Shown: in pieces, positions 1-64,000 of the stretch | Layout: the number at the start of each line of letters is the position of its first letter | Position numbering within the stretch: the stretch's first letter is position 1 | The notes under the pieces: generated by a model | What the model was told of the DNA's origin: nothing | Databases searched by the model: none | Seen by the model: only the letters and a program-made list of their open reading frames with translations | Source of the DNA: Vicinamibacteria bacterium | GTDB lineage: Bacteria > Acidobacteriota > Vicinamibacteria > Marinacidobacterales > Marinacidobacteraceae | Direction: 5' to 3' | Length of the DNA: 64,000 nucleotides | Assembly: GCA_963555995.3 (NCBI GenBank) | Contig: OY821641.1 | Coordinates: forward strand, 3,328,001 to 3,392,000 | Translations under genes and position numbers: made by a program

Positions 1-1105
1 CAGTCGGGGATTCGGCTCGCGGAAGTGCAGGTGCCGCGGGATCGTTCCCGCGCGCATCGAGAGCAGGACCTTCACGAGACCGGCCACTCCCGCTGCCGCC
101 TCCAGGTGGCCGATGTTCGTCTTCACCGAGCCGAGCAGCAACGGGCGCTCTGCCTCCCGCGCCGCCCCGTACGCGGCGGCCGCCGCCTGCACCTCGATGG
201 GATCTCCCAACTCGGTCCCCGTCCCGTGCGCTTCCAGATAGTCCACCGAGGCGGGCTCGATGCCCGCCCTTGACAGCGCCTCCGCGATCACGAGTTCCTG
301 CGCCGGGCCGTTCGGCACCGTCAACCCCGCACTCGCCCCGTCCTGATTCACCGCCGATCCCAGCAGCAGTCCGAGGATGCGGTCTCCCGCCGCCTCCGCG
401 TCCGCGACGCGCTTCAACACCATGACGCCACAGCCCTCTCCCCGGACATACCCATCCGCGGCCGCATCGAACGTCTTGCAGCGGCCGTCCGGCGAAAGGA
501 TTCCCGCCCCATCCAGCACTTCGTGGCCTCCGCCCAGCAGGATCGCATTCACTCCCCCAGCCAGCGCCAGATCGGCCTCCCGCCGCAACAGGCCGGCCAT
601 CGCCTGGTGCGCCGCCACCAGCGACGAGGAACACGCCGTATCAATCGCCATCGCCGGTCCCTGAAGGCCGAGCGTGAACGCCACCCGGCCGATCGCCGTC
701 GCGAAGCTCGTTCCGGTCACCGCGTGGAACGACGCCGCCCGCTCACCCAGGAGGTGCTGGTAGTCATTGGAACCGATCCCGACGTACACCCCCGTCCGAC
801 TACCCCGCAGGGTTTCGGGATCCAACCCAGCGTCCTCCAGTGCTTCCCAGCTCACTTCCAGAAGGAGACGCTGCTGCGGGTCCAGCACCTCCGCCTCCAC
901 AGGCGCGATCTGGAAGAACTCCGCGTCGAAACGATCCAGTCCCGGAAGGTACGCCCCGTACTGATCCGCGTCACCCGCACTGCTCAGCGCCCCACCCGGC
1001 CGGCCCCTGGTCACCGAATCCGTGCCGGCGGCGAGCTGCTTCCAGAAATCCACCGGACCGACGCCCCCGGGGAAACGGCACCCGATCCCGATCACCGCGA
1101 TCCGC
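1..1105 (-). other. PKS module B9: KS domain (module continues beyond the window)
   Basis: [25 protein letters not shown] (~630), YLEAHGTGT (~225), [12 protein letters not shown] (~105). Confidence 0.92.
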
Positions 1106-4100
1106 TCGTCTTCGGACCGGACCGCGGGAGCGCGCGCGGGCGCAACCGACACGGGCGCACCGAACGCCTCCGCGAGCCGTTCGGAGAGGCGCTCGATGGT
1201 CGGGTAGTCGAACGCCATCGTGGCGGGGGCCACGAACACCCCGGCGAGCTTGCGGTTCACGCGATTCCTCAACTCCATCGCCATCAACGAGTCCATTCCC
1301 AGATCGAAGAACCCAACGGTCGGATCCGGCGCCGCCGCCAACCGGAGCACGCGACGAACCTCCGTTTGGAGGAATCCCGCGAGCAGGGCCCGGCGCTCTT
1401 CGGCGGGCGCGCGTCGAATCCGCTCCACCAGGTTCCCGGCTGGCTCCGGCGCCTCGGCGCCCGACACCGGAACCAGCTCACGAACCAACGGTGGGGCCGG
1501 CGCTCCGGATACGAACCGCGCCCAGTCCACCAACGCGACAACGCCGCTCACCGTCTGCGCCTCGACGAGTTGTTCCAACGTCCGCATCCCCATCGCCGGC
1601 GACAGCCAGGTGATTCCCAGGTCCTGCATCAGCCATTCGACCTGTTCCTGCTGGCGTCCTCCCATCCCCGCCGCCGCCCAGGGTCCCCACGCCACCGCCT
1701 GCCCCGCGAGGCCCAGCGCCCGCCGGCGCCGCGCCAACTGATCCACAAACGCGTTCGCCGCCGCATAGTTGGTCTGGCCCGGGCTGCCCAGGACGCCCAC
1801 CAGGCTCGAATACAACACGAAGAGATCGAGGTCCAGATCCCGCGTCGCGCGGTGCAGCCGCCATCCACCCAGCGCCTTCGCCCCCAGAACCTCCTCGAAG
1901 CGTGACCAGCTCTGGTTCGGCAGCGCCGCATCCCGGAGTGCACCCGCGCAGTGAAAGACCCCGGCGAGCGGCGGCAGGCCCCCGGCCGGTCCCGAACGCG
2001 ATACGAGCCGCTCCACCTCTCCTTCCTCCGTGAGGTCTCCCCGCTCCACCCGGATCTCCACCCCGCGCGCTCCCCACTCCTCGATCCGCCGCTCGGCTTC
2101 GGCGCCCGGGGCGCCCCGCCCATGGAGCACCAGGGCCCCCGCATCGTGCTCCGCCAGCCAGCCCGCCGTCAGCAGGCCCAGGCCGCCCAGGCCGCCCGTC
2201 ACCAGATACGTCCGATCCGCACGAATCGGAACGGCTCCCGTCGCGCTCCCGGGCTCTTCATCGGGGTCCGTTCGAGCCGGCTCCGTCGCGCCACGCCACC
2301 GCACGAGCCGTGGCGCCCGCCGCACGCCCGCCCGATACGCGATCTCGACCTCCCGGTCCGGACCCAGCAACTCCTCGACGACATCCTCGACGGGCTGCTC
2401 CGGCGCCGCAACGCCTGGGTCCAGGTCCAGAAGGCGCACCCCCAGATCCGGTGCCTCCCGCGAGAGCGATCGCCCGAAACCCCAGAGCGCCGCTCCCGAC
2501 GGCTCCCCACCTTGCTCCTCCGCGAGCACCTGCCCCCCCCGCGTCACGAACCAGAGCCCGGCCGGCACGGCCACTCCCGATTCGGACACCCCCTGCGTGA
2601 GCGCCAGCGCGCTCGCTCCCGCCTTCTCCAGGTCCTCGGACAGCGTTGCCGTGTCCGCCTCGCCGCCCCGGCCGGTCAGTCCTCCGAGGTGCACCACCCC
2701 CCGAAACGGGACGTCCCGCGGAAGCTCCGCGAGCGCCTCCCGCCATGAATCCCGAGCTCGGGAAGCGATCCGCAGTCCCTCATAGCCCTCTCCGTCCGGC
2801 GCGGTTTCGCCCGCGAGGATCACACGCTCGCCCCGTCGCACCAGACCCCGCGCCAATGCCTCGCCGAACTCGAGTCCCCAGCCCTCGAGCGGCGCCGCCA
2901 GCAGCCACAACCCCGCCACCGGCACGCCGTCCGGATCCGACGCCACAGTCGGCCCGTCGGCGGCGCCTGGCAGGCGGGGGGCCTCCCGCCAGTCCAGTTC
3001 ATACAGCGGCTCGATCGCGTCCGAAACCGCAGCCTGCGGCGCCGCCGGCTCTACCCGGGACAGGGATCGGTCCCCCTCCACCCAGTACCGCTCCCGCTGG
3101 AACGGATACGTCGGCAGCGACACCCGGCGAGGCTTCTCCCCGGTGAACAGACCCCCGAACGAAACGTCGAGCCCCGCCTCGTACGCCCCCGCTACCGCCC
3201 GAACCCAGCTCTCGCTCCCGCCTCCCGCCGGAACCGACACCACCCGCAGACCCGCGTCCCCCGGCCATGCCGACGACGCCCGCTCGCCCAGCCCCTCTGA
3301 CGGGCCCACCTCCACCAGCAGGCCCACTTCCAGGTCCGACAGCGTCTCCAGCGCACGCTCGAAACGAACCTCCCCTCCCGCCTCCGAACCCCAGGCGCCG
3401 GCCTCCGGAACCCCTTCCTCCAGACGACCACTCGCGCCCCGCACCAGCGGCACCCCCGGCGGCGACGGCGCCCCCTCCCCACCGCGGCCCAGCGCCAGCC
3501 GCAGCCCGTCCTCCAGCTCCACCACCCCCGACGCGCACGCCGCCGCCAACTCCCCCGCACCGCAACCCCAGACCACCCCCGGAACCACCCCCACACTCTC
3601 CCACAGCGCCGTCAGCCCCGCCTGCAGCGCATACCGCGCCGCCGCCGCCAACCCCGCGTCCTCCGCCGCCCCCGGCCAAGCCTCCGGCGGCGGACACTCG
3701 TCCCCCAGCACCGCCGCGCAGCGGTCCACCACCTCGCGGAACGCCGGCTCGATTCCGTACAGCTCCCGCCCCAGACCCAACCACCCCCCGTCCGCCCCCG
3801 CGTAGAGGAACGCGACCTTCCCGGCCGACGACTCCCGACCCTCACCCCCCACCGCTACCTGCCGCAGCCCCGCGCGCAACGTGTCCTCGTCCCGGAACAC
3901 CACCCCCGCACGCCAATCGAAATGGCTCCGCCCGACCCCCGCCGTCCACGCCGCGTCCGCCAGCGGCGCGTCCTCTCCCAGCCACTCCCCGTAACGGCCC
4001 GCCAACTCCCGCAGCGCTCCCTCGTTTTTCCCCGACAGCGGCAGCAGTCGCCAGCCGCGCTGCGCGAGCGGTGCTGCTTCCTCCACCCCCACCGAACCTG

Positions 4101-7100
4101 CCGCCCCTCCCTCGTAGCCCTCCACGATGACGTGCGCGTTCGTCCCCGAGAACCCGAACGAACTCACCCCCGCGCGCCGCGGACGATCCGCCGCCGGCCA
4201 ACCCGTCGCCTCCGACACCACCCGCACCGGTAGCTCCTCCCACGCGATCCGCGGGCTCGGACGCTCGAAGTGCAGGTGCCGCGGGATCTCCGCCGAGCCC
4301 AGCGCCAGCAGCACCTTGATCAGGCCCGCCACCCCCGCCGCCCCCTCCAGGTGACCCACGTTCGTCTTCACCGATCCCACCAGCAGCGGACGCTCCGGGT
4401 CCCGCCCCTCCCCGTACACCGCTCCCGCCGCCGCCACCTCCACCGGATCCCCCAGCTCCGTCCCCGTCCCGTGCGCCTCCAGGTAGTCCACTTCCCACGG
4501 CTCCAACCCCGCACGCAACAGCGCCTCCCCGATCACCCGCTCCTGCGCCGGCCCGTTCGGTACCGTCAAACCCGCGCTCGCCCCGTCCTGGTTCACCGCC
4601 GAGCCCAGCAGCACCCCCAGCACCCGGTCCCCGTCACGCTCCGCATCTGACAGGCGCTTCAGCACCACCATCCCGCATCCCTCTCCCTGCACGAACCCGT
4701 CCGCCGACGCGTCGAACGTCTTGCAGCGTCCGTCCCCCGCCAGCATCCCCGCGTCGGCGAACATCCCCGTCACTCCCGAGAGCAGGATCGCGTTCACTCC
4801 CCCCGCCAGCGCCAGGTCCGCCTCCCCCTGCAAAAGCCCCATCGCCGCCTGGTGCACCGCCACCAGCGACGACGAACACGCCGTGTCCACCGTGATCGCC
4901 GGGCCCGTGAGCCCCAGCGCGAACGAAACACGTCCCACCGCCGTCGAGGCCGTCACCCCCGTCGCCCGATACAGGTTCCGCGCCGGCTCCACCGCCGACG
5001 ACGCCACCAGCATCTGATACTCGCTCCCGCACACGCCCCCGTACACCCCCGTCCGGCTCCCCCGCAGACGCCCCGGCGGCAACCCCGCGTCTTCCAGCGC
5101 CGCCCAGCTCACCTCCAGCAGCAAGCGCTGCTGCGGGTCCAGCAACTCCGCCTCCGACGGCGCGATCCGGAAAAACTCCGCGTCAAACCGGTCCAGCCCC
5201 TCCACATACGCCCCATACGGACGCGCCGACTCCGTCTCCGCATCCACGTAGAGCCCATCCGGACGGCCTCGCGTCACCGCGCACCCCCCCGAACGCAGCA
5301 GCTCCCCGAATCCCCCCAGGTCCACGCCCCCCGGAAAACGGCACGCCATCCCCACCACCGCAACCCGCTCCGCTTCCGAAGGACGCAACGCCAACCCAAT
5401 CCGCCGCGCCGCCACCACCGGCTCGCCCCACCCCAACTCCCCCGCCAGGTGCCGCCCCAGACGCAACGCGTCCGGATGGTCGAACACCGCCGTGTTCGAC
5501 ATCGTCAACACCCCGCCCAACGCCCGGTTCACCCGGTTCCGCAACTCCACCGCCATCAGCGAGTCCATCCCCAGCTCGAAGAACCCCGCGTCCGCGGGCG
5601 GCAACGAGCGCAGACGCAACACCGAAGCCAGCTCCTCCCGCAGGAAGCCCACCAGCGCCGCCTCCCGCTCCGCCGCCGGCAACCCCCGCAGGCGCTCCCC
5701 CAGGTCCCCGCGCATCCCCTGCTCCTCTACCGCCTCCGCACGCACCAGCTCCTCCAGCAGCGGCGGCGGCGACGGCAGCGACGCCCAGTCCACCGACGCC
5801 GCCACGCTCCTCCCCACGTCCGCCCGCACCAGCCGCGTCAGCGCCTCCAACCCGCGCTCCGACGCCATCCACCCCTCCCCATACGCCGCGATCCGCTCCC
5901 CCTGCTCCTCCGCCTCCCCGACTCCCGGCCACGCCCCCCACGCGATCGCCTGGCCCGCCAAACCACGCGAGCGCCGGTGCGCCGCCAACTGGTCCAGGAA
6001 CGCATCCGCCGCCGCGTCGTTCGCACGCCCCGGAGCACCCAGAACCCCCGCCGCACCCGAAAACAGCACGAACAACTCCAGCTCCCGGTCCTCCGTCGCC
6101 CGGTGCAACCGCCACGCCCCCAGGACCTTCGGCCACAGCACCTCCTCGAAACGCCCCCAGTCCAGGTTCACCAGCGCCCCGTCCGACAGAACCCCCGCGC
6201 AGTGGATCACCCCTCCCAGCGGCGGCAGCTCCTCCTCCACTCGCCCCAGCATCGCCGTCACCGCATCCCCGTCCGTCACGTCCGCTATCTCCACCCGAAC
6301 CTCCACCCCCCGACCCCGCAGGCTCGCCACCGCCGCTTCCGCCGCCGCATCCGGCGACCGGCGACCGTTCAGCACCACCGCACCCGCACCCCGTTCGCCC
6401 AGCCAGCCCGCGACCGCCAGACCAACGTCCCCCAGGCCCCCCGTCACCAGGTAACTCCGGTCATTCCGCACCCGCGTCCCCGCCGACGCCGCCTCCGAAC
6501 CCGCCGGAAGCCGCACCAGCCGCGGCACCCGCCGCTCGCCTCCCCGCAACGCAACCCGTGGCTCCCCGTCCGGCCACACCAACTCGTCCGCCAACCGCTC
6601 CGCCGCGAACGGCCCCGCCGGATCCAGGTCCACCAGCCGGACGTTCAGGTCCCGGTGCTCCAGACCCGCCGCCGCTCCCAGCCCCCACAGCGACGCGCCC
6701 GACAGCCCGCCCCCCCGCTCCCCGCCCAACACCTGCCCCCCACGCGTCACCAGCCACAAACCCGATGCCGGCGACGCCCCCGCGTCCGACATCCCCTGCA
6801 ACAGACCCAATACCCCCGAACCCAACTCGCGCAGCCGCCGCTCCAACTCCTCCACCGTCGCCCCCGTCTCGTCGCCCCCGACTCCCGAAACGTCCACCAC
6901 CCCACGCAACCGCTCCTTCCCATCCATATCCCCGAAGAACGACTCCCACGCTTCCCGCTCCCCGCCCGCCGGTCCGCGCCGGACCTCCTGGCCCCGACGC
7001 GAAAGCTCCCCCGCCAACTCCGCAACCTCCGCCCCCTCGCCCGACAGCACGAACAGGCCCCGCTCCCCCGCAACCGCCGCCGGGCCCCGCGCCGCCAGCA

Positions 7101-10100
7101 CCACCTGACCGCCCGCCTCGCCCACCAACGCAACCTCCCCATACCCCGACGCCGACAGCGCCCGCCCCCACGCCTCACGCCCCACCAGCGCGTAGTCCGA
7201 CCGATATACGTCATCGAAACGCCACCAACCCGGCAGCAGTCCGAACGTCAGGTCCAGCCAACCCCGCCGCTCCGTACCCTCCAGCAGCAACAACAACCCC
7301 GACGGCGCCAGCAACCGACGGCAGTGCGCCAGCGACTCCTCCAGGTCCCGCGTCGCGTGCAGCACGTTCGCCGCCACCAACACGTCGAAACCGTGCTCCC
7401 CGAACCCCTGCGCCAACGGGTCCCGCTCGATGTCCAGGACCCGATACCGCACCTCCGCGCCCGCATCCCCGAAACGCCGCTCCGCCGACGACAGGAAACC
7501 CGCCGACACGTCGGTGAACTCGTACTCCGTCCGACCCGACGGCAACGCCGCCAGCACCGCTCCCGTCGTCGCCCCCGTCCCCGCTCCCACCTCCAGGACC
7601 CGAAGGCGCCGGCCCTCCGGCAGACTCGCGACCGCCGCTCCCGCCGCCGCCCCCACCAGGCGGTTCAAAGCCCGCGCCCCCGGCGAACGCCAGTACAGCT
7701 CCGCCGCGCCCGCGCCCCCCTCCCCGAACAGCAACTCCACCGCGTCCGCACGCCCCCGCAACACCTCCGACAGCGATCCACCGCAGCGCGCCAGAACCTC
7801 ACCCTCCACCGAATCCCCACCCGCCCCCGGCGCCGAAACCCCCGCCGGCAGCGGCTCCGCCGAGCCCACCGTCACCAGCCATTCCCCCGCTACGTCCCGC
7901 GCCAGCACACCCCCCTCCTCCAAAAGCGCCAGCAAACGATCGAACAGGCGCTCGTGCTCCCCCGTCACCTTCAACCCACGGCGCAACTCCTCCCCGGCGA
8001 ACCGATCCCCACCAACACGCTCCCAGCCCAGCTCCTCCAGCGCCCGGAGCGCATACCACCGCGACTCCCGCTCCAGCGCTTCTCCCGCCGAAGCCAGCGC
8101 CCCCGCCTCCAACCCCTCCGCCGACAAGTACGAATCCACCGAACCCACCGACGACGCAACCTCCGACGGACCCTCCAGGAACTCCGCCGAACGCAACCCC
8201 ACCGGCGAACCCGCCCGCCAATCCACCTCATACAGCAGCTCGTCCACACCCACCCCCAGCAGCGACGAACGGCTCGCCCGACGCAGCCGGAGACCCTCCA
8301 CCCCCCCCAGCGCCTCTCCCGCCGGACCGTGGATCCCCAGGTCCACCTTCCAGTCCTCCCCCGTAGCCGACCCGGACGCCGGACCCGAGCCCTCCCGCAA
8401 CCGGACCCGGCAGAACACCCGCGCCGGCAGCGGACCCCCCAGCCACAGCCGCTCCCAACCCACCGGAAAACGCGCCCCCTCCTCCCCCGACAGACCCGAC
8501 ACACCCGACAGCGCCTGGAAACACCCGTCCAGCAGCACCGGATGCGCCAGCAGACCCCCACCCGACAACTCCGCCGGCAGCGCAACCTCCCCCAGCGCCT
8601 CCCCCGCACCCGACCACAGACCCGAAAGGCCACGGAACGCCGGACCGAACGCGATCCCCGCCTCCGCCAGCCTCCCGTACACCCCCGCCGGATCCACCTC
8701 CACGAGCCCCGCCCGCACCCCTTCCAAGTCCAAACCCTCGGACGCCTCCGCAGCCCCGGACGCCACCCGACCCGCCGCGTGCTCCTCCCACTCCGAGCTC
8801 GAACCCCCACGGCTCACCACCTCGAAGCCGCCCTCCGACCCCAACACCACCTGCACCGTCCGAACCTCCCCCTCCGAAAACACCAACGGACGCTGGATCT
8901 CCACCTCCTCGAGCGCCCACGGAGAACCCGATCCCGTCTCCCGCAGCGCCTCCAGGACCTGCACCGCATAGAGCGCCCCGGGCGCCAACACCTCCCCGAA
9001 CACCCGGTGGTCCCCGAGCCAACCCGGCGCGCTCCCCGACAACTCCGTCTCGAACGAGACCTCCCCGTCCCGCGCGTCACGGCGCCAACCCAGCAGCGCA
9101 TGCCCCCCCGCCGGACGACGCCGCGGCGCCTCCACCCAGTACCGCTCCCGCTGGAACGGATACGTCGGCACCGACACCCGCCGGCGCGTCTCCCCGGTGA
9201 ACAGACCCCCGAACGAAACGTCGAGCCCCGCCTCGTACGCCTCCCCCACCGCCCGAACCCACCCCTCGCTCCCGTCTCCCGCCGGAACCGACACCACCCG
9301 CAGACCCCCGTCCCCCGGCCACGCCGACGACGCCCGTTCCCCCAGCCCTCCTGACGGGCCCACCTCCACCAGCAGGCCCACGCCCAGCCCCGACAGCGTC
9401 TCCAGCGCCCGCTCGAAGCGCACCTCTCCTTCCGAACCCCAGGCGCCGGCCTCCAGAACCCCTTCCTCCACACGACCGCTCGCGCCGCGCACCAGCGGCA
9501 CCCCCGGCGGCGACGGCGCCCCCTCCCCACCACGGCCCAGCGCCAGCCGCAGCCCGTCCTCCAGATCCAACACCCCCGACGCGCACGCCGCCGCCGCCTC
9601 TCCCGCGCCGCAACCCCAGACCACCTCCGGAACCACCCCCACGCTCGCCCACAGCGCCGTCAGGCCCGCCTGCAGCGCATACCGCGCCGCCGCCGCCAAC
9701 GCCGCGTCCTCCGCCGCCCCCGGCCAGACATCCGGCGGCGGTCCCTCGTCCCCCAACGCCGCCGCGCAGCGGTCCACCACCTCACGGAACGCCGGCTCGA
9801 TCCCATACAGCTCCCGCCCCAGAGCGGACAACCCGCCACCCTCTCCCCCGTAGAGGAACGCGACCTTCCCGGCCGGCGGCTCCCCCGCCGCGCCCGCCGC
9901 GCCCGCCGCGCCCTCCGCCACCTGCCGCAGCCCCGCGCGCAGCGTGTCCTCGTCCCGGAACACCACCCCCGCGCGCCAACCGAAGTGGCTCCGACCCACC
10001 CCCGCCGTCCACGCCGCGTCCGACAGCGACGCGTCCTCGCCCAACCACTCCCCATACCGGCCCGCCAACTCCCGCAGCGCCCGCGCACTCCTCCCCGACA

Positions 10101-13100
10101 GCGGCAGCAACCGCACCTCCCGCTCCCGGAGCGCCGACGCCTCCGCCGGCACCGCCACCGCCGTCGGTTCCCCGGCCTGGCGCCGGAACTCCTCCACGAT
10201 GACGTGCGCGTTCGTCCCCGAATAGCCGAACGAACTCACCCCCGCGCGCCGCGGGCGGTCCGCCGCCGGCCAACCCGTCGCCTCCGACACCACCCGCACC
10301 GGAAGCTCCTCCCACGCGATCCGAGGGTTCGGACGCTCGAAGTGCAGGTGCCGCGGGATCTCCGCCGAACCCAGCGCCAGCAGCACCTTGATCAGACCCG
10401 CAACCCCCGCCGCCCCCTCCAGGTGACCCACGTTCGTCTTCACCGACCCCACCAGCAGCGGACGCTCCGGATCCCGGCCCTCCCCGTACGCCGCTCCCGC
10501 CGCCGCCACCTCCACCGGGTCCCCCAACTCCGTCCCCGTCCCGTGCGCCTCCAGGTAGTCCACCTCCCACGGCTCCAACCCCGCACGCAACAGCGCCTCC
10601 CCGATCACCCGCTCCTGCGCCGGTCCGTTCGGAACCGTCAAACCCGCGCTCGCCCCGTCCTGGTTCACCGCCGAGCCCAGCAGCACCCCCAGCACCCGGT
10701 CCCCGTCACGCTCCGCATCCGACAATCGCTTCAGCACCACCATCCCGCATCCCTCCCCCCGCACGTACCCGTCCGCCGACGCGTCGAACGTCTTGCAGCG
10801 CCCGTCCCCCGCCAGCATCCCACCGTCCGTGAACAGACCGGTCACCCCCGAAGTCAAGATCGCGTTCACCCCCCCCGCCAGCGCCAGGTCCGCCTCCCCC
10901 TGCAAAAGCCCCATCGCCGCCTGGTGCACCGCCACCAGCGACGACGAACACGCCGTGTCCACCGTGATCGCCGGGCCCGTGAGCCCCAGCGCGAACGAAA
11001 CACGTCCCACCGCCGTCGAGGCCGTCACCCCCGTCGCCCGATACAGGTTCCGCGCCGGCTCCACCGCCGACGACGCCACCAGCATCTGATACTCGCTCCC
11101 GCACACGCCCCCATACACCCCCGTCCGGCTCCCCCGCAGACGCCCCGGCGCCAGACCCGCGTCCTCCAGCGCCGCCCAGCTCACCTCCAGCAGCAAGCGC
11201 TGCTGCGGGTCCAGCAACTCCGCCTCCGACGGCGCGATCCGGAAAAACTCCGCGTCAAACCGGTCCAACCCCTCCACATACGCCCCATACGGACGCGCCG
11301 ACTCCGTCTCCCCGTCCACGAACAGCCCGTCCGGACGCCCCCGCGTCACCGCGCACCCCCCCGAACGCAGCAACTCCCCGAATCCTCCCAGGTCCGCACC
11401 CCCCGGAAAACGGCACGCCATCCCCACCACCGCAACCCGATCCGCTGCCGACGGACGCGCCACCACCCGCGGGACCCCCGACACGGGCTCGCCCCACCCC
11501 AACTCTCCCGCCAGGCGCCGCGCCAGACGCGTCGCGTCCGGGTGGTCGAACACCGCCGTGTTCGACATCGTCAACACTCCACCCAACGCCCGGTTCACCC
11601 GGTTCCGCAACTCCACCGCCATCAGCGAGTCCATCCCCAGCTCGAAGAACCCCGCGTCCGCGGGCGGCAACGACCGCAGCCGCAGCACCGACGCCAGCTC
11701 CTCCCGCAGGAAGCCCACCAGCGCCGCCTCCCGCTCCGGCTCCGGCAGCCCCCGCAGGCGCTCCCCCAGGTCCCCGCGCACCCCACGCTCCTCCACCGCC
11801 TCCGCACGCACCAGCTCCTCCAGCAACGGCGGCGGCGACGACAGCGACGTCCAGTCCACCGACGCCGCAACGCTCCTCCCCACGTCCGCCCGCACCAGCC
11901 GCGTCAGCGCCTCCAGCCCGCGCTCCGGCGCCATCCACCCCTCCCCATACGCCGCGACCCGGCCCGCGATCCGCTCCCGCTGCTCCTCCGCCTCCCCCAC
12001 GCCCGACCACGCCCCCCACGCGATCGCCTGGCCCGCCAAACCACGCGAGCGCCGGTGCGCCGCCAACTGGTCCAGGAACGCATTCGCCGCCGCGTGGTTC
12101 GCCTGACCCGCGCTCCCGAACACCCCCGCCGCGCTCGAAAACAGCACGAACAACTCCAGCTCCCGGTCCTCCGTCGCCCGGTGCAGCCGCCACGCCCCCA
12201 GGACCTTCGGCCACAGCACCTCCTCGAAGCGTCCCCAGTCCAGGTTCACCAGCGCCCCGTCCGACAGCACCCCCACGCAGTGCAGCACCCCTCCCAGCGG
12301 CGGCAGCTCCTCCTCCACCCGCCCCAGCATCGCCGCCACCGCAGCCCCGTCCGTCACGTCCGCAATCTCCACCCGAACCTCCACCCCCCGACCCCGCAGG
12401 CTCTCCACCGCCGCTTCCGCCGCCGCGTCCGGCGCCCGGCGACCGTTCAGCACCACCGCACCCGCACCCCGGTCACCCAGCCACCCGGCGACCGCCAGAC
12501 CAACGCCCCCCAGGCCCCCCGTCACCAGGTAACTCCGGTCTCCACGCAAACGCCCCCCCGCCAACGCCGACGGCAGCAGCACGTTCTTCCCCACGTGACG
12601 CGCCTCCCGCATCGTCTCCAACGCCCCTCCCGCTTCCAGCAGCGGCCACCGGCCGAACGGAAGCGGCTCCAGCTCTCCCGAACCCAGGCGGCCCACCACG
12701 TCCCGCAACACCGAACCCAAACGCCCCGGGTCCTCTCGACCCAAACGGTCCACCCCCAAGACCCAATACCGCACCTCCGGCCGCAGCTCCGCAACCTCCG
12801 CCGCACTCCAGATCCCACGCTTCCCCAACTCCACGAAACAACCCCCCTCCCGCAAACACCCCAGCCCCGCCTCCACGAACCCCGCTCCCGTCAGGCTGTT
12901 CAGAACCAGGTCCACCCCCTCACCCCCCGTCGCCGCCAGCACCCCCTCTCCGAATCCAACGTCCCGGCTGTCGAACACCCAGCGAACACCCAGCGAACGC
13001 AGGTACTCCTGCTTCGGCGCGCTCGCCGTCGAATACACCTCATGCCCCGCCGCCCGCGCCAGCCGGATCGCCGCCTGGCCCACGCCCCCCGTCCCCGCGT

Positions 13101-16100
13101 GGATCAATACCCGAGAACCCGACCGCAAACCCGCGAACCGATACGCCAACTCCGCCGTCACGTACGCCACCGGCACCGTCGCCAGCTCCCCCGCCGTATG
13201 CCCCGCCGGCGCCAACGCCAACAACTCCGCCCGCGTCACCACCTCCGGTCCGAACGCGCCCGCCGCGAACCCCAGCACCCGCTCCCCGACCGACAAACCC
13301 GAAACCCCCGACCCCAACTCCACGACCCGACCGCACACCTCTCCGCCCAGCAGAAGCTCCTCCTCCAGAAGCCCCATCCCGAGCATCACGTCCAGGAAGT
13401 TCACCCCCGCCGCCTCCACCGCAACCCGGACCTCCCCCGCTCCCAGAGGAACCTCCGGAACCGACTCCGCCCGCAGCCCCGACAACGATCCATCCGCATC
13501 CGGCGACAACCGCCAGCCGCCAGCCTCCGGCAACTCCACTCCCGGTCCCGAGCGCACCAGCCGGGGCACCAGCCGCCCGCCTCCCCGCAACGCAACCCGC
13601 GGCTCCCCGTCCGGCCACACCAACTCGTCCGCCAACCGCTCCGCCGTGAACGGACCCCCCGGGTCCACGTCCACCAGCCGGACGTTCAGGTCCCGGTGCT
13701 CCAGGCCCGCCACCGCACCAAGACCCCACAGCGACGCACCCGACAGCGCGCCCCCCCGCTCCCCGCCCAACACCTGCCCCCCCCGCGTCACCAGCCACAG
13801 ACCCGAGGCCGGCGCCGTCCCCGCGTCCGACATCCCCTGCAACAGACTCAGGGCGCTCCCCCCGATCTCCTCCAACTCCAGCGAAAGCTCCGAAACCGTC
13901 GCCCCCGCACTGTCTCCCCGAACCGCCGCCAGGTGCGCCACCCCACGCAACGGAGCGTCTCCCGCGAGCGACGCGAAGAACCGGCGCCAACCCTCCCGGT
14001 CCGCCGACCCCGAGGGACCGAACGACACTTCCTGGCCCCGACGCGAAAGCTCCCCCGCCAACTCCGCCGCCACCGCCCCTTCCCCCGACACCACGAACAG
14101 GCCCCGCTCCCCCGCAACCGCCGCCGGGCCCCGCGCCGCCAGCACCACCTGACCGCCCGCCTCGCCCACCAACGCAACCTCCCCATACCCCGACGCCGAC
14201 AGCGCCCGCCCCCAATCCTCACGCCCCACCAGCGCGTAGTCCGACCGATACCCGTCCGCGAAACGCCACCAACCCGGCAGCAGTCCGAACGTCAGGTCCA
14301 GCCAACCCCGCCGCTCCGTCCCCTCCAGCAGCAACAACAACCCCGACGGCGCCAGCAACCGACGGCAGTGCGCCAGCGACTCCTCCAGGTCCCGCGTCGC
14401 GTGCAGCACGTTCGCCGCCACCACCACGTCGAAACCGTGCTCCCCGAACCCCTGCGCCAACGGGTCCCGCTCGATGTCCAGGACCCGATACCGCACCTCC
14501 GCGCCCGCATCCCCGAAACGCCGCTCCGCCGACGACAGGAAACCCGCCGACACGTCCGTGAACTCGTACTCCGTCCGACCCGACGGCAACGCCGCCAGCA
14601 CCGCTCCCGTCGTCGCCCCCGTCCCCGCTCCCACCTCCAGGACCCGAAGGCGCCGGCCCTCCGGCAGACCCGCGACCGCCGCTCCCGCCGCCGCCCCCAC
14701 CAGGCGGTTCAAAGCCCGCGCCCCCGGCGAACGCCAGTACAGCTCCGCCGCGCCCGCGCCCCCCTCCCCGAACAGCAACTCCACCGCGTCCGCACGCCCC
14801 CGCAACACCTCCGACAGCGATCCACCGCAGCGCGCCAGAACCTCACCCTCCACCGAATCCCCACCCGCCCCCGGCGCCGAAACCCCCGCCGGCAGCGGCT
14901 CCGCCGAGCCCACCGTCACCAGCCATTCCCCCGCAACGTCCCGCGCCAGCACACCCCCCTCCTCCAGCAGCGCCAGCAACCGACCGAACAGCTTCCGGTG
15001 CTCCCCCGTCACTTTCAACCCACGACGCAACCCCTCCCCCGATACCCGGTCCCCCGACGACCGCTCCCAACCCAGCTCCTCGAGCGCCCGCAACGCATAC
15101 CACCGCGACTCCCGCTCCAACGCCTCCCCACCCGAAGCCAGCGCCGACGCATCCACACCCTCCGCCGACAAGTACCCATCCACCGAACCCACCGACGACG
15201 CAACCTCCGACGGACCCTCCAGGAACTCCGCCGAACGCAACCCCACCGGCGGCCCCGAACGCCACGCGACCTCATACAGCAGCTCGTCCACCCCCACCCC
15301 CAGCAGCGACGCACGGCTCGCCCGACGCAGCCGGAGACCCTCCACCCCTCCCAGCGCCTCCCCCGCCGGACCGTAGATCCCCAGGTCCACCTTCCGGTCC
15401 TCCCCCGTAGCGGACCCCGCGCCCTCCCGCAGCCGCGCCCGGCAGATCACCCGCTCCGGCAGCGGACCCCCCAGCCACAGCCGCTCCCAGCCCACCGGAA
15501 GGCGCGCCCCCTCCTCCCCCGACAGACCCGACACACCCGACAGCGCCTGGAAACACCCGTCCAGCAGCACCGGATGCGCCAGCAGTCCCCCGCCCGCCAA
15601 CGCCGCCGGCAGCGCAACCTCCCCCAGCGCCTCCCCTACACCCGACCACAGGCCCGAGAGAACCCGGAACCCGGGACCGAACGCGATCCCCGCCTCCGCC
15701 AGCCTCCCGTACACCCCCGCCGGATCCACCTCCACGAGCCCCGTCCGCACCCCCTCCAAGTCCAAACCCTCGGACGCCTCCGCAGCACCGGACCCCACCC
15801 GACCCGCCGCGTGCACCTCCCACTCCGAGCCCGAACCCCCACGGCTCACCACCTCGAAGCCGCCCTCCGACCCCAACACCACCTGCACCGTCCGGAACTC
15901 CCCCTCCGAAAACACCAACGGACGCTGGATCTCCACCTCCTCGAGCGCCCACGGAGAACCCGATCCCGTCTCCCGCAGCGCCTCCAGGACCTGCACCGCA
16001 TAGAGCGCCCCCGGCGCCAACACCTCCCCGAACACCCGATGGTCCCCGAGCCAACCCGGCGCGCTCCCCGACAACTCCGTCTCGAACGAGACCTCCCCGT

Positions 16101-19100
16101 CCCGCGCGTCCCGGCGCAGCCCCAGCAGCGCGTGCCCTCCCGCCCCACGACCGCGCGGCGCCTCCACCCAGTACCGCTCCCGCTGGAACGGATACGTCGG
16201 CAGCGATACCCGCCGGCGCTTCTCCCCGGTGAACAGACCCTCGAACGAAACGTCGAGCCCCGCCTCGTACGCCGCTCCCACCGCCCGAACCCAGCCCTCG
16301 CTCCCGCCTCCCGCCGGAACCGACACCACCCGCAGACCCCCGTCTCCCGGCCACGCCGACGACGCCCGTTCGCCCAGCCCTCCCGACGGGCCAACCTCCA
16401 CCAGCAGTCCCACTCCCAGACCCGACAGCGTCTCCAGCGCCCGCTCGAAGCGCACCTCTCCTTCCGAACCCCAGGCGCCGGCCTCCGGAACCCCTTCCTC
16501 CAGCCGACCGCTCACGCCGCGCACCAGCGGCACCTCCGGCGGCGACGGCTTCCCCTTCCAACCGCGGCCCGTCGCCAGCCGCAGCCCCCCCTCCAGATCC
16601 ACTACCCCCGACGCACGCGCCGCCGCCAACTCCCCCGCGCCGCAACCCCAGACCACCCCCGGAACCACCCCCACGCTCGCCCACAGCGCCGTCAGCCCCG
16701 CCTGCAACGCATACCGCGCCGCCCCCTCCTCCTCCGGGCCCTCCCCTCCCAGCGCCGCCGCGCAGCGGTCCACCACCTCGCGGAACGCCGGCTCGATCCC
16801 ATACAGCTCCCGCCCCACCGCGGACCACTCGCCACCCTCTCCCCCATAGAGGAACGCGACCTTCCCGACCGACGACTCCCGACCCTCAACCCCCTCCGCC
16901 ACCTGCCGTAGCCCCGCGCGCAGCGTGTCCTCGTCCCGGAACACCACCCCCGCTCGCCAACCGAAGTGGCTCCGGCCCACCCCCGCCGTCCACGCCACAT
17001 CGGAAAGGCGCTCCGCCAGCGGCGACTCTTCCGTCAGGAAGCCCAGATAGCGGCCCGCCAACTCCGAAAGCGCCCCCGGCGTCCGACCCGACAGCGGCAG
17101 CACCCGGTGAGCCCGTTCGGCGTGGCGCGGTTCGTCCGACGCCGAGGGACGCTCCCCGTAGCCCTCCACGATGACGTGCGCGTTCGTCCCCGAATAGCCG
17201 AACGAGCTCACCCCCGCGCGCCGCGGGCGGTCCGCCACCGGCCAACCCGTCGCCTCCGACACCACCCGCACCGGAAGCTCCTCCCACGCGATCCGAGGGT
17301 TCGGACGCTCGAAGTGCAGGTGCCGCGGGATCTCCGCCGAACCCAGCGCCAGCAGCACCTTGATCAGACCCGCAACCCCCGCCGCCCCCTCCAGGTGACC
17401 CACGTTCGTCTTCACCGACCCCACCAGCAGCGGACGCTCCGGATCCCGGCCCTCCCCGTACGCCGCTCCCGCCGCCGCCACCTCCACCGGGTCCCCCAAC
17501 TCCGTCCCCGTCCCGTGCGCCTCCAGGTAGTCCACCTCCCACGGCTCCAACCCCGCACGCAACAGCGCCTCCCCGATCACCCGCTCCTGCGCCGGTCCGT
17601 TCGGAACCGTCAAACCCGCGCTCGCCCCGTCCTGGTTCACCGCCGAGCCCAGCAATACCCCCAGCACCCGGTCCCCGTCACGCTCCGCATCCGACAATCG
17701 CTTCAGCACCACCATCCCGCATCCCTCCCCCCGCACGTACCCGTCCGCCGACGCGTCGAACGTCTTGCAGCGCCCGTCCCCCGCCAGCATCCCACCGTCC
17801 GTGAACAGACCGGTCACCCCCGAAGTCAAGATCGCGTTCACCCCCCCCGCCAGCGCCAGGTCCGCCTCCCCCTGCAAAAGCCCCATCGCCGCCTGGTGCA
17901 CCGCCACCAGCGACGACGAACACGCCGTGTCCACCGTGATCGCCGGGCCCGTGAGCCCCAGCGCGAACGAAACACGTCCCACCGCCGTCGAGGCCGTCAC
18001 CCCCGTCGCCCGATACAGGTTCCGCGCCGGCTCCACCGCCGACGACGCCACCAGCATCTGATACTCGCTCCCGCACACGCCCCCATACACCCCCGTCCGG
18101 CTCCCCCGCAGACGCCCCGGCGCCAGACCCGCGTCCTCCAGCGCCGCCCAGCTCACCTCCAGCAGCAAGCGCTGCTGCGGGTCCAGCAACTCCGCCTCCG
18201 ACGGCGCGATCCGGAAAAACTCCGCGTCAAACCGGTCCAACCCCTCCACATACGCCCCATACGGACGCGCCGACTCCGTCTCCCCGTCCACGAACAGCCC
18301 GTCCGGACGCCCCCGCGTCACCGCGCACCCCCCCGAACGCAGCAACTCCCCGAATCCTCCCAGGTCCGCACCCCCCGGAAAACGGCACGCCATCCCCACC
18401 ACCGCAACCCGATCCGCTGCCGACGGACGCGCCACCACCCGCGGGACCCCCGACACGGGCTCGCCCCACCCCAACTCTCCCGCCAGGCGCCGCGCCAGAC
18501 GCGTCGCGTCCGGGTGGTCGAACACCGCCGTGTTCGACATCGTCAACACTCCACCCAACGCCCGGTTCACCCGGTTCCGCAACTCCACCGCCATCAGCGA
18601 GTCCATCCCCAGCTCGAAGAACCCCGCGTCCGCGGGCGGCAACGACCGCAGCCGCAGCACCGACGCCAGCTCCTCCCGCAGGAAGCCCACCAGCGCCGCC
18701 TCCCGCTCCGGCTCCGGCAGCCCCCGCAGGCGCTCCCCCAGGTCCCCGCGCACCCCACGCTCCTCCACCGCCTCCGCACGCACCAGCTCCTCCAGCAACG
18801 GCGGCGGCGACGACAGCGACGTCCAGTCCACCGACGCCGCAACGCTCCTCCCCACGTCCGCCCGCACCAGCCGCGTCAGCGCCTCCAGCCCGCGCTCCGG
18901 CGCCATCCACCCCTCCCCATACGCCGCGACCCGGCCCGCGATCCGCTCCCGCTGCTCCTCCGCCTCCCCCACGCCCGACCACGCCCCCCACGCGATCGCC
19001 TGGCCCGCCAAACCACGCGAGCGCCGGTGCGCCGCCAACTGGTCCAGGAACGCATTCGCCGCCGCGTGGTTCGCCTGACCCGCGCTCCCGAACACCCCCG

Positions 19101-22100
19101 CCGCGCTCGAAAACAGCACGAACAACTCCAGCTCCCGGTCCTCCGTCGCCCGGTGCAGCCGCCACGCCCCCAGGACCTTCGGCCACAGCACCTCCTCGAA
19201 GCGTCCCCAGTCCAGGTTCACCAGCGCCCCGTCCGACAGCACCCCCACGCAGTGCAGCACCCCTCCCAGCGGCGGCAGCTCCTCCTCCACCCGCCCCAGC
19301 ATCGCCGCCACCGCAGCCCCGTCCGTCACGTCCGCAATCTCCACCCGAACCTCCACCCCCCGACCCCGCAGGCTCTCCACCGCCGCTTCCGCCGCCGCGT
19401 CCGGCGCCCGGCGACCGTTCAGCACCACCGCACCCGCACCCCGGTCACCCAGCCACCCGGCGACCGCCAGACCAACGCCCCCCAGGCCCCCCGTCACCAG
19501 GTAACTCCGGTCTCCACGCAAACGCCCCCCCGCCAACGCCGACGGCAGCAGCACGTTCTTCCCCACGTGACGCGCCTCCCGCATCGTCTCCAACGCCCCT
19601 CCCGCTTCCAGCAGCGGCCACCGGCCGAACGGAAGCGGCTCCAGCTCTCCCGAACCCAGGCGGCCCACCACGTCCCGCAACACCGAACCCAAACGCCCCG
19701 GGTCCTCTCGACCCAAACGGTCCACCCCCAAGACCCAATACCGCACCTCCGGCCGCAGCTCCGCAACCTCCGCCGCACTCCAGATCCCACGCTTCCCCAA
19801 CTCCACGAAACAACCCCCCTCCCGCAAACACCCCAGCCCCGCCTCCACGAACCCCGCTCCCGTCAGGCTGTTCAGAACCAGGTCCACCCCCTCACCCCCC
19901 GTCGCCGCCAGCACCCCCTCTCCGAATCCAACGTCCCGGCTGTCGAACACCCAGCGAACACCCAGCGAACGCAGGTACTCCTGCTTCGGCGCACTCGCCG
20001 TCGAATACACCTCATACCCCGCCGCCCGCGCCAGCCGGATCGCCGCCTGGCCCACTCCACCCGTCCCCGCGTGGATCAATACCCGAGAACCCGACCGCAA
20101 ACCCGCGAACCGATACGCCAACTCCGCCGTCACGTACGCCACCGGCACCGTCGCCAGCTCCCCCGCCGTATGCCCCGCCGGCGCCAACGCCAACAACTCC
20201 GCCCGCGTCACCACCTCCGGTCCGAACGCGCCCGCCGCGAACCCCAGCACCCGCTCCCCGACCGACAAACCCGAAACCCCCGATCCCAACTCCACGACCC
20301 GACCGCACACCTCTCCGCCCAGCGGCTGCTCCTCGTCCACCAGCCTCATCCCCACCAGCACGTCGTGGAAGTTCACCCCCGCCGCCTCCACCGCAACCCG
20401 GACCTCCCCCGCTCCCAGAGGAACCTCCGGAACCGACTCCGCCCGCAACCCCGACAACGATCCATCCGCACCCGGCGACAACCGCCAGTCCCCGCCCTCC
20501 GGCAACTCCACTCCCGGTCCCGAGCGCACCAGCCGCGGCACCAGCCGCCCGCCTCCCCGCAACGCAACCCGTGGCTCCCCGTCCGGCCACACCAACTCGT
20601 CCGCCAACCGCTCCGCCGCGAACGGCCCCGCCGGATCCACATCCACCAGCCGGACGTTCAGGTCCCGGTGCTCCAGACCCGCCGCCGCTCCCAGCCCCCA
20701 CAGCGACGCGCCCGACAGCCCGCCCCCCCGCTCCCCGCCCAACACCTGCCCCCCCCGCGTCACCAGCCACAGACCCGAGGCCGGCGACGCCCCCGCGTCC
20801 GACATCCCCTGCAACAGACCCAATACCCCCGAACCCAACTCGCGCAGCCGCCGCTCCAACTCCTCCACCGTCGCCCCCGTCTCGTCGCCCCCGACTCCCG
20901 AAACGTCCACCACCCCACGCAACCGCTCCTTCCCATCCATATCCCCGAAGAACGACTCCCACGCTTCCCGCTCCCCCCCCGCCGGTCCGCGCCGGACCTC
21001 CTGGCCCCGACGCGAAAGCTCCCCCGCCAACTCCGCAACCTCCGCCCCCTCGCCCGACAGCACGAACAGGCCCCGCTCCCCCGCAACCGCCGCCGGGCCC
21101 CGCGCCGCCAGCACCACCTGACCGCCCGCCTCGCCCACCAACGCAACCTCCCCATACCCCGACGCCGACAGCGCCCGCCCCCACGCCTCACGCCCCACCA
21201 GCGCGTAGTCCGACCGATATACGTCATCGAAACGCCACCAACCCGGCAGCAGTCCGAACGTCAGGTCCAGCCAACCCCGCCGCTCCGTACCCTCCAGCAG
21301 CAACAACAACCCCGACGGCGCCAGCAACCGACGGCAGTGCGCCAGCGACTCCTCCAGGTCCCGCGTCGCGTGCAGCACGTTCGCCGCCACCAACACGTCG
21401 AAACCGTGCTCCCCGAACCCCTGCGCCAACGGGTCCCGCTCAATGTCCAGGACCCGATACCGCACCTCCGCGCCCGCATCCCCGAAACGCCGCTCCGCCG
21501 ACGACAGGAAACCCGCCGACACGTCGGTGAACTCGTACTCCGTCCGACCCGACGGCAACGCCGCCAGCACCGCTCCCGTCGTCGCCCCCGTCCCCGCTCC
21601 CACCTCCAGGACCCGAAGGCGCCGGCCCTCCGGCAGACCCGCGACCGCCGCTCCCGCCGCCGCTCCCACCAGGCGGTTCAGCGCCCGCGCCCCCGGCGAA
21701 CGCCAATACAGCTCCGCCGCGCCCAGCTCCTCGCCGAACATCAACTCGAGCGGATCCCGACGGCCACGCAACACCTCCGACAACGACTCGCCGCAACGCC
21801 GCAGCAAACCCTCCTCCGCCGACCCTCCCGCCTCCTCCGAAACCCCGAATGACTCCGGCAGCGGCTCCTCCGAGCCCGCCGTCACCAGCCATTCCCCCGC
21901 AACGTCCCGCGCCAGCACGCCCCCCTCCTCCAGCAACGCCAGCAACCGGCCGAACAGACGCCCGTGCTCCCCCGTCACCCGCAACCCGCGACGCAACCCT
22001 TCCTCCGATACCCGCTCGCCCGAGGACCGCTCCCAACCCAACTCCTCCAGCGCCCGAAGCGCATATCCCCGCGACAGACGCTCCAGCGCCTCCCCCGCCG

Positions 22101-25100
22101 AAGCCAGCGCCGACACCTCCACACCCTCCGCCGACAAGTACGCATCCACCGAACCCACCGACGACGCCACCTCCGACGGACCCTCCAGGAACTCCGCCGA
22201 ACGCAACCCCACCGGCGGCCCCGAGCGCCAATCCACCTCATACAGCAACTCCCCGACCCCCACCCCCAGCAGCGACGCACGGCTCGCCCGACGCAGCCGG
22301 AGACCCTCCACCCCTCCCAGCGCCTCCCCCGCCGGACCGTAGATCCCCAGGTCCACCTTCCGGTCCTCCCCCGTAGCGGACCCCGCGCCCTCCCGCAGCC
22401 GCGCCCGGCAGATCACCCGCTCCGGCAGCGGACCTCCCAGCCACAGCCGCTCCCAGCCCACCGGAAAACGCGCCCCCTCCTCCCCCGACAGACCCGACAC
22501 ACCCGACAGCGCCTGGAAACACCCGTCCAGCAGCACCGGATGCGCCAGCAGTCCCCCGCCCGCCAACGCCGCCGGCAGCGCAACCTCCCCCAGCGCCTCC
22601 CCTACACCCGACCACAGGCCCGAGAGAACCCGGAACCCGGGACCGAACGCGATCCCCGCCTCCGCCAGCCTCCCGTACACCCCCGCCGGATCCACCTCCA
22701 CGAGCCCCGCCCGCACCACTTCCACGTCCAGCCCCTCCGACGCCACCGCGGCACCGGACCCCACCCGACCCGCCGCGTGCACCTCCCACTCCGAGCCCGA
22801 ACCCCCACGGCTCACCACCTCGAAGCCACCCTCCCCTCCCAACACCACCTGCACCGTCCGGAACTCCCCCTCCGAAAACACCAACGGACGCTGGATCTCC
22901 ACCTCCTCGAGCGCCCAGGGAGAACCCGATCCCGTCTCCCGCAGCGCCTCCAGGACCTGCACCGCATAGAGCGCCCCCGGCGCCAACACCTCCCCGAACA
23001 CCCGGTGGTCCCCGAGCCAACCCGGCGCGCTCCCCGACAACTCCCTCTCGAACGAGACCTCCCCGTCCCGCGCGTCCCGGCGCAGCCCCAGCAGCGCGTG
23101 CTCTCCCGCACCACGACCGCGCGCCGCCTCCACCCAGTACCGCTCCCGCTGGAACGGATACGTCGGCACCGACACCCGACGGCGCTTCTCTCCCCCATAC
23201 AGCCCCTCGAACGCCACCGGCAGCCCCGCCTCGTACGCCTCCCCCACCGCCCGAACCCACCCCTCGCTCCCGTCTCCCGCCGGAACCGACACCACCCGCA
23301 GACCCGCGTCCCCCGGCCACGCCGACGACGCCCGTTCGCCCAGCCCCCCCGACGGGCCCACCTCCACCAGCAGGCCCACGCCCAGCCCCGACAACGTCTC
23401 CAGCGCCCGCTCGAAGCGCACCTCTCCTTCCGAACCCCAGGCGCCGGCCTCCGGAACCCCTTCCTCCACACGGCCGCTCGCGCCCCGCACCAGCGGCACG
23501 TCCGGCGGCGACGGCGCCCCCTCCCCACCACGGCCCAGCGCCAGCCGCAGCCCCCCCTCCAGCTCCAACACCCCCGACGCGCACGCCGCCGCCGGCTCTC
23601 CCGCGCCGCAACCCCAGACCACCTCCGGAACCACCCCCACGCTCGCCCACAGCGCCGTCAGACCCGCCTGCAGCGCATACCGCGCCGCCGCCTCCGACCA
23701 GTCCTCCGGCGACCGTCCCGCACCCCCCAGCGACGCCGCGCAGCGGTCCACCACTTCGCGGAACGCCGGCTCGCTCCCATACAGCTCCCGCCCCACCGCG
23801 GACCACCCGCCACCCTCTCCCCCGTAGAGGAACGCGACCTTCCCGGCCGGCGGCTCCCCCGCCGCGCCCGCCGCGCCCGCCGCCACCTGCCGCAGCCCCG
23901 CGCGCAGCGTGTCCTCGTCCCGGAACACCACCCCCGCTCGCCAACCGAAGTGGCTCCGGCCCACCCCCGCCGTCCACGCCACATCGGAAAGGCGCTCCGC
24001 CAGCGGCGACTCTTCCGTCAGGAAGCCCAGATAGCGGCCCGCCAACTCCGAAAGCGCCCCCGGCGTCCGACCCGACAGCGGCAGCACCCGGTGAGCCCGT
24101 TCGGCGTGGCGCGGTTCGTCCGACGCCGAGGGACGCTCCCCGTAGCCCTCCACGATGACGTGCGCGTTCGTCCCCGAATAGCCGAACGAGCTCACCCCCG
24201 CGCGCCGCGGGCGGTCCGCCACCGGCCAACCCGTCGCCTCCGACACCACCCGCACCGGAAGCTCCTCCCACGCGATCCGAGGGTTCGGACGCTCGAAGTG
24301 CAGGTGCCGCGGGATCTCCGCCGAACCCAGCGCCAGCAGCACCTTGATCAGACCCGCAACCCCCGCCGCCCCCTCCAGGTGACCCACGTTCGTCTTCACC
24401 GACCCCACCAGCAGCGGACGCTCCGGATCCCGGCCCTCCCCGTACGCCGCTCCCGCCGCCGCCACCTCCACCGGGTCCCCCAACTCCGTCCCCGTCCCGT
24501 GCGCCTCCAGGTAGTCCACCTCCCACGGCTCCAACCCCGCACGCAACAGCGCCTCCCCGATCACCCGCTCCTGCGCCGGTCCGTTCGGAACCGTCAAACC
24601 CGCGCTCGCCCCGTCCTGGTTCACCGCCGAGCCCAGCAATACCCCCAGCACCCGGTCCCCGTCACGCTCCGCATCCGACAATCGCTTCAGCACCACCATC
24701 CCGCATCCCTCCCCCCGCACGTACCCGTCCGCCGACGCGTCGAACGTCTTGCAGCGCCCGTCCCCCGCCAGCATCCCACCGTCCGTGAACAGACCGGTCA
24801 CCCCCGAAGTCAAGATCGCGTTCACCCCCCCCGCCAGCGCCAGGTCCGCCTCCCCCTGCAAAAGCCCCATCGCCGCCTGGTGCACCGCCACCAGCGACGA
24901 CGAACACGCCGTGTCCACCGTGATCGCCGGGCCCGTGAGCCCCAGCGCGAACGAAACACGTCCCACCGCCGTCGAGGCCGTCACCCCCGTCGCCCGATAC
25001 AGGTTCCGCGCCGGCTCCACCGCCGACGACGCCACCAGCATCTGATACTCGCTCCCGCACACGCCCCCATACACCCCCGTCCGGCTCCCCCGCAGACGCC

Positions 25101-28100
25101 CCGGCGCCAGACCCGCGTCCTCCAGCGCCGCCCAGCTCACCTCCAGCAGCAAGCGCTGCTGCGGGTCCAGCAACTCCGCCTCCGACGGCGCGATCCGGAA
25201 AAACTCCGCGTCAAACCGGTCCAACCCCTCCACATACGCCCCATACGGACGCGCCGACTCCGTCTCCCCGTCCACGAACAGCCCGTCCGGACGCCCCCGC
25301 GTCACCGCGCACCCCCCCGAACGCAGCAACTCCCCGAATCCTCCCAGGTCCGCACCCCCCGGAAAACGGCACGCCATCCCCACCACCGCAACCCGATCCG
25401 CTGCCGACGGACGCGCCACCACCCGCGGGACCCCCGACACGGGCTCGCCCCACCCCAACTCTCCCGCCAGGCGCCGCGCCAGACGCGTCGCGTCCGGGTG
25501 GTCGAACACCGCCGTGTTCGACATCGTCAACACTCCACCCAACGCCCGGTTCACCCGGTTCCGCAACTCCACCGCCATCAGCGAGTCCATCCCCAGCTCG
25601 AAGAACCCCGCGTCCGCGGGCGGCAACGACCGCAGCCGCAGCACCGACGCCAGCTCCTCCCGCAGGAAGCCCACCAGCGCCGCCTCCCGCTCCGGCTCCG
25701 GCAGCCCCCGCAGGCGCTCCCCCAGGTCCCCGCGCACCCCACGCTCCTCCACCGCCTCCGCACGCACCAGCTCCTCCAGCAACGGCGGCGGCGACGACAG
25801 CGACGTCCAGTCCACCGACGCCGCAACGCTCCTCCCCACGTCCGCCCGCACCAGCCGCGTCAGCGCCTCCAGCCCGCGCTCCGGCGCCATCCACCCCTCC
25901 CCATACGCCGCGACCCGGCCCGCGATCCGCTCCCGCTGCTCCTCCGCCTCCCCCACGCCCGACCACGCCCCCCACGCGATCGCCTGGCCCGCCAAACCAC
26001 GCGAGCGCCGGTGCGCCGCCAACTGGTCCAGGAACGCATTCGCCGCCGCGTGGTTCGCCTGACCCGCGCTCCCGAACACCCCCGCCGCGCTCGAAAACAG
26101 CACGAACAACTCCAGCTCCCGGTCCTCCGTCGCCCGGTGCAGCCGCCACGCCCCCAGGACCTTCGGCCACAGCACCTCCTCGAAGCGTCCCCAGTCCAGG
26201 TTCACCAGCGCCCCGTCCGACAGCACCCCCACGCAGTGCAGCACCCCTCCCAGCGGCGGCAGCTCCTCCTCCACCCGCCCCAGCATCGCCGCCACCGCAG
26301 CCCCGTCCGTCACGTCCGCAATCTCCACCCGAACCTCCACCCCCCGACCCCGCAGGCTCTCCACCGCCGCTTCCGCCGCCGCGTCCGGCGCCCGGCGACC
26401 GTTCAGCACCACCGCACCCGCACCCCGGTCACCCAGCCACCCGGCGACCGCCAGACCAACGCCCCCCAGGCCCCCCGTCACCAGGTAACTCCGGTCTCCA
26501 CGCAAACGCCCCCCCGCCAACGCCGACGGCAGCAGCACGTTCTTCCCCACGTGACGCGCCTCCCGCATCGTCTCCAACGCCCCTCCCGCTTCCAGCAGCG
26601 GCCACCGGCCGAACGGAAGCGGCTCCAGCTCTCCCGAACCCAGGCGGCCCACCACGTCCCGCAACACCGAACCCAAACGCCCCGGGTCCTCTCGACCCAA
26701 ACGGTCCACCCCCAAGACCCAATACCGCACCTCCGGCCGCAGCTCCGCAACCTCCGCCGCACTCCAGATCCCACGCTTCCCCAACTCCACGAAACAACCC
26801 CCCTCCCGCAAACACCCCAGCCCCGCCTCCACGAACCCCGCTCCCGTCAGGCTGTTCAGAACCAGGTCCACCCCCTCACCCCCCGTCGCCGCCAGCACCC
26901 CCTCTCCGAATCCAACGTCCCGGCTGTCGAACACCCAGCGAACACCCAGCGAACGCAGGTACTCCTGCTTCGGCGCACTCGCCGTCGAATACACCTCATA
27001 CCCCGCCGCCCGCGCCAGCCGGATCGCCGCCTGGCCCACTCCACCCGTCCCCGCGTGGATCAATACCCGAGAACCCGACCGCAAACCCGCGAACCGATAC
27101 GCCAACTCCGCCGTCACGTACGCCACCGGCACCGTCGCCAGCTCCCCCGCCGTATGCCCCGCCGGCGCCAACGCCAACAACTCCGCCCGCGTCACCACCT
27201 CCGGTCCGAACGCGCCCGCCGCGAACCCCAGCACCCGCTCCCCGACCGACAAACCCGAAACCCCCGATCCCAACTCCACGACCCGACCGCACACCTCTCC
27301 GCCCAGCGGCTGCTCCTCGTCCACCAGCCTCATCCCCACCAGCACGTCGTGGAAGTTCACCCCCGCCGCCTCCACCGCAACCCGGACCTCCCCCGCTCCC
27401 AGAGGAACCTCCGGAACCGACTCCGCCCGCAACCCCGACAACGATCCATCCGCACCCGGCGACAACCGCCAGTCCCCGCCCTCCGGCAACTCCACTCCCG
27501 GTCCCGAGCGCACCAGCCGCGGCACCAGCCGCCCGCCTCCCCGCAACGCAACCCGTGGCTCCCCGTCCGGCCACACCAACTCGTCCGCCAACCGCTCCGC
27601 CGCGAACGGCCCCGCCGGATCCACATCCACCAGCCGGACGTTCAGGTCCCGGTGCTCCAGACCCGCCGCCGCTCCCAGCCCCCACAGCGACGCGCCCGAC
27701 AGCCCGCCCCCCCGCTCCCCGCCCAACACCTGCCCCCCCCGCGTCACCAGCCACAGACCCGAGGCCGGCGACGCCCCCGCGTCCGACATCCCCTGCAACA
27801 GACCCAATACCCCCGAACCCAACTCGCGCAGCCGCCGCTCCAACTCCTCCACCGTCGCCCCCGTCTCGTCGCCCCCGACTCCCGAAACGTCCACCACCCC
27901 ACGCAACCGCTCCTTCCCATCCATATCCCCGAAGAACGACTCCCACGCTTCCCGCTCCCCCCCCGCCGGTCCGCGCCGGACCTCCTGGCCCCGACGCGAA
28001 AGCTCCCCCGCCAACTCCGCAACCTCCGCCCCCTCGCCCGACAGCACGAACAGGCCCCGCTCCCCCGCAACCGCCGCCGGGCCCCGCGCCGCCAGCACCA

Positions 28101-31100
28101 CCTGACCGCCCGCCTCGCCCACCAACGCAACCTCCCCATACCCCGACGCCGACAGCGCCCGCCCCCACGCCTCACGCCCCACCAGCGCGTAGTCCGACCG
28201 ATATACGTCATCGAAACGCCACCAACCCGGCAGCAGTCCGAACGTCAGGTCCAGCCAACCCCGCCGCTCCGTACCCTCCAGCAGCAACAACAACCCCGAC
28301 GGCGCCAGCAACCGACGGCAGTGCGCCAGCGACTCCTCCAGGTCCCGCGTCGCGTGCAGCACGTTCGCCGCCACCAACACGTCGAAACCGTGCTCCCCGA
28401 ACCCCTGCGCCAACGGGTCCCGCTCGATGTCCAGGACCCGATACCGCACCTCCGCGCCCGCATCCCCGAAACGCCGCTCCGCCGACGACAGGAAACCCGC
28501 CGACACGTCGGTGAACTCGTACTCCGTCCGACCCGACGGCAACGCCGCCAGCACCGCTCCCGTCGTCGCCCCCGTCCCCGCTCCCACCTCCAGGACCCGA
28601 AGGCGCCGGCCCTCCGGCAGACTCGCGACCGCCGCTCCCGCCGCCGCCCCCACCAGGCGGTTCAAAGCCCGCGCCCCCGGCGAACGCCAGTACAGCTCCG
28701 CCGCGCCCGCGCCCCCCTCCCCGAACAGCAACTCCACCGCGTCCGCACGCCCCCGCAACACCTCCGACAGCGATCCACCGCAGCGCGCCAGAACCTCACC
28801 CTCCACCGAATCCCCACCCGCCCCCGGCGCCGAAACCCCCGCCGGCAGCGGCTCCGCCGAGCCCACCGTCACCAGCCATTCCCCCGCTACGTCCCGCGCC
28901 AGCACACCCCCCTCCTCCAAAAGCGCCAGCAAACGATCGAACAGGCGCTCGTGCTCCCCCGTCACCTTCAACCCACGACGCAACCCCTCCCCCGATACCC
29001 GGTCCCCCGACGACCGCTCCCAACCCAGCTCCTCGAGCGCCCGCAACGCATACCACCGCGACTCCCGCTCCAACGCCTCCCCACCCGAAGCCAGCGCCGA
29101 CGCATCCACACCCTCCGCCGACAAGTACCCATCCACCGAACCCACCGACGACGCAACCTCCGACGGACCCTCCAAAAACTCCGCCGAACGCAACCCCACC
29201 GGCGCCCCCGAACGCCAATCCACCTCATACAGCAACTCCCCGACCCCCACCCCCAGGACCGCCGAGCGGCCCGCCCGCTTCAACGTCAAACCCGATACCC
29301 CGCCCAACGCCTCCCCTCCCAAGCCATACAGCGCCAGGTCCCCCTTCCTCACCTCACCCGAGCCCCTCCCCTCACGCAGCCGCGCGTGGCACACCAGCCG
29401 TCCCGGAAGACGACCCCAAATCCACAGCCGCTCCCAGCCCCACGGTAGCCACACCTCCTCCCCCTCCAGATCCCCCCACGCCCCCGACAGCACCTGGAAA
29501 CACCCGTCCAGCAGCACCGGGTGCGCCAGCAGACCCTCGCCCGACAACTCCGCCGGCAGCGCAACCTCTCCCAGCGCCTCACCCTCCCCCCGCCACAGCG
29601 CCCCCAGCGTCCTGAACGCCGGGCCGTAGGCGATCCCCACCGACGCCAGCCGACCATACAGCTCCGGGACCGCAGCCGGGCTCAACTCCCCGCGCACCGC
29701 AGCGAGGTCCTCCGCCTCCCCAACGCCGCCGCCACCGGCCTCCCAGCGCCCCTCCGCGTGCAGCTCCCAAGCCTCCCCGACGCTTCCCCCCCGGCTCGCC
29801 ACCTCAAAGCCATCGTCTCGTCCCGAAACCACCTGCACCGTCCGGTACGCCTCGCCCCGGAACACCAGCGGCCGGCGGAGCTGCATCTCCGTCAGCGCCA
29901 CCCCGCCAGATTCCCCGTCCTCCCCGGCCCGCTCCCCGAACGCCTCCAGCGCCTGCGACGCATACAGCGCCCCCGGCGCCAGCGCCTCTCCATACACCCG
30001 GTGCTCCCCCAGCCAGCCCGGATCGCCCGCGCCCATCTCCCGCTCCCACGAAACCTCGCCCCCGCGGGAGTCCCGCCGCTCCCCCAGCAGCGGGTGCCCC
30101 GCCGGCCGCCGCGCCTTCGCCCCCTCCACCCAGTACCGCTCCCGCTGGAACGGATACGTCGGCACCGACACCCGGCGGCGACGCTCCCCCGCATACAGCC
30201 CCTCGAACGCCACCGGTAGACCCGCCTCGTACGCCGCCCCCACCGCCCGAACCCAGCCCTCGCTCCCGCCTCCCGCCGGAACCGACACCACCCGCAGACC
30301 CGCGTCCCCCGGCCATGCCGACGACGCCCGTTCGCCCAGCCCCTCCGACGGGCCCACCTCCACCAGCAGACCCACTTCCAACTCCGACAGCGTCTCCAGC
30401 GCACGCTCGAAACGAACCTCCCCTCCCGCCTCCGAAACCCAGGCGCCGGCCTCCGGAACCCCTTCCGCCAGACGACCGCTCGCGCCCCGCACCAGCGGCA
30501 CCCCCGGCGGCGACGGCGCCCCCTCCCCACCGCGGCCCAGCGCCAGCCGCAGCCCGTCCTCCAGCTCCACCACCCCCGACGCGCACGCCGCCGCCGCCTC
30601 CCCCGCACCGCAACCCCAGACCACCCCCGGGACCACCCCCACGCTCGCCCACAGCGCCGTCAGACCCGCCTGCAGCGCATACCGCGCCGCCATCTCCAAC
30701 GCCGCGTCCTCCTCCGCCTCCGACCAGGCATCCGGCGGCGGTCCCGCGTCTCCCAGCGCCGCCGCGCAGCGGTCCACCACCTCGCGGAACGTCGGCTCGC
30801 TCTCATACAACGCCCGCCCCAGATCCGACCAACCACCGCCCTCTCCCCCGTAGAGGAACGCGACCTTCCCCGCCGACGACTCCCGACCCCCACCCCCTTC
30901 CGCTACCTGCCGCAGCTCCGCGCGCAGCGTGTCCTCGTCCCGGAACACCACCCCCGCTCGCCAACCGAAGTGGCTCCGCCCCACCCCCGCCGTCCACGCC
31001 GCGTCCGCCAGCGGCGCCTCCGCCGTCAACCACTCCCCGTAGCGGCCCGCCAACTCCCGCAGCGCTCCCTCGTTCTTCCCCGACAGCGGCAGCACCCGGT

Positions 31101-34100
31101 GAACACGTTCCAGAGTACGCGTGTCGTCCGCCTCCGGCGGACGATGCCGACCGGAGGTCGGCGCTCCTACCGGGACCGATACCGCCGCGCCGGCATCCTT
31201 TCCATCCCCATATCCCTCGACCACCACATGCGCGTTCGTCCCCGAGAACCCGAACGAACTCACCCCCGCGCGTCGCGGACGATCCAACGCCGGCCAACCC
31301 GTCGCCTCCGACACCACCCGCACCGGTAGCTCCGCCCACGGGATCCGCGGGTTCGGACGCTCGAAGTGCAGGTGCCGCGGGATCTCCGCCGAGCCCAGCG
31401 CCAGCAGCACCTTGATCAGGCCCGCGACCCCCGCCGCACCCTCCAGGTGCCCCACGTTCGTCTTCACCGATCCCAACAGCAGCGGACACGCCGGATCCCG
31501 GCCCTCCCCGTACGCCGAACCCGCCGCCGCCACCTCCACCGGGTCCCCCAGCTCCGTCCCCGTCCCGTGCGCCTCCAGGTAGTCCACCTCCGAACCCGCG
31601 ATCCCCGCACGCACCAGCGCCTCCCCGATCACCCGCTCCTGCGCCGGGCCGTTCGGAACCGTCAAACCCGCGCTCGCCCCGTCCTGGTTCACCGCCGAGC
31701 CCAGCAGCACCCCCAGCACCCGGTCCCCGTCACGCTCCGCGTCCGACAAACGCTTCAGCACCACCATCCCGCATCCCTCCCCCTGCACGAACCCGTCCGC
31801 CGACGCGTCGAACGTCTTGCACCGACCGTCCGGCGACAGCATCCCTCCGTCGGCGAACATCCCGGTCACTTCCGAGAGCAGGATCGCGCTCACTCCCCCC
31901 GCCAACGCCAGGTCCGCCTCCCCCTGCAAAAGCCCCATCGCCGCCTGGTGCACCGCCACCAGCGACGACGAACACGCCGTGTCCACCGTGATCGCCGGAC
32001 CCTCCAGCCCCAGCGCGAACGAAACACGTCCCACCGCCGTCGAGGCCGTCACCCCCGTCGCCCGATACAGGTTCCGCGCCGGCTCCACCGCCGACGACGC
32101 CACCAGCATCTGATACTCGCTCCCGCACACGCCCCCGTACACCCCCGTCCGGCTCCCCCGCAGACGCCCCGGCGGCAACCCCGCGTCTTCCAGCGCCGCC
32201 CAGCTCACCTCCAGCAGCAAGCGCTGCTGCGGGTCCAGCAACTCCGCCTCCGACGGCGCGATCCGGAAAAACTCCGCGTCAAACCGGTCCAGCCCCTCCA
32301 CATACGCCCCATACGGACGCGCCGACTCCGTCTCCGCATCCACGTAGAGCCCATCCGGACGGCCTCGCGTCACCGCGCACCCCCCCGAACGCAGCAGCTC
32401 CCCGAATCCCCCCAGGTCCACGCCCCCCGGAAAACGGCACGCCATCCCCACCACCGCAACCCGATCCGCTGCCGACGGACGCGCCACCACCCGCCGGACC
32501 TCCGCCGACGGCCCGCCCCACCCCAACTCCCCCGCCAGGCGCCGCGCCAGACGCGTCGCGTCCGGGTGGTCGAACACCGCCGTGTTCGACATCGTCAACA
32601 CCCCGCCCAACGCCCGGTTCACCCGGTTCCGCAACTCCACCGCCATCAGCGAGTCCATCCCCAACTCGAAGAAACCCGCGTCCGCGGGCGGCGACGACCG
32701 CAGCCGCAGCACCGACGCCAGCTCCTCCCGCAGGAAGCCCACCAGCGCCGCCTCCCGCTCCGGCTCCGGCAGCCCCCGCAGGCGCTCCCCCAGGTCCCCG
32801 CGCACCCCCCGCTCCTCCAACCCCTCCGCACGCACCAGCTCTTCCAGCAACGGCGGCGGCGACGACAGCGACGCCCAGTCCACCGACACCGCCACGCTCC
32901 TCCCCACGTCCGCCCGCACCAGCCGCGTCAGCGCCTCCAACCCGCGCTCCGACGCCATCCACCCCTCCCCATACGCCGCGATCCGCTCCCCCTGCTCCTC
33001 CGCCTCCCCGACTCCCGGCCACGCCCCCCACGCGATCGCCTGGCCCGCCAAACCACGCGAGCGCCGGTGCGCCGCCAACTGGTCCAAAAACGCATCCGCC
33101 GCCGCGTCGTTCGCACGACCCGGAGCACCCAGCACCCCCGCCGCACCCGAAAACAGCACGAACAACTCCAGCTCCCGGTCCTCCGTCGCCCGGTGCAACC
33201 GCCACGCCCCCAGGACCTTCGGCCACAGCACCTCCTCGAAACGCCCCCAGTCCAGGTTCACCAGCGCCCCGTCCGACAGAACCCCCGCGCAGTGGATCAC
33301 CCCTCCCAGCGCCGGCAGCTCCTCCTCCACCCGCCCCAGCATCGCCGTCACCGCATCCCCGTCCGTCACGTCCGCTATCTCCACCCGAACCTCCACCCCC
33401 CGACCACGCAGGCTCTCCACCGCCGCTTCCGCCGCCGCATCCGGCGCCCGGCGACCGTTCAGCACCACCGCACCCGCACCCCGCTCGCCCAGCCAGCCCG
33501 CGACCGCCAGACCAATGCCCCCCAGGCCCCCCGTCACCAGGTAACTCCGGTCATTCCGCACCCGCGTCCCCGCCGACGCCGCCTCCGAACCCGCCGGAAG
33601 CCGTACCAGCCGCGGCACCCGCCGCTCGCCTCCCCGCAGCGCAACCCGTGGCTCCCCGTCCGGCCACACCAGCTCGTCCGCCAACCGCTCCGCCGTGAAC
33701 GGACCCCCCGGGTCCACGTCCACCAGCCGGACGTTCAGGTCCCGGTGCTCCAGCCCCGCCACCGCTCCCATGCCCCACAGCGACGCGCCCGACAGCCCGC
33801 CCGACGCCTCCCGGTCCACAACCTGCCCCCCCCGCGTCACCAGCCACAGACCCGAGGCCGGCGCCGTCCCCGCGTCCGACATCCCCTGCAACAGACCCAA
33901 TACCCCCGAACCCAACTCGCGCAGCCGCCGCTCCAACTCCTCCACCGTCGCCCCCGTCTCGTCGCCCCCGACTCCCGAAACGTCCACCACCCCACGCAAC
34001 CGCTCCTTCCCATCCATATCCCCGAAGAACGACTCCCACGCTTCCCGCTCCCCCCCCGCCGGTCCGCGCCGGACCTCCTGGCCCCGACGCGAAAGCTCCC

Positions 34101-37100
34101 CCGCCAACTCCGCAACCTCCGCCCCCTCGCCCGACAGCACGAACAGGCCCCGCTCCCCCGCAACCGCCGCCGGGCCCCGCGCCGCCAGCACCACCTGACC
34201 GCCCGCCTCGCCCACCAACGCAACCTCCCCATACCCCGACGCCAACAGCGCCCGCCCCCAATCCTCACGCCCCACCAGCGCGTAGTCCGACCGATATACG
34301 TCATCGAAACGCCACCAACCCGGCAGCAGTCCGAACGTCAGGTCCAGCCAACCCCGCCGCTCCGTCCCCTCCAGCAGCAACAACAACCCCGACGGCGCCA
34401 GCAACCGACGGCAGTGCGCCAGCGACTCCTCCAGGTCCCGCGTCGCGTGCAGCACGTTCGCCGCCACCAACACGTCGAAACCGTGCTCCCCGAACCCCTG
34501 CGCCAACGGGTCCCGCTCGATGTCCAGGACCCGATACCGCATCTCCGCGCCCGCATCCCCGAAACGCCGCTCCGCCGACGACAGGAAACCCGCCGACACG
34601 TCCGTGAACTCGTACTCCGTCCGACCCGACGGCAACGCCGCCAGCACCGCTCCCGTCGTCGCCCCCGTCCCCGCTCCCACCTCCAGGACCCGAAGGCGCC
34701 GGCCCTCCGGCAGACCCGCGACCGCCGCTCCCGCCGCCGCCCCCACCAGGCGGTTCAAAGCCCGCGCCCCCGGCGAACGCCAGTACAGCTCCGCCGCGCC
34801 CGCGCCCCCCTCCCCGAACAGCAACTCCACCGCGTCCGCACGCCCCCGCAACACCTCCGACAGCGATCCACCGCAGCGCGCCAGAACCTCACCCTCCACC
34901 GAATCCCCACCCGCCCCCGGCGCCGAAACCCCCGCCGGCAGCGGCTCCGCCGAGCCCACCGTCACCAGCCATTCCCCCGCAACGTCCCGCGCCAGCACAC
35001 CCCCCTCCTCCAGCAGCGCCAGCAACCGACCGAACAGCTTCCGGTGCTCCCCCGTCACTTTCAACCCACGACGCAACCCCTCCCCCGATACCCGGTCCCC
35101 CGACGACCGCTCCCAACCCAGCTCCTCGAGCGCCCGCAACGCATACCACCGCGACTCCCGCTCCAACGCCTCCCCACCCGAAGCCAGCGCCGACGCATCC
35201 ACACCCTCCGCCGACAAGTACCCATCCACCGAACCCACCGACGACGCAACCTCCGACGGACCCTCCAGGAACTCCGCCGAACGCAACCCCACCGGCGGCC
35301 CCGAACGCCACGCGACCTCATACAGCAGCTCGTCCACCCCCACCCCCAGCAGCGACGCACGGCTCGCCCGACGCAGCCGGAGACCCTCCACCCCTCCCAG
35401 CGCCTCCCCCGCCGGACCGTAGATCCCCAGGTCCACCTTCCGGTCCTCCCCCGTAGCGGACCCCGCGCCCTCCCGCAGCCGCGCCCGGCAGATCACCCGC
35501 TCCGGCAGCGGACCCCCCAGCCACAGCCGCTCCCAGCCCACCGGAAGGCGCGCCCCCTCCTCCCCCGACAGACCCGACACACCCGACAGCGCCTGGAAAC
35601 ACCCGTCCAGCAGCACCGGATGCGCCAGCAGACCCCCACCCGACAACTCCGCCGGCAGCGCAACCTCCCCCAGCGCCTCCCCCGCACCCGACCACAGACC
35701 CGAAAGGCCACGGAACGCCGGACCGAACGCAATCCCCGCCTCCGCCAGCCTCCCGTACACCCCCGCCGGATCCACCTCCACGAGCCCCGTCCGCACCCCC
35801 TCCAAGTCCAAACCCTCGGACGCCTCCGCAGCACCGGACCCCACCCGACCCGCCGCGTGCACCTCCCACTCCGAGCCCGAACCCCCACGGCTCACCACCT
35901 CGAAGCCGCCCTCCGACCCCAACACCACCTGCACCGTCCGGAACTCCCCCTCCGAAAACACCAACGGACGCTGGATCTCCACCTCCTCGAGCGCCCACGG
36001 AGAACCCGATCCCGTCTCCCGCAGCGCCTCCAGGACCTGCACCGCATAGAGCGCCCCCGGCGCCAACACCTCCCCGAACACCCGATGGTCCCCGAGCCAA
36101 CCCGGCGCGCTCCCCGACAACTCCGTCTCGAACGAGACCTCCCCGTCCCGCGCGTCCCGGCGCAGCCCCAGCAGCGCGTGCCCTCCCGCCCCACGACCGC
36201 GCGGCGCCTCCACCCAGTACCGCTCCCGCTGGAACGGATACGTCGGCAGCGATACCCGCCGGCGCTTCTCCCCGGTGAACAGACCCTCGAACGAAACGTC
36301 GAGCCCCGCCTCGTACGCCGCTCCCACCGCCCGAACCCAGCCCTCGCTCCCGCCTCCCGCCGGAACCGACACCACCCGCAGACCCCCGTCTCCCGGCCAC
36401 GCCGACGACGCCCGTTCGCCCAGCCCTCCCGACGGGCCAACCTCCACCAGCAGTCCCACTCCCAGACCCGACAGCGTCTCCAGCGCCCGCTCGAAGCGCA
36501 CCTCTCCTTCCGAACCCCAGGCGCCGGCCTCCGGAACCCCTTCCTCCAGCCGACCGCTCACGCCGCGCACCAGCGGCACCTCCGGCGGCGACGGCTTCCC
36601 CTTCCAACCGCGGCCCGTCGCCAGCCGCAGCCCCCCCTCCAGATCCACTACCCCCGACGCACGCGCCGCCGCCAACTCCCCCGCGCCGCAACCCCAGACC
36701 ACCCCCGGAACCACCCCCACGCTCGCCCACAGCGCCGTCAGCCCCGCCTGCAACGCATACCGCGCCGCCCCCTCCTCCTCCGGGCCCTCCCCTCCCAGCG
36801 CCGCCGCGCAGCGGTCCACCACCTCGCGGAACGCCGGCTCGATCCCATACAGCTCCCGCCCCACCGCGGACCACTCGCCACCCTCTCCCCCATAGAGGAA
36901 CGCGACCTTCCCGACCGACGACTCCCGACCCTCAACCCCCTCCGCCACCTGCCGTAGCCCCGCGCGCAGCGTGTCCTCGTCCCGGAACACCACCCCCGCT
37001 CGCCAACCGAAGTGGCTCCGGCCCACCCCCGCCGTCCACGCCACATCGGAAAGGCGCTCCGCCAGCGGCGACTCTTCCGTCAGGAAGCCCAGATAGCGGC

Positions 37101-40100
37101 CCGCCAACTCCGAAAGCGCCCCCGGCGTCCGACCCGACAGCGGCAGCACCCGGTGAGCCCGTTCGGCGTGGCGCGGTTCGTCCGACGCCGAGGGACGCTC
37201 CCCGTAGCCCTCCACGATGACGTGCGCGTTCGTCCCCGAATAGCCGAACGAGCTCACCCCCGCGCGCCGCGGGCGGTCCGCCACCGGCCAACCCGTCGCC
37301 TCCGACACCACCCGCACCGGAAGCTCCTCCCACGCGATCCGAGGGTTCGGACGCTCGAAGTGCAGGTGCCGCGGGATCTCCGCCGAACCCAGCGCCAGCA
37401 GCACCTTGATCAGACCCGCAACCCCCGCCGCCCCCTCCAGGTGACCCACGTTCGTCTTCACCGACCCCACCAGCAGCGGACGCTCCGGATCCCGGCCCTC
37501 CCCGTACGCCGCTCCCGCCGCCGCCACCTCCACCGGGTCCCCCAACTCCGTCCCCGTCCCGTGCGCCTCCAGGTAGTCCACCTCCCACGGCTCCAACCCC
37601 GCACGCAACAGCGCCTCCCCGATCACCCGCTCCTGCGCCGGTCCGTTCGGAACCGTCAAACCCGCGCTCGCCCCGTCCTGGTTCACCGCCGAGCCCAGCA
37701 ATACCCCCAGCACCCGGTCCCCGTCACGCTCCGCATCCGACAATCGCTTCAGCACCACCATCCCGCATCCCTCCCCCCGCACGTACCCGTCCGCCGACGC
37801 GTCGAACGTCTTGCAGCGCCCGTCCCCCGCCAGCATCCCACCGTCCGTGAACAGACCGGTCACCCCCGAAGTCAAGATCGCGTTCACCCCCCCCGCCAGC
37901 GCCAGGTCCGCCTCCCCCTGCAAAAGCCCCATCGCCGCCTGGTGCACCGCCACCAGCGACGACGAACACGCCGTGTCCACCGTGATCGCCGGGCCCGTGA
38001 GCCCCAGCGCGAACGAAACACGTCCCACCGCCGTCGAGGCCGTCACCCCCGTCGCCCGATACAGGTTCCGCGCCGGCTCCACCGCCGACGACGCCACCAG
38101 CATCTGATACTCGCTCCCGCACACGCCCCCATACACCCCCGTCCGGCTCCCCCGCAGACGCCCCGGCGCCAGACCCGCGTCCTCCAGCGCCGCCCAGCTC
38201 ACCTCCAGCAGCAAGCGCTGCTGCGGGTCCAGCAACTCCGCCTCCGACGGCGCGATCCGGAAAAACTCCGCGTCAAACCGGTCCAACCCCTCCACATACG
38301 CCCCATACGGACGCGCCGACTCCGTCTCCCCGTCCACGAACAGCCCGTCCGGACGCCCCCGCGTCACCGCGCACCCCCCCGAACGCAGCAACTCCCCGAA
38401 TCCTCCCAGGTCCGCACCCCCCGGAAAACGGCACGCCATCCCCACCACCGCAACCCGATCCGCTGCCGACGGACGCGCCACCACCCGCGGGACCCCCGAC
38501 ACGGGCTCGCCCCACCCCAACTCTCCCGCCAGGCGCCGCGCCAGACGCGTCGCGTCCGGGTGGTCGAACACCGCCGTGTTCGACATCGTCAACACTCCAC
38601 CCAACGCCCGGTTCACCCGGTTCCGCAACTCCACCGCCATCAGCGAGTCCATCCCCAGCTCGAAGAACCCCGCGTCCGCGGGCGGCAACGACCGCAGCCG
38701 CAGCACCGACGCCAGCTCCTCCCGCAGGAAGCCCACCAGCGCCGCCTCCCGCTCCGGCTCCGGCAGCCCCCGCAGGCGCTCCCCCAGGTCCCCGCGCACC
38801 CCACGCTCCTCCACCGCCTCCGCACGCACCAGCTCCTCCAGCAACGGCGGCGGCGACGACAGCGACGTCCAGTCCACCGACGCCGCAACGCTCCTCCCCA
38901 CGTCCGCCCGCACCAGCCGCGTCAGCGCCTCCAGCCCGCGCTCCGGCGCCATCCACCCCTCCCCATACGCCGCGACCCGGCCCGCGATCCGCTCCCGCTG
39001 CTCCTCCGCCTCCCCCACGCCCGACCACGCCCCCCACGCGATCGCCTGGCCCGCCAAACCACGCGAGCGCCGGTGCGCCGCCAACTGGTCCAGGAACGCA
39101 TTCGCCGCCGCGTGGTTCGCCTGACCCGCGCTCCCGAACACCCCCGCCGCGCTCGAAAACAGCACGAACAACTCCAGCTCCCGGTCCTCCGTCGCCCGGT
39201 GCAGCCGCCACGCCCCCAGGACCTTCGGCCACAGCACCTCCTCGAAGCGTCCCCAGTCCAGGTTCACCAGCGCCCCGTCCGACAGCACCCCCACGCAGTG
39301 CAGCACCCCTCCCAGCGGCGGCAGCTCCTCCTCCACCCGCCCCAGCATCGCCGCCACCGCAGCCCCGTCCGTCACGTCCGCAATCTCCACCCGAACCTCC
39401 ACCCCCCGACCCCGCAGGCTCTCCACCGCCGCTTCCGCCGCCGCGTCCGGCGCCCGGCGACCGTTCAGCACCACCGCACCCGCACCCCGGTCACCCAGCC
39501 ACCCGGCGACCGCCAGACCAACGCCCCCCAGGCCCCCCGTCACCAGGTAACTCCGGTCTCCACGCAAACGCCCCCCCGCCAACGCCGACGGCAGCAGCAC
39601 GTTCTTCCCCACGTGACGCGCCTCCCGCATCGTCTCCAACGCCCCTCCCGCTTCCAGCAGCGGCCACCGGCCGAACGGAAGCGGCTCCAGCTCTCCCGAA
39701 CCCAGGCGGCCCACCACGTCCCGCAACACCGAACCCAAACGCCCCGGGTCCTCTCGACCCAAACGGTCCACCCCCAAGACCCAATACCGCACCTCCGGCC
39801 GCAGCTCCGCAACCTCCGCCGCACTCCAGATCCCACGCTTCCCCAACTCCACGAAACAACCCCCCTCCCGCAAACACCCCAGCCCCGCCTCCACGAACCC
39901 CGCTCCCGTCAGGCTGTTCAGAACCAGGTCCACCCCCTCACCCCCCGTCGCCGCCAGCACCCCCTCTCCGAATCCAACGTCCCGGCTGTCGAACACCCAG
40001 CGAACACCCAGCGAACGCAGGTACTCCTGCTTCGGCGCGCTCGCCGTCGAATACACCTCATGCCCCGCCGCCCGCGCCAGCCGGATCGCCGCCTGGCCCA

Positions 40101-43100
40101 CGCCCCCCGTCCCCGCGTGGATCAATACCCGAGAACCCGACCGCAAACCCGCGAACCGATACGCCAACTCCGCCGTCACGTACGCCACCGGCACCGTCGC
40201 CAGCTCCCCCGCCGTATGCCCCGCCGGCGCCAACGCCAACAACTCCGCCCGCGTCACCACCTCCGGTCCGAACGCGCCCGCCGCGAACCCCAGCACCCGC
40301 TCCCCGACCGACAAACCCGAAACCCCCGACCCCAACTCCACGACCCGACCGCACACCTCTCCGCCCAGCAGAAGCTCCTCCTCCAGAAGCCCCATCCCGA
40401 GCATCACGTCCAGGAAGTTCACCCCCGCCGCCTCCACCGCAACCCGGACCTCCCCCGCTCCCAGAGGAACCTCCGGAACCGACTCCGCCCGCAGCCCCGA
40501 CAACGATCCATCCGCATCCGGCGACAACCGCCAGCCGCCAGCCTCCGGCAACTCCACTCCCGGTCCCGAGCGCACCAGCCGGGGCACCAGCCGCCCGCCT
40601 CCCCGCAACGCAACCCGCGGCTCCCCGTCCGGCCACACCAACTCGTCCGCCAACCGCTCCGCCGTGAACGGACCCCCCGGGTCCACGTCCACCAGCCGGA
40701 CGTTCAGGTCCCGGTGCTCCAGGCCCGCCACCGCACCAAGACCCCACAGCGACGCACCCGACAGCGCGCCCCCCCGCTCCCCGCCCAACACCTGCCCCCC
40801 CCGCGTCACCAGCCACAGACCCGAGGCCGGCGCCGTCCCCGCGTCCGACATCCCCTGCAACAGACTCAGGGCGCTCCCCCCGATCTCCTCCAACTCCAGC
40901 GAAAGCTCCGAAACCGTCGCCCCCGCACTGTCTCCCCGAACCGCCGCCAGGTGCGCCACCCCACGCAACGGAGCGTCTCCCGCGAGCGACGCGAAGAACC
41001 GGCGCCAACCCTCCCGGTCCGCCGACCCCGAGGGACCGAACGACACTTCCTGGCCCCGACGCGAAAGCTCCCCCGCCAACTCCGCCGCCACCGCCCCTTC
41101 CCCCGACACCACGAACAGGCCCCGCTCCCCCGCAACCGCCGCCGGGCCCCGCGCCGCCAGCACCACCTGACCGCCCGCCTCGCCCACCAACGCAACCTCC
41201 CCATACCCCGACGCCGACAGCGCCCGCCCCCAATCCTCACGCCCCACCAGCGCGTAGTCCGACCGATACCCGTCCGCGAAACGCCACCAACCCGGAAGCA
41301 GTCCGAACGTCAGGTCCAGCCAACCCCGCCGCTCCGTCCCCTCCAGCAGCAACAACAACCCCGACGGCGCCAGCAACCGACGGCAGTGCGCCAGCGACTC
41401 CTCCAGGTCCCGCGTCGCGTGCAGCACGTTCGCCGCCACCACCACGTCGAAACCGTGCTCCCCGAACCCCTGCGCCAACGGGTCCCGCTCGATGTCCAGG
41501 ACCCGATACCGCACCTCCGCGCCCGCATCCCCGAAACGCCGCTCCGCCGACGACAGGAAACCCGCCGACACGTCCGTGAACTCGTACTCCGTCCGACCCG
41601 ACGGCAACGCCGCCAGCACCGCTCCCGTCGTCGCCCCCGTCCCCGCTCCCACCTCCAGGACCCGAAGGCGCCGGCCCTCCGGCAGACCCGCGACCGCCGC
41701 TCCCGCCGCCGCCCCCACCAGGCGGTTCAAAGCCCGCGCCCCCGGCGAACGCCAGTACAGCTCCGCCGCGCCCGCGCCCCCCTCCCCGAACAGCAACTCC
41801 ACCGCGTCCGCACGCCCCCGCAACACCTCCGACAGCGATCCACCGCAGCGCGCCAGAACCTCACCCTCCACCGAATCCCCACCCGCCCCCGGCGCCGAAA
41901 CCCCCGCCGGCAGCGGCTCCGCCGAGCCCACCGTCACCAGCCATTCCCCCGCAACGTCCCGCGCCAGCACACCCCCCTCCTCCAGCAGCGCCAGCAACCG
42001 ACCGAACAGCTTCCGGTGCTCCCCCGTCACTTTCAACCCACGACGCAACCCCTCCTCCGATACCCGGTCGCCCGATGACCGCTCCCAACCCAACTCCTCG
42101 AGCGCCCGCAGCGCATACCAGCGCGACTCCCGCTCCAGCGCCTCCCCCGCCGAAGCCAGCGCCCCCGCCTCCAACCCCTCCGCCGACAAGTACGCATCCA
42201 CCGAACCCACCGACGACGCCACCTGGGACGGTTCCACGAGGAACTCCGCCGAACGCAACCCCACCGGCGGCCCCGAGCGCCAATCCACCTCATACAGCAA
42301 CTCCCCGACCCCCACCCCCAGGACCGCCGAGCGGCCCGCCCGCTTCAACGTCAAACCCGATACCCCGCCCAACGCCTCCCCTCCCAAGCCATACAGCGCC
42401 AGGTCCCCCTTCCTCACCTCACCCGAGCCCCTCCCCTCACGCAGCCGCGCGTGGCACACCAGCCGTCCCGGAAGACGACCCCAAATCCACAGCCGCTCCC
42501 AGCCCCACGGTAGCCACACCTCCTCCCCCTCCAGGTCCCCCCACGCCCCCGACAGAACCTGGAAACACCCGTCCAGCAGCACCGGGTGCGCCAGCAGGCC
42601 CCCGCCCGACAACTCCACCGGCAGCGCCACCTCTCCCAGCGCCGCGCCCTCCCCCCGCCACAGCGCCCCCAGCGTCCGGAACGCCGGCCCGTAGGCGATC
42701 CCCACCGACGCCAGCCGACCATACAGCTCCGGGACCGCAGCCGGGCTCAACTCCCCGCGCAGCGCAGCGAGGTCCACCGCCTCCCCAACGCCGCCGCCGC
42801 CGGCCTCCCAGCGCCCCTCCGCGTGCAGCTCCCACGCCTCCCCAACGCTTCCCGCCCGGCTCGCCACCTCGAAGCCATCGTCACGTCCCGAAACCACCTG
42901 CACCGTCCGCGACGCGTCGCCCCGGAACACCAGCGGACGGCGGAACTGCACCTCCGGCAGCGCCACCCCGCCCGACTCCCCGTCATCCCTCCCCCGCTCC
43001 CCGAACGCCTCCAGCGCCTGCGACGCATACAGCGCTCCCGGCGCGAGCGCCTCCCCATACACCCGGTGCTCCCCCAGCCAGACCGGATCGCCCGCGCCCA

Positions 43101-46100
43101 TCTCCCGCTCCCACGAAACCTCGCCCCCGCGGGAGTCCCGCCGCTCCCCCAGCAGCGGGTGCACCGCCGACCGCCGCGCCTTCGCCCCCTCCACCCAGTA
43201 CCGCTCCCGCTGGAACGGATACGTCGGCAGCGATACCCGCCGGCGCGTCTCCCCGGGGAACAGACCCTCGAACGAAACGTCGAGCCCCGCCTCGTACGCC
43301 TCTCCCACCGCCCGAACCCAGCCCTCGCTCCCGCCTCCCGACGGAACCGACACCACCCGCAGACCCCCGTCCCCCGGCCACGCCGACGACGCCCGCTCGC
43401 CCAGCCCTCCCGACGGGCCAACCTCCACCAGCAGTCCCACTCCCAGACCCGACAGCGTCTCCAGCGCTCGCTCGAAGCGCACCTCTCCTTCCGTACCCCA
43501 GACGCCCGCCTCCGGCACTCCTTCCTCCACACGGCCGCTCGCGCCACGCACCAGCGGCACTTCCGGCGGCGACAGCGCCCCCTCGAATACACGACCCAGC
43601 GCCAGCCGCAGCCCGCCCTCCAGATCCAGCCCCCCCGACGCACACGCCGCCGCCAACTCCCCCGCTCCGCAACCCCAGACCACCCCCGGAACCACCCCCA
43701 CGCTCGCCCACAGCGCCGTCAGGCCCGCCTGCAGCGCATACCGCGCCGCCGCCGCCAACTCCGTGTCCTCCTCCGCCCCGGGCCAGGTCGCCGGCGGCAT
43801 GTACCCGTCCCCCAGCGCCGCTGTGCAGCGGTCCACCACCTCGCGGAACGCCGGCTCGCTCCCGTACAGCTCCCGCCCCAGACCCGACCACCCGCCGCTC
43901 TCTCCCCCGTAGAGGAACGCGACCTTCCCCGCCGACGACTCCCGACCCACGTCTCCCTCCGCCACCTGCCGCAGCCCCGCGCGCAGCGTGCCCTCGTCCC
44001 GGAACACCACCCCCGCGCGCCAACCGAAGTGGCTCCGCCCCACCCCCGCCGTCCACGCCGCGTCCGACAGCGACGCGTCCTCGCCCAACCACTCCCCATA
44101 CCGGCCCGCCAACTCCCGCAGCGCCCGCGCACTCCTCCCCGACAGCGGCAGCAGCCGCACCTCCCGCTCCCGGAGCGCCGGCGCCTCCGCCGGCGCCGCA
44201 ACCGCCGTCGCTTCCCCGGCCGGAGGCCGGAACTCTTCCACGATGACGTGCGCGTTCGTCCCCGAATAGCCGAACGAGCTCACCCCCGCTCGCCGCGGGC
44301 GGTCCGTCGCCGGCCAACCCGTCGCCTCCGACACCACCCGCACCGGCAACTCCGCCCACGGGATCCGCGGGTTCGGACGCTCGAAGTGCAGGTGCCGCGG
44401 GATTTCCCCCGAACCCAGCGCCAGCAGCACCTTGATCAGACCCGCAACCCCCGCCGCCCCCTCCAGGTGACCCACGTTCGTCTTCACCGAACCCAGCAGC
44501 AGCGGACGCTCCGGGTCCCGACCCTCCCGGTACGCCGACCCCGCCGCCACTACCTCCACCGGGTCTCCCAGCTCCGTCCCCGTCCCGTGCGCCTCCAGGT
44601 AGTCCACTTCCCACGGCTCCAACCCCGCACGCCCCAGCGCCTCCCCGATCACCCGCTCCTGCGCCGGGCCGTTCGGAACCGTCAAACCCGCGCTCGCCCC
44701 GTCCTGGTTCACCGCCGAGCCCAGCAACACCCCCAGCACCCGGTCCCCGTCACGCTCCGCATCCGACAAACGCTTCAGCACCACCATCCCGCACCCCTCG
44801 CCCCGCACGAACCCGTCCGCCGACGCGTCGAACGTCTTGCAGCATCCGTCCGACGCCAGCATCCCCGCGTCGGCGAACATCTCCGTCACTCCCGAGAGCA
44901 GGATCGCGTTCACTCCCCCCGCCAGCGCCAGGTCCGCCTCCCCCTGCAGCAGCCCCATCGCCGCCTGGTGCACCGCTACCAGCGACGACGAACACGCCGT
45001 GTCCACCGTGATCGCCGGACCCTCCAGACCCAGCGCGAACGAAACCCGTCCCACCGCCGTCGAGAACGACACTCCGCTACCCCGATAGAGACTCCGCGAG
45101 GGATCGCTGACACCCGCCACCAACTCCCGGTAGTCGTTGTTCATCATCCCCCCGTACACCCCGGCCCGGCTCCCCCGGAGGCCGCCCGGGTCCAGCCCCG
45201 CGTCCTCCAGCGCCGCCCAGCTCACCTCCAGCAGCAAGCGCTGCTGCGGGTCCAGCAACTCCGCCTCCGACGGCGCGATCCGGAAAAAACCCGCATCGAA
45301 TCGGTCCAGCCCCTCCACATACGCCCCATACGGACGCGCCGACTCCGTCTCCGCATCCACGTAGAGCCCATCCGGACGGCCCCGCGTCACCGCAAACCCC
45401 CCCGAACGCAGCAACTCCCCGAATCCCCTCAGGTCCGCACCCCCCGGAAAACGGCACGCCATCCCCACCACCGCAACCCGATCCGCTGCCGACGGACGCG
45501 CCACCAGACCCACCCGCCGGACCTCCGCCGCCGGCTCGCCCCACCCCAACGCACCCGCCAGGTGCCGCCCCAGACGCAACGCGTCCGGATGGTCGAACAC
45601 CGCCGTGTTCGACATCGTCAACACCCCGCCCAACGCCCGGTTCACCCGGTTCCGCAACTCCACCGCCATCAGCGAGTCCATCCCCAGCTCGAAGAAACCC
45701 GCATCCGCCGCCGGCCACGACCGCAGTCGCAGCACCGACGCCAGCTCCTCCCGCAAGAACTCCACCAGCGCCGTCTCGCGCTCCGCCGCCGGCAGCCCCC
45801 GCAGGCGCTCCCCCAGGTCCCCGCGCACCCCCCGCTCCTCCAACCCCTCCGCACGCACCAGCTCTTCCAGCAACGGCGGCGGCGACGACAGCGACGTCCA
45901 GTCCACCGACGCCGCAACGCTCCTCCCCACGTCCGCACGCACCAGCCGCGTCAGCGCCTCCAACCCGCGCTCCGGCGCCATCCACCCCTCCCCATACGCC
46001 GCGATCCGATCCGCGATCCGATCCCGCTGCTCCTCTGCCTCCCCCACGCCCGACCACGCCCCCCACGCGATCGCCTGACCCGCCAAACCACGCGAGCGCC

Positions 46101-49100
46101 GGTGCGCCGCCAACTGGTCCAGGAACGCATTCGCCGCCGCGTGGTTCGCCTGACCCGCGTTCCCGAACACCCCCGCCGCGCTCGAAAACAGCACGAACAG
46201 CTCCAGCTCCCGGTCCTCCGTCGCCCGGTGCAACCGCCACGCCCCCAGAACCTTCGGCCACAGCACCTCCTCGAAACGCCCCCAGTCCAGGTTCACCAGC
46301 GCCCCGTCCGACAGAACCCCCGCGCAGTGGATCACCCCTCCCAGCGCCGGCAGCTCCTCCTCCACCCGCCCCAGCATCGCCGTCACCGCATCCCCGTCCG
46401 TCACGTCCGCAATCTCCACCCGAACCTCCACCCCCCGACCCCGCAGGCTCTCCACCGCCGCTTCCGCCGCCGCATCCGGCGACCGGCGACCGTTCAGCAC
46501 CACCGCACCCGCACCCCGCTCGCCCAGCCAGCCCGCGACCGCCAGACCAATGCCCCCCAGGCCCCCCGTCACCAGGTAACTCCGGTCATTCCGCACCCGC
46601 GTCCCCGCCGACGCCGCCTCCGAACCCGCCGGAAGCCGCACCAGCCGCGGCACCCGCCGCTCGCCTCCCCGCAACGCAACCCGTGGCTCCCCGTCCGGCC
46701 ACACCAACTCGTCCGCCAACCGCTCCGCCGCGAACGGCCCCGCCGGGTCCACATCCACCAGCCGGACGTTCAGGTCCCGGTGCTCCAGCCCCGCCACCGC
46801 TCCCAGCCCCCACAGCGACGCGCCCGACAGCCCGCCCTCCTGCTCCCCGCCCAACACCTGTCCCCCCCGCGTCACCAGCCACAGACCCGAGGCCGGCGCC
46901 GTCCCCGCATCCGACATCCCCTGCAACAGACCCAATACCCCCGAACCCAACTCGCGCAGCCGCCGCTCCAACTCCTCCACCGTCGCCCCCGCCTCGTCTT
47001 CACCGACTCCCGAAACGTCCACCACCCCTCGCAACCGCTCCTTCCCATCCAGCTCCCCGAAGAACGACTCCCACGCTTCCCGCTCCCCGCCCGCCGGTCC
47101 GCGCCGGACCTCCTGGCCCCGACGCGAAAGCTCCTCCGCCAACTCCGCCGCCACCGCCCCTTCCCCCGACAGCACGAACAGGCCCCGCTCCCCCGCAACC
47201 TCCGCCGGACCCCGCGCCGCCAGCACCACCTGATCCCCCGCCTCCCCCACCAGCGCAACCTCCCCATACCCCGCCTCCGACAGCGCCCGGCTCCACGCCT
47301 CACGCCCCACCAGCGCGTAGTCCGACCGATACCCGTCCGCGAAACGCCACCAACCCGGAAGCAGTCCGAACGTCAGGTCCAGCCAGCCCCGCCGCTCCGT
47401 CCCCTCCAGCAGCAACAACAATCCCGACGGCGCCAGCAACCGACGGCAGTGCGCCAGCGACTCCTCCAGGTCCCGCGTCGCGTACAGCACGTTCGCCGCC
47501 ACCACCACGTCGAAACCGTGCTCCCCGAACCCCTGCGCCAACGGGTCCCGCTCGATGTCCAGGACCCGATACCTCACCTCCGCGCCCGACCCCCCGAAAC
47601 GCCGCTCCGCCGACGACAGGAAACCCGCCGACACGTCCGTGAACTCGTACTCCGTCCGACCCGACGGCAACTCCGCCAGCACCGCTCCCGTCGTCGCCCC
47701 CGTCCCCGCTCCCACCTCCAGGATCCGAAGACGCCGGCCCTCCGGCAGACCCGTGACCGCCGCCCCCACCGCCGCTCCCACCAGGCGGTTCAGCACCCGC
47801 GCCCCCGGTGACCGCCAATACAGCTCCGCCGCGCCCGCTCCCCCCTCACCGAACAGCAACTCCACCGCGTCCGCACGCCCCCGCAACACCTCCGACAGCC
47901 ATGCCCCGCAGCGCTCCAGAACCTCACCCTCCACCGAATCCCCACCCGCCCCCGGCGCCGAAACCCCCGCCGGCAGCGGCTCCGCCGAGCCCACCGTCAC
48001 CAGCCATTCCCCCGCTACGTCCCGCGCCAGCACACCCCCCTCCTCCAGCAGCGCCAGCAACCGACCGAACAGGCGCCCGTGCTCCCCCGTCACCTTCAAC
48101 GCACGACGCAACCCCTCCTCCGATACCCGGTCGCCCGATGACCGCTCCCAACCCAACTCCTCGAGCGCCCGCAGCGCATACCAGCGCGACTCCCGCTCCA
48201 GCGCCTCCCCCGCCGAAGCCAGCGCCCCCGCCTCCAACCCCTCCGCCGACAAGTACGCATCCACCGAACCCACCGACGACGCAACCTCCGACGGACCCTC
48301 CAGGAACTCCGCCGAACGCAACCCCACCGGCGGCCCCGAGCGCCAATCCACCTCATACAGCAACTCCCCGACCCCCACCCCCAGGAGCGCCGAGCGGCCC
48401 GCCCGCTTCAGCGTCAAACCCGATACCTCGCCCAACACCTCCCCACCCGCGCCATACAGCGCCAGGTCCGCCTTCCTCACCTCACCCGGTCCGCTCCCCT
48501 CCCGCAGCCGTGCGTGGCACCGCAGCCGGCCCGGGAGGCGACCACAAACCCACAGCCGCTCCCAGCCCCACGGAAGCCATACCTCCTCCCCCTCCAGATC
48601 CCCCCACGCCCCCGACAGAACCTGGAAACACCCGTCCAGAAGCACCGGGTGCGCCCGGAGGCCCTCCGCCGCCAGCGCCGGCGGCAGTGAAACCTCTCCC
48701 AACGCCTCGCCAACGCCTCGCCACAGCGCCCCCAGCGACCGGAACGCCGGGCCGTAGGCGAACCCGGCGGACGCCAGTCGCCCATACAGGTCCGGGACCG
48801 CGACCGGGCTCAACTTCTCGCGCAGCGCATCGAGCTCCGCCGCTTCCGCGCCGCCGCCGCCCGCGCCCCAGCGCCCCTCCGCGTGCAACTCCCAGGCCTC
48901 CCCTCCGACGCCCTCCCGGCTCGCTACCTCGAAGCTCTCACCTCCCGACACCACCTGCACCGTCCGGTACGCGTCGCCCCGGAACACCAGCGGCCGGCCG
49001 AATTGCACCTCCGTGACCGCCACCACTCCCGACTCCCCGTCCTCCCCAGCACGCTCCCCGAACGCCTCCAACGCCTGCGACGCATACAGCGCCCCCGGCG

Positions 49101-51636: not shown

Positions 51637-51700
51637 CGTCATCCTCGCTCAACGCGGCCAGGACTTCCGCCAGCAACTGCTCGTCGTCCTCGGTGGAGTC
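51550..51700 (-). other. Docking-domain pair at the gene A/gene B junction; the genes overlap by 14 bp
   Basis: Acidic C-terminus of A ([25 protein letters not shown]) and basic N-terminus of B (RDLTRRLVGQLKARKREIARLRE) directly before the KS. The stop of A (51623-51625) lies inside the first codons of B. Confidence 0.8.
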
Positions 51701-54700
51701 CAGGGGCCGTTCACCGCGGCTCCCCGAGCCCGGGTCGGCCCCGCCAACCCTCTCCAGTTGGTGCGCCAGATGCCGCGCGAGTTCCGTCGCGTCCGGGTAG
51801 TCCATCGTCACCGTGGTCGAGATCGGAATCACCCCGGCAAACCCGAGGTTCAGTCGGTTGCGGAATTCGACCGCCGTCAGTGAATCCATGCCCAGATCGA
51901 AGAAGCCCCTGGTGACGGCAGGCGTCGAGTCCAGACGCAGCACGTCCTGGATCTCCTCCAGGATGAACCCGCGAAGGATCTCCTCGACCTCGGAGGGAGG
52001 TACTCCGTGGAGCCGCGACATCAGTTCCCCGCCCGTCGCCGACGTCCGGACCGGACCGGTCAGATCCTCCAGCAGGGGTGCGGCTTCCACCGCCGCCCGG
52101 GGGCGCTCGGACCAATCCAACTGCGCCACCACGGTCGCCGCGGCATCCTCCCGCACCAGCCGGGAGAGAGCCTGCAGGCCCTGCGCGGGCGCGATCCATC
52201 CCGTCCCCGCCGCCGCCAGACCCTTGGCCAGCCGGTCCCGTCGCTCCGCCGCCTCTCCCACCTCGGACCACGCCCCCCACGCGATCGCCTGGCCCGGAAG
52301 ACCCGACGCGCGGCGGTGACGCGCCAACTGGTCGAGGAACGCGTTCGCGGCGGCATGGTTCGCCTGACCCGCGTTCCCCAGCACCCCCGCGGCGCTCGAA
52401 AACAGCACGAAGAGATCCAGATCCCGGTCCCTGGTCGCACGGTGAAGACACCACGCACCCAACACTTTCGGCCGCAACACGTCTGCGAACCGCTCCCAGT
52501 CCTGGTTCTCCAGTACCCCGTCGGACAGCGTTCCCACGCTGTGCAGCACGCCCCCGAGCGGCAGGATTTCCGCCTCCATCCGCGCGATCATCTCCGCAAC
52601 CGCCACCTCGTCGGTCACATCGCAGATCTCGACCCAGACCTCCACTCCCTGCTCCCGGAGCGTCGCGAGAGCCGCGGCCGCCTCCCCATCGGGTGGCCGC
52701 CGCCCGTTCAGCACCACGGCCCCCGCTCCCTGTTCCGCGAGCCAACCTGCCACTTTCAGCCCCACACCCCCGAGCCCGCCCGTCACCAGGTAGCTCCGAT
52801 CCCCTCGCAGACGACCCGTCGCCAGCGCCGACGGCGCGAGGACCACTTTCCCCCGGTGACGCGCGCGCCGCAGGTGTTCGAGCGCGGAACCGGCCTCCCG
52901 CAGCGGCCAGCGCGTGAACGGCAGCGGTTCGAGCGCCCTCGACTCCAGCCGCGCCAGCACCTGGCGCAGCGCCCGCGCCACCCCGGCCAGCTCCTCCCGC
53001 AGCAACCGGTCCAGTTCGAGAATGCGGTACTCCACGTCGGGCCGCACTTCCGCGATTGCCGGCGGGCTCCAGACTCCGCGCTTCGCCAACTCGACGAAGC
53101 GCCCTCCCGGCGCCAGGCAGGAAAGGCTGGCCTCGATGAATCCTTCGCCCGTCAGGCTGTTCAGCACCATGCTCACGCCTTTCCCGGCGGTCGCCTCCAG
53201 CAGGCCGTCCGCGAATCCGACATCCCTGCTGTCGAACGCTCCGGCGACCCCGAGCGAACGCAGGAAGTCCCGTTTCCCCGCGCTCGCGGTCCCGTAAACC
53301 CGCAGACCGGCCGCCCGCGCGCACTGAATGGCCGCCTGTCCCACTCCCCCGGTACCCGCGTGCACCAGCACGGAATCCCCGGCCTCCAGGCGCGCGAAAT
53401 CGAACGCCAGCACCGCCGTGACGAAGGCCACCGGCAGCGTGGCGAGCGCCGCTGACGAGAACCCCGCCGGCGCCGGCGCCAGCAGGTGCGCAGCCGTGAT
53501 GGTCTCCGGTGCGAGCGCCCCGGCGGCGAACCCCACGACACGGTCACCCACGGAGTACTCCGCCACCTCCGGACCCACCTCGACCACCCGTCCACACAGC
53601 TCGGCTCCGAGCGCCGGGACCGCGTCCACGAGGCCCAGTCCCAGCATCACATCCAGGAAATTCAGCCCGGCCGCGGCGACGGCGACCCGGACCTCCCCCG
53701 CCCCGAGCGGCGTCCGCGGCTGCGTCTCCACCCGCAATTCGTCGAGCCTGCCACCCGGACTCGGCGCGAACCGCCAGCCAGCGCCCTCCGGGATTTCCGT
53801 CCGCCCCCGCGACCGCCGGAGTCGAGCCACAAGCCGCTTTCCGCCACGCCACGCAGCGCGCGTCTCCCGGTCCGGAAACAGGAGTTCGTCCGCCACCGTC
53901 TCCGCCGGAAACAGGGTGTCCGGGTCGAGATCCAGTAGCCGCGGACGCAAATCCCCGTGCTCCAGATCCACGACACTCCCGAAACCCCAGAGCAGCGCCC
54001 CGGACAGCACCCCCGAAACCTCGCGCGCCAACACCTGGCCTCCCCGCGTCACGAACCAGGTCCCCGCGGAGGGCCGCACCCCCGCGTCCGCCATTCCCTG
54101 CACCAGCGACAGCGCGCTCGCTCCGACCGCTTCCACTTCCACCGCGAGTTCCGCCGGCGTCGTCTCCGCTCCGTCGCCCCGAACCCCCTCCAGGTGCGCC
54201 ACCCCCCGCAACGGGACCTGCGCCGGGAGCGACTCGAAGAACGTTCGCCAGGCCGTGCGGTCCGCCCCCCCGGGGCCGAGCGTCACCTGTTGCCGGCGCC
54301 GCTCCAGCGCGCGCCCGAGTTCCGCCGAAACCTCCCCGCCCCCCGCCAGCACGAACAGACCGAGCTCCCCGTCCACTTCCGCCGGAGCGCGCGCGAGGAT
54401 CACCGTCTGTCCCGAATCCTCGCCGAGGAAGGAAACGTCCCCGTAACCGGCGTCCGTCAGCGCCCGCCGCCAGACCTCGGCGCCCACGAGCGGATGGTCT
54501 CGCCGATACGCGTCGTCGAACCGCCACCACCCCGGGAGCAGGCCGAAGATGAGGTCCAACCAGCCCTGCGGTGCGGTCCCTTCCGCCGCCACCAACAGAC
54601 CCGAAGGCGCCAGCAGCCGGCGGCACTGATCCAGCGTTTCCGCGAGGTCCCGCGTCGCGTGCAGCACGTGCGCCGCAATCACCAGGTCATATCCATATCG

Positions 54701-57700
54701 ATCGACACCCTGCTCCCACGGATTCCGCTCGATGTCGAGCACCCGGTAACGGATCGCCGCCCCGCGCGCCCCGAAACGACGTTCGGCCGCGGCGAAGAAG
54801 CCGGCCGAAACATCCGTGAACTCGTAGTCCGTACGGCTTTCGGGTAAAGCTTCCAGCACGAATTCCGTCGTCGCCCCCGTTCCGGCGCCCACCTCAAGCG
54901 CTCGCAGGCGCCGGTCCGTCGGCAGTGTCGCAACGGCCGCCGAGACCGCATCCCCGAGCATCCGGTTCAGGGCCCGGCTCCCGGGCGACCGCCGATAGAG
55001 GTCGGCCGCGCCGGGCGCCGGTCCGAACAACAACTCCCGTGGATTTCGGCCTCCCCACAGGACCTGCGCCAGGGAAACACCGCACCGGCGCAACAACTCC
55101 TGTTCGATGGAGGTTGCCGCTTCCTTCGTTCCCCCCGGCAGCGGGTCGGCGGAGCCGTCCGTCACCTGCCAGCGGCCCGTCGCGTCCCGCCGCACCACTC
55201 CCGTTTCCTCGAGCAGGTGGAGCAGGCGGCCGAACAGCCGCCGATGGTCGCCGGTCACCTTCAGGCGCCGGCGCAACGCTTCCTCATCGAAACGATCACC
55301 CACACGCCGCTCCCACCCCAGTTCTTCCAGCGCCCGCAACGTGAACCAGCGGGCCTCCCGATCCAGCTCCGCGTGGCGCGCCGCGAGTCCCTCGGGGTCC
55401 AGCCCCTCCGCCGCCAGATACCGCTCCACCGGCTCGATTTTCGAGGCCACGACCGTCGGCGCCCCGAGGCACTCCGCCCCCAGCAGTCCCACGCCGGGCC
55501 CCTCGCGCCATTCGACTTCGTAGAACAGGTCCTCCAGCCGGGACCCGAGCAGCGTCGAACGGCTGGCGTGTTGCAGCGCCAACCCGCTGACCCCGCCGAG
55601 CACCTCGCCCGTCGGCGCGTAGAACGTGAAGTCCACCTGCCGCGTCTCCCGGTGCTCCTCGCGGACCCGCGCGCGGCAGAGCAGCCGCTCGGGAAGCGGG
55701 AGCGCCAGCCAGAGCCGCTCCCAACCGACCGGAATCCAGGCCTCACCGTGGTCGTAGCCCGGTTCCTCGGGGTCGAACGCGCCGGCGGCTACCTGGAAAC
55801 AACCGTCCAGCAACGCCGGATGCGCGGCAAGGGTCTCCCGGCCGGCGGCGGCTGGCAGTTCTACCGCCCCCACCGCCTCGCGGCGACCGACCCATAGTTC
55901 CGTGAGCGCGCGGAACGCCGCCCCGTAGGCGATGCCGTGGGATGCGAAACGCCCGTAGAGGTCGTCCAGGTCAAGGCGCCGCAATCCCTCCCGGAGCGCA
56001 AGGACATCGGCTGGATCCGCCGGTGGGCGGCGGTGGTTCCCGGCCCGTCCCTCCGCGTGCTGCACCCACGCGCCGTCATTCGCATCGCGACTCACCACCT
56101 CCAGGCGATTCTCGGCGTCCAGAACGACCTGTACCGTCCGTCCCTCCTCCCCGGACAGCACGAGGGGACGATGAATTCGCATCTCGGTCAGCGCGAGGGC
56201 CGCGTCCCGCCCCGTCTCCCGCAGCGCCTCCAGCGCCTGCGACGCGTAGAGCGCCGCCGGCGCCACCACCTCGCGATACACGCGGTGGTGCCCCAGCCAG
56301 GCTGGATCCGCTCCACTGAGTTGCGTTTCGAACGCAGTCTCCCCGCGGCGCGAATCCCAGCGCTCCCCGAGCAGCGGATGCCCCGCCCGGCGGCGCTTGC
56401 TCACCGTCAGCCAATGCCGCTTCCGCTGGAACGGATACGTCGGCAGCGACACCCGACGACGCTTTTCCCCGCTGAACAGGCCCCCGAACGAGACGTCGAG
56501 CCCCGCACCATACGCCTCCCCCACCGCCCGTACCCAGTCCTCGCTCCCGCCTCCCGCCGGAACCGACAGCAGCCGCAGGCCCCCGTCCCCCGGCCATGCC
56601 GACGACGCCCGCGCCCCCACCCCCCCCGACGGACCCACCTCCACCAGCAGACCCACTCCCAGACCCGACAGCGTCTCCAGCGCCCGCTCGAAACGCACCT
56701 CACCGCCCGCCTCCGAACCCCAACTTGCCGCGTCCGGAACCCCTTCCTCCAGCCGACCGCTCGCGCCACGCACCAGCGGCGCCCCCGGCGGCGACAGTTC
56801 CCCCTCCCAATCGCGCCCCGTCGCCAGCCGCAGCCCGCCCTCCAGATCCACCACCCCCGACGCGCACGCCGCCGCCAGCTCTCCCGCCCCACAACCCCAG
56901 ACCACCCCCGGAACCACCCCCACGCTCTCCCACAGCGCCGTCAGCCCCACCTGCAGCGCATACCGCGGCGCCGCCTCCTCCTCGTCTCCCTCCGCCCCTG
57001 TCCAGGCCGCCAGCGGCGGTCCCTCGTCTCCCAGGGTCGCCGCGCAGCGGTCCACCACCTCGCGGAACGCCGGCTCGCTCCCATAGAGCGCCCGCCCCAG
57101 GCCGGACCACCCCCCGTCCGCTCCCCCGTAGAGGAACGCAACCTTCCCGGCCAGCGGCTCCCTGGCCGCGCCCGCAGCGCCGGCCTCCACCTTCCGAAGC
57201 CCCGCGCGCAGCGTTCCCTCGTCCCGGAACACCACCCCCGCCCGCCAACCGAAGTGGCTCCGGCCCACCCCCGCCGTCCACGCCGCATCCGCCAGCGGCG
57301 CGCCCTCCGTCAGCCACTCCCCATACCGGCCCGCCAACTCCGAAAGCGCCCCCGCGCTCTTCCCCGACAGCGGCAGCAACCGCCAACCGCGCTGCGTGAA
57401 CCGCGCGCCATCCTCCTCCCCCTTCGAACCTCCCTCGTAGCCTTCCACGATCAGGTGCGCGTTCGTCCCCGAGAACCCGAACGAACTCACCCCCGCTCGC
57501 CGCGGGCGTTCCACCGACGGCCACCCCACCGCCTCCGACACCACCTGCACCGGCAGCTCCCCCCACGGGATCCGCGGGTTCGGGCGCTCGAAGTGCAGGT
57601 GCCGCGGGATCTCCTCCGAGCCCAGCGCCAGCAGCACCTTGATCAGGCCCGCGACCCCCGCCGCCCCCTCCAGGTGCCCCACGTTCGTCTTCACCGACCC

Positions 57701-60700
57701 CACCAGCAGCGGACGCTCCGCCTCCCGCCCCTCCCCGTACACCGACGCCGCCGCCGCCACCTCCACCGGGTCCCCCAGCTCCGTTCCCGTCCCGTGCGCC
57801 TCCAGATAGTCCACTTCCGACCCCGCGATCCCAGCACGCCCCAGCGCCTCTCCGATCACCCGCTCCTGCGCGGGGCCGTTCGGTACCGTCAGCCCCGCGC
57901 TCGCCCCGTCCTGGTTCACCGCCGAACCCAGGATCACCCCCAGGATCCGGTCCCCCGACGCCTCCGCGTCCGACAACCGTTTCAGCACCACCATCCCGCA
58001 CCCCTCACCCCGCACGTAACCGTCCGCCGACGCATCGAACGCCTTGCACCGTCCGTCCGGCGCCAGCATCCCCCCGTCGGCGAACATCCCCGTCACTTCC
58101 GAAGTCAGGATCGCGTTCACCCCTCCCGCCAGCGCCAGGTCCGCCTCGCCCTGAAGCAGCGCCATCGCCGCCTGGTGCACCGCCACCAGCGACGACGAGC
58201 ACGCGGTGTCCACCGTGAGCGCCGGACCCTCCAGACCCAGCGCGAACGAAATCCGCCCGACCGCCGTCGAAGCGGTCCCCCCGGTGGCCCGGTAGAAATT
58301 CCGGGCGGCGTCCACTCCCGCCGCCGCCAGCGCCTGGTACTCGTTTCCGCACACGCCCCCGTACACGCCCGTCCGGCTCCCGCGCAAACCCCCGGGATCC
58401 AACCCCGCATCCTCCAGCGCCGCCCAGCTCACCTCCAGCAGCAACCGCTGCTGCGGATCCAGCAACTCCGCTTCGACCGGCGCGATTCGGAAGAAGTCCG
58501 CGTCGAAACGGTCCAGATCCGCCACGTACGCGCCGAACGGACGCGCCGCCTCGGTCTCCGCGTCCACGAACAGCCCGTCCGGACGGCCCCGCGTCACCGC
58601 GTGCCTTCCCGCGGCCAGCAAGTCCCGGAATCCTTCCAGATCCCAACCTCCCGGGAACCGGCACGCCATCCCCACCACCGCAACCCGGTCCTGCCGTGGC
58701 GCCACCACCGCCAGCGGCGCACCCGCATCGAGTGTTTCGGGCAGGCCCCGCCCGAACCGCCCGGCCAGATGCCGGGCCAGCCGTCCGGCATCGGGATGAT
58801 CGAAGACCGCCGTGTTCGAAACCACCAGCTCCCCACCCAGCGCCCGGTTCAAACGGTTCCTGATCTCCACGGCCATGAGGCTGTCCATGCCCAGCTCGAA
58901 GAACCCCGTCTCCGGCGACGGCGGCGACGGCAGGCGCAGCAAGGCGGCCAGCTCACGCTGAAGGAATCGGAGCACCTCCGCCTCCCGATCGCGCGGGGCG
59001 AGGCCGCGCAGCCGGTCCGCCAGCAGCCCCGCCACCCGCTCGGCCCGCGCGTCGTCCCTCCCCACGAGTTCCTCCAGGAACGGGGAAGGCGAGGACAGCG
59101 CCGTCCAGTCCACCGATGCCGCCACCCTCGCCGCACCGTCGTCCCGGACCAGCCGCGAGAGCACCCGCAGCCCGCGTTCCGGCGCGATCCATCCCTCGCC
59201 AAGCCCCGGAGTCCGCTCCCGCCGCTCCGCGGCTTTCCCAACTTCCGACCACGCCCCCCACGCGACCGCCTGCCCCGGCAGACCCAACGACCGCCGGTGG
59301 AGCGCGAGCTGGTCCAGAAACGCGTTCGCCGCCGCGTAGTTCGCCTGTCCGGGGTTGCCCAGCACTCCCGCCAGACTCGAGAACAACACGAAGAACTCCA
59401 GCTCCCGGTCGCGGGTCGCCTGGTGAAGATGCCAACCGCCCAGTACCTTGGGCCCCAACACCTCCTGAAAGCGACCCCAGTCCTGGTTGGCGAGCGCCCC
59501 GTCCACGATCCTCCCCGCGGCATGGATCACCCCCCCGAGGGGCAGGGCCTCCGATTCCAGTCGCCGCAGCATCCCGTCCACCGCCGCCTCGTCCGCCACG
59601 TCCGCGATCTCGACCCGAATCGCGGCGCCCCGCTCGCGTAAGGCCTCGACGGCCGTCGCCGCACGCGCATTCGGGGTCCGCCGGCCGTTCAGCACGACCA
59701 GTCCGGCCCCCCGGTCCGCCAGCCAGCCCGCCACTTCGAGCCCGATTCCCCCGAGGCCCCCGGTCACCAGGTAGCTCCGGTCCTGCCGCAGGCGCCCCGC
59801 CGTCGCGGGCGGCCCCGCCGGGCTCGCCGCCCGCACGAGACGCGCCACCCGCCGCTGCCCGCCGCGCCAGGCGATCCGCGTCTCCCGATCGGGGAACACG
59901 AGTTCATCCGCCAGGGTCGCTACCGGAGGCGCCGCTTCGGGATCCAGATCCAACAGCCGCGGCCTCAGATCTCCGTACTCCAGGTCCACCACACTCCCCA
60001 GACCCCACAGAGTCGCGCCCGACAGGGCTCCCGCGACCTCCCCCTCCACCACCTGCGCACCGCGGGTTACGAACCACAAGCCCGCGGCGGGACGCACCGC
60101 CGCGTCGGCAAGCCCCTGGACCAGAGCCAACGCCCCCGATCCGACGGACGCCAGTTCGGCGGCAAGGGCTGACGCGCCGCACCCGGACTCATCCTCCCGG
60201 ACCGCCTCCAGATACGCCACCCCGGCGAGCGGGACGTCGCCGGAGAGCGACTCGAACAGCTTTCGCCACGCGTCCCGCCGCCCGGGCGACGGCCCCGTCA
60301 CGACCCGTTGCCCGCGCCGGTTCAGCTCCGCCGAGAGTTCCGCCGAGAACTCCCCGCCCCCCGCCAACACGAACAGGCCGGACACCGGATCCACCTCGGA
60401 GTGCGGAACCTCCTCCGCGGCGCGCCGGTCCGCCGCCACCACCTCCGGCTCCGCAAGGGACGCCGCCGAGAGAAGCCCCACGGGCGGACCGCGGCGCCAC
60501 TCGACTTCGTACAGCAGCTCCTCCACCGACGAACCCAGGAGCGCGGCCCGGCTCGCGCGCTTCAACGCGAATCCGGTCACCCCGCCCAGCGGGGTCCCTG
60601 CCGCGGTGTAAAACGCCAGATTCGCTCGCCACGTCTCGGCCGCGCCCTGCCGGAGCCGCCCATGGCAGAAGACCCGTTCCGGCAGCGGACCCCGGACCCA

Positions 60701-63700
60701 CAGTCGCTCCCATCCGAGCGGAAGCCAGATACCAGCCCCCTCCTCCGCGCCGGCAACACCACCGAGCGCCTGGAAACATCCGTCCAGCAGCGCCGGATGC
60801 GCCCAGAGACCCTCACGCCGCAACTCCGGCGGCAGCGCCACCTCGCCGAGCGCCTCCCCCCCTCCCGACCACAACCCCGCCAGCACCCGGAACGCCGGGC
60901 CGAGTTCGATGCCGGCCCCCGCCAACCGACCGTAGAAGTCTCCCGTCGCCATCGGCTCCAGCCGGTTCCGGAGCGCCGCCAGGTCCACGCCTTCCAAGGC
61001 CTCGACTCCCGCGTCCAGGCTTCCCTCCGCGTGGATCTTCCACGCCCCGCTCCCTCCGGACTCGCGACTCACGACCTCGAAACGGTCCCGGGAGCCCAGC
61101 ACCACCTGCGCCGTCCGGCTCGCTCCCACCGGCAACACCAGCGGACGGTGGATCTGGAAGTCGGTGAGGGTCACCCCCTCATCCCATCCACCAGCCGGGA
61201 CCACCTCCCGGAAGGCTTCCAGCGCCTGCGCGGCGTAGAGCGCTCCCGGCGCCACCACCTCCCCGAACACCCGATGGTCCCCGAGCCACGGCGGATCCTG
61301 TCCTTCCAACTCGGTTTCGAACGAGACCACGCCGTCCCGCGCATCCCGGCGAACTCCCAGCAGGGGCAGACCCGCGGCCGGGCGGGGGCGCTTCGAAACC
61401 TCCACCCAGTGCCGCTCCCGCTGGAAGGGATACGTCGGCAGCGACACCCGGCGACGGCGCTCCCCCGCGAAGAGGCCCGCGAACCGGACGTCCAGCCCCG
61501 CTTCGTACGCCCTCGCCACCGCCGCGACGTAGTCCCCGCTTCCGCCCCGGGTCAGGCTCGCAACCACCGCCGGCGCCTCCTCGCCCGGCCACGCCAGCGA
61601 CGCCAGCGGACCCAGCACGCCGTGGGGGCCGATCTCGACCAACACCCCCACCCCGAGCCCGGCGAGCGTTTCCACCGCCGTCCCGAATCGCACCGGCTCG
61701 CGCGCCTGACGACGCCAGTACGCCCCCTCCGGCGCGTCCGGAAGAACCCGGCCACTCACTCCTCCCAGCAGCGGAACCTCCGGCACCAGCGCCGGAAGCT
61801 CTCCCGCCGCCGCTTCCAGGTCCTCCAGAACCGGGTCCATCAACGCGCTCTGGAACGCATGGCTCGTCCGCAGAACCTCCACCCTTACGCCGCGCTTCCC
61901 CAACCGACGACAAAGGGACTTCACCAGCCGCCGCGGGCCGCTGACCACCACGTGCGCCCCGTTCTCCGCCGCCAGCGACAACCCCGGCCCCTGCACCCGC
62001 ACGTTCGTCTTCCGCAGCTCCTTCTCCAGCTCCGCAACTGGCGTGAAAACCGCCGCCATCGCTCCCCCGGGCGGCAGCGAACCCATCAACTCCCCCCGAC
62101 GCAGAGCAAACCGCAAACCCTCCTCGCACCCGAACACGCCGGCCGTCGACGCCGCCGCCAATTCTCCCGCGCTGTGGCCGAACACCGCCGCCGGACGAAC
62201 ACCGACACCCGCCCACAACGCCGTCAGCCCGCTCTGCAGCGCATAGAGCGCCGGCTGCGTCCATTCCATCCGGTCGAGGCCCCCCACATCACCGAACAGA
62301 ACCGGCAGCAGCGACTCCCCCCGCTCCTCGCGCACCACCGCCTCCGAGCGGTCCAGCACCTCCCGGAACACCGGCTCGTCTTCGTACAACTCCCGCCCCA
62401 TCCCCGCCCACTGGCTCCCCTGGCCGGTGTACAGGAACGCGACCTTCCCGCCCCGGAACACCGCCGTCTCTCCCTGTTCCACGGCCTCCAACTGCTCGCG
62501 CAGCGACGCCACGTCACGGAACACCAATCCTGCCCGGCGCCCGAAGTGGCTCCGCCCAACCCCCGCCGTCCACGCCATGTCCGCGAGCGGCGACTGCGCC
62601 GTCAGAAAGCCGAGATAACGGTGGGCGAGGTCGGAGAGCGCACCTTCCGTCTTCCCGGAGAGGGGGAGGACGCGGTGAGCGCGTTCCGGGCGGCGTGTTT
62701 CGTCCGCGTCCGGCGGACGCCCCCGACCGGGAGAACGGGGCCGACCAGAGGGCGGAGCGCCAGGCACCCGTACCTCCCGCCATTCCGCCTTCGTTTCCTC
62801 CCGTTCTTCCACATACCCCTCCAGGAGCACATGCGCGTTCGTCCCCGAATAGCCGAACGAACTCACCGCCGCCCGACGCCCACGATCCGCCGCCTCCGGC
62901 CACGTCTCACCCTCCGATACCACCCGAACCGGAAGCGAATCCCACGCGATCCGAGGGTTCGGACGTTCGAAATGCAGGTGCGGCGGGATCCAACCCTCCC
63001 GGAGCGCCAGCACCGCCTTCATCAGTCCCGCAACCCCCGCCGCCCCCTCCAGATGACCGATGTTCGTCTTCACCGTGCCCAACAACAGCGGGCGCGCCGG
63101 GTCCCGGCCCTTCCCATACACCCCGGCCGCCGCCTCCACCTCGATCGGATCTCCCAGCTCCGTCCCCGCCCCGTGCGCCTCCAGATAGTCCACTGTCGAA
63201 GGCTCGATCCCCGCCCGCGCCAACGCCGTTCCGATCACCTCCTCCTGCGCGGGGCCGTTCGGCACCGTCAGCCCCGCGCTGGCTCCGTCCTGATTCACCG
63301 CCGAACCCAGCAGCACCGCCAACACCCGGTCCCCGTCCCGCTCCGCCTCCGACAACCGTTTCAACACCACCATCCCGCAACCCTCTCCCCGCACGTACCC
63401 GTCCGCCGAAGCGTCGAACGTCTTGCACCGACCGTCCGCCGCCAACATCCGCGCGTCCGTAAACACCCGGGTCGGCTCCGAAGTCAGGATCGCGTTCACC
63501 CCGCCCGCCAGCGCCAGGTCCGCCTCGCCCTGGCGTAACGCCGCCGCCGCCTGGTGCACCGCCACCAGCGACGACGAACACGCCGTATCCACCGTGATCG
63601 CCGGTCCCCGGAGACCCAGCGCGAACGACACCCGGCCCACCGCCGTGGAAGCCGTCACCCCCGTCGCCCGATACAGGTTGCTGGAACTCTCGCCCCGCGA

Positions 63701-64000
63701 TCCGGCCAACATCAACTGGTAGTCGCTGCCACACACTCCCCCATAGACCCCCGTGCGGCTCCCCCGGAGACTCCCCGGGGCCAGCCCCGCGTCCTCCAGA
63801 GCCGCCCAACTCACCTCCAGCAACAACCGTTGCTGCGGGTCCAGCAACTCCGCCTCCACCGGCGCGATCCGGAAGAACTCCGCATCGAAGCGGTCCAGCC
63901 CCTCCACGTACCCCCCGAACGAACGCGCGGCCTCCGTCTCCGCGTCCACGAACAACCCGTCCGGACGACCCTCGGTCACCGCATCCAGCCCCGAACGGAG
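51623..64000 (-). CDS. Modular type I PKS (gene A), 5'-truncated by the window; last two modules plus C-terminal docking domain
   Basis: ORF-track 4118-aa protein. Its 'start' at 63979 is an internal GTG inside a KS, since the frame continues [13 protein letters not shown] to the window edge. Motifs: DTACSSS x2, [36 protein letters not shown], TGGLGGxG x2, LGMDSL x2. TGA at 51625-51623. Confidence 0.97.
51642..51650 (-). promoter_or_regulatory. Putative ribosome-binding site of gene B (GAGCGAGGA), within the 3' end of gene A
   Basis: The minus strand reads GAGCGAGG-ATGACG-ATGGCG, placing GAGG 6 nt upstream of the ATG at 51636. Confidence 0.55.
51750..58690 (-). other. PKS module A2: KS-AT0-DH-cMT-ER-KR(His)-ACP
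   Basis: [24 protein letters not shown]; AT remnant VWGCGAGEL; [12 protein letters not shown]; [13 protein letters not shown] and HVLHAT; [12 protein letters not shown]; [11 protein letters not shown]; [12 protein letters not shown]. Confidence 0.92.
58750..64000 (-). other. PKS module A1: KS-AT(full length)-DH-KR-ACP, no MT or ER
   Basis: KS DTACSSS / EAHGAGT / GHLEGAAG; AT GQGSQW, GHSAG (Ser 62171-62173), RRGELM, HAFQS; [12 protein letters not shown] and [10 protein letters not shown]; [19 protein letters not shown]; [12 protein letters not shown]. Confidence 0.92.

Follow-up and report, generated by a model that had tools for sequence, protein, structure and literature searches.

Two adjoining giant polyketide synthase genes of the Sup clade in a Vicinamibacteria genome appear to lack any catalytically intact acyltransferase

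RESULTS

The window examined here is a stretch of 64,000 nucleotides (C1:3328001-3392000) from a Vicinamibacteria genome of 3.80 Mb (2 contigs, 70% GC, ~93% complete). On its minus strand, a frame without stop extends from position 51642, or from the ATG at 51636, to the left edge of the window, which corresponds to 17,214 and 17,212 codons, respectively. A preliminary description of this DNA had reported a hidden single open reading frame of at least 17,212 codons from ATG 51636, and this frame is indeed open over its whole length. Extension into the genome encountered neither an in-frame stop nor a frameshift before the stop at C1:3320783, located 7,217 bases left of the window. The complete gene, referred to as gene B (G000, C1:3320783-3379636; 1..51636 of the minus strand in the window), measures 19,619 aa from 51642, and 19,617 aa from ATG 51636, with a predicted mass of 2.04 MDa in the latter case, in line with the at least 1.8 MDa proposed earlier. 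ATG 51636 is the likelier start, because a GAGG is situated six bases upstream of it. In 20 shuffles of the DNA the longest stop-free run was 651 codons, and the GC3 of gene B is 0.87. Of note, the plus strand also contains several stop-free frames of 1,500-2,500 codons between window positions 1-50000, where the coding strand has a strong G skew, and these frames can be explained as shadows of a gene rich in Gly/Glu and in GC3.

Gene B is the longest frame in the genome, and the second longest, gene A (15,878 codons stop to stop), is located directly upstream. The two genes together cover 106 kb without a stop or frameshift, occupy 2.8% of the genome, and encode 15,800 (A) and 19,617 (B) residues, 3.7 MDa in total, with 17 elongating modules, 8 in A and 9 in B. 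The stop of gene A overlaps the start of gene B by 14 bases. The window contains the 3' end of gene A (51623..64000, minus strand; full frame C1:3379623-3427259), with modules A8 and A9 and an acidic, helix-like C-terminal tail of docking type, while gene B opens with a basic helical leader (51550..51636, minus strand) that, judged by its sequence character, may likewise serve in docking. Such docking-type helices are present only at the A/B boundary, and at all nine internal ACP-KS joins of gene B the domains are connected covalently by a short linker (42-45 matched residues), which agrees with the earlier statement that gene B has no internal docking domains. That description had also counted at least 9 KS domains; there are nine in the window and a tenth beyond its left edge.

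All modules in the window are on the minus strand. Module B1 (45478..51549) has the domain order KS-AT-DH-MT-KR-ACP, and modules B2 (38455..45477), B4 (25393..32460), B5 (18409..25392) and B6 (11437..18408) have the order KS-AT-DH-MT-ER-KR-ACP. Modules B3 (32461..38454) and B7 (5371..11436) are built like B1, with a KR that is likely inactive as its Tyr is replaced by Asp. Module B8 (1108..5370) is reduced to KS-AT-KR-ACP, and module B9 begins in the window with its KS (1..1107) and continues outside it with AT-DH-ER-KR-ACP. The acyltransferase (AT) is deleted in each of these modules, and this is also the case in module A9 (51626..58684; KS-AT-DH-MT-ER-KR-ACP), which carries the same deletion as B1-B8. 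Beyond the left edge, gene B finishes module B9 and ends with a terminal, non-elongating KS (B10) without the second His, a deleted AT and then the stop, with neither ACP nor TE. Gene A starts with a KS(S)-ACP loading module, followed by KS-AT-KR-ACP, KS-AT-ACP, and six reducing modules, three of which contain a C-methyltransferase (MT). The catalytic Cys-His-His residues are present in 17/17 elongating KS domains and the Ser in 18/18 ACPs. In total, 10 modules contain an MT and 8 an ER, and the catalytic residue is missing from 2 KRs.

Mycolactone synthase MlsA1 measures ~17,000 aa, and on this scale the preliminary description had ranked gene B among the largest known bacterial proteins. This was an overstatement, since at least 26,722 aa are encoded in a single frame of a relative from the same family (see below), and a preprint (10.1101/2023.11.21.568195), in the part accessible to us, describes 46 Omnitrophota genes of more than 90 kb, encoding up to 85,804 aa, along with 7,478 gap-free proteins whose length is 10,624 aa or more. 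A size record is ruled out by these examples, and gene B is very large, yet unexceptional in length even within its own family.

Gene B is rich in repeats. Exact repeats of at least 200 bp cover 46% of it and reach 4,532 bp, and near-identical tracts extend to 6,025 bp. The modules span 6.0-7.1 kb and the repeats are shorter, with the exception of the 6,025-bp tract, which matches the shortest modules. The repeats are mosaic, different tracts pairing different modules without any whole-module duplicate, and the AT-linker variant is unique to each module, except that B3 and B6 have the same one. Contigs of 4 sequencing runs (X1-X4), which represent at most 3 samples of 1 study and possibly include the source itself, cover 34001-54000 and cross the A/B junction with 0 differences. 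The listed indels relative to these contigs amount to none in X1-X3 and two minority indels in X4. Contig depth, which is not identical to copy number, was compared to the assembled 31-mer copy number for 12 hand-picked stretches of 31 listed records. In X3, the depth was 38-45 for single-copy sequence, 162 for a 4.0-copy tract and 210 for a 5.05-copy tract, with similar results for X1 and X4, and in X2 the depth of the contig at 34440-35012 was below that predicted from the assembled copy number. Taken together, the depths support the assembled copy number without proving it. None of the contig records of the 4 runs spans a whole repeat, so the module order of B is not proved by reads. Apparent strain differences in the contigs at 40039-40517 were discarded, as 19/19 letters checked match the B4/B5 paralogs.

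It is very improbable that the gene length or the number of modules is an assembly artefact of these near-identical repeats. The repeat content, the lack of a spanning contig and the low depth of the one X2 contig could be read in this way, but the mosaic pairing and the nearly always module-specific AT-linkers argue against it, as do the other depths, most of which follow copy number (~4x at 4.0 copies and ~5x at 5.05), and the similar giant frames in relatives. Moreover, an artefact would leave the dead ATs unexplained, and the same dead ATs occur in other assemblies.

The alignment of the AT domains revealed an intact Ser-His pair in 0/18 ATs of genes A and B. Fifteen have lost a whole subdomain as well as the Ser, two have lost the Ser, and in one the His is changed to Gln. 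In A2 and A7 the AT has its full length, and Gly replaces the Ser. The AT of module A8 (61580..62437, minus strand) is also full length and is the only one in the cluster with the catalytic Ser (GHSAG); it keeps the GQGSQW motif and the Arg, and has Gln for the catalytic His (HAFQ). At this position, a His is found in 320/320 homologous Ser-bearing ATs of the alignment. The His to Gln change concerns one codon in one assembly and was seen in the sequence of that assembly only, and no close homolog of the A8 AT (>72%) was present among 7,992 scored candidates. The 15 deleted ATs miss a segment equivalent to CurL residues ~711-804, i.e. the small subdomain with the HAFH His loop, and retain most of the large subdomain. 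A structure model of the KS-AT remnant of B2 (pLDDT 87; TM 0.88 to the CurL KS-AT, 4MZ0) predicts the fold of a KS-AT didomain from which the small subdomain is missing. Sequence matches to the AT remnant region included PDB 4OQJ, the structure of OzmQ, which has a partial AT; reportedly, Lohman in 2015 regarded it as an evolutionary intermediate. The dead AT of B4 is also found in P0022 and P0093, two proteins of other assemblies with KS identities of 95% and 93%, so the AT loss is not peculiar to this assembly. In the relatives described below, 45/45 aligned ATs of elongating modules have Ser, Arg, and His, a count that applies to the examined contigs and to modules with a matched end motif (one G042 module, for example, was dropped), and dead ATs sit only at loading or terminal positions. 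Judged by these residues, none of the built-in acyltransferases of A and B is catalytically intact.

Phylogenetic trees of the AT and KS domains were constructed with FastTree and midpoint-rooted. The AT tree, built on 230 shared columns, places the internal dead ATs within the group of the cluster's full-length ATs (support 92 for this key clade), and the group adjoins the active ATs of G041 and G042 (support 97), apart from the terminal dead ATs. This placement rules out that the internal dead ATs were copied from the terminal dead AT. The ATs of A9 and B1-B8 form one clade (support 100) with a common deepest deletion, and their single junction rules out several independent deletions in B. 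The AT remnants have long branches, and the A8 AT has a short branch like the active ATs. Because of this grouping and the shared deepest deletion, the ATs, once active, would have decayed in place, from point loss to subdomain deletion to deeper deletion, after which duplication and gene conversion would have brought the most decayed, AT-less module to nine copies.

Pooled dN/dS values were 0.31 for KS, 0.25 for MT, 0.28 for KR, 0.33 for ER, 0.40 for ACP, 0.46 for DH and 0.57 for the AT remnants, the latter still below 1. These are crude NG86 counts from non-independent paralog pairs of a GC3-biased gene, and they cover the modules other than A1-A3, B1, B9 and B10, and for the AT also other than A7 and A8. 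By this measure, the non-AT domains of A and B look maintained.

The KS tree (144 rows) places the KS domains of A, B and the relatives, together with KS1 and KS2 of SupA, in one clade of 122 rows (support 100, branch 0.35). SupA proper constitutes a subclade of its own, to which the KS domains of A and B do not belong. The outside sequences came from 11 proteins and one Swf-like KS, and trans-AT systems were sampled thinly and without labels. Within the clade, the KS domains mostly group by cluster of origin; B2-B8 constitute a within-cluster clade, and those of G042 pair with A1, A2, B1 and B10. As the tree was midpoint-rooted, it allows no inference on whether the monomodular or the multimodular form came first. 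A search with an ER-KR query, using one genome per species, returned 79 loci, of which one was too short and five, from three genomes, are multimodular. The other 73 are organised fully or partly like SupA, with a single module that reduces and methylates and, in most cases, a terminal KS after it, which may or may not be accompanied by a dead AT. Of the three multimodular genomes, the alphaproteobacterial G041 encodes at least 26,722 aa of a Sup-clade PKS in one frame (C6:1-80166) that is truncated where the contig begins; it comprises 12 elongating modules, its ATs are intact, and it exceeds gene B in length. Genome G042 (Longimicrobiales) has a pair of frames of 9,110 and 10,338 aa, and G043/G018, a member of the Vicinamibacteria, has three frames of 8,080, 6,374 and 7,613 aa. 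The latter belongs to the same family as the host, which is thereby assigned to Acidobacteriota. Further multimodular Sup-clade fragments are present in G006, G007, G012, G015 and G023. Eight or more KS matches were found in 6 of 40 relatives, mostly on broken contigs, and nine or more in 4 of 15 genomes of the same genus. Multimodular Sup-clade relatives are present in three phyla. In G042, the last module is split between DH and MT over two frames of 10,338 and 2,053 aa (C1:252517-258675 of that genome), which is a frameshift, either real or from sequencing.

The host is likely a sponge symbiont, based on the taxa of the homolog loci and on the tie between Sup and sponges in the literature; in the parts of the publications available to us, Sup is described as confined to high-microbial-abundance sponges (PMC4245539, PMC9864124, PMC9426513). 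The one run labelled 'sponge metagenome' contains only 0.07 of the sequence words, and no RNA run was listed among those containing this sequence, which is neutral as to expression.

The KR domains differ between modules with and without an MT. In the cluster, the catalytic residue is Tyr in 6/6 MT-less modules, and among the 10 MT modules it is His in 8 and Asp in 2. In a survey that covered the cluster, G041-G043 and loci L011-L084, a His-type KR was present in 72/73 Sup KRs, and in the relatives the Tyr to His change occurred in 16/27 MT modules and 0/14 modules without MT (some unparsed). In G042, the KR at a similar position is likely dead. By analogy with SupA, we assumed that the His-type KRs are active, and it may be that His in place of Tyr slows the reduction, so that methylation precedes it.

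In the whole genome, ATs with both Ser and His motifs are restricted to FabD, SupA and a Swf-like PKS, none of them in the cluster. The only stand-alone AT found in a genome-wide PF00698 search is FabD, 2.4 Mb away, and in this assembly of ~93% completeness the search revealed neither a cluster-linked AT nor a second FabD. A canonical monomodular supA (C1:3252371-3262741, a 3,457-codon frame whose first AT is intact) lies 58 kb from the end of B with a hydrolase of its own. The Swf-like PKS (C1:1341293-1361535) is a frame of 2,738 codons with the motifs GHSSGE and IAFH, and the one match in the genome to the PPTase family (Sfp-like) is 12 kb from this PKS and 2 Mb from the cluster. Just upstream of gene A lies a gene for a Ser-type alpha/beta hydrolase of 305 aa, and the same hydrolase family is present at 69/74 Sup loci and at all three complete AT-intact relatives. 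Divergent from this gene is a small ACP-like ORF with a GLSSL motif (L004:17764-18156, plus strand), for which there was no Pfam or NCBIfam match. A gene for an RND/MMPL-like transporter (L004:18313-20000 and L005:1-1510, minus strand) is located ~2 kb upstream of A. Approximately 20 kb upstream of A, a fusion of reductase, acyl-CoA ligase, carrier and acyltransferase (L005:16173-19955, minus strand) fits the description of a sponge ether-lipid (elbD-like) gene in the accessible part of PMC9426513. The genes downstream of B are unrelated to the cluster; a myo-inositol-1-phosphate synthase and a 4Fe-4S protein (L001:10150-12360, plus strand) end head-to-head with the stop of B.

DISCUSSION

The sup cluster was reportedly described by Fieseler in 2007 and Hochmuth in 2010. 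Sup clusters have discrete ACP and PPTase genes nearby, whereas genes A and B have no adjacent PPTase, and the ACP-like ORF next to the hydrolase lacks a family match. They resemble SupA in the clade of their KS domains, in the KS-AT-DH-MT-ER-KR-ACP module, in the His-type KR of the MT modules, in the adjacent hydrolase family, and in the terminal KS and dead AT without ACP or TE, an ending that B has in common with most Sup loci surveyed. However, SupA is monomodular, measures ~3,400 aa and has an intact AT, whereas the cluster comprises 17 elongating modules in two giant genes without an intact AT. The accessible part of PMC4245539 describes the Sup PKS as small and monomodular, with mid-chain methyl-branched fatty acids only proposed as the product. 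The multimodular relatives share with the cluster the KS(S) loading module (where the start was assembled), the terminal KS with dead AT, the flanking hydrolase and the repeat-driven expansion of modules, but the 45 aligned ATs of their elongating modules are intact. A giant multimodular form from sponges has already been reported, SA1_PKSA from a Discodermia dissoluta metagenome (Schirmer, 2005), which is said to be a single ORF of 25,572 aa (~25,600) whose 14 modules methylate and reduce, with a multimethyl-branched fatty acid as its proposed product; we liken it to the present cluster by description only. A protein search, which covered sequences of up to 2,000 aa, yielded no match under this name. 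Mycolactone synthases MlsA1 and MlsB, encoded on a Mycobacterium plasmid, have intact ATs and near-identical modules that arose by duplication and gene conversion, and here the likeness, also drawn from description, is limited to megadalton size and repetitiveness.

Like trans-AT PKSs, genes A and B consist of modules that, by sequence, are without a working integrated AT. Unlike those systems, they have Sup-clade KS domains, which do not group with the trans-AT-like KSs sampled; the KS domains of trans-AT lines group by substrate rather than by cluster. The cluster shows neither a discrete AT gene nor tandem ACPs nor split modules. The cluster also differs from cis-AT modular type I PKSs, as no elongating module has an intact AT of its own. 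Descent from a cis-AT system is supported by the AT tree and by the predicted fold, the model being closest to cis-AT KS-AT didomains. The cluster is neither a SupA, being multimodular and without an intact AT, nor a member of the trans-AT family, having no discrete AT gene and Sup-clade KS domains, and its sequence suggests that it likely works like a trans-AT line.

Based on these features, we think that A and B probably constitute a 17-step Sup-clade assembly line that is loaded with malonyl in trans by FabD or the AT of SupA and makes a polymethyl-branched lipid of ~C36. An AT from outside would be needed, because the line looks maintained, yet has no AT of its own that appears to work. 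Gene product A would hand the chain to B via the terminal docking helices, each module would add C2, with SAM methylation where an MT is present and reduction according to the domain set, and the dead ATs would still fold, providing a scaffold between KS and DH. If the KS(S) module supplies an acetyl starter and 17 malonyl units follow, the chain would reach C36 with up to 10 methyls, its positions being partly saturated and partly ene, keto or hydroxyl, although the starter, and hence the length, is a guess. Release or transfer of the chain would fall to the adjacent Sup-type alpha/beta hydrolase, and its export to the envelope possibly to the RND/MMPL-like transporter nearby. The housekeeping FabD would be the first choice as malonyl donor, with the closely related AT of SupA as the second, because FabD1 loads the romidepsin PKS (DepB/DepC) in trans, according to the accessible part of a preprint (bioRxiv 10.1101/2025.03.13.642940).

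A donor within the cluster would be the AT of module A8, which could serve the whole line alone, either through residual activity with Ser, Arg and Gln or because the Gln codon reflects an error or strain variation. This AT is full length, has kept GQGSQW, Ser and Arg, and has the short branch of active ATs, and being the only AT in the cluster that still has the Ser hints at selection. Nevertheless, we consider this unlikely, since the His is invariant in the 320 homologs, full length alone does not imply activity, given that A2 and A7 are full length yet have no Ser, and 16 further ACPs, spread over two megadalton chains, would have to be within reach of a single AT. Even if the A8 codon were to read His, the other 16 modules would depend on an AT located outside the module itself. 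The need for a donor would disappear if the cluster were dead or dying following the loss of its ATs, with high GC and gene conversion delaying visible decay. This would account for the lack of both an intact AT and a cluster-linked AT gene, and for the patchy distribution in the genus, but we regard it as distinctly improbable, more so than a role for A8, since 106 kb have stayed free of stops and frameshifts with all KS triads and ACP serines kept, the AT remnants have diverged far (long branches) while the other domains have dN/dS values of 0.25-0.46, the AT-less module was amplified after the AT loss, and the cluster takes up 2.8% of the genome.

Loading could also proceed without a recognised AT. 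Some type II ACPs self-malonylate, and the ACPs of A and B might do the same, or the KS-AT scaffolds might recruit an unrecognised acyltransferase, for which the Ser-type hydrolase just upstream of A would be at hand. We give this hardly any credence, as the hydrolase family also accompanies 69 of 74 Sup loci and the three AT-intact relatives, and its presence is therefore no response to AT loss.

The origin of trans-AT lines, and whether cis-AT lines convert, is a long-standing question, and to our knowledge there are few natural intermediates between cis-AT and trans-AT. We lean towards the view that the cluster represents an independent trans-AT origin, in which a complete 17-step line descended from cis-AT Sup-clade ancestors shut down all its ATs in graded steps, kept expanding, and runs on FabD or the AT of SupA. 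A literature search yielded no title or abstract on a multimodular or AT-less Sup PKS; this search included few subscription journals and no supplements, and is weak evidence of novelty. As a size record, gene B matters little, and its notable feature is that no AT appears to be intact. A branch of the Sup family, which has been described as monomodular, is multimodular and occurs in three phyla. It is fragmented in short-read assemblies, its frames measure 20-27 thousand residues, and its product is a putative lipid. This family presents the states before and after AT loss together, with AT-intact relatives on the one hand and, on the other, a cluster that combines dead ATs of full length with partly and deeply deleted ones. 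If the cluster is indeed an independent trans-AT origin, the AT-intact relatives in three phyla would remain for comparison.

What the first reader, a model, noticed from the sequence alone, without database searches (positions are those of the whole stretch)
61470..62450. The only full-length AT has HAFQ instead of HAFH and an unusually basic small-subdomain helix
Seen: the A1 AT keeps GQGSQW, GHSAG and RRGELM, but the motif reads [11 protein letters not shown] (CAG at 61852-61850) and the preceding helix reads [22 protein letters not shown] (~61945-61880). Established: the second His of HAFH is the catalytic base (FabD His201), and this helix is usually Ala/Glu/Asp-rich in cis-ATs. Inference, two alternatives: (a) a 'master' AT whose polybasic surface recruits the many acidic downstream ACPs or AT0 platforms, with a modified catalytic dyad; (b) an AT at an earlier stage of decay than the others. 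The same module's KS has EAHGAGT rather than EAHGTGT.
Basis: partly seen in the sequence, partly recalled or inferred. Interest (0 to 1): 0.72.

Follow-up and report, generated by a model that had tools for sequence, protein, structure and literature searches.

The report
Giant PKS losing its last acyltransferase
In a sponge-type bacterium, a 106-kb lipid/polyketide assembly line has lost the catalytic serine (or the whole domain) in 18 of its 19 built-in loading enzymes, and the 19th carries a read-supported His-to-Gln change that likely cripples it, so the line would have to be loaded by an outside enzyme, which would be a natural step from built-in to external loading.

Summary
The sequence reading is right. 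GQGSQ, GHSAG, RRG, the Arg/Lys-rich helix and HAFQ (CAG at 61852-61850) are all present, and four public runs carry the same codon. The basic helix is an inherited subfamily trait: it occurs in 45 of 401 Ser-His relatives and in 4 of 17 Ser-less ones. The cluster's ACPs are neutral, not acidic. Ser plus Gln occurs in 0 of 418 relatives; the only other HAFQ is in a decayed Ser-less AT. In the genome, this is module 8 of a two-gene, 19-KS Sup/SA1-like PKS. Two further full-length ATs lie upstream and keep His but lack Ser, so this AT is the only Ser-bearing one, not the only full-length one. All 17 extending KSs and all 18 ACPs look intact, and the cluster has no stand-alone AT gene. Most likely this is the last cis-AT, now crippled, in a line loaded from outside (FabD or SupA's AT). 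Other Sup-like PKSs show independent AT loss. An active Ser/Gln master AT (0.17) and a recently dead cluster (0.2) remain open. The scan found only single-module Sup clusters before.

The parts
61415..62452 (-). Full-length AT of module A8 (346 aa with post-AT linker); the only AT of the 19-KS cluster with the catalytic Ser
   Evidence: AlphaFold model pLDDT 95.3, Foldseek TM 0.87-0.90 to cis-AT structures
62171..62173 (-). Catalytic Ser codon (GHSAG, Ser94 of the domain)
   Evidence: sequence
62096..62098 (-). Malonyl-binding Arg (RRG, Arg119)
   Evidence: sequence; invariant in 76-row alignment
61892..61933 (-). Arg/Lys-rich small-subdomain helix (residues 174-187); inherited subfamily trait
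61850..61852 (-). CAG (Gln201) in place of the catalytic His of HAFH
63161..63181 (-). EAHGAGT motif of KS A8 (His kept; Thr to Ala)
   Evidence: HGAGT in 2 of 362 KS contexts, this one included
58685..64000 (-). Module A8 (KS-AT-DH-KR-ACP); begins about 66 bases beyond the window's end
51623..64000 (-). 3' part of PKS gene A (15,870 aa in the genome, G000:C1:3379623-3427235, 9 KS)
1..51642 (-). 5' part of PKS gene B (19,619 aa in the genome, 10 KS, ends in a Sup-type KS-AT0 tail)
56429..57145 (-). AT remnant of module A9 (Ser to Gly, small subdomain deleted)
49270..49983 (-). AT remnant B1 (GCGAG, no small subdomain)
43213..43920 (-). AT remnant B2
36232..36903 (-). AT remnant B3 (identical in protein to B6)
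30148..30861 (-). AT remnant B4
23152..23841 (-). AT remnant B5
16186..16857 (-). AT remnant B6
9154..9876 (-). AT remnant B7
3100..3813 (-). AT remnant B8

Best explanation
This is the last serine-bearing acyltransferase of a 19-KS Sup/SA1-like assembly line; the His201Gln change is real and likely cripples it, so the line is probably loaded with malonyl units from outside, most likely by the cell's FabD or by the AT of the separate SupA gene. Shown: the other 18 AT positions lost the Ser (2 full-length, 15 truncated including the Sup-type tail) or nearly the whole domain (1). The KS, ACP and reading frames stay intact, and no stand-alone AT gene other than fabD is in the genome. Inferred: (1) without the His base the Ser is poorly activated and the acyl-enzyme poorly turned over; (2) the AT-less module type was duplicated many times after losing its AT, so some outside loading must have been possible; (3) module A8 is an old module outside that expansion, kept a working AT longest, and has now lost it by one base change; (4) the basic helix was inherited from the AT subfamily and has no special role here. 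The product would be a long, methyl-branched, partly reduced lipid-like chain (inferred from MT/ER/DH/KR content and family).
For: His present in 401 of 401 distinct Ser-bearing Sup-like ATs. The only other HAFQ is in a Ser-less, heavily decayed loading AT (L215). An exact [HY]A[FS]Q[ST] search over all held sequences found none beside a Ser. Ser-His is the catalytic dyad (PMC6954729, passages; bioRxiv 10.1101/2020.05.15.098798, passages), and His201Asn abolished activity of the AT-fold hydrolase PksD (PMC11775670, passages). 17 of 17 extending KSs keep Cys and both His, 18 ACPs keep Ser, and the two frames run 35,489 codons without a stop. Paralogue dN/dS is below 1 in all domains (KS 0.33, KR 0.32, ACP 0.41, DH 0.43, AT 0.50). 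The truncated ATs of A4-A6, A9 and B1-B8 form one clade with identical pairs, and a 92%-identical orthologue of gene B from another assembly has the same three truncated ATs (P0123). PF00698 finds only fabD as a free AT, and FabD and the SupA AT keep Ser, Arg and His. Internal AT loss recurs in other Sup-like PKSs: 16 of 90 internal ATs in 8 of 35 multi-module proteins, by Ser-to-Gly change, partial deletion or total deletion. One Ser-less internal AT is kept in 8 of 8 near-identical proteins covering it. Engineered AT-null cis modules can be complemented in trans (PMC7327777, passage).
Against: Outside the catalytic motifs this AT is not clearly decayed. It has 6 changes at conserved columns, against a median of 3 in live ATs (26 of 180 have 6 or more) and 9 in Ser-less ones. 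It has 13 versus 16 derived changes against its 81%-identical intact relative, and its profile score is above the live median, though that score is biased toward the query. Its small subdomain is 85% identical to an intact relative, against 62-71% for A2 and A7. One contig of another study (X6, 89% alike, depth 5.4) appears by subtraction of depths not to have CAC at this codon. CAT codes this His in only 5 of 83 relatives, so the Gln may be shared and older than 'just lost'. No expression, product or activity data exist. dN/dS is distorted by high GC at third positions and reflects the past. No other complete cluster without any live AT was found; most of the partial ones seen include a live AT (P0247 and P0123 do not, but are fragments).
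Confidence: 0.55

Rival explanations
1. The whole 106-kb cluster has recently stopped working. A8's AT was the single 'master' AT on which all modules depended, the His-to-Gln change killed it, and the rest has not yet had time to decay.
For: Only Ser-bearing AT of the cluster, with a well-kept scaffold. Other clusters pair a live AT with dead or deleted ones (P0134/P0126, P0128, P0153, P0372, P0252 group). The same module also has the rare HGAGT (2 of 362).
Against: No stop or frameshift in 35,489 codons and no lesion in 17 KS triads. The allele is the only one assembled in up to 3 samples. The X6 contig hints that the Gln is shared with a relative about 11% diverged, which would be hard to square with a dead but intact cluster.
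Confidence: 0.2
2. The AT is still active with a Ser/Gln active site and acts as an embedded master AT that loads the other modules' ACPs in trans.
For: Keeps GQGSQ, Ser and Arg while all 18 others lost them. No rate acceleration. The FabD small subdomain does bind ACP through basic residues (bioRxiv 10.1101/2020.05.15.098798, passages). A short ACP window around the Ser is weakly more acidic in basic-helix modules (rho -0.22, n=88, rows not independent). The X6 hint of a shared Gln.
Against: 0 of 401 Ser-bearing relatives replace the His. An AT carrying 17 modules should be the least likely to fix this change. The helix is in fully cis clusters and in Ser-less ATs. In the P0128/P0153/P0372 and P0252 groups, live ATs beside dead ones often have a neutral helix. 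Cluster ACPs are neutral, and whole-ACP charge correlates the wrong way (rho +0.26).
Confidence: 0.17
3. The domain was repurposed, for example as a non-catalytic ACP or CoA-binding platform, or module A8 is a non-extending relay module (HGAGT KS plus HAFQ AT).
For: Two unusual motifs in one module; scaffold retained.
Against: KS A8 keeps Cys and both His, and its DH, KR (Tyr) and ACP motifs are intact. AT-fold hydrolases also need the His (PMC11775670, passage).
Confidence: 0.06
4. The CAG codon is a sequencing or assembly error and the AT is an ordinary HAFH domain.
For: CAC to CAG is a single base.
Against: Identical, unbroken contigs across the codon in 4 of 4 runs. Homologous contigs with CAC in the same runs differ at many other places and are other loci or organisms.
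Confidence: 0.02

Closest known systems
SA1_PKS of the Discodermia dissoluta symbiont (SA1_PKSB, AAY00026.1, held as P0255) and other multimodular Sup-like PKSs
   Same: Giant repetitive KS-AT-DH-(MT)-(ER)-KR-ACP modules with HAFH-type ATs; SA1_PKSB's scored ATs are 54-57% identical to this AT. The G018 cluster has the same KS0 start, KS-AT0 end and a neighbouring alpha/beta-hydrolase.
   Different: SA1_PKSB's 3 internal ATs were all scored intact. G018's 10 extending ATs keep HAFH and 8 of 8 scored keep Ser. The 27-30 kaa synthases of other sponge-type genomes show full-length AT matches at regular module spacing (Ser not checked for all). Here none of 19 positions has a Ser-His pair. The original SA1 paper could not be read.
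SupA (sponge symbiont ubiquitous PKS)
   Same: Same domain set and the KS-AT0 tail; proposed source of mid-chain-branched fatty acids (PMC4245539, passages). This genome has its own SupA-type gene about 58 kb away with an intact AT.
   Different: SupA is monomodular with one live AT and a dead AT only in the tail; here dead ATs fill the extending modules.
trans-AT PKSs
   Same: Modules without a working AT that keep KS-AT linker remnants (PMC11775670, passage); loading would have to come from outside the module.
   Different: No dedicated AT gene in the cluster. The KSs were compared only with Sup-like cis-AT KSs, to which KS A8 is about 81% identical. The remnants keep most of the AT large subdomain, at several stages of loss.
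cis-AT PKSs with a few inactive or missing ATs (enacyloxin, conglobatin, aureothin, kirromycin; recalled, not confirmed by any search)
   Same: AT-dead modules inside a cis-AT-type line, thought to be loaded by another AT.
   Different: As recalled, these keep canonical Ser-His ATs in the cluster; this one keeps none.
E. coli FabD / FAS MAT catalytic dyad
   Same: Same fold, Ser and Arg; an Arg 11 residues before the His position, as FabD Arg190 (placed by residue count; inference).
   Different: Gln in place of His201/His683.

Membership tests
Catalytically competent malonyl-CoA:ACP acyltransferase | GHSxG nucleophile Ser | tested here: met
   GHSAG
Catalytically competent malonyl-CoA:ACP acyltransferase | Carboxylate-binding Arg and GQG motif | tested here: met
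   RRG, GQGSQ
Catalytically competent malonyl-CoA:ACP acyltransferase | His of the xAFH/YASH motif | tested here: not met
   Gln; His in 401 of 401 Ser-bearing relatives
Catalytically competent malonyl-CoA:ACP acyltransferase | Two-subdomain fold | tested here: met
   model pLDDT 95.3, TM 0.87-0.90 to solved ATs
Catalytically competent malonyl-CoA:ACP acyltransferase | Measured transacylation | not testable with these tools
   needs assay
Multimodular Sup/SA1-like PKS | KS-AT-DH-MT-ER-KR-ACP modules, KS0 start, KS-AT0 tail, adjacent alpha/beta-hydrolase | tested here: met
   same layout in G018
Multimodular Sup/SA1-like PKS | Working AT in each extending module | tested here: not met
   0 of 17 extending modules has Ser plus His
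Multimodular Sup/SA1-like PKS | Methyl-branched lipid product | not testable with these tools
   proposed for Sup only (PMC4245539)
trans-AT PKS | Extending modules lack a working AT | tested here: met
   16 of 17 lack Ser, the 17th lacks His
trans-AT PKS | Stand-alone AT encoded in the cluster | tested here: not met
   only fabD, 2.4 Mb away
trans-AT PKS | KS domains of the trans-AT clade | not tested
   tree held no trans-AT KS; nearest relatives are Sup-like cis-AT KSs
Embedded 'master' AT | Basic helix specific to clusters with AT-less modules | tested here: not met
   8 of 10 ATs of fully cis G018; 4 of 17 Ser-less ATs
Embedded 'master' AT | Acidic partner ACPs | tested here: not met
   median net charge 0 of 18 ACPs
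Embedded 'master' AT | Sole Ser-bearing AT with a maintained scaffold | tested here: met
Embedded 'master' AT | Gln conserved in orthologues | tested here: inconclusive
   no orthologous protein found; X6 contig hint unresolved

The most novel reading that the evidence does not exclude
One embedded acyltransferase with a Ser/Gln active site and no histidine base loads all 17 extending modules of a 35,000-residue assembly line: a single-AT, in-between state of cis- and trans-AT synthases that sponge-symbiont PKSs have reached several times independently.
Probability: 0.17. Interest if true: 0.85.

Novelty: new variant of a known kind. Interest (0 to 1): 0.5.

Why it matters
How assembly lines without built-in acyltransferases arise is a standing question. 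This cluster and its relatives show every stage in one family: intact, Ser-to-Gly, small subdomain deleted, whole AT deleted, and here loss of the last His. That makes the cis-to-external-loading transition testable with a few purified domains. If the line runs on FabD or on SupA's AT, it is a 17-module system with no AT of its own. If the Gln enzyme works, it changes the rule that this His is required. The HAFQ motif and basic helix alone are of modest interest; the helix is ordinary for its subfamily.

Tried and rejected
Sequencing error: rejected. Basic helix as a master-AT adaptation: rejected. Acidic ACPs: rejected. Recent import of module A8 from a foreign cis-AT cluster: not supported; its KS, DH, KR and ACP are no closer to any foreign protein held than to own modules, though the AT alone is closest to P0243. 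A dedicated trans-AT gene: not found with PF00698 in a 93%-complete assembly. An orthologue of gene A: not found. The protein searches covered 607-2000, 2268-7219 and 5500-17500 residues, listed 120 hits each and returned nothing above about 8,000 residues. No RNA holder listed, so there is no evidence on expression either way. X5 held only a small share (a 151-base, depth-2 contig) and was not used. A single-sequence fold was useless (pLDDT 33.7). The AT tree is the quick version (careful search unfinished); the trees are FastTree only. No electrostatic surface was computed, since no tool returned coordinates; charges are residue counts. No complex prediction was run (enzyme with carrier). 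Ten literature searches found no report of mass AT loss in Sup-like PKSs or of a natural HAFQ AT. Schirmer 2005, Fieseler 2007 and Kosol 2019 were not held, and most subscription papers are not searched, so absence from print is not shown. No supplements were read.

Full report
Observation. The minus strand at 62452-61415 encodes a 346-residue acyltransferase with GQGSQ, GHSAG, RRG, the helix [21 protein letters not shown] and TSHAFQS; the Gln codon is CAG at 61852-61850. The KS of the same module reads EAHGAGT. With an alignment of 76 sequences the domain folds at pLDDT 95.3, with residues 174-186 helical, and matches solved cis-AT domains at TM 0.87-0.90. Four public runs, at most three samples of one study and possibly including the source, each give one contig across the codon with no other letter. 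The codon is real.

Context. The window is part of two giant ORFs. In the genome, gene A is 15,870 aa and gene B 19,619 aa, together 106 kb with 19 KS domains. The finding is module 8 of gene A, not module 1. Aligning 17 AT positions, and reading the first and last directly, gives this picture. A1 has almost no AT left. A2 and A7 are full-length with HAFH but Gly for Ser. A3-A6, A9 and B1-B9 (14) lack both the Ser and the small subdomain. B10 is the Sup-type dead tail. A8 alone has Ser. All 17 extending KSs keep Cys and both His, 18 ACPs keep Ser, and there is no stop in 35,489 codons. PF00698 finds six full-length ATs in the genome: A2, A7, A8, the SupA-type gene 58 kb away, a second small PKS, and fabD, the only free-standing one. 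FabD and the SupA AT are intact. The flanks hold an alpha/beta-hydrolase, an RND-type transporter, a ferredoxin-like protein and inositol-phosphate synthase, but no AT (7 flanking proteins scanned). Named relatives are sponge-type MAGs of Acidobacteriota, Gemmatimonadota, Chloroflexota and others.

The Gln. Among 418 distinct full-length Sup-like ATs at 50% identity or more (own genome left out; kin and paralogues are not independent), 401 have Ser and His, 16 Gly and His, 1 Gly and Gln, and none Ser and Gln. The one other HAFQ is a heavily decayed loading AT in G015. A wider motif scan of 1,408 GHSxGE contexts auto-scored 1,321 as His. It left 87 unscored, which by eye are His variants, insertions, truncations or non-AT hits, and it found no Ser-bearing HAFQ. 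The Ser-His pair is the catalytic dyad in FAS MAT and FabD (PMC6954729 and bioRxiv 10.1101/2020.05.15.098798, passages). An amide at this position (His201Asn) abolished activity in the AT-fold hydrolase PksD (PMC11775670, passage). I found no paper testing His-to-Gln in an AT. That the change cripples the enzyme is therefore an inference.

The helix. Its net charge of +8 is high, since 306 of 401 Ser-bearing relatives are at or below 0. But 45 of 401 are at +4 or more, and so are 4 of 17 Ser-less ATs. In G018, a complete three-gene cluster of the same layout, 8 of 10 extending ATs have it and all 10 keep HAFH. The nearest relative, P0243 (81%), has the helix with His. The cluster's 18 ACPs have median net charge 0. 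Across 88 other modules whole-ACP charge rises with helix charge (rho +0.26), while a short window round the Ser falls weakly (rho -0.22); neither test is independent. By residue count the FabD ACP/CoA-contacting Arg190 corresponds to the Arg of GVR just after the helix, which most relatives share (inference). The helix is inherited, not a master-AT adaptation.

History. The truncated ATs of A4-A6, A9 and B1-B8 form one clade with identical pairs, so AT-less modules were duplicated after the loss. A 92%-identical orthologue of gene B from another assembly has the same three truncated ATs in the part held (P0123). Paralogue dN/dS is 0.32-0.50 in all domains, with the caveat of high GC3. KS A8 falls outside the cluster's own KS expansion, and no closer foreign donor is held. 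The A8 AT scaffold is not clearly decayed: 6 changes at conserved non-catalytic columns (live median 3, 26 of 180 at 6 or more; Ser-less median 9 of 18, five of them strain copies), and 13 versus 16 derived changes against P0243. It thus stayed under selection far longer than the other ATs. One hint bears on the age of the Gln. In run X6, of another study, contigs with CAC account for 944.9 of 950.3 depth at the codon, and the remainder equals one 89%-alike contig of depth 5.4. CAT is used for this His in 5 of 83 relatives. That contig may share the Gln, but the table was cut and its letter was not shown.

The family. AT loss is not unique to this genome. In 35 multi-module Sup-like proteins, 16 of 90 internal ATs in 8 proteins are dead by motif. 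The routes are Ser-to-Gly (P0126, P0247, P0252), deletions with other breakpoints (P0134) and complete removal leaving only the linkers (P0128, P0153; also P0372). In the P0252 group a Ser-less middle AT is kept in 8 of 8 proteins that cover it, and the third AT is Ser in 8 of 9. Most of these partial clusters include a live AT, with basic or neutral helix. SA1_PKSB and the 27-30 kaa synthases in complete genomes show full-length ATs throughout.

Mechanism. Most likely (0.55) the cluster has moved to outside loading and A8 is the last cis-AT to go; FabD or SupA's AT would supply malonyl. Shown: motif states, intact KS/ACP/frames, no dedicated AT gene, expansion after AT loss. Inferred: loss of activity, identity of the loader, present function. 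An AT carrying 17 modules would be the least likely to fix a change at an invariant catalytic residue, which counts against an active Ser/Gln master (0.17). A master AT that has just died, leaving a silent but undecayed cluster, is possible (0.2). Engineered AT-null cis modules accept trans complementation (PMC7327777, passage); natural cis-AT lines with a few dead ATs are recalled, not confirmed here.

Verdict. The helix is ordinary for its subfamily. The Gln is best read as the last step in cluster-wide AT loss. The cluster is a new variant of the Sup/SA1-like PKSs that would work like a trans-AT system but fails that family's test of a dedicated AT gene. Ten searches of the open library found no description of it, with key papers unavailable. 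Interest 0.5.

Noticed in passing
G000:C1:3379623-3427235, gene A residues about 600-810: The loading module's AT is almost wholly deleted and its ACP reads LGMQSL; relatives have a loading AT with GHSAG and ISEASHC/S here.
   Followed up: partly
window 1-57500 (KR domains of MT-bearing modules): KR motif reads GQANHAAAN (His for Tyr) in most MT-containing modules and in SupA, but YAAAN in MT-less modules.
   Followed up: no
gene A residues 3433-3800 versus 5794-6400; window 36232-36903 versus 16186-16857: Protein-identical KS and AT-remnant pairs (A4/A5; B3/B6, and B3/B5/B6 KS) point to very recent duplication or gene conversion.
   Followed up: partly
P0128, P0153, P0372: Sup-like modules with the AT removed completely, leaving the KS-AT linker joined to the post-AT linker, next to a live AT: the closest look to a true trans-AT module.
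   Followed up: partly
P0252 and P0353-P0360: A Ser-less internal AT fixed across 8 near-identical proteins, and a second AT that is Ser-to-Gly in 1 of 9, suggesting ongoing loss or an error in that one record.
   Followed up: partly
G401:C1:1981286-2062843 and 3102562-3184101: One genome holds two separate single-ORF synthases of about 27,700 codons each; others reach 29,700 (G464, G465).
   Followed up: no
G000:C1:3252668-3262744: SupA-type gene with intact AT (GHSVG, TTRAFHS) and an adjacent alpha/beta-hydrolase, 58 kb from the giant cluster.
   Followed up: partly
G000:C1:1353334-1361538: A further small type I PKS (EAHATGT, GHSSG), resembling the swf type by its HATGT motif (PMC3908369 passage).
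   Followed up: no
L206 (G248:C1:455001-475000): An internal AT with GHSVG but a truncated small subdomain beside two intact ones.
   Followed up: no
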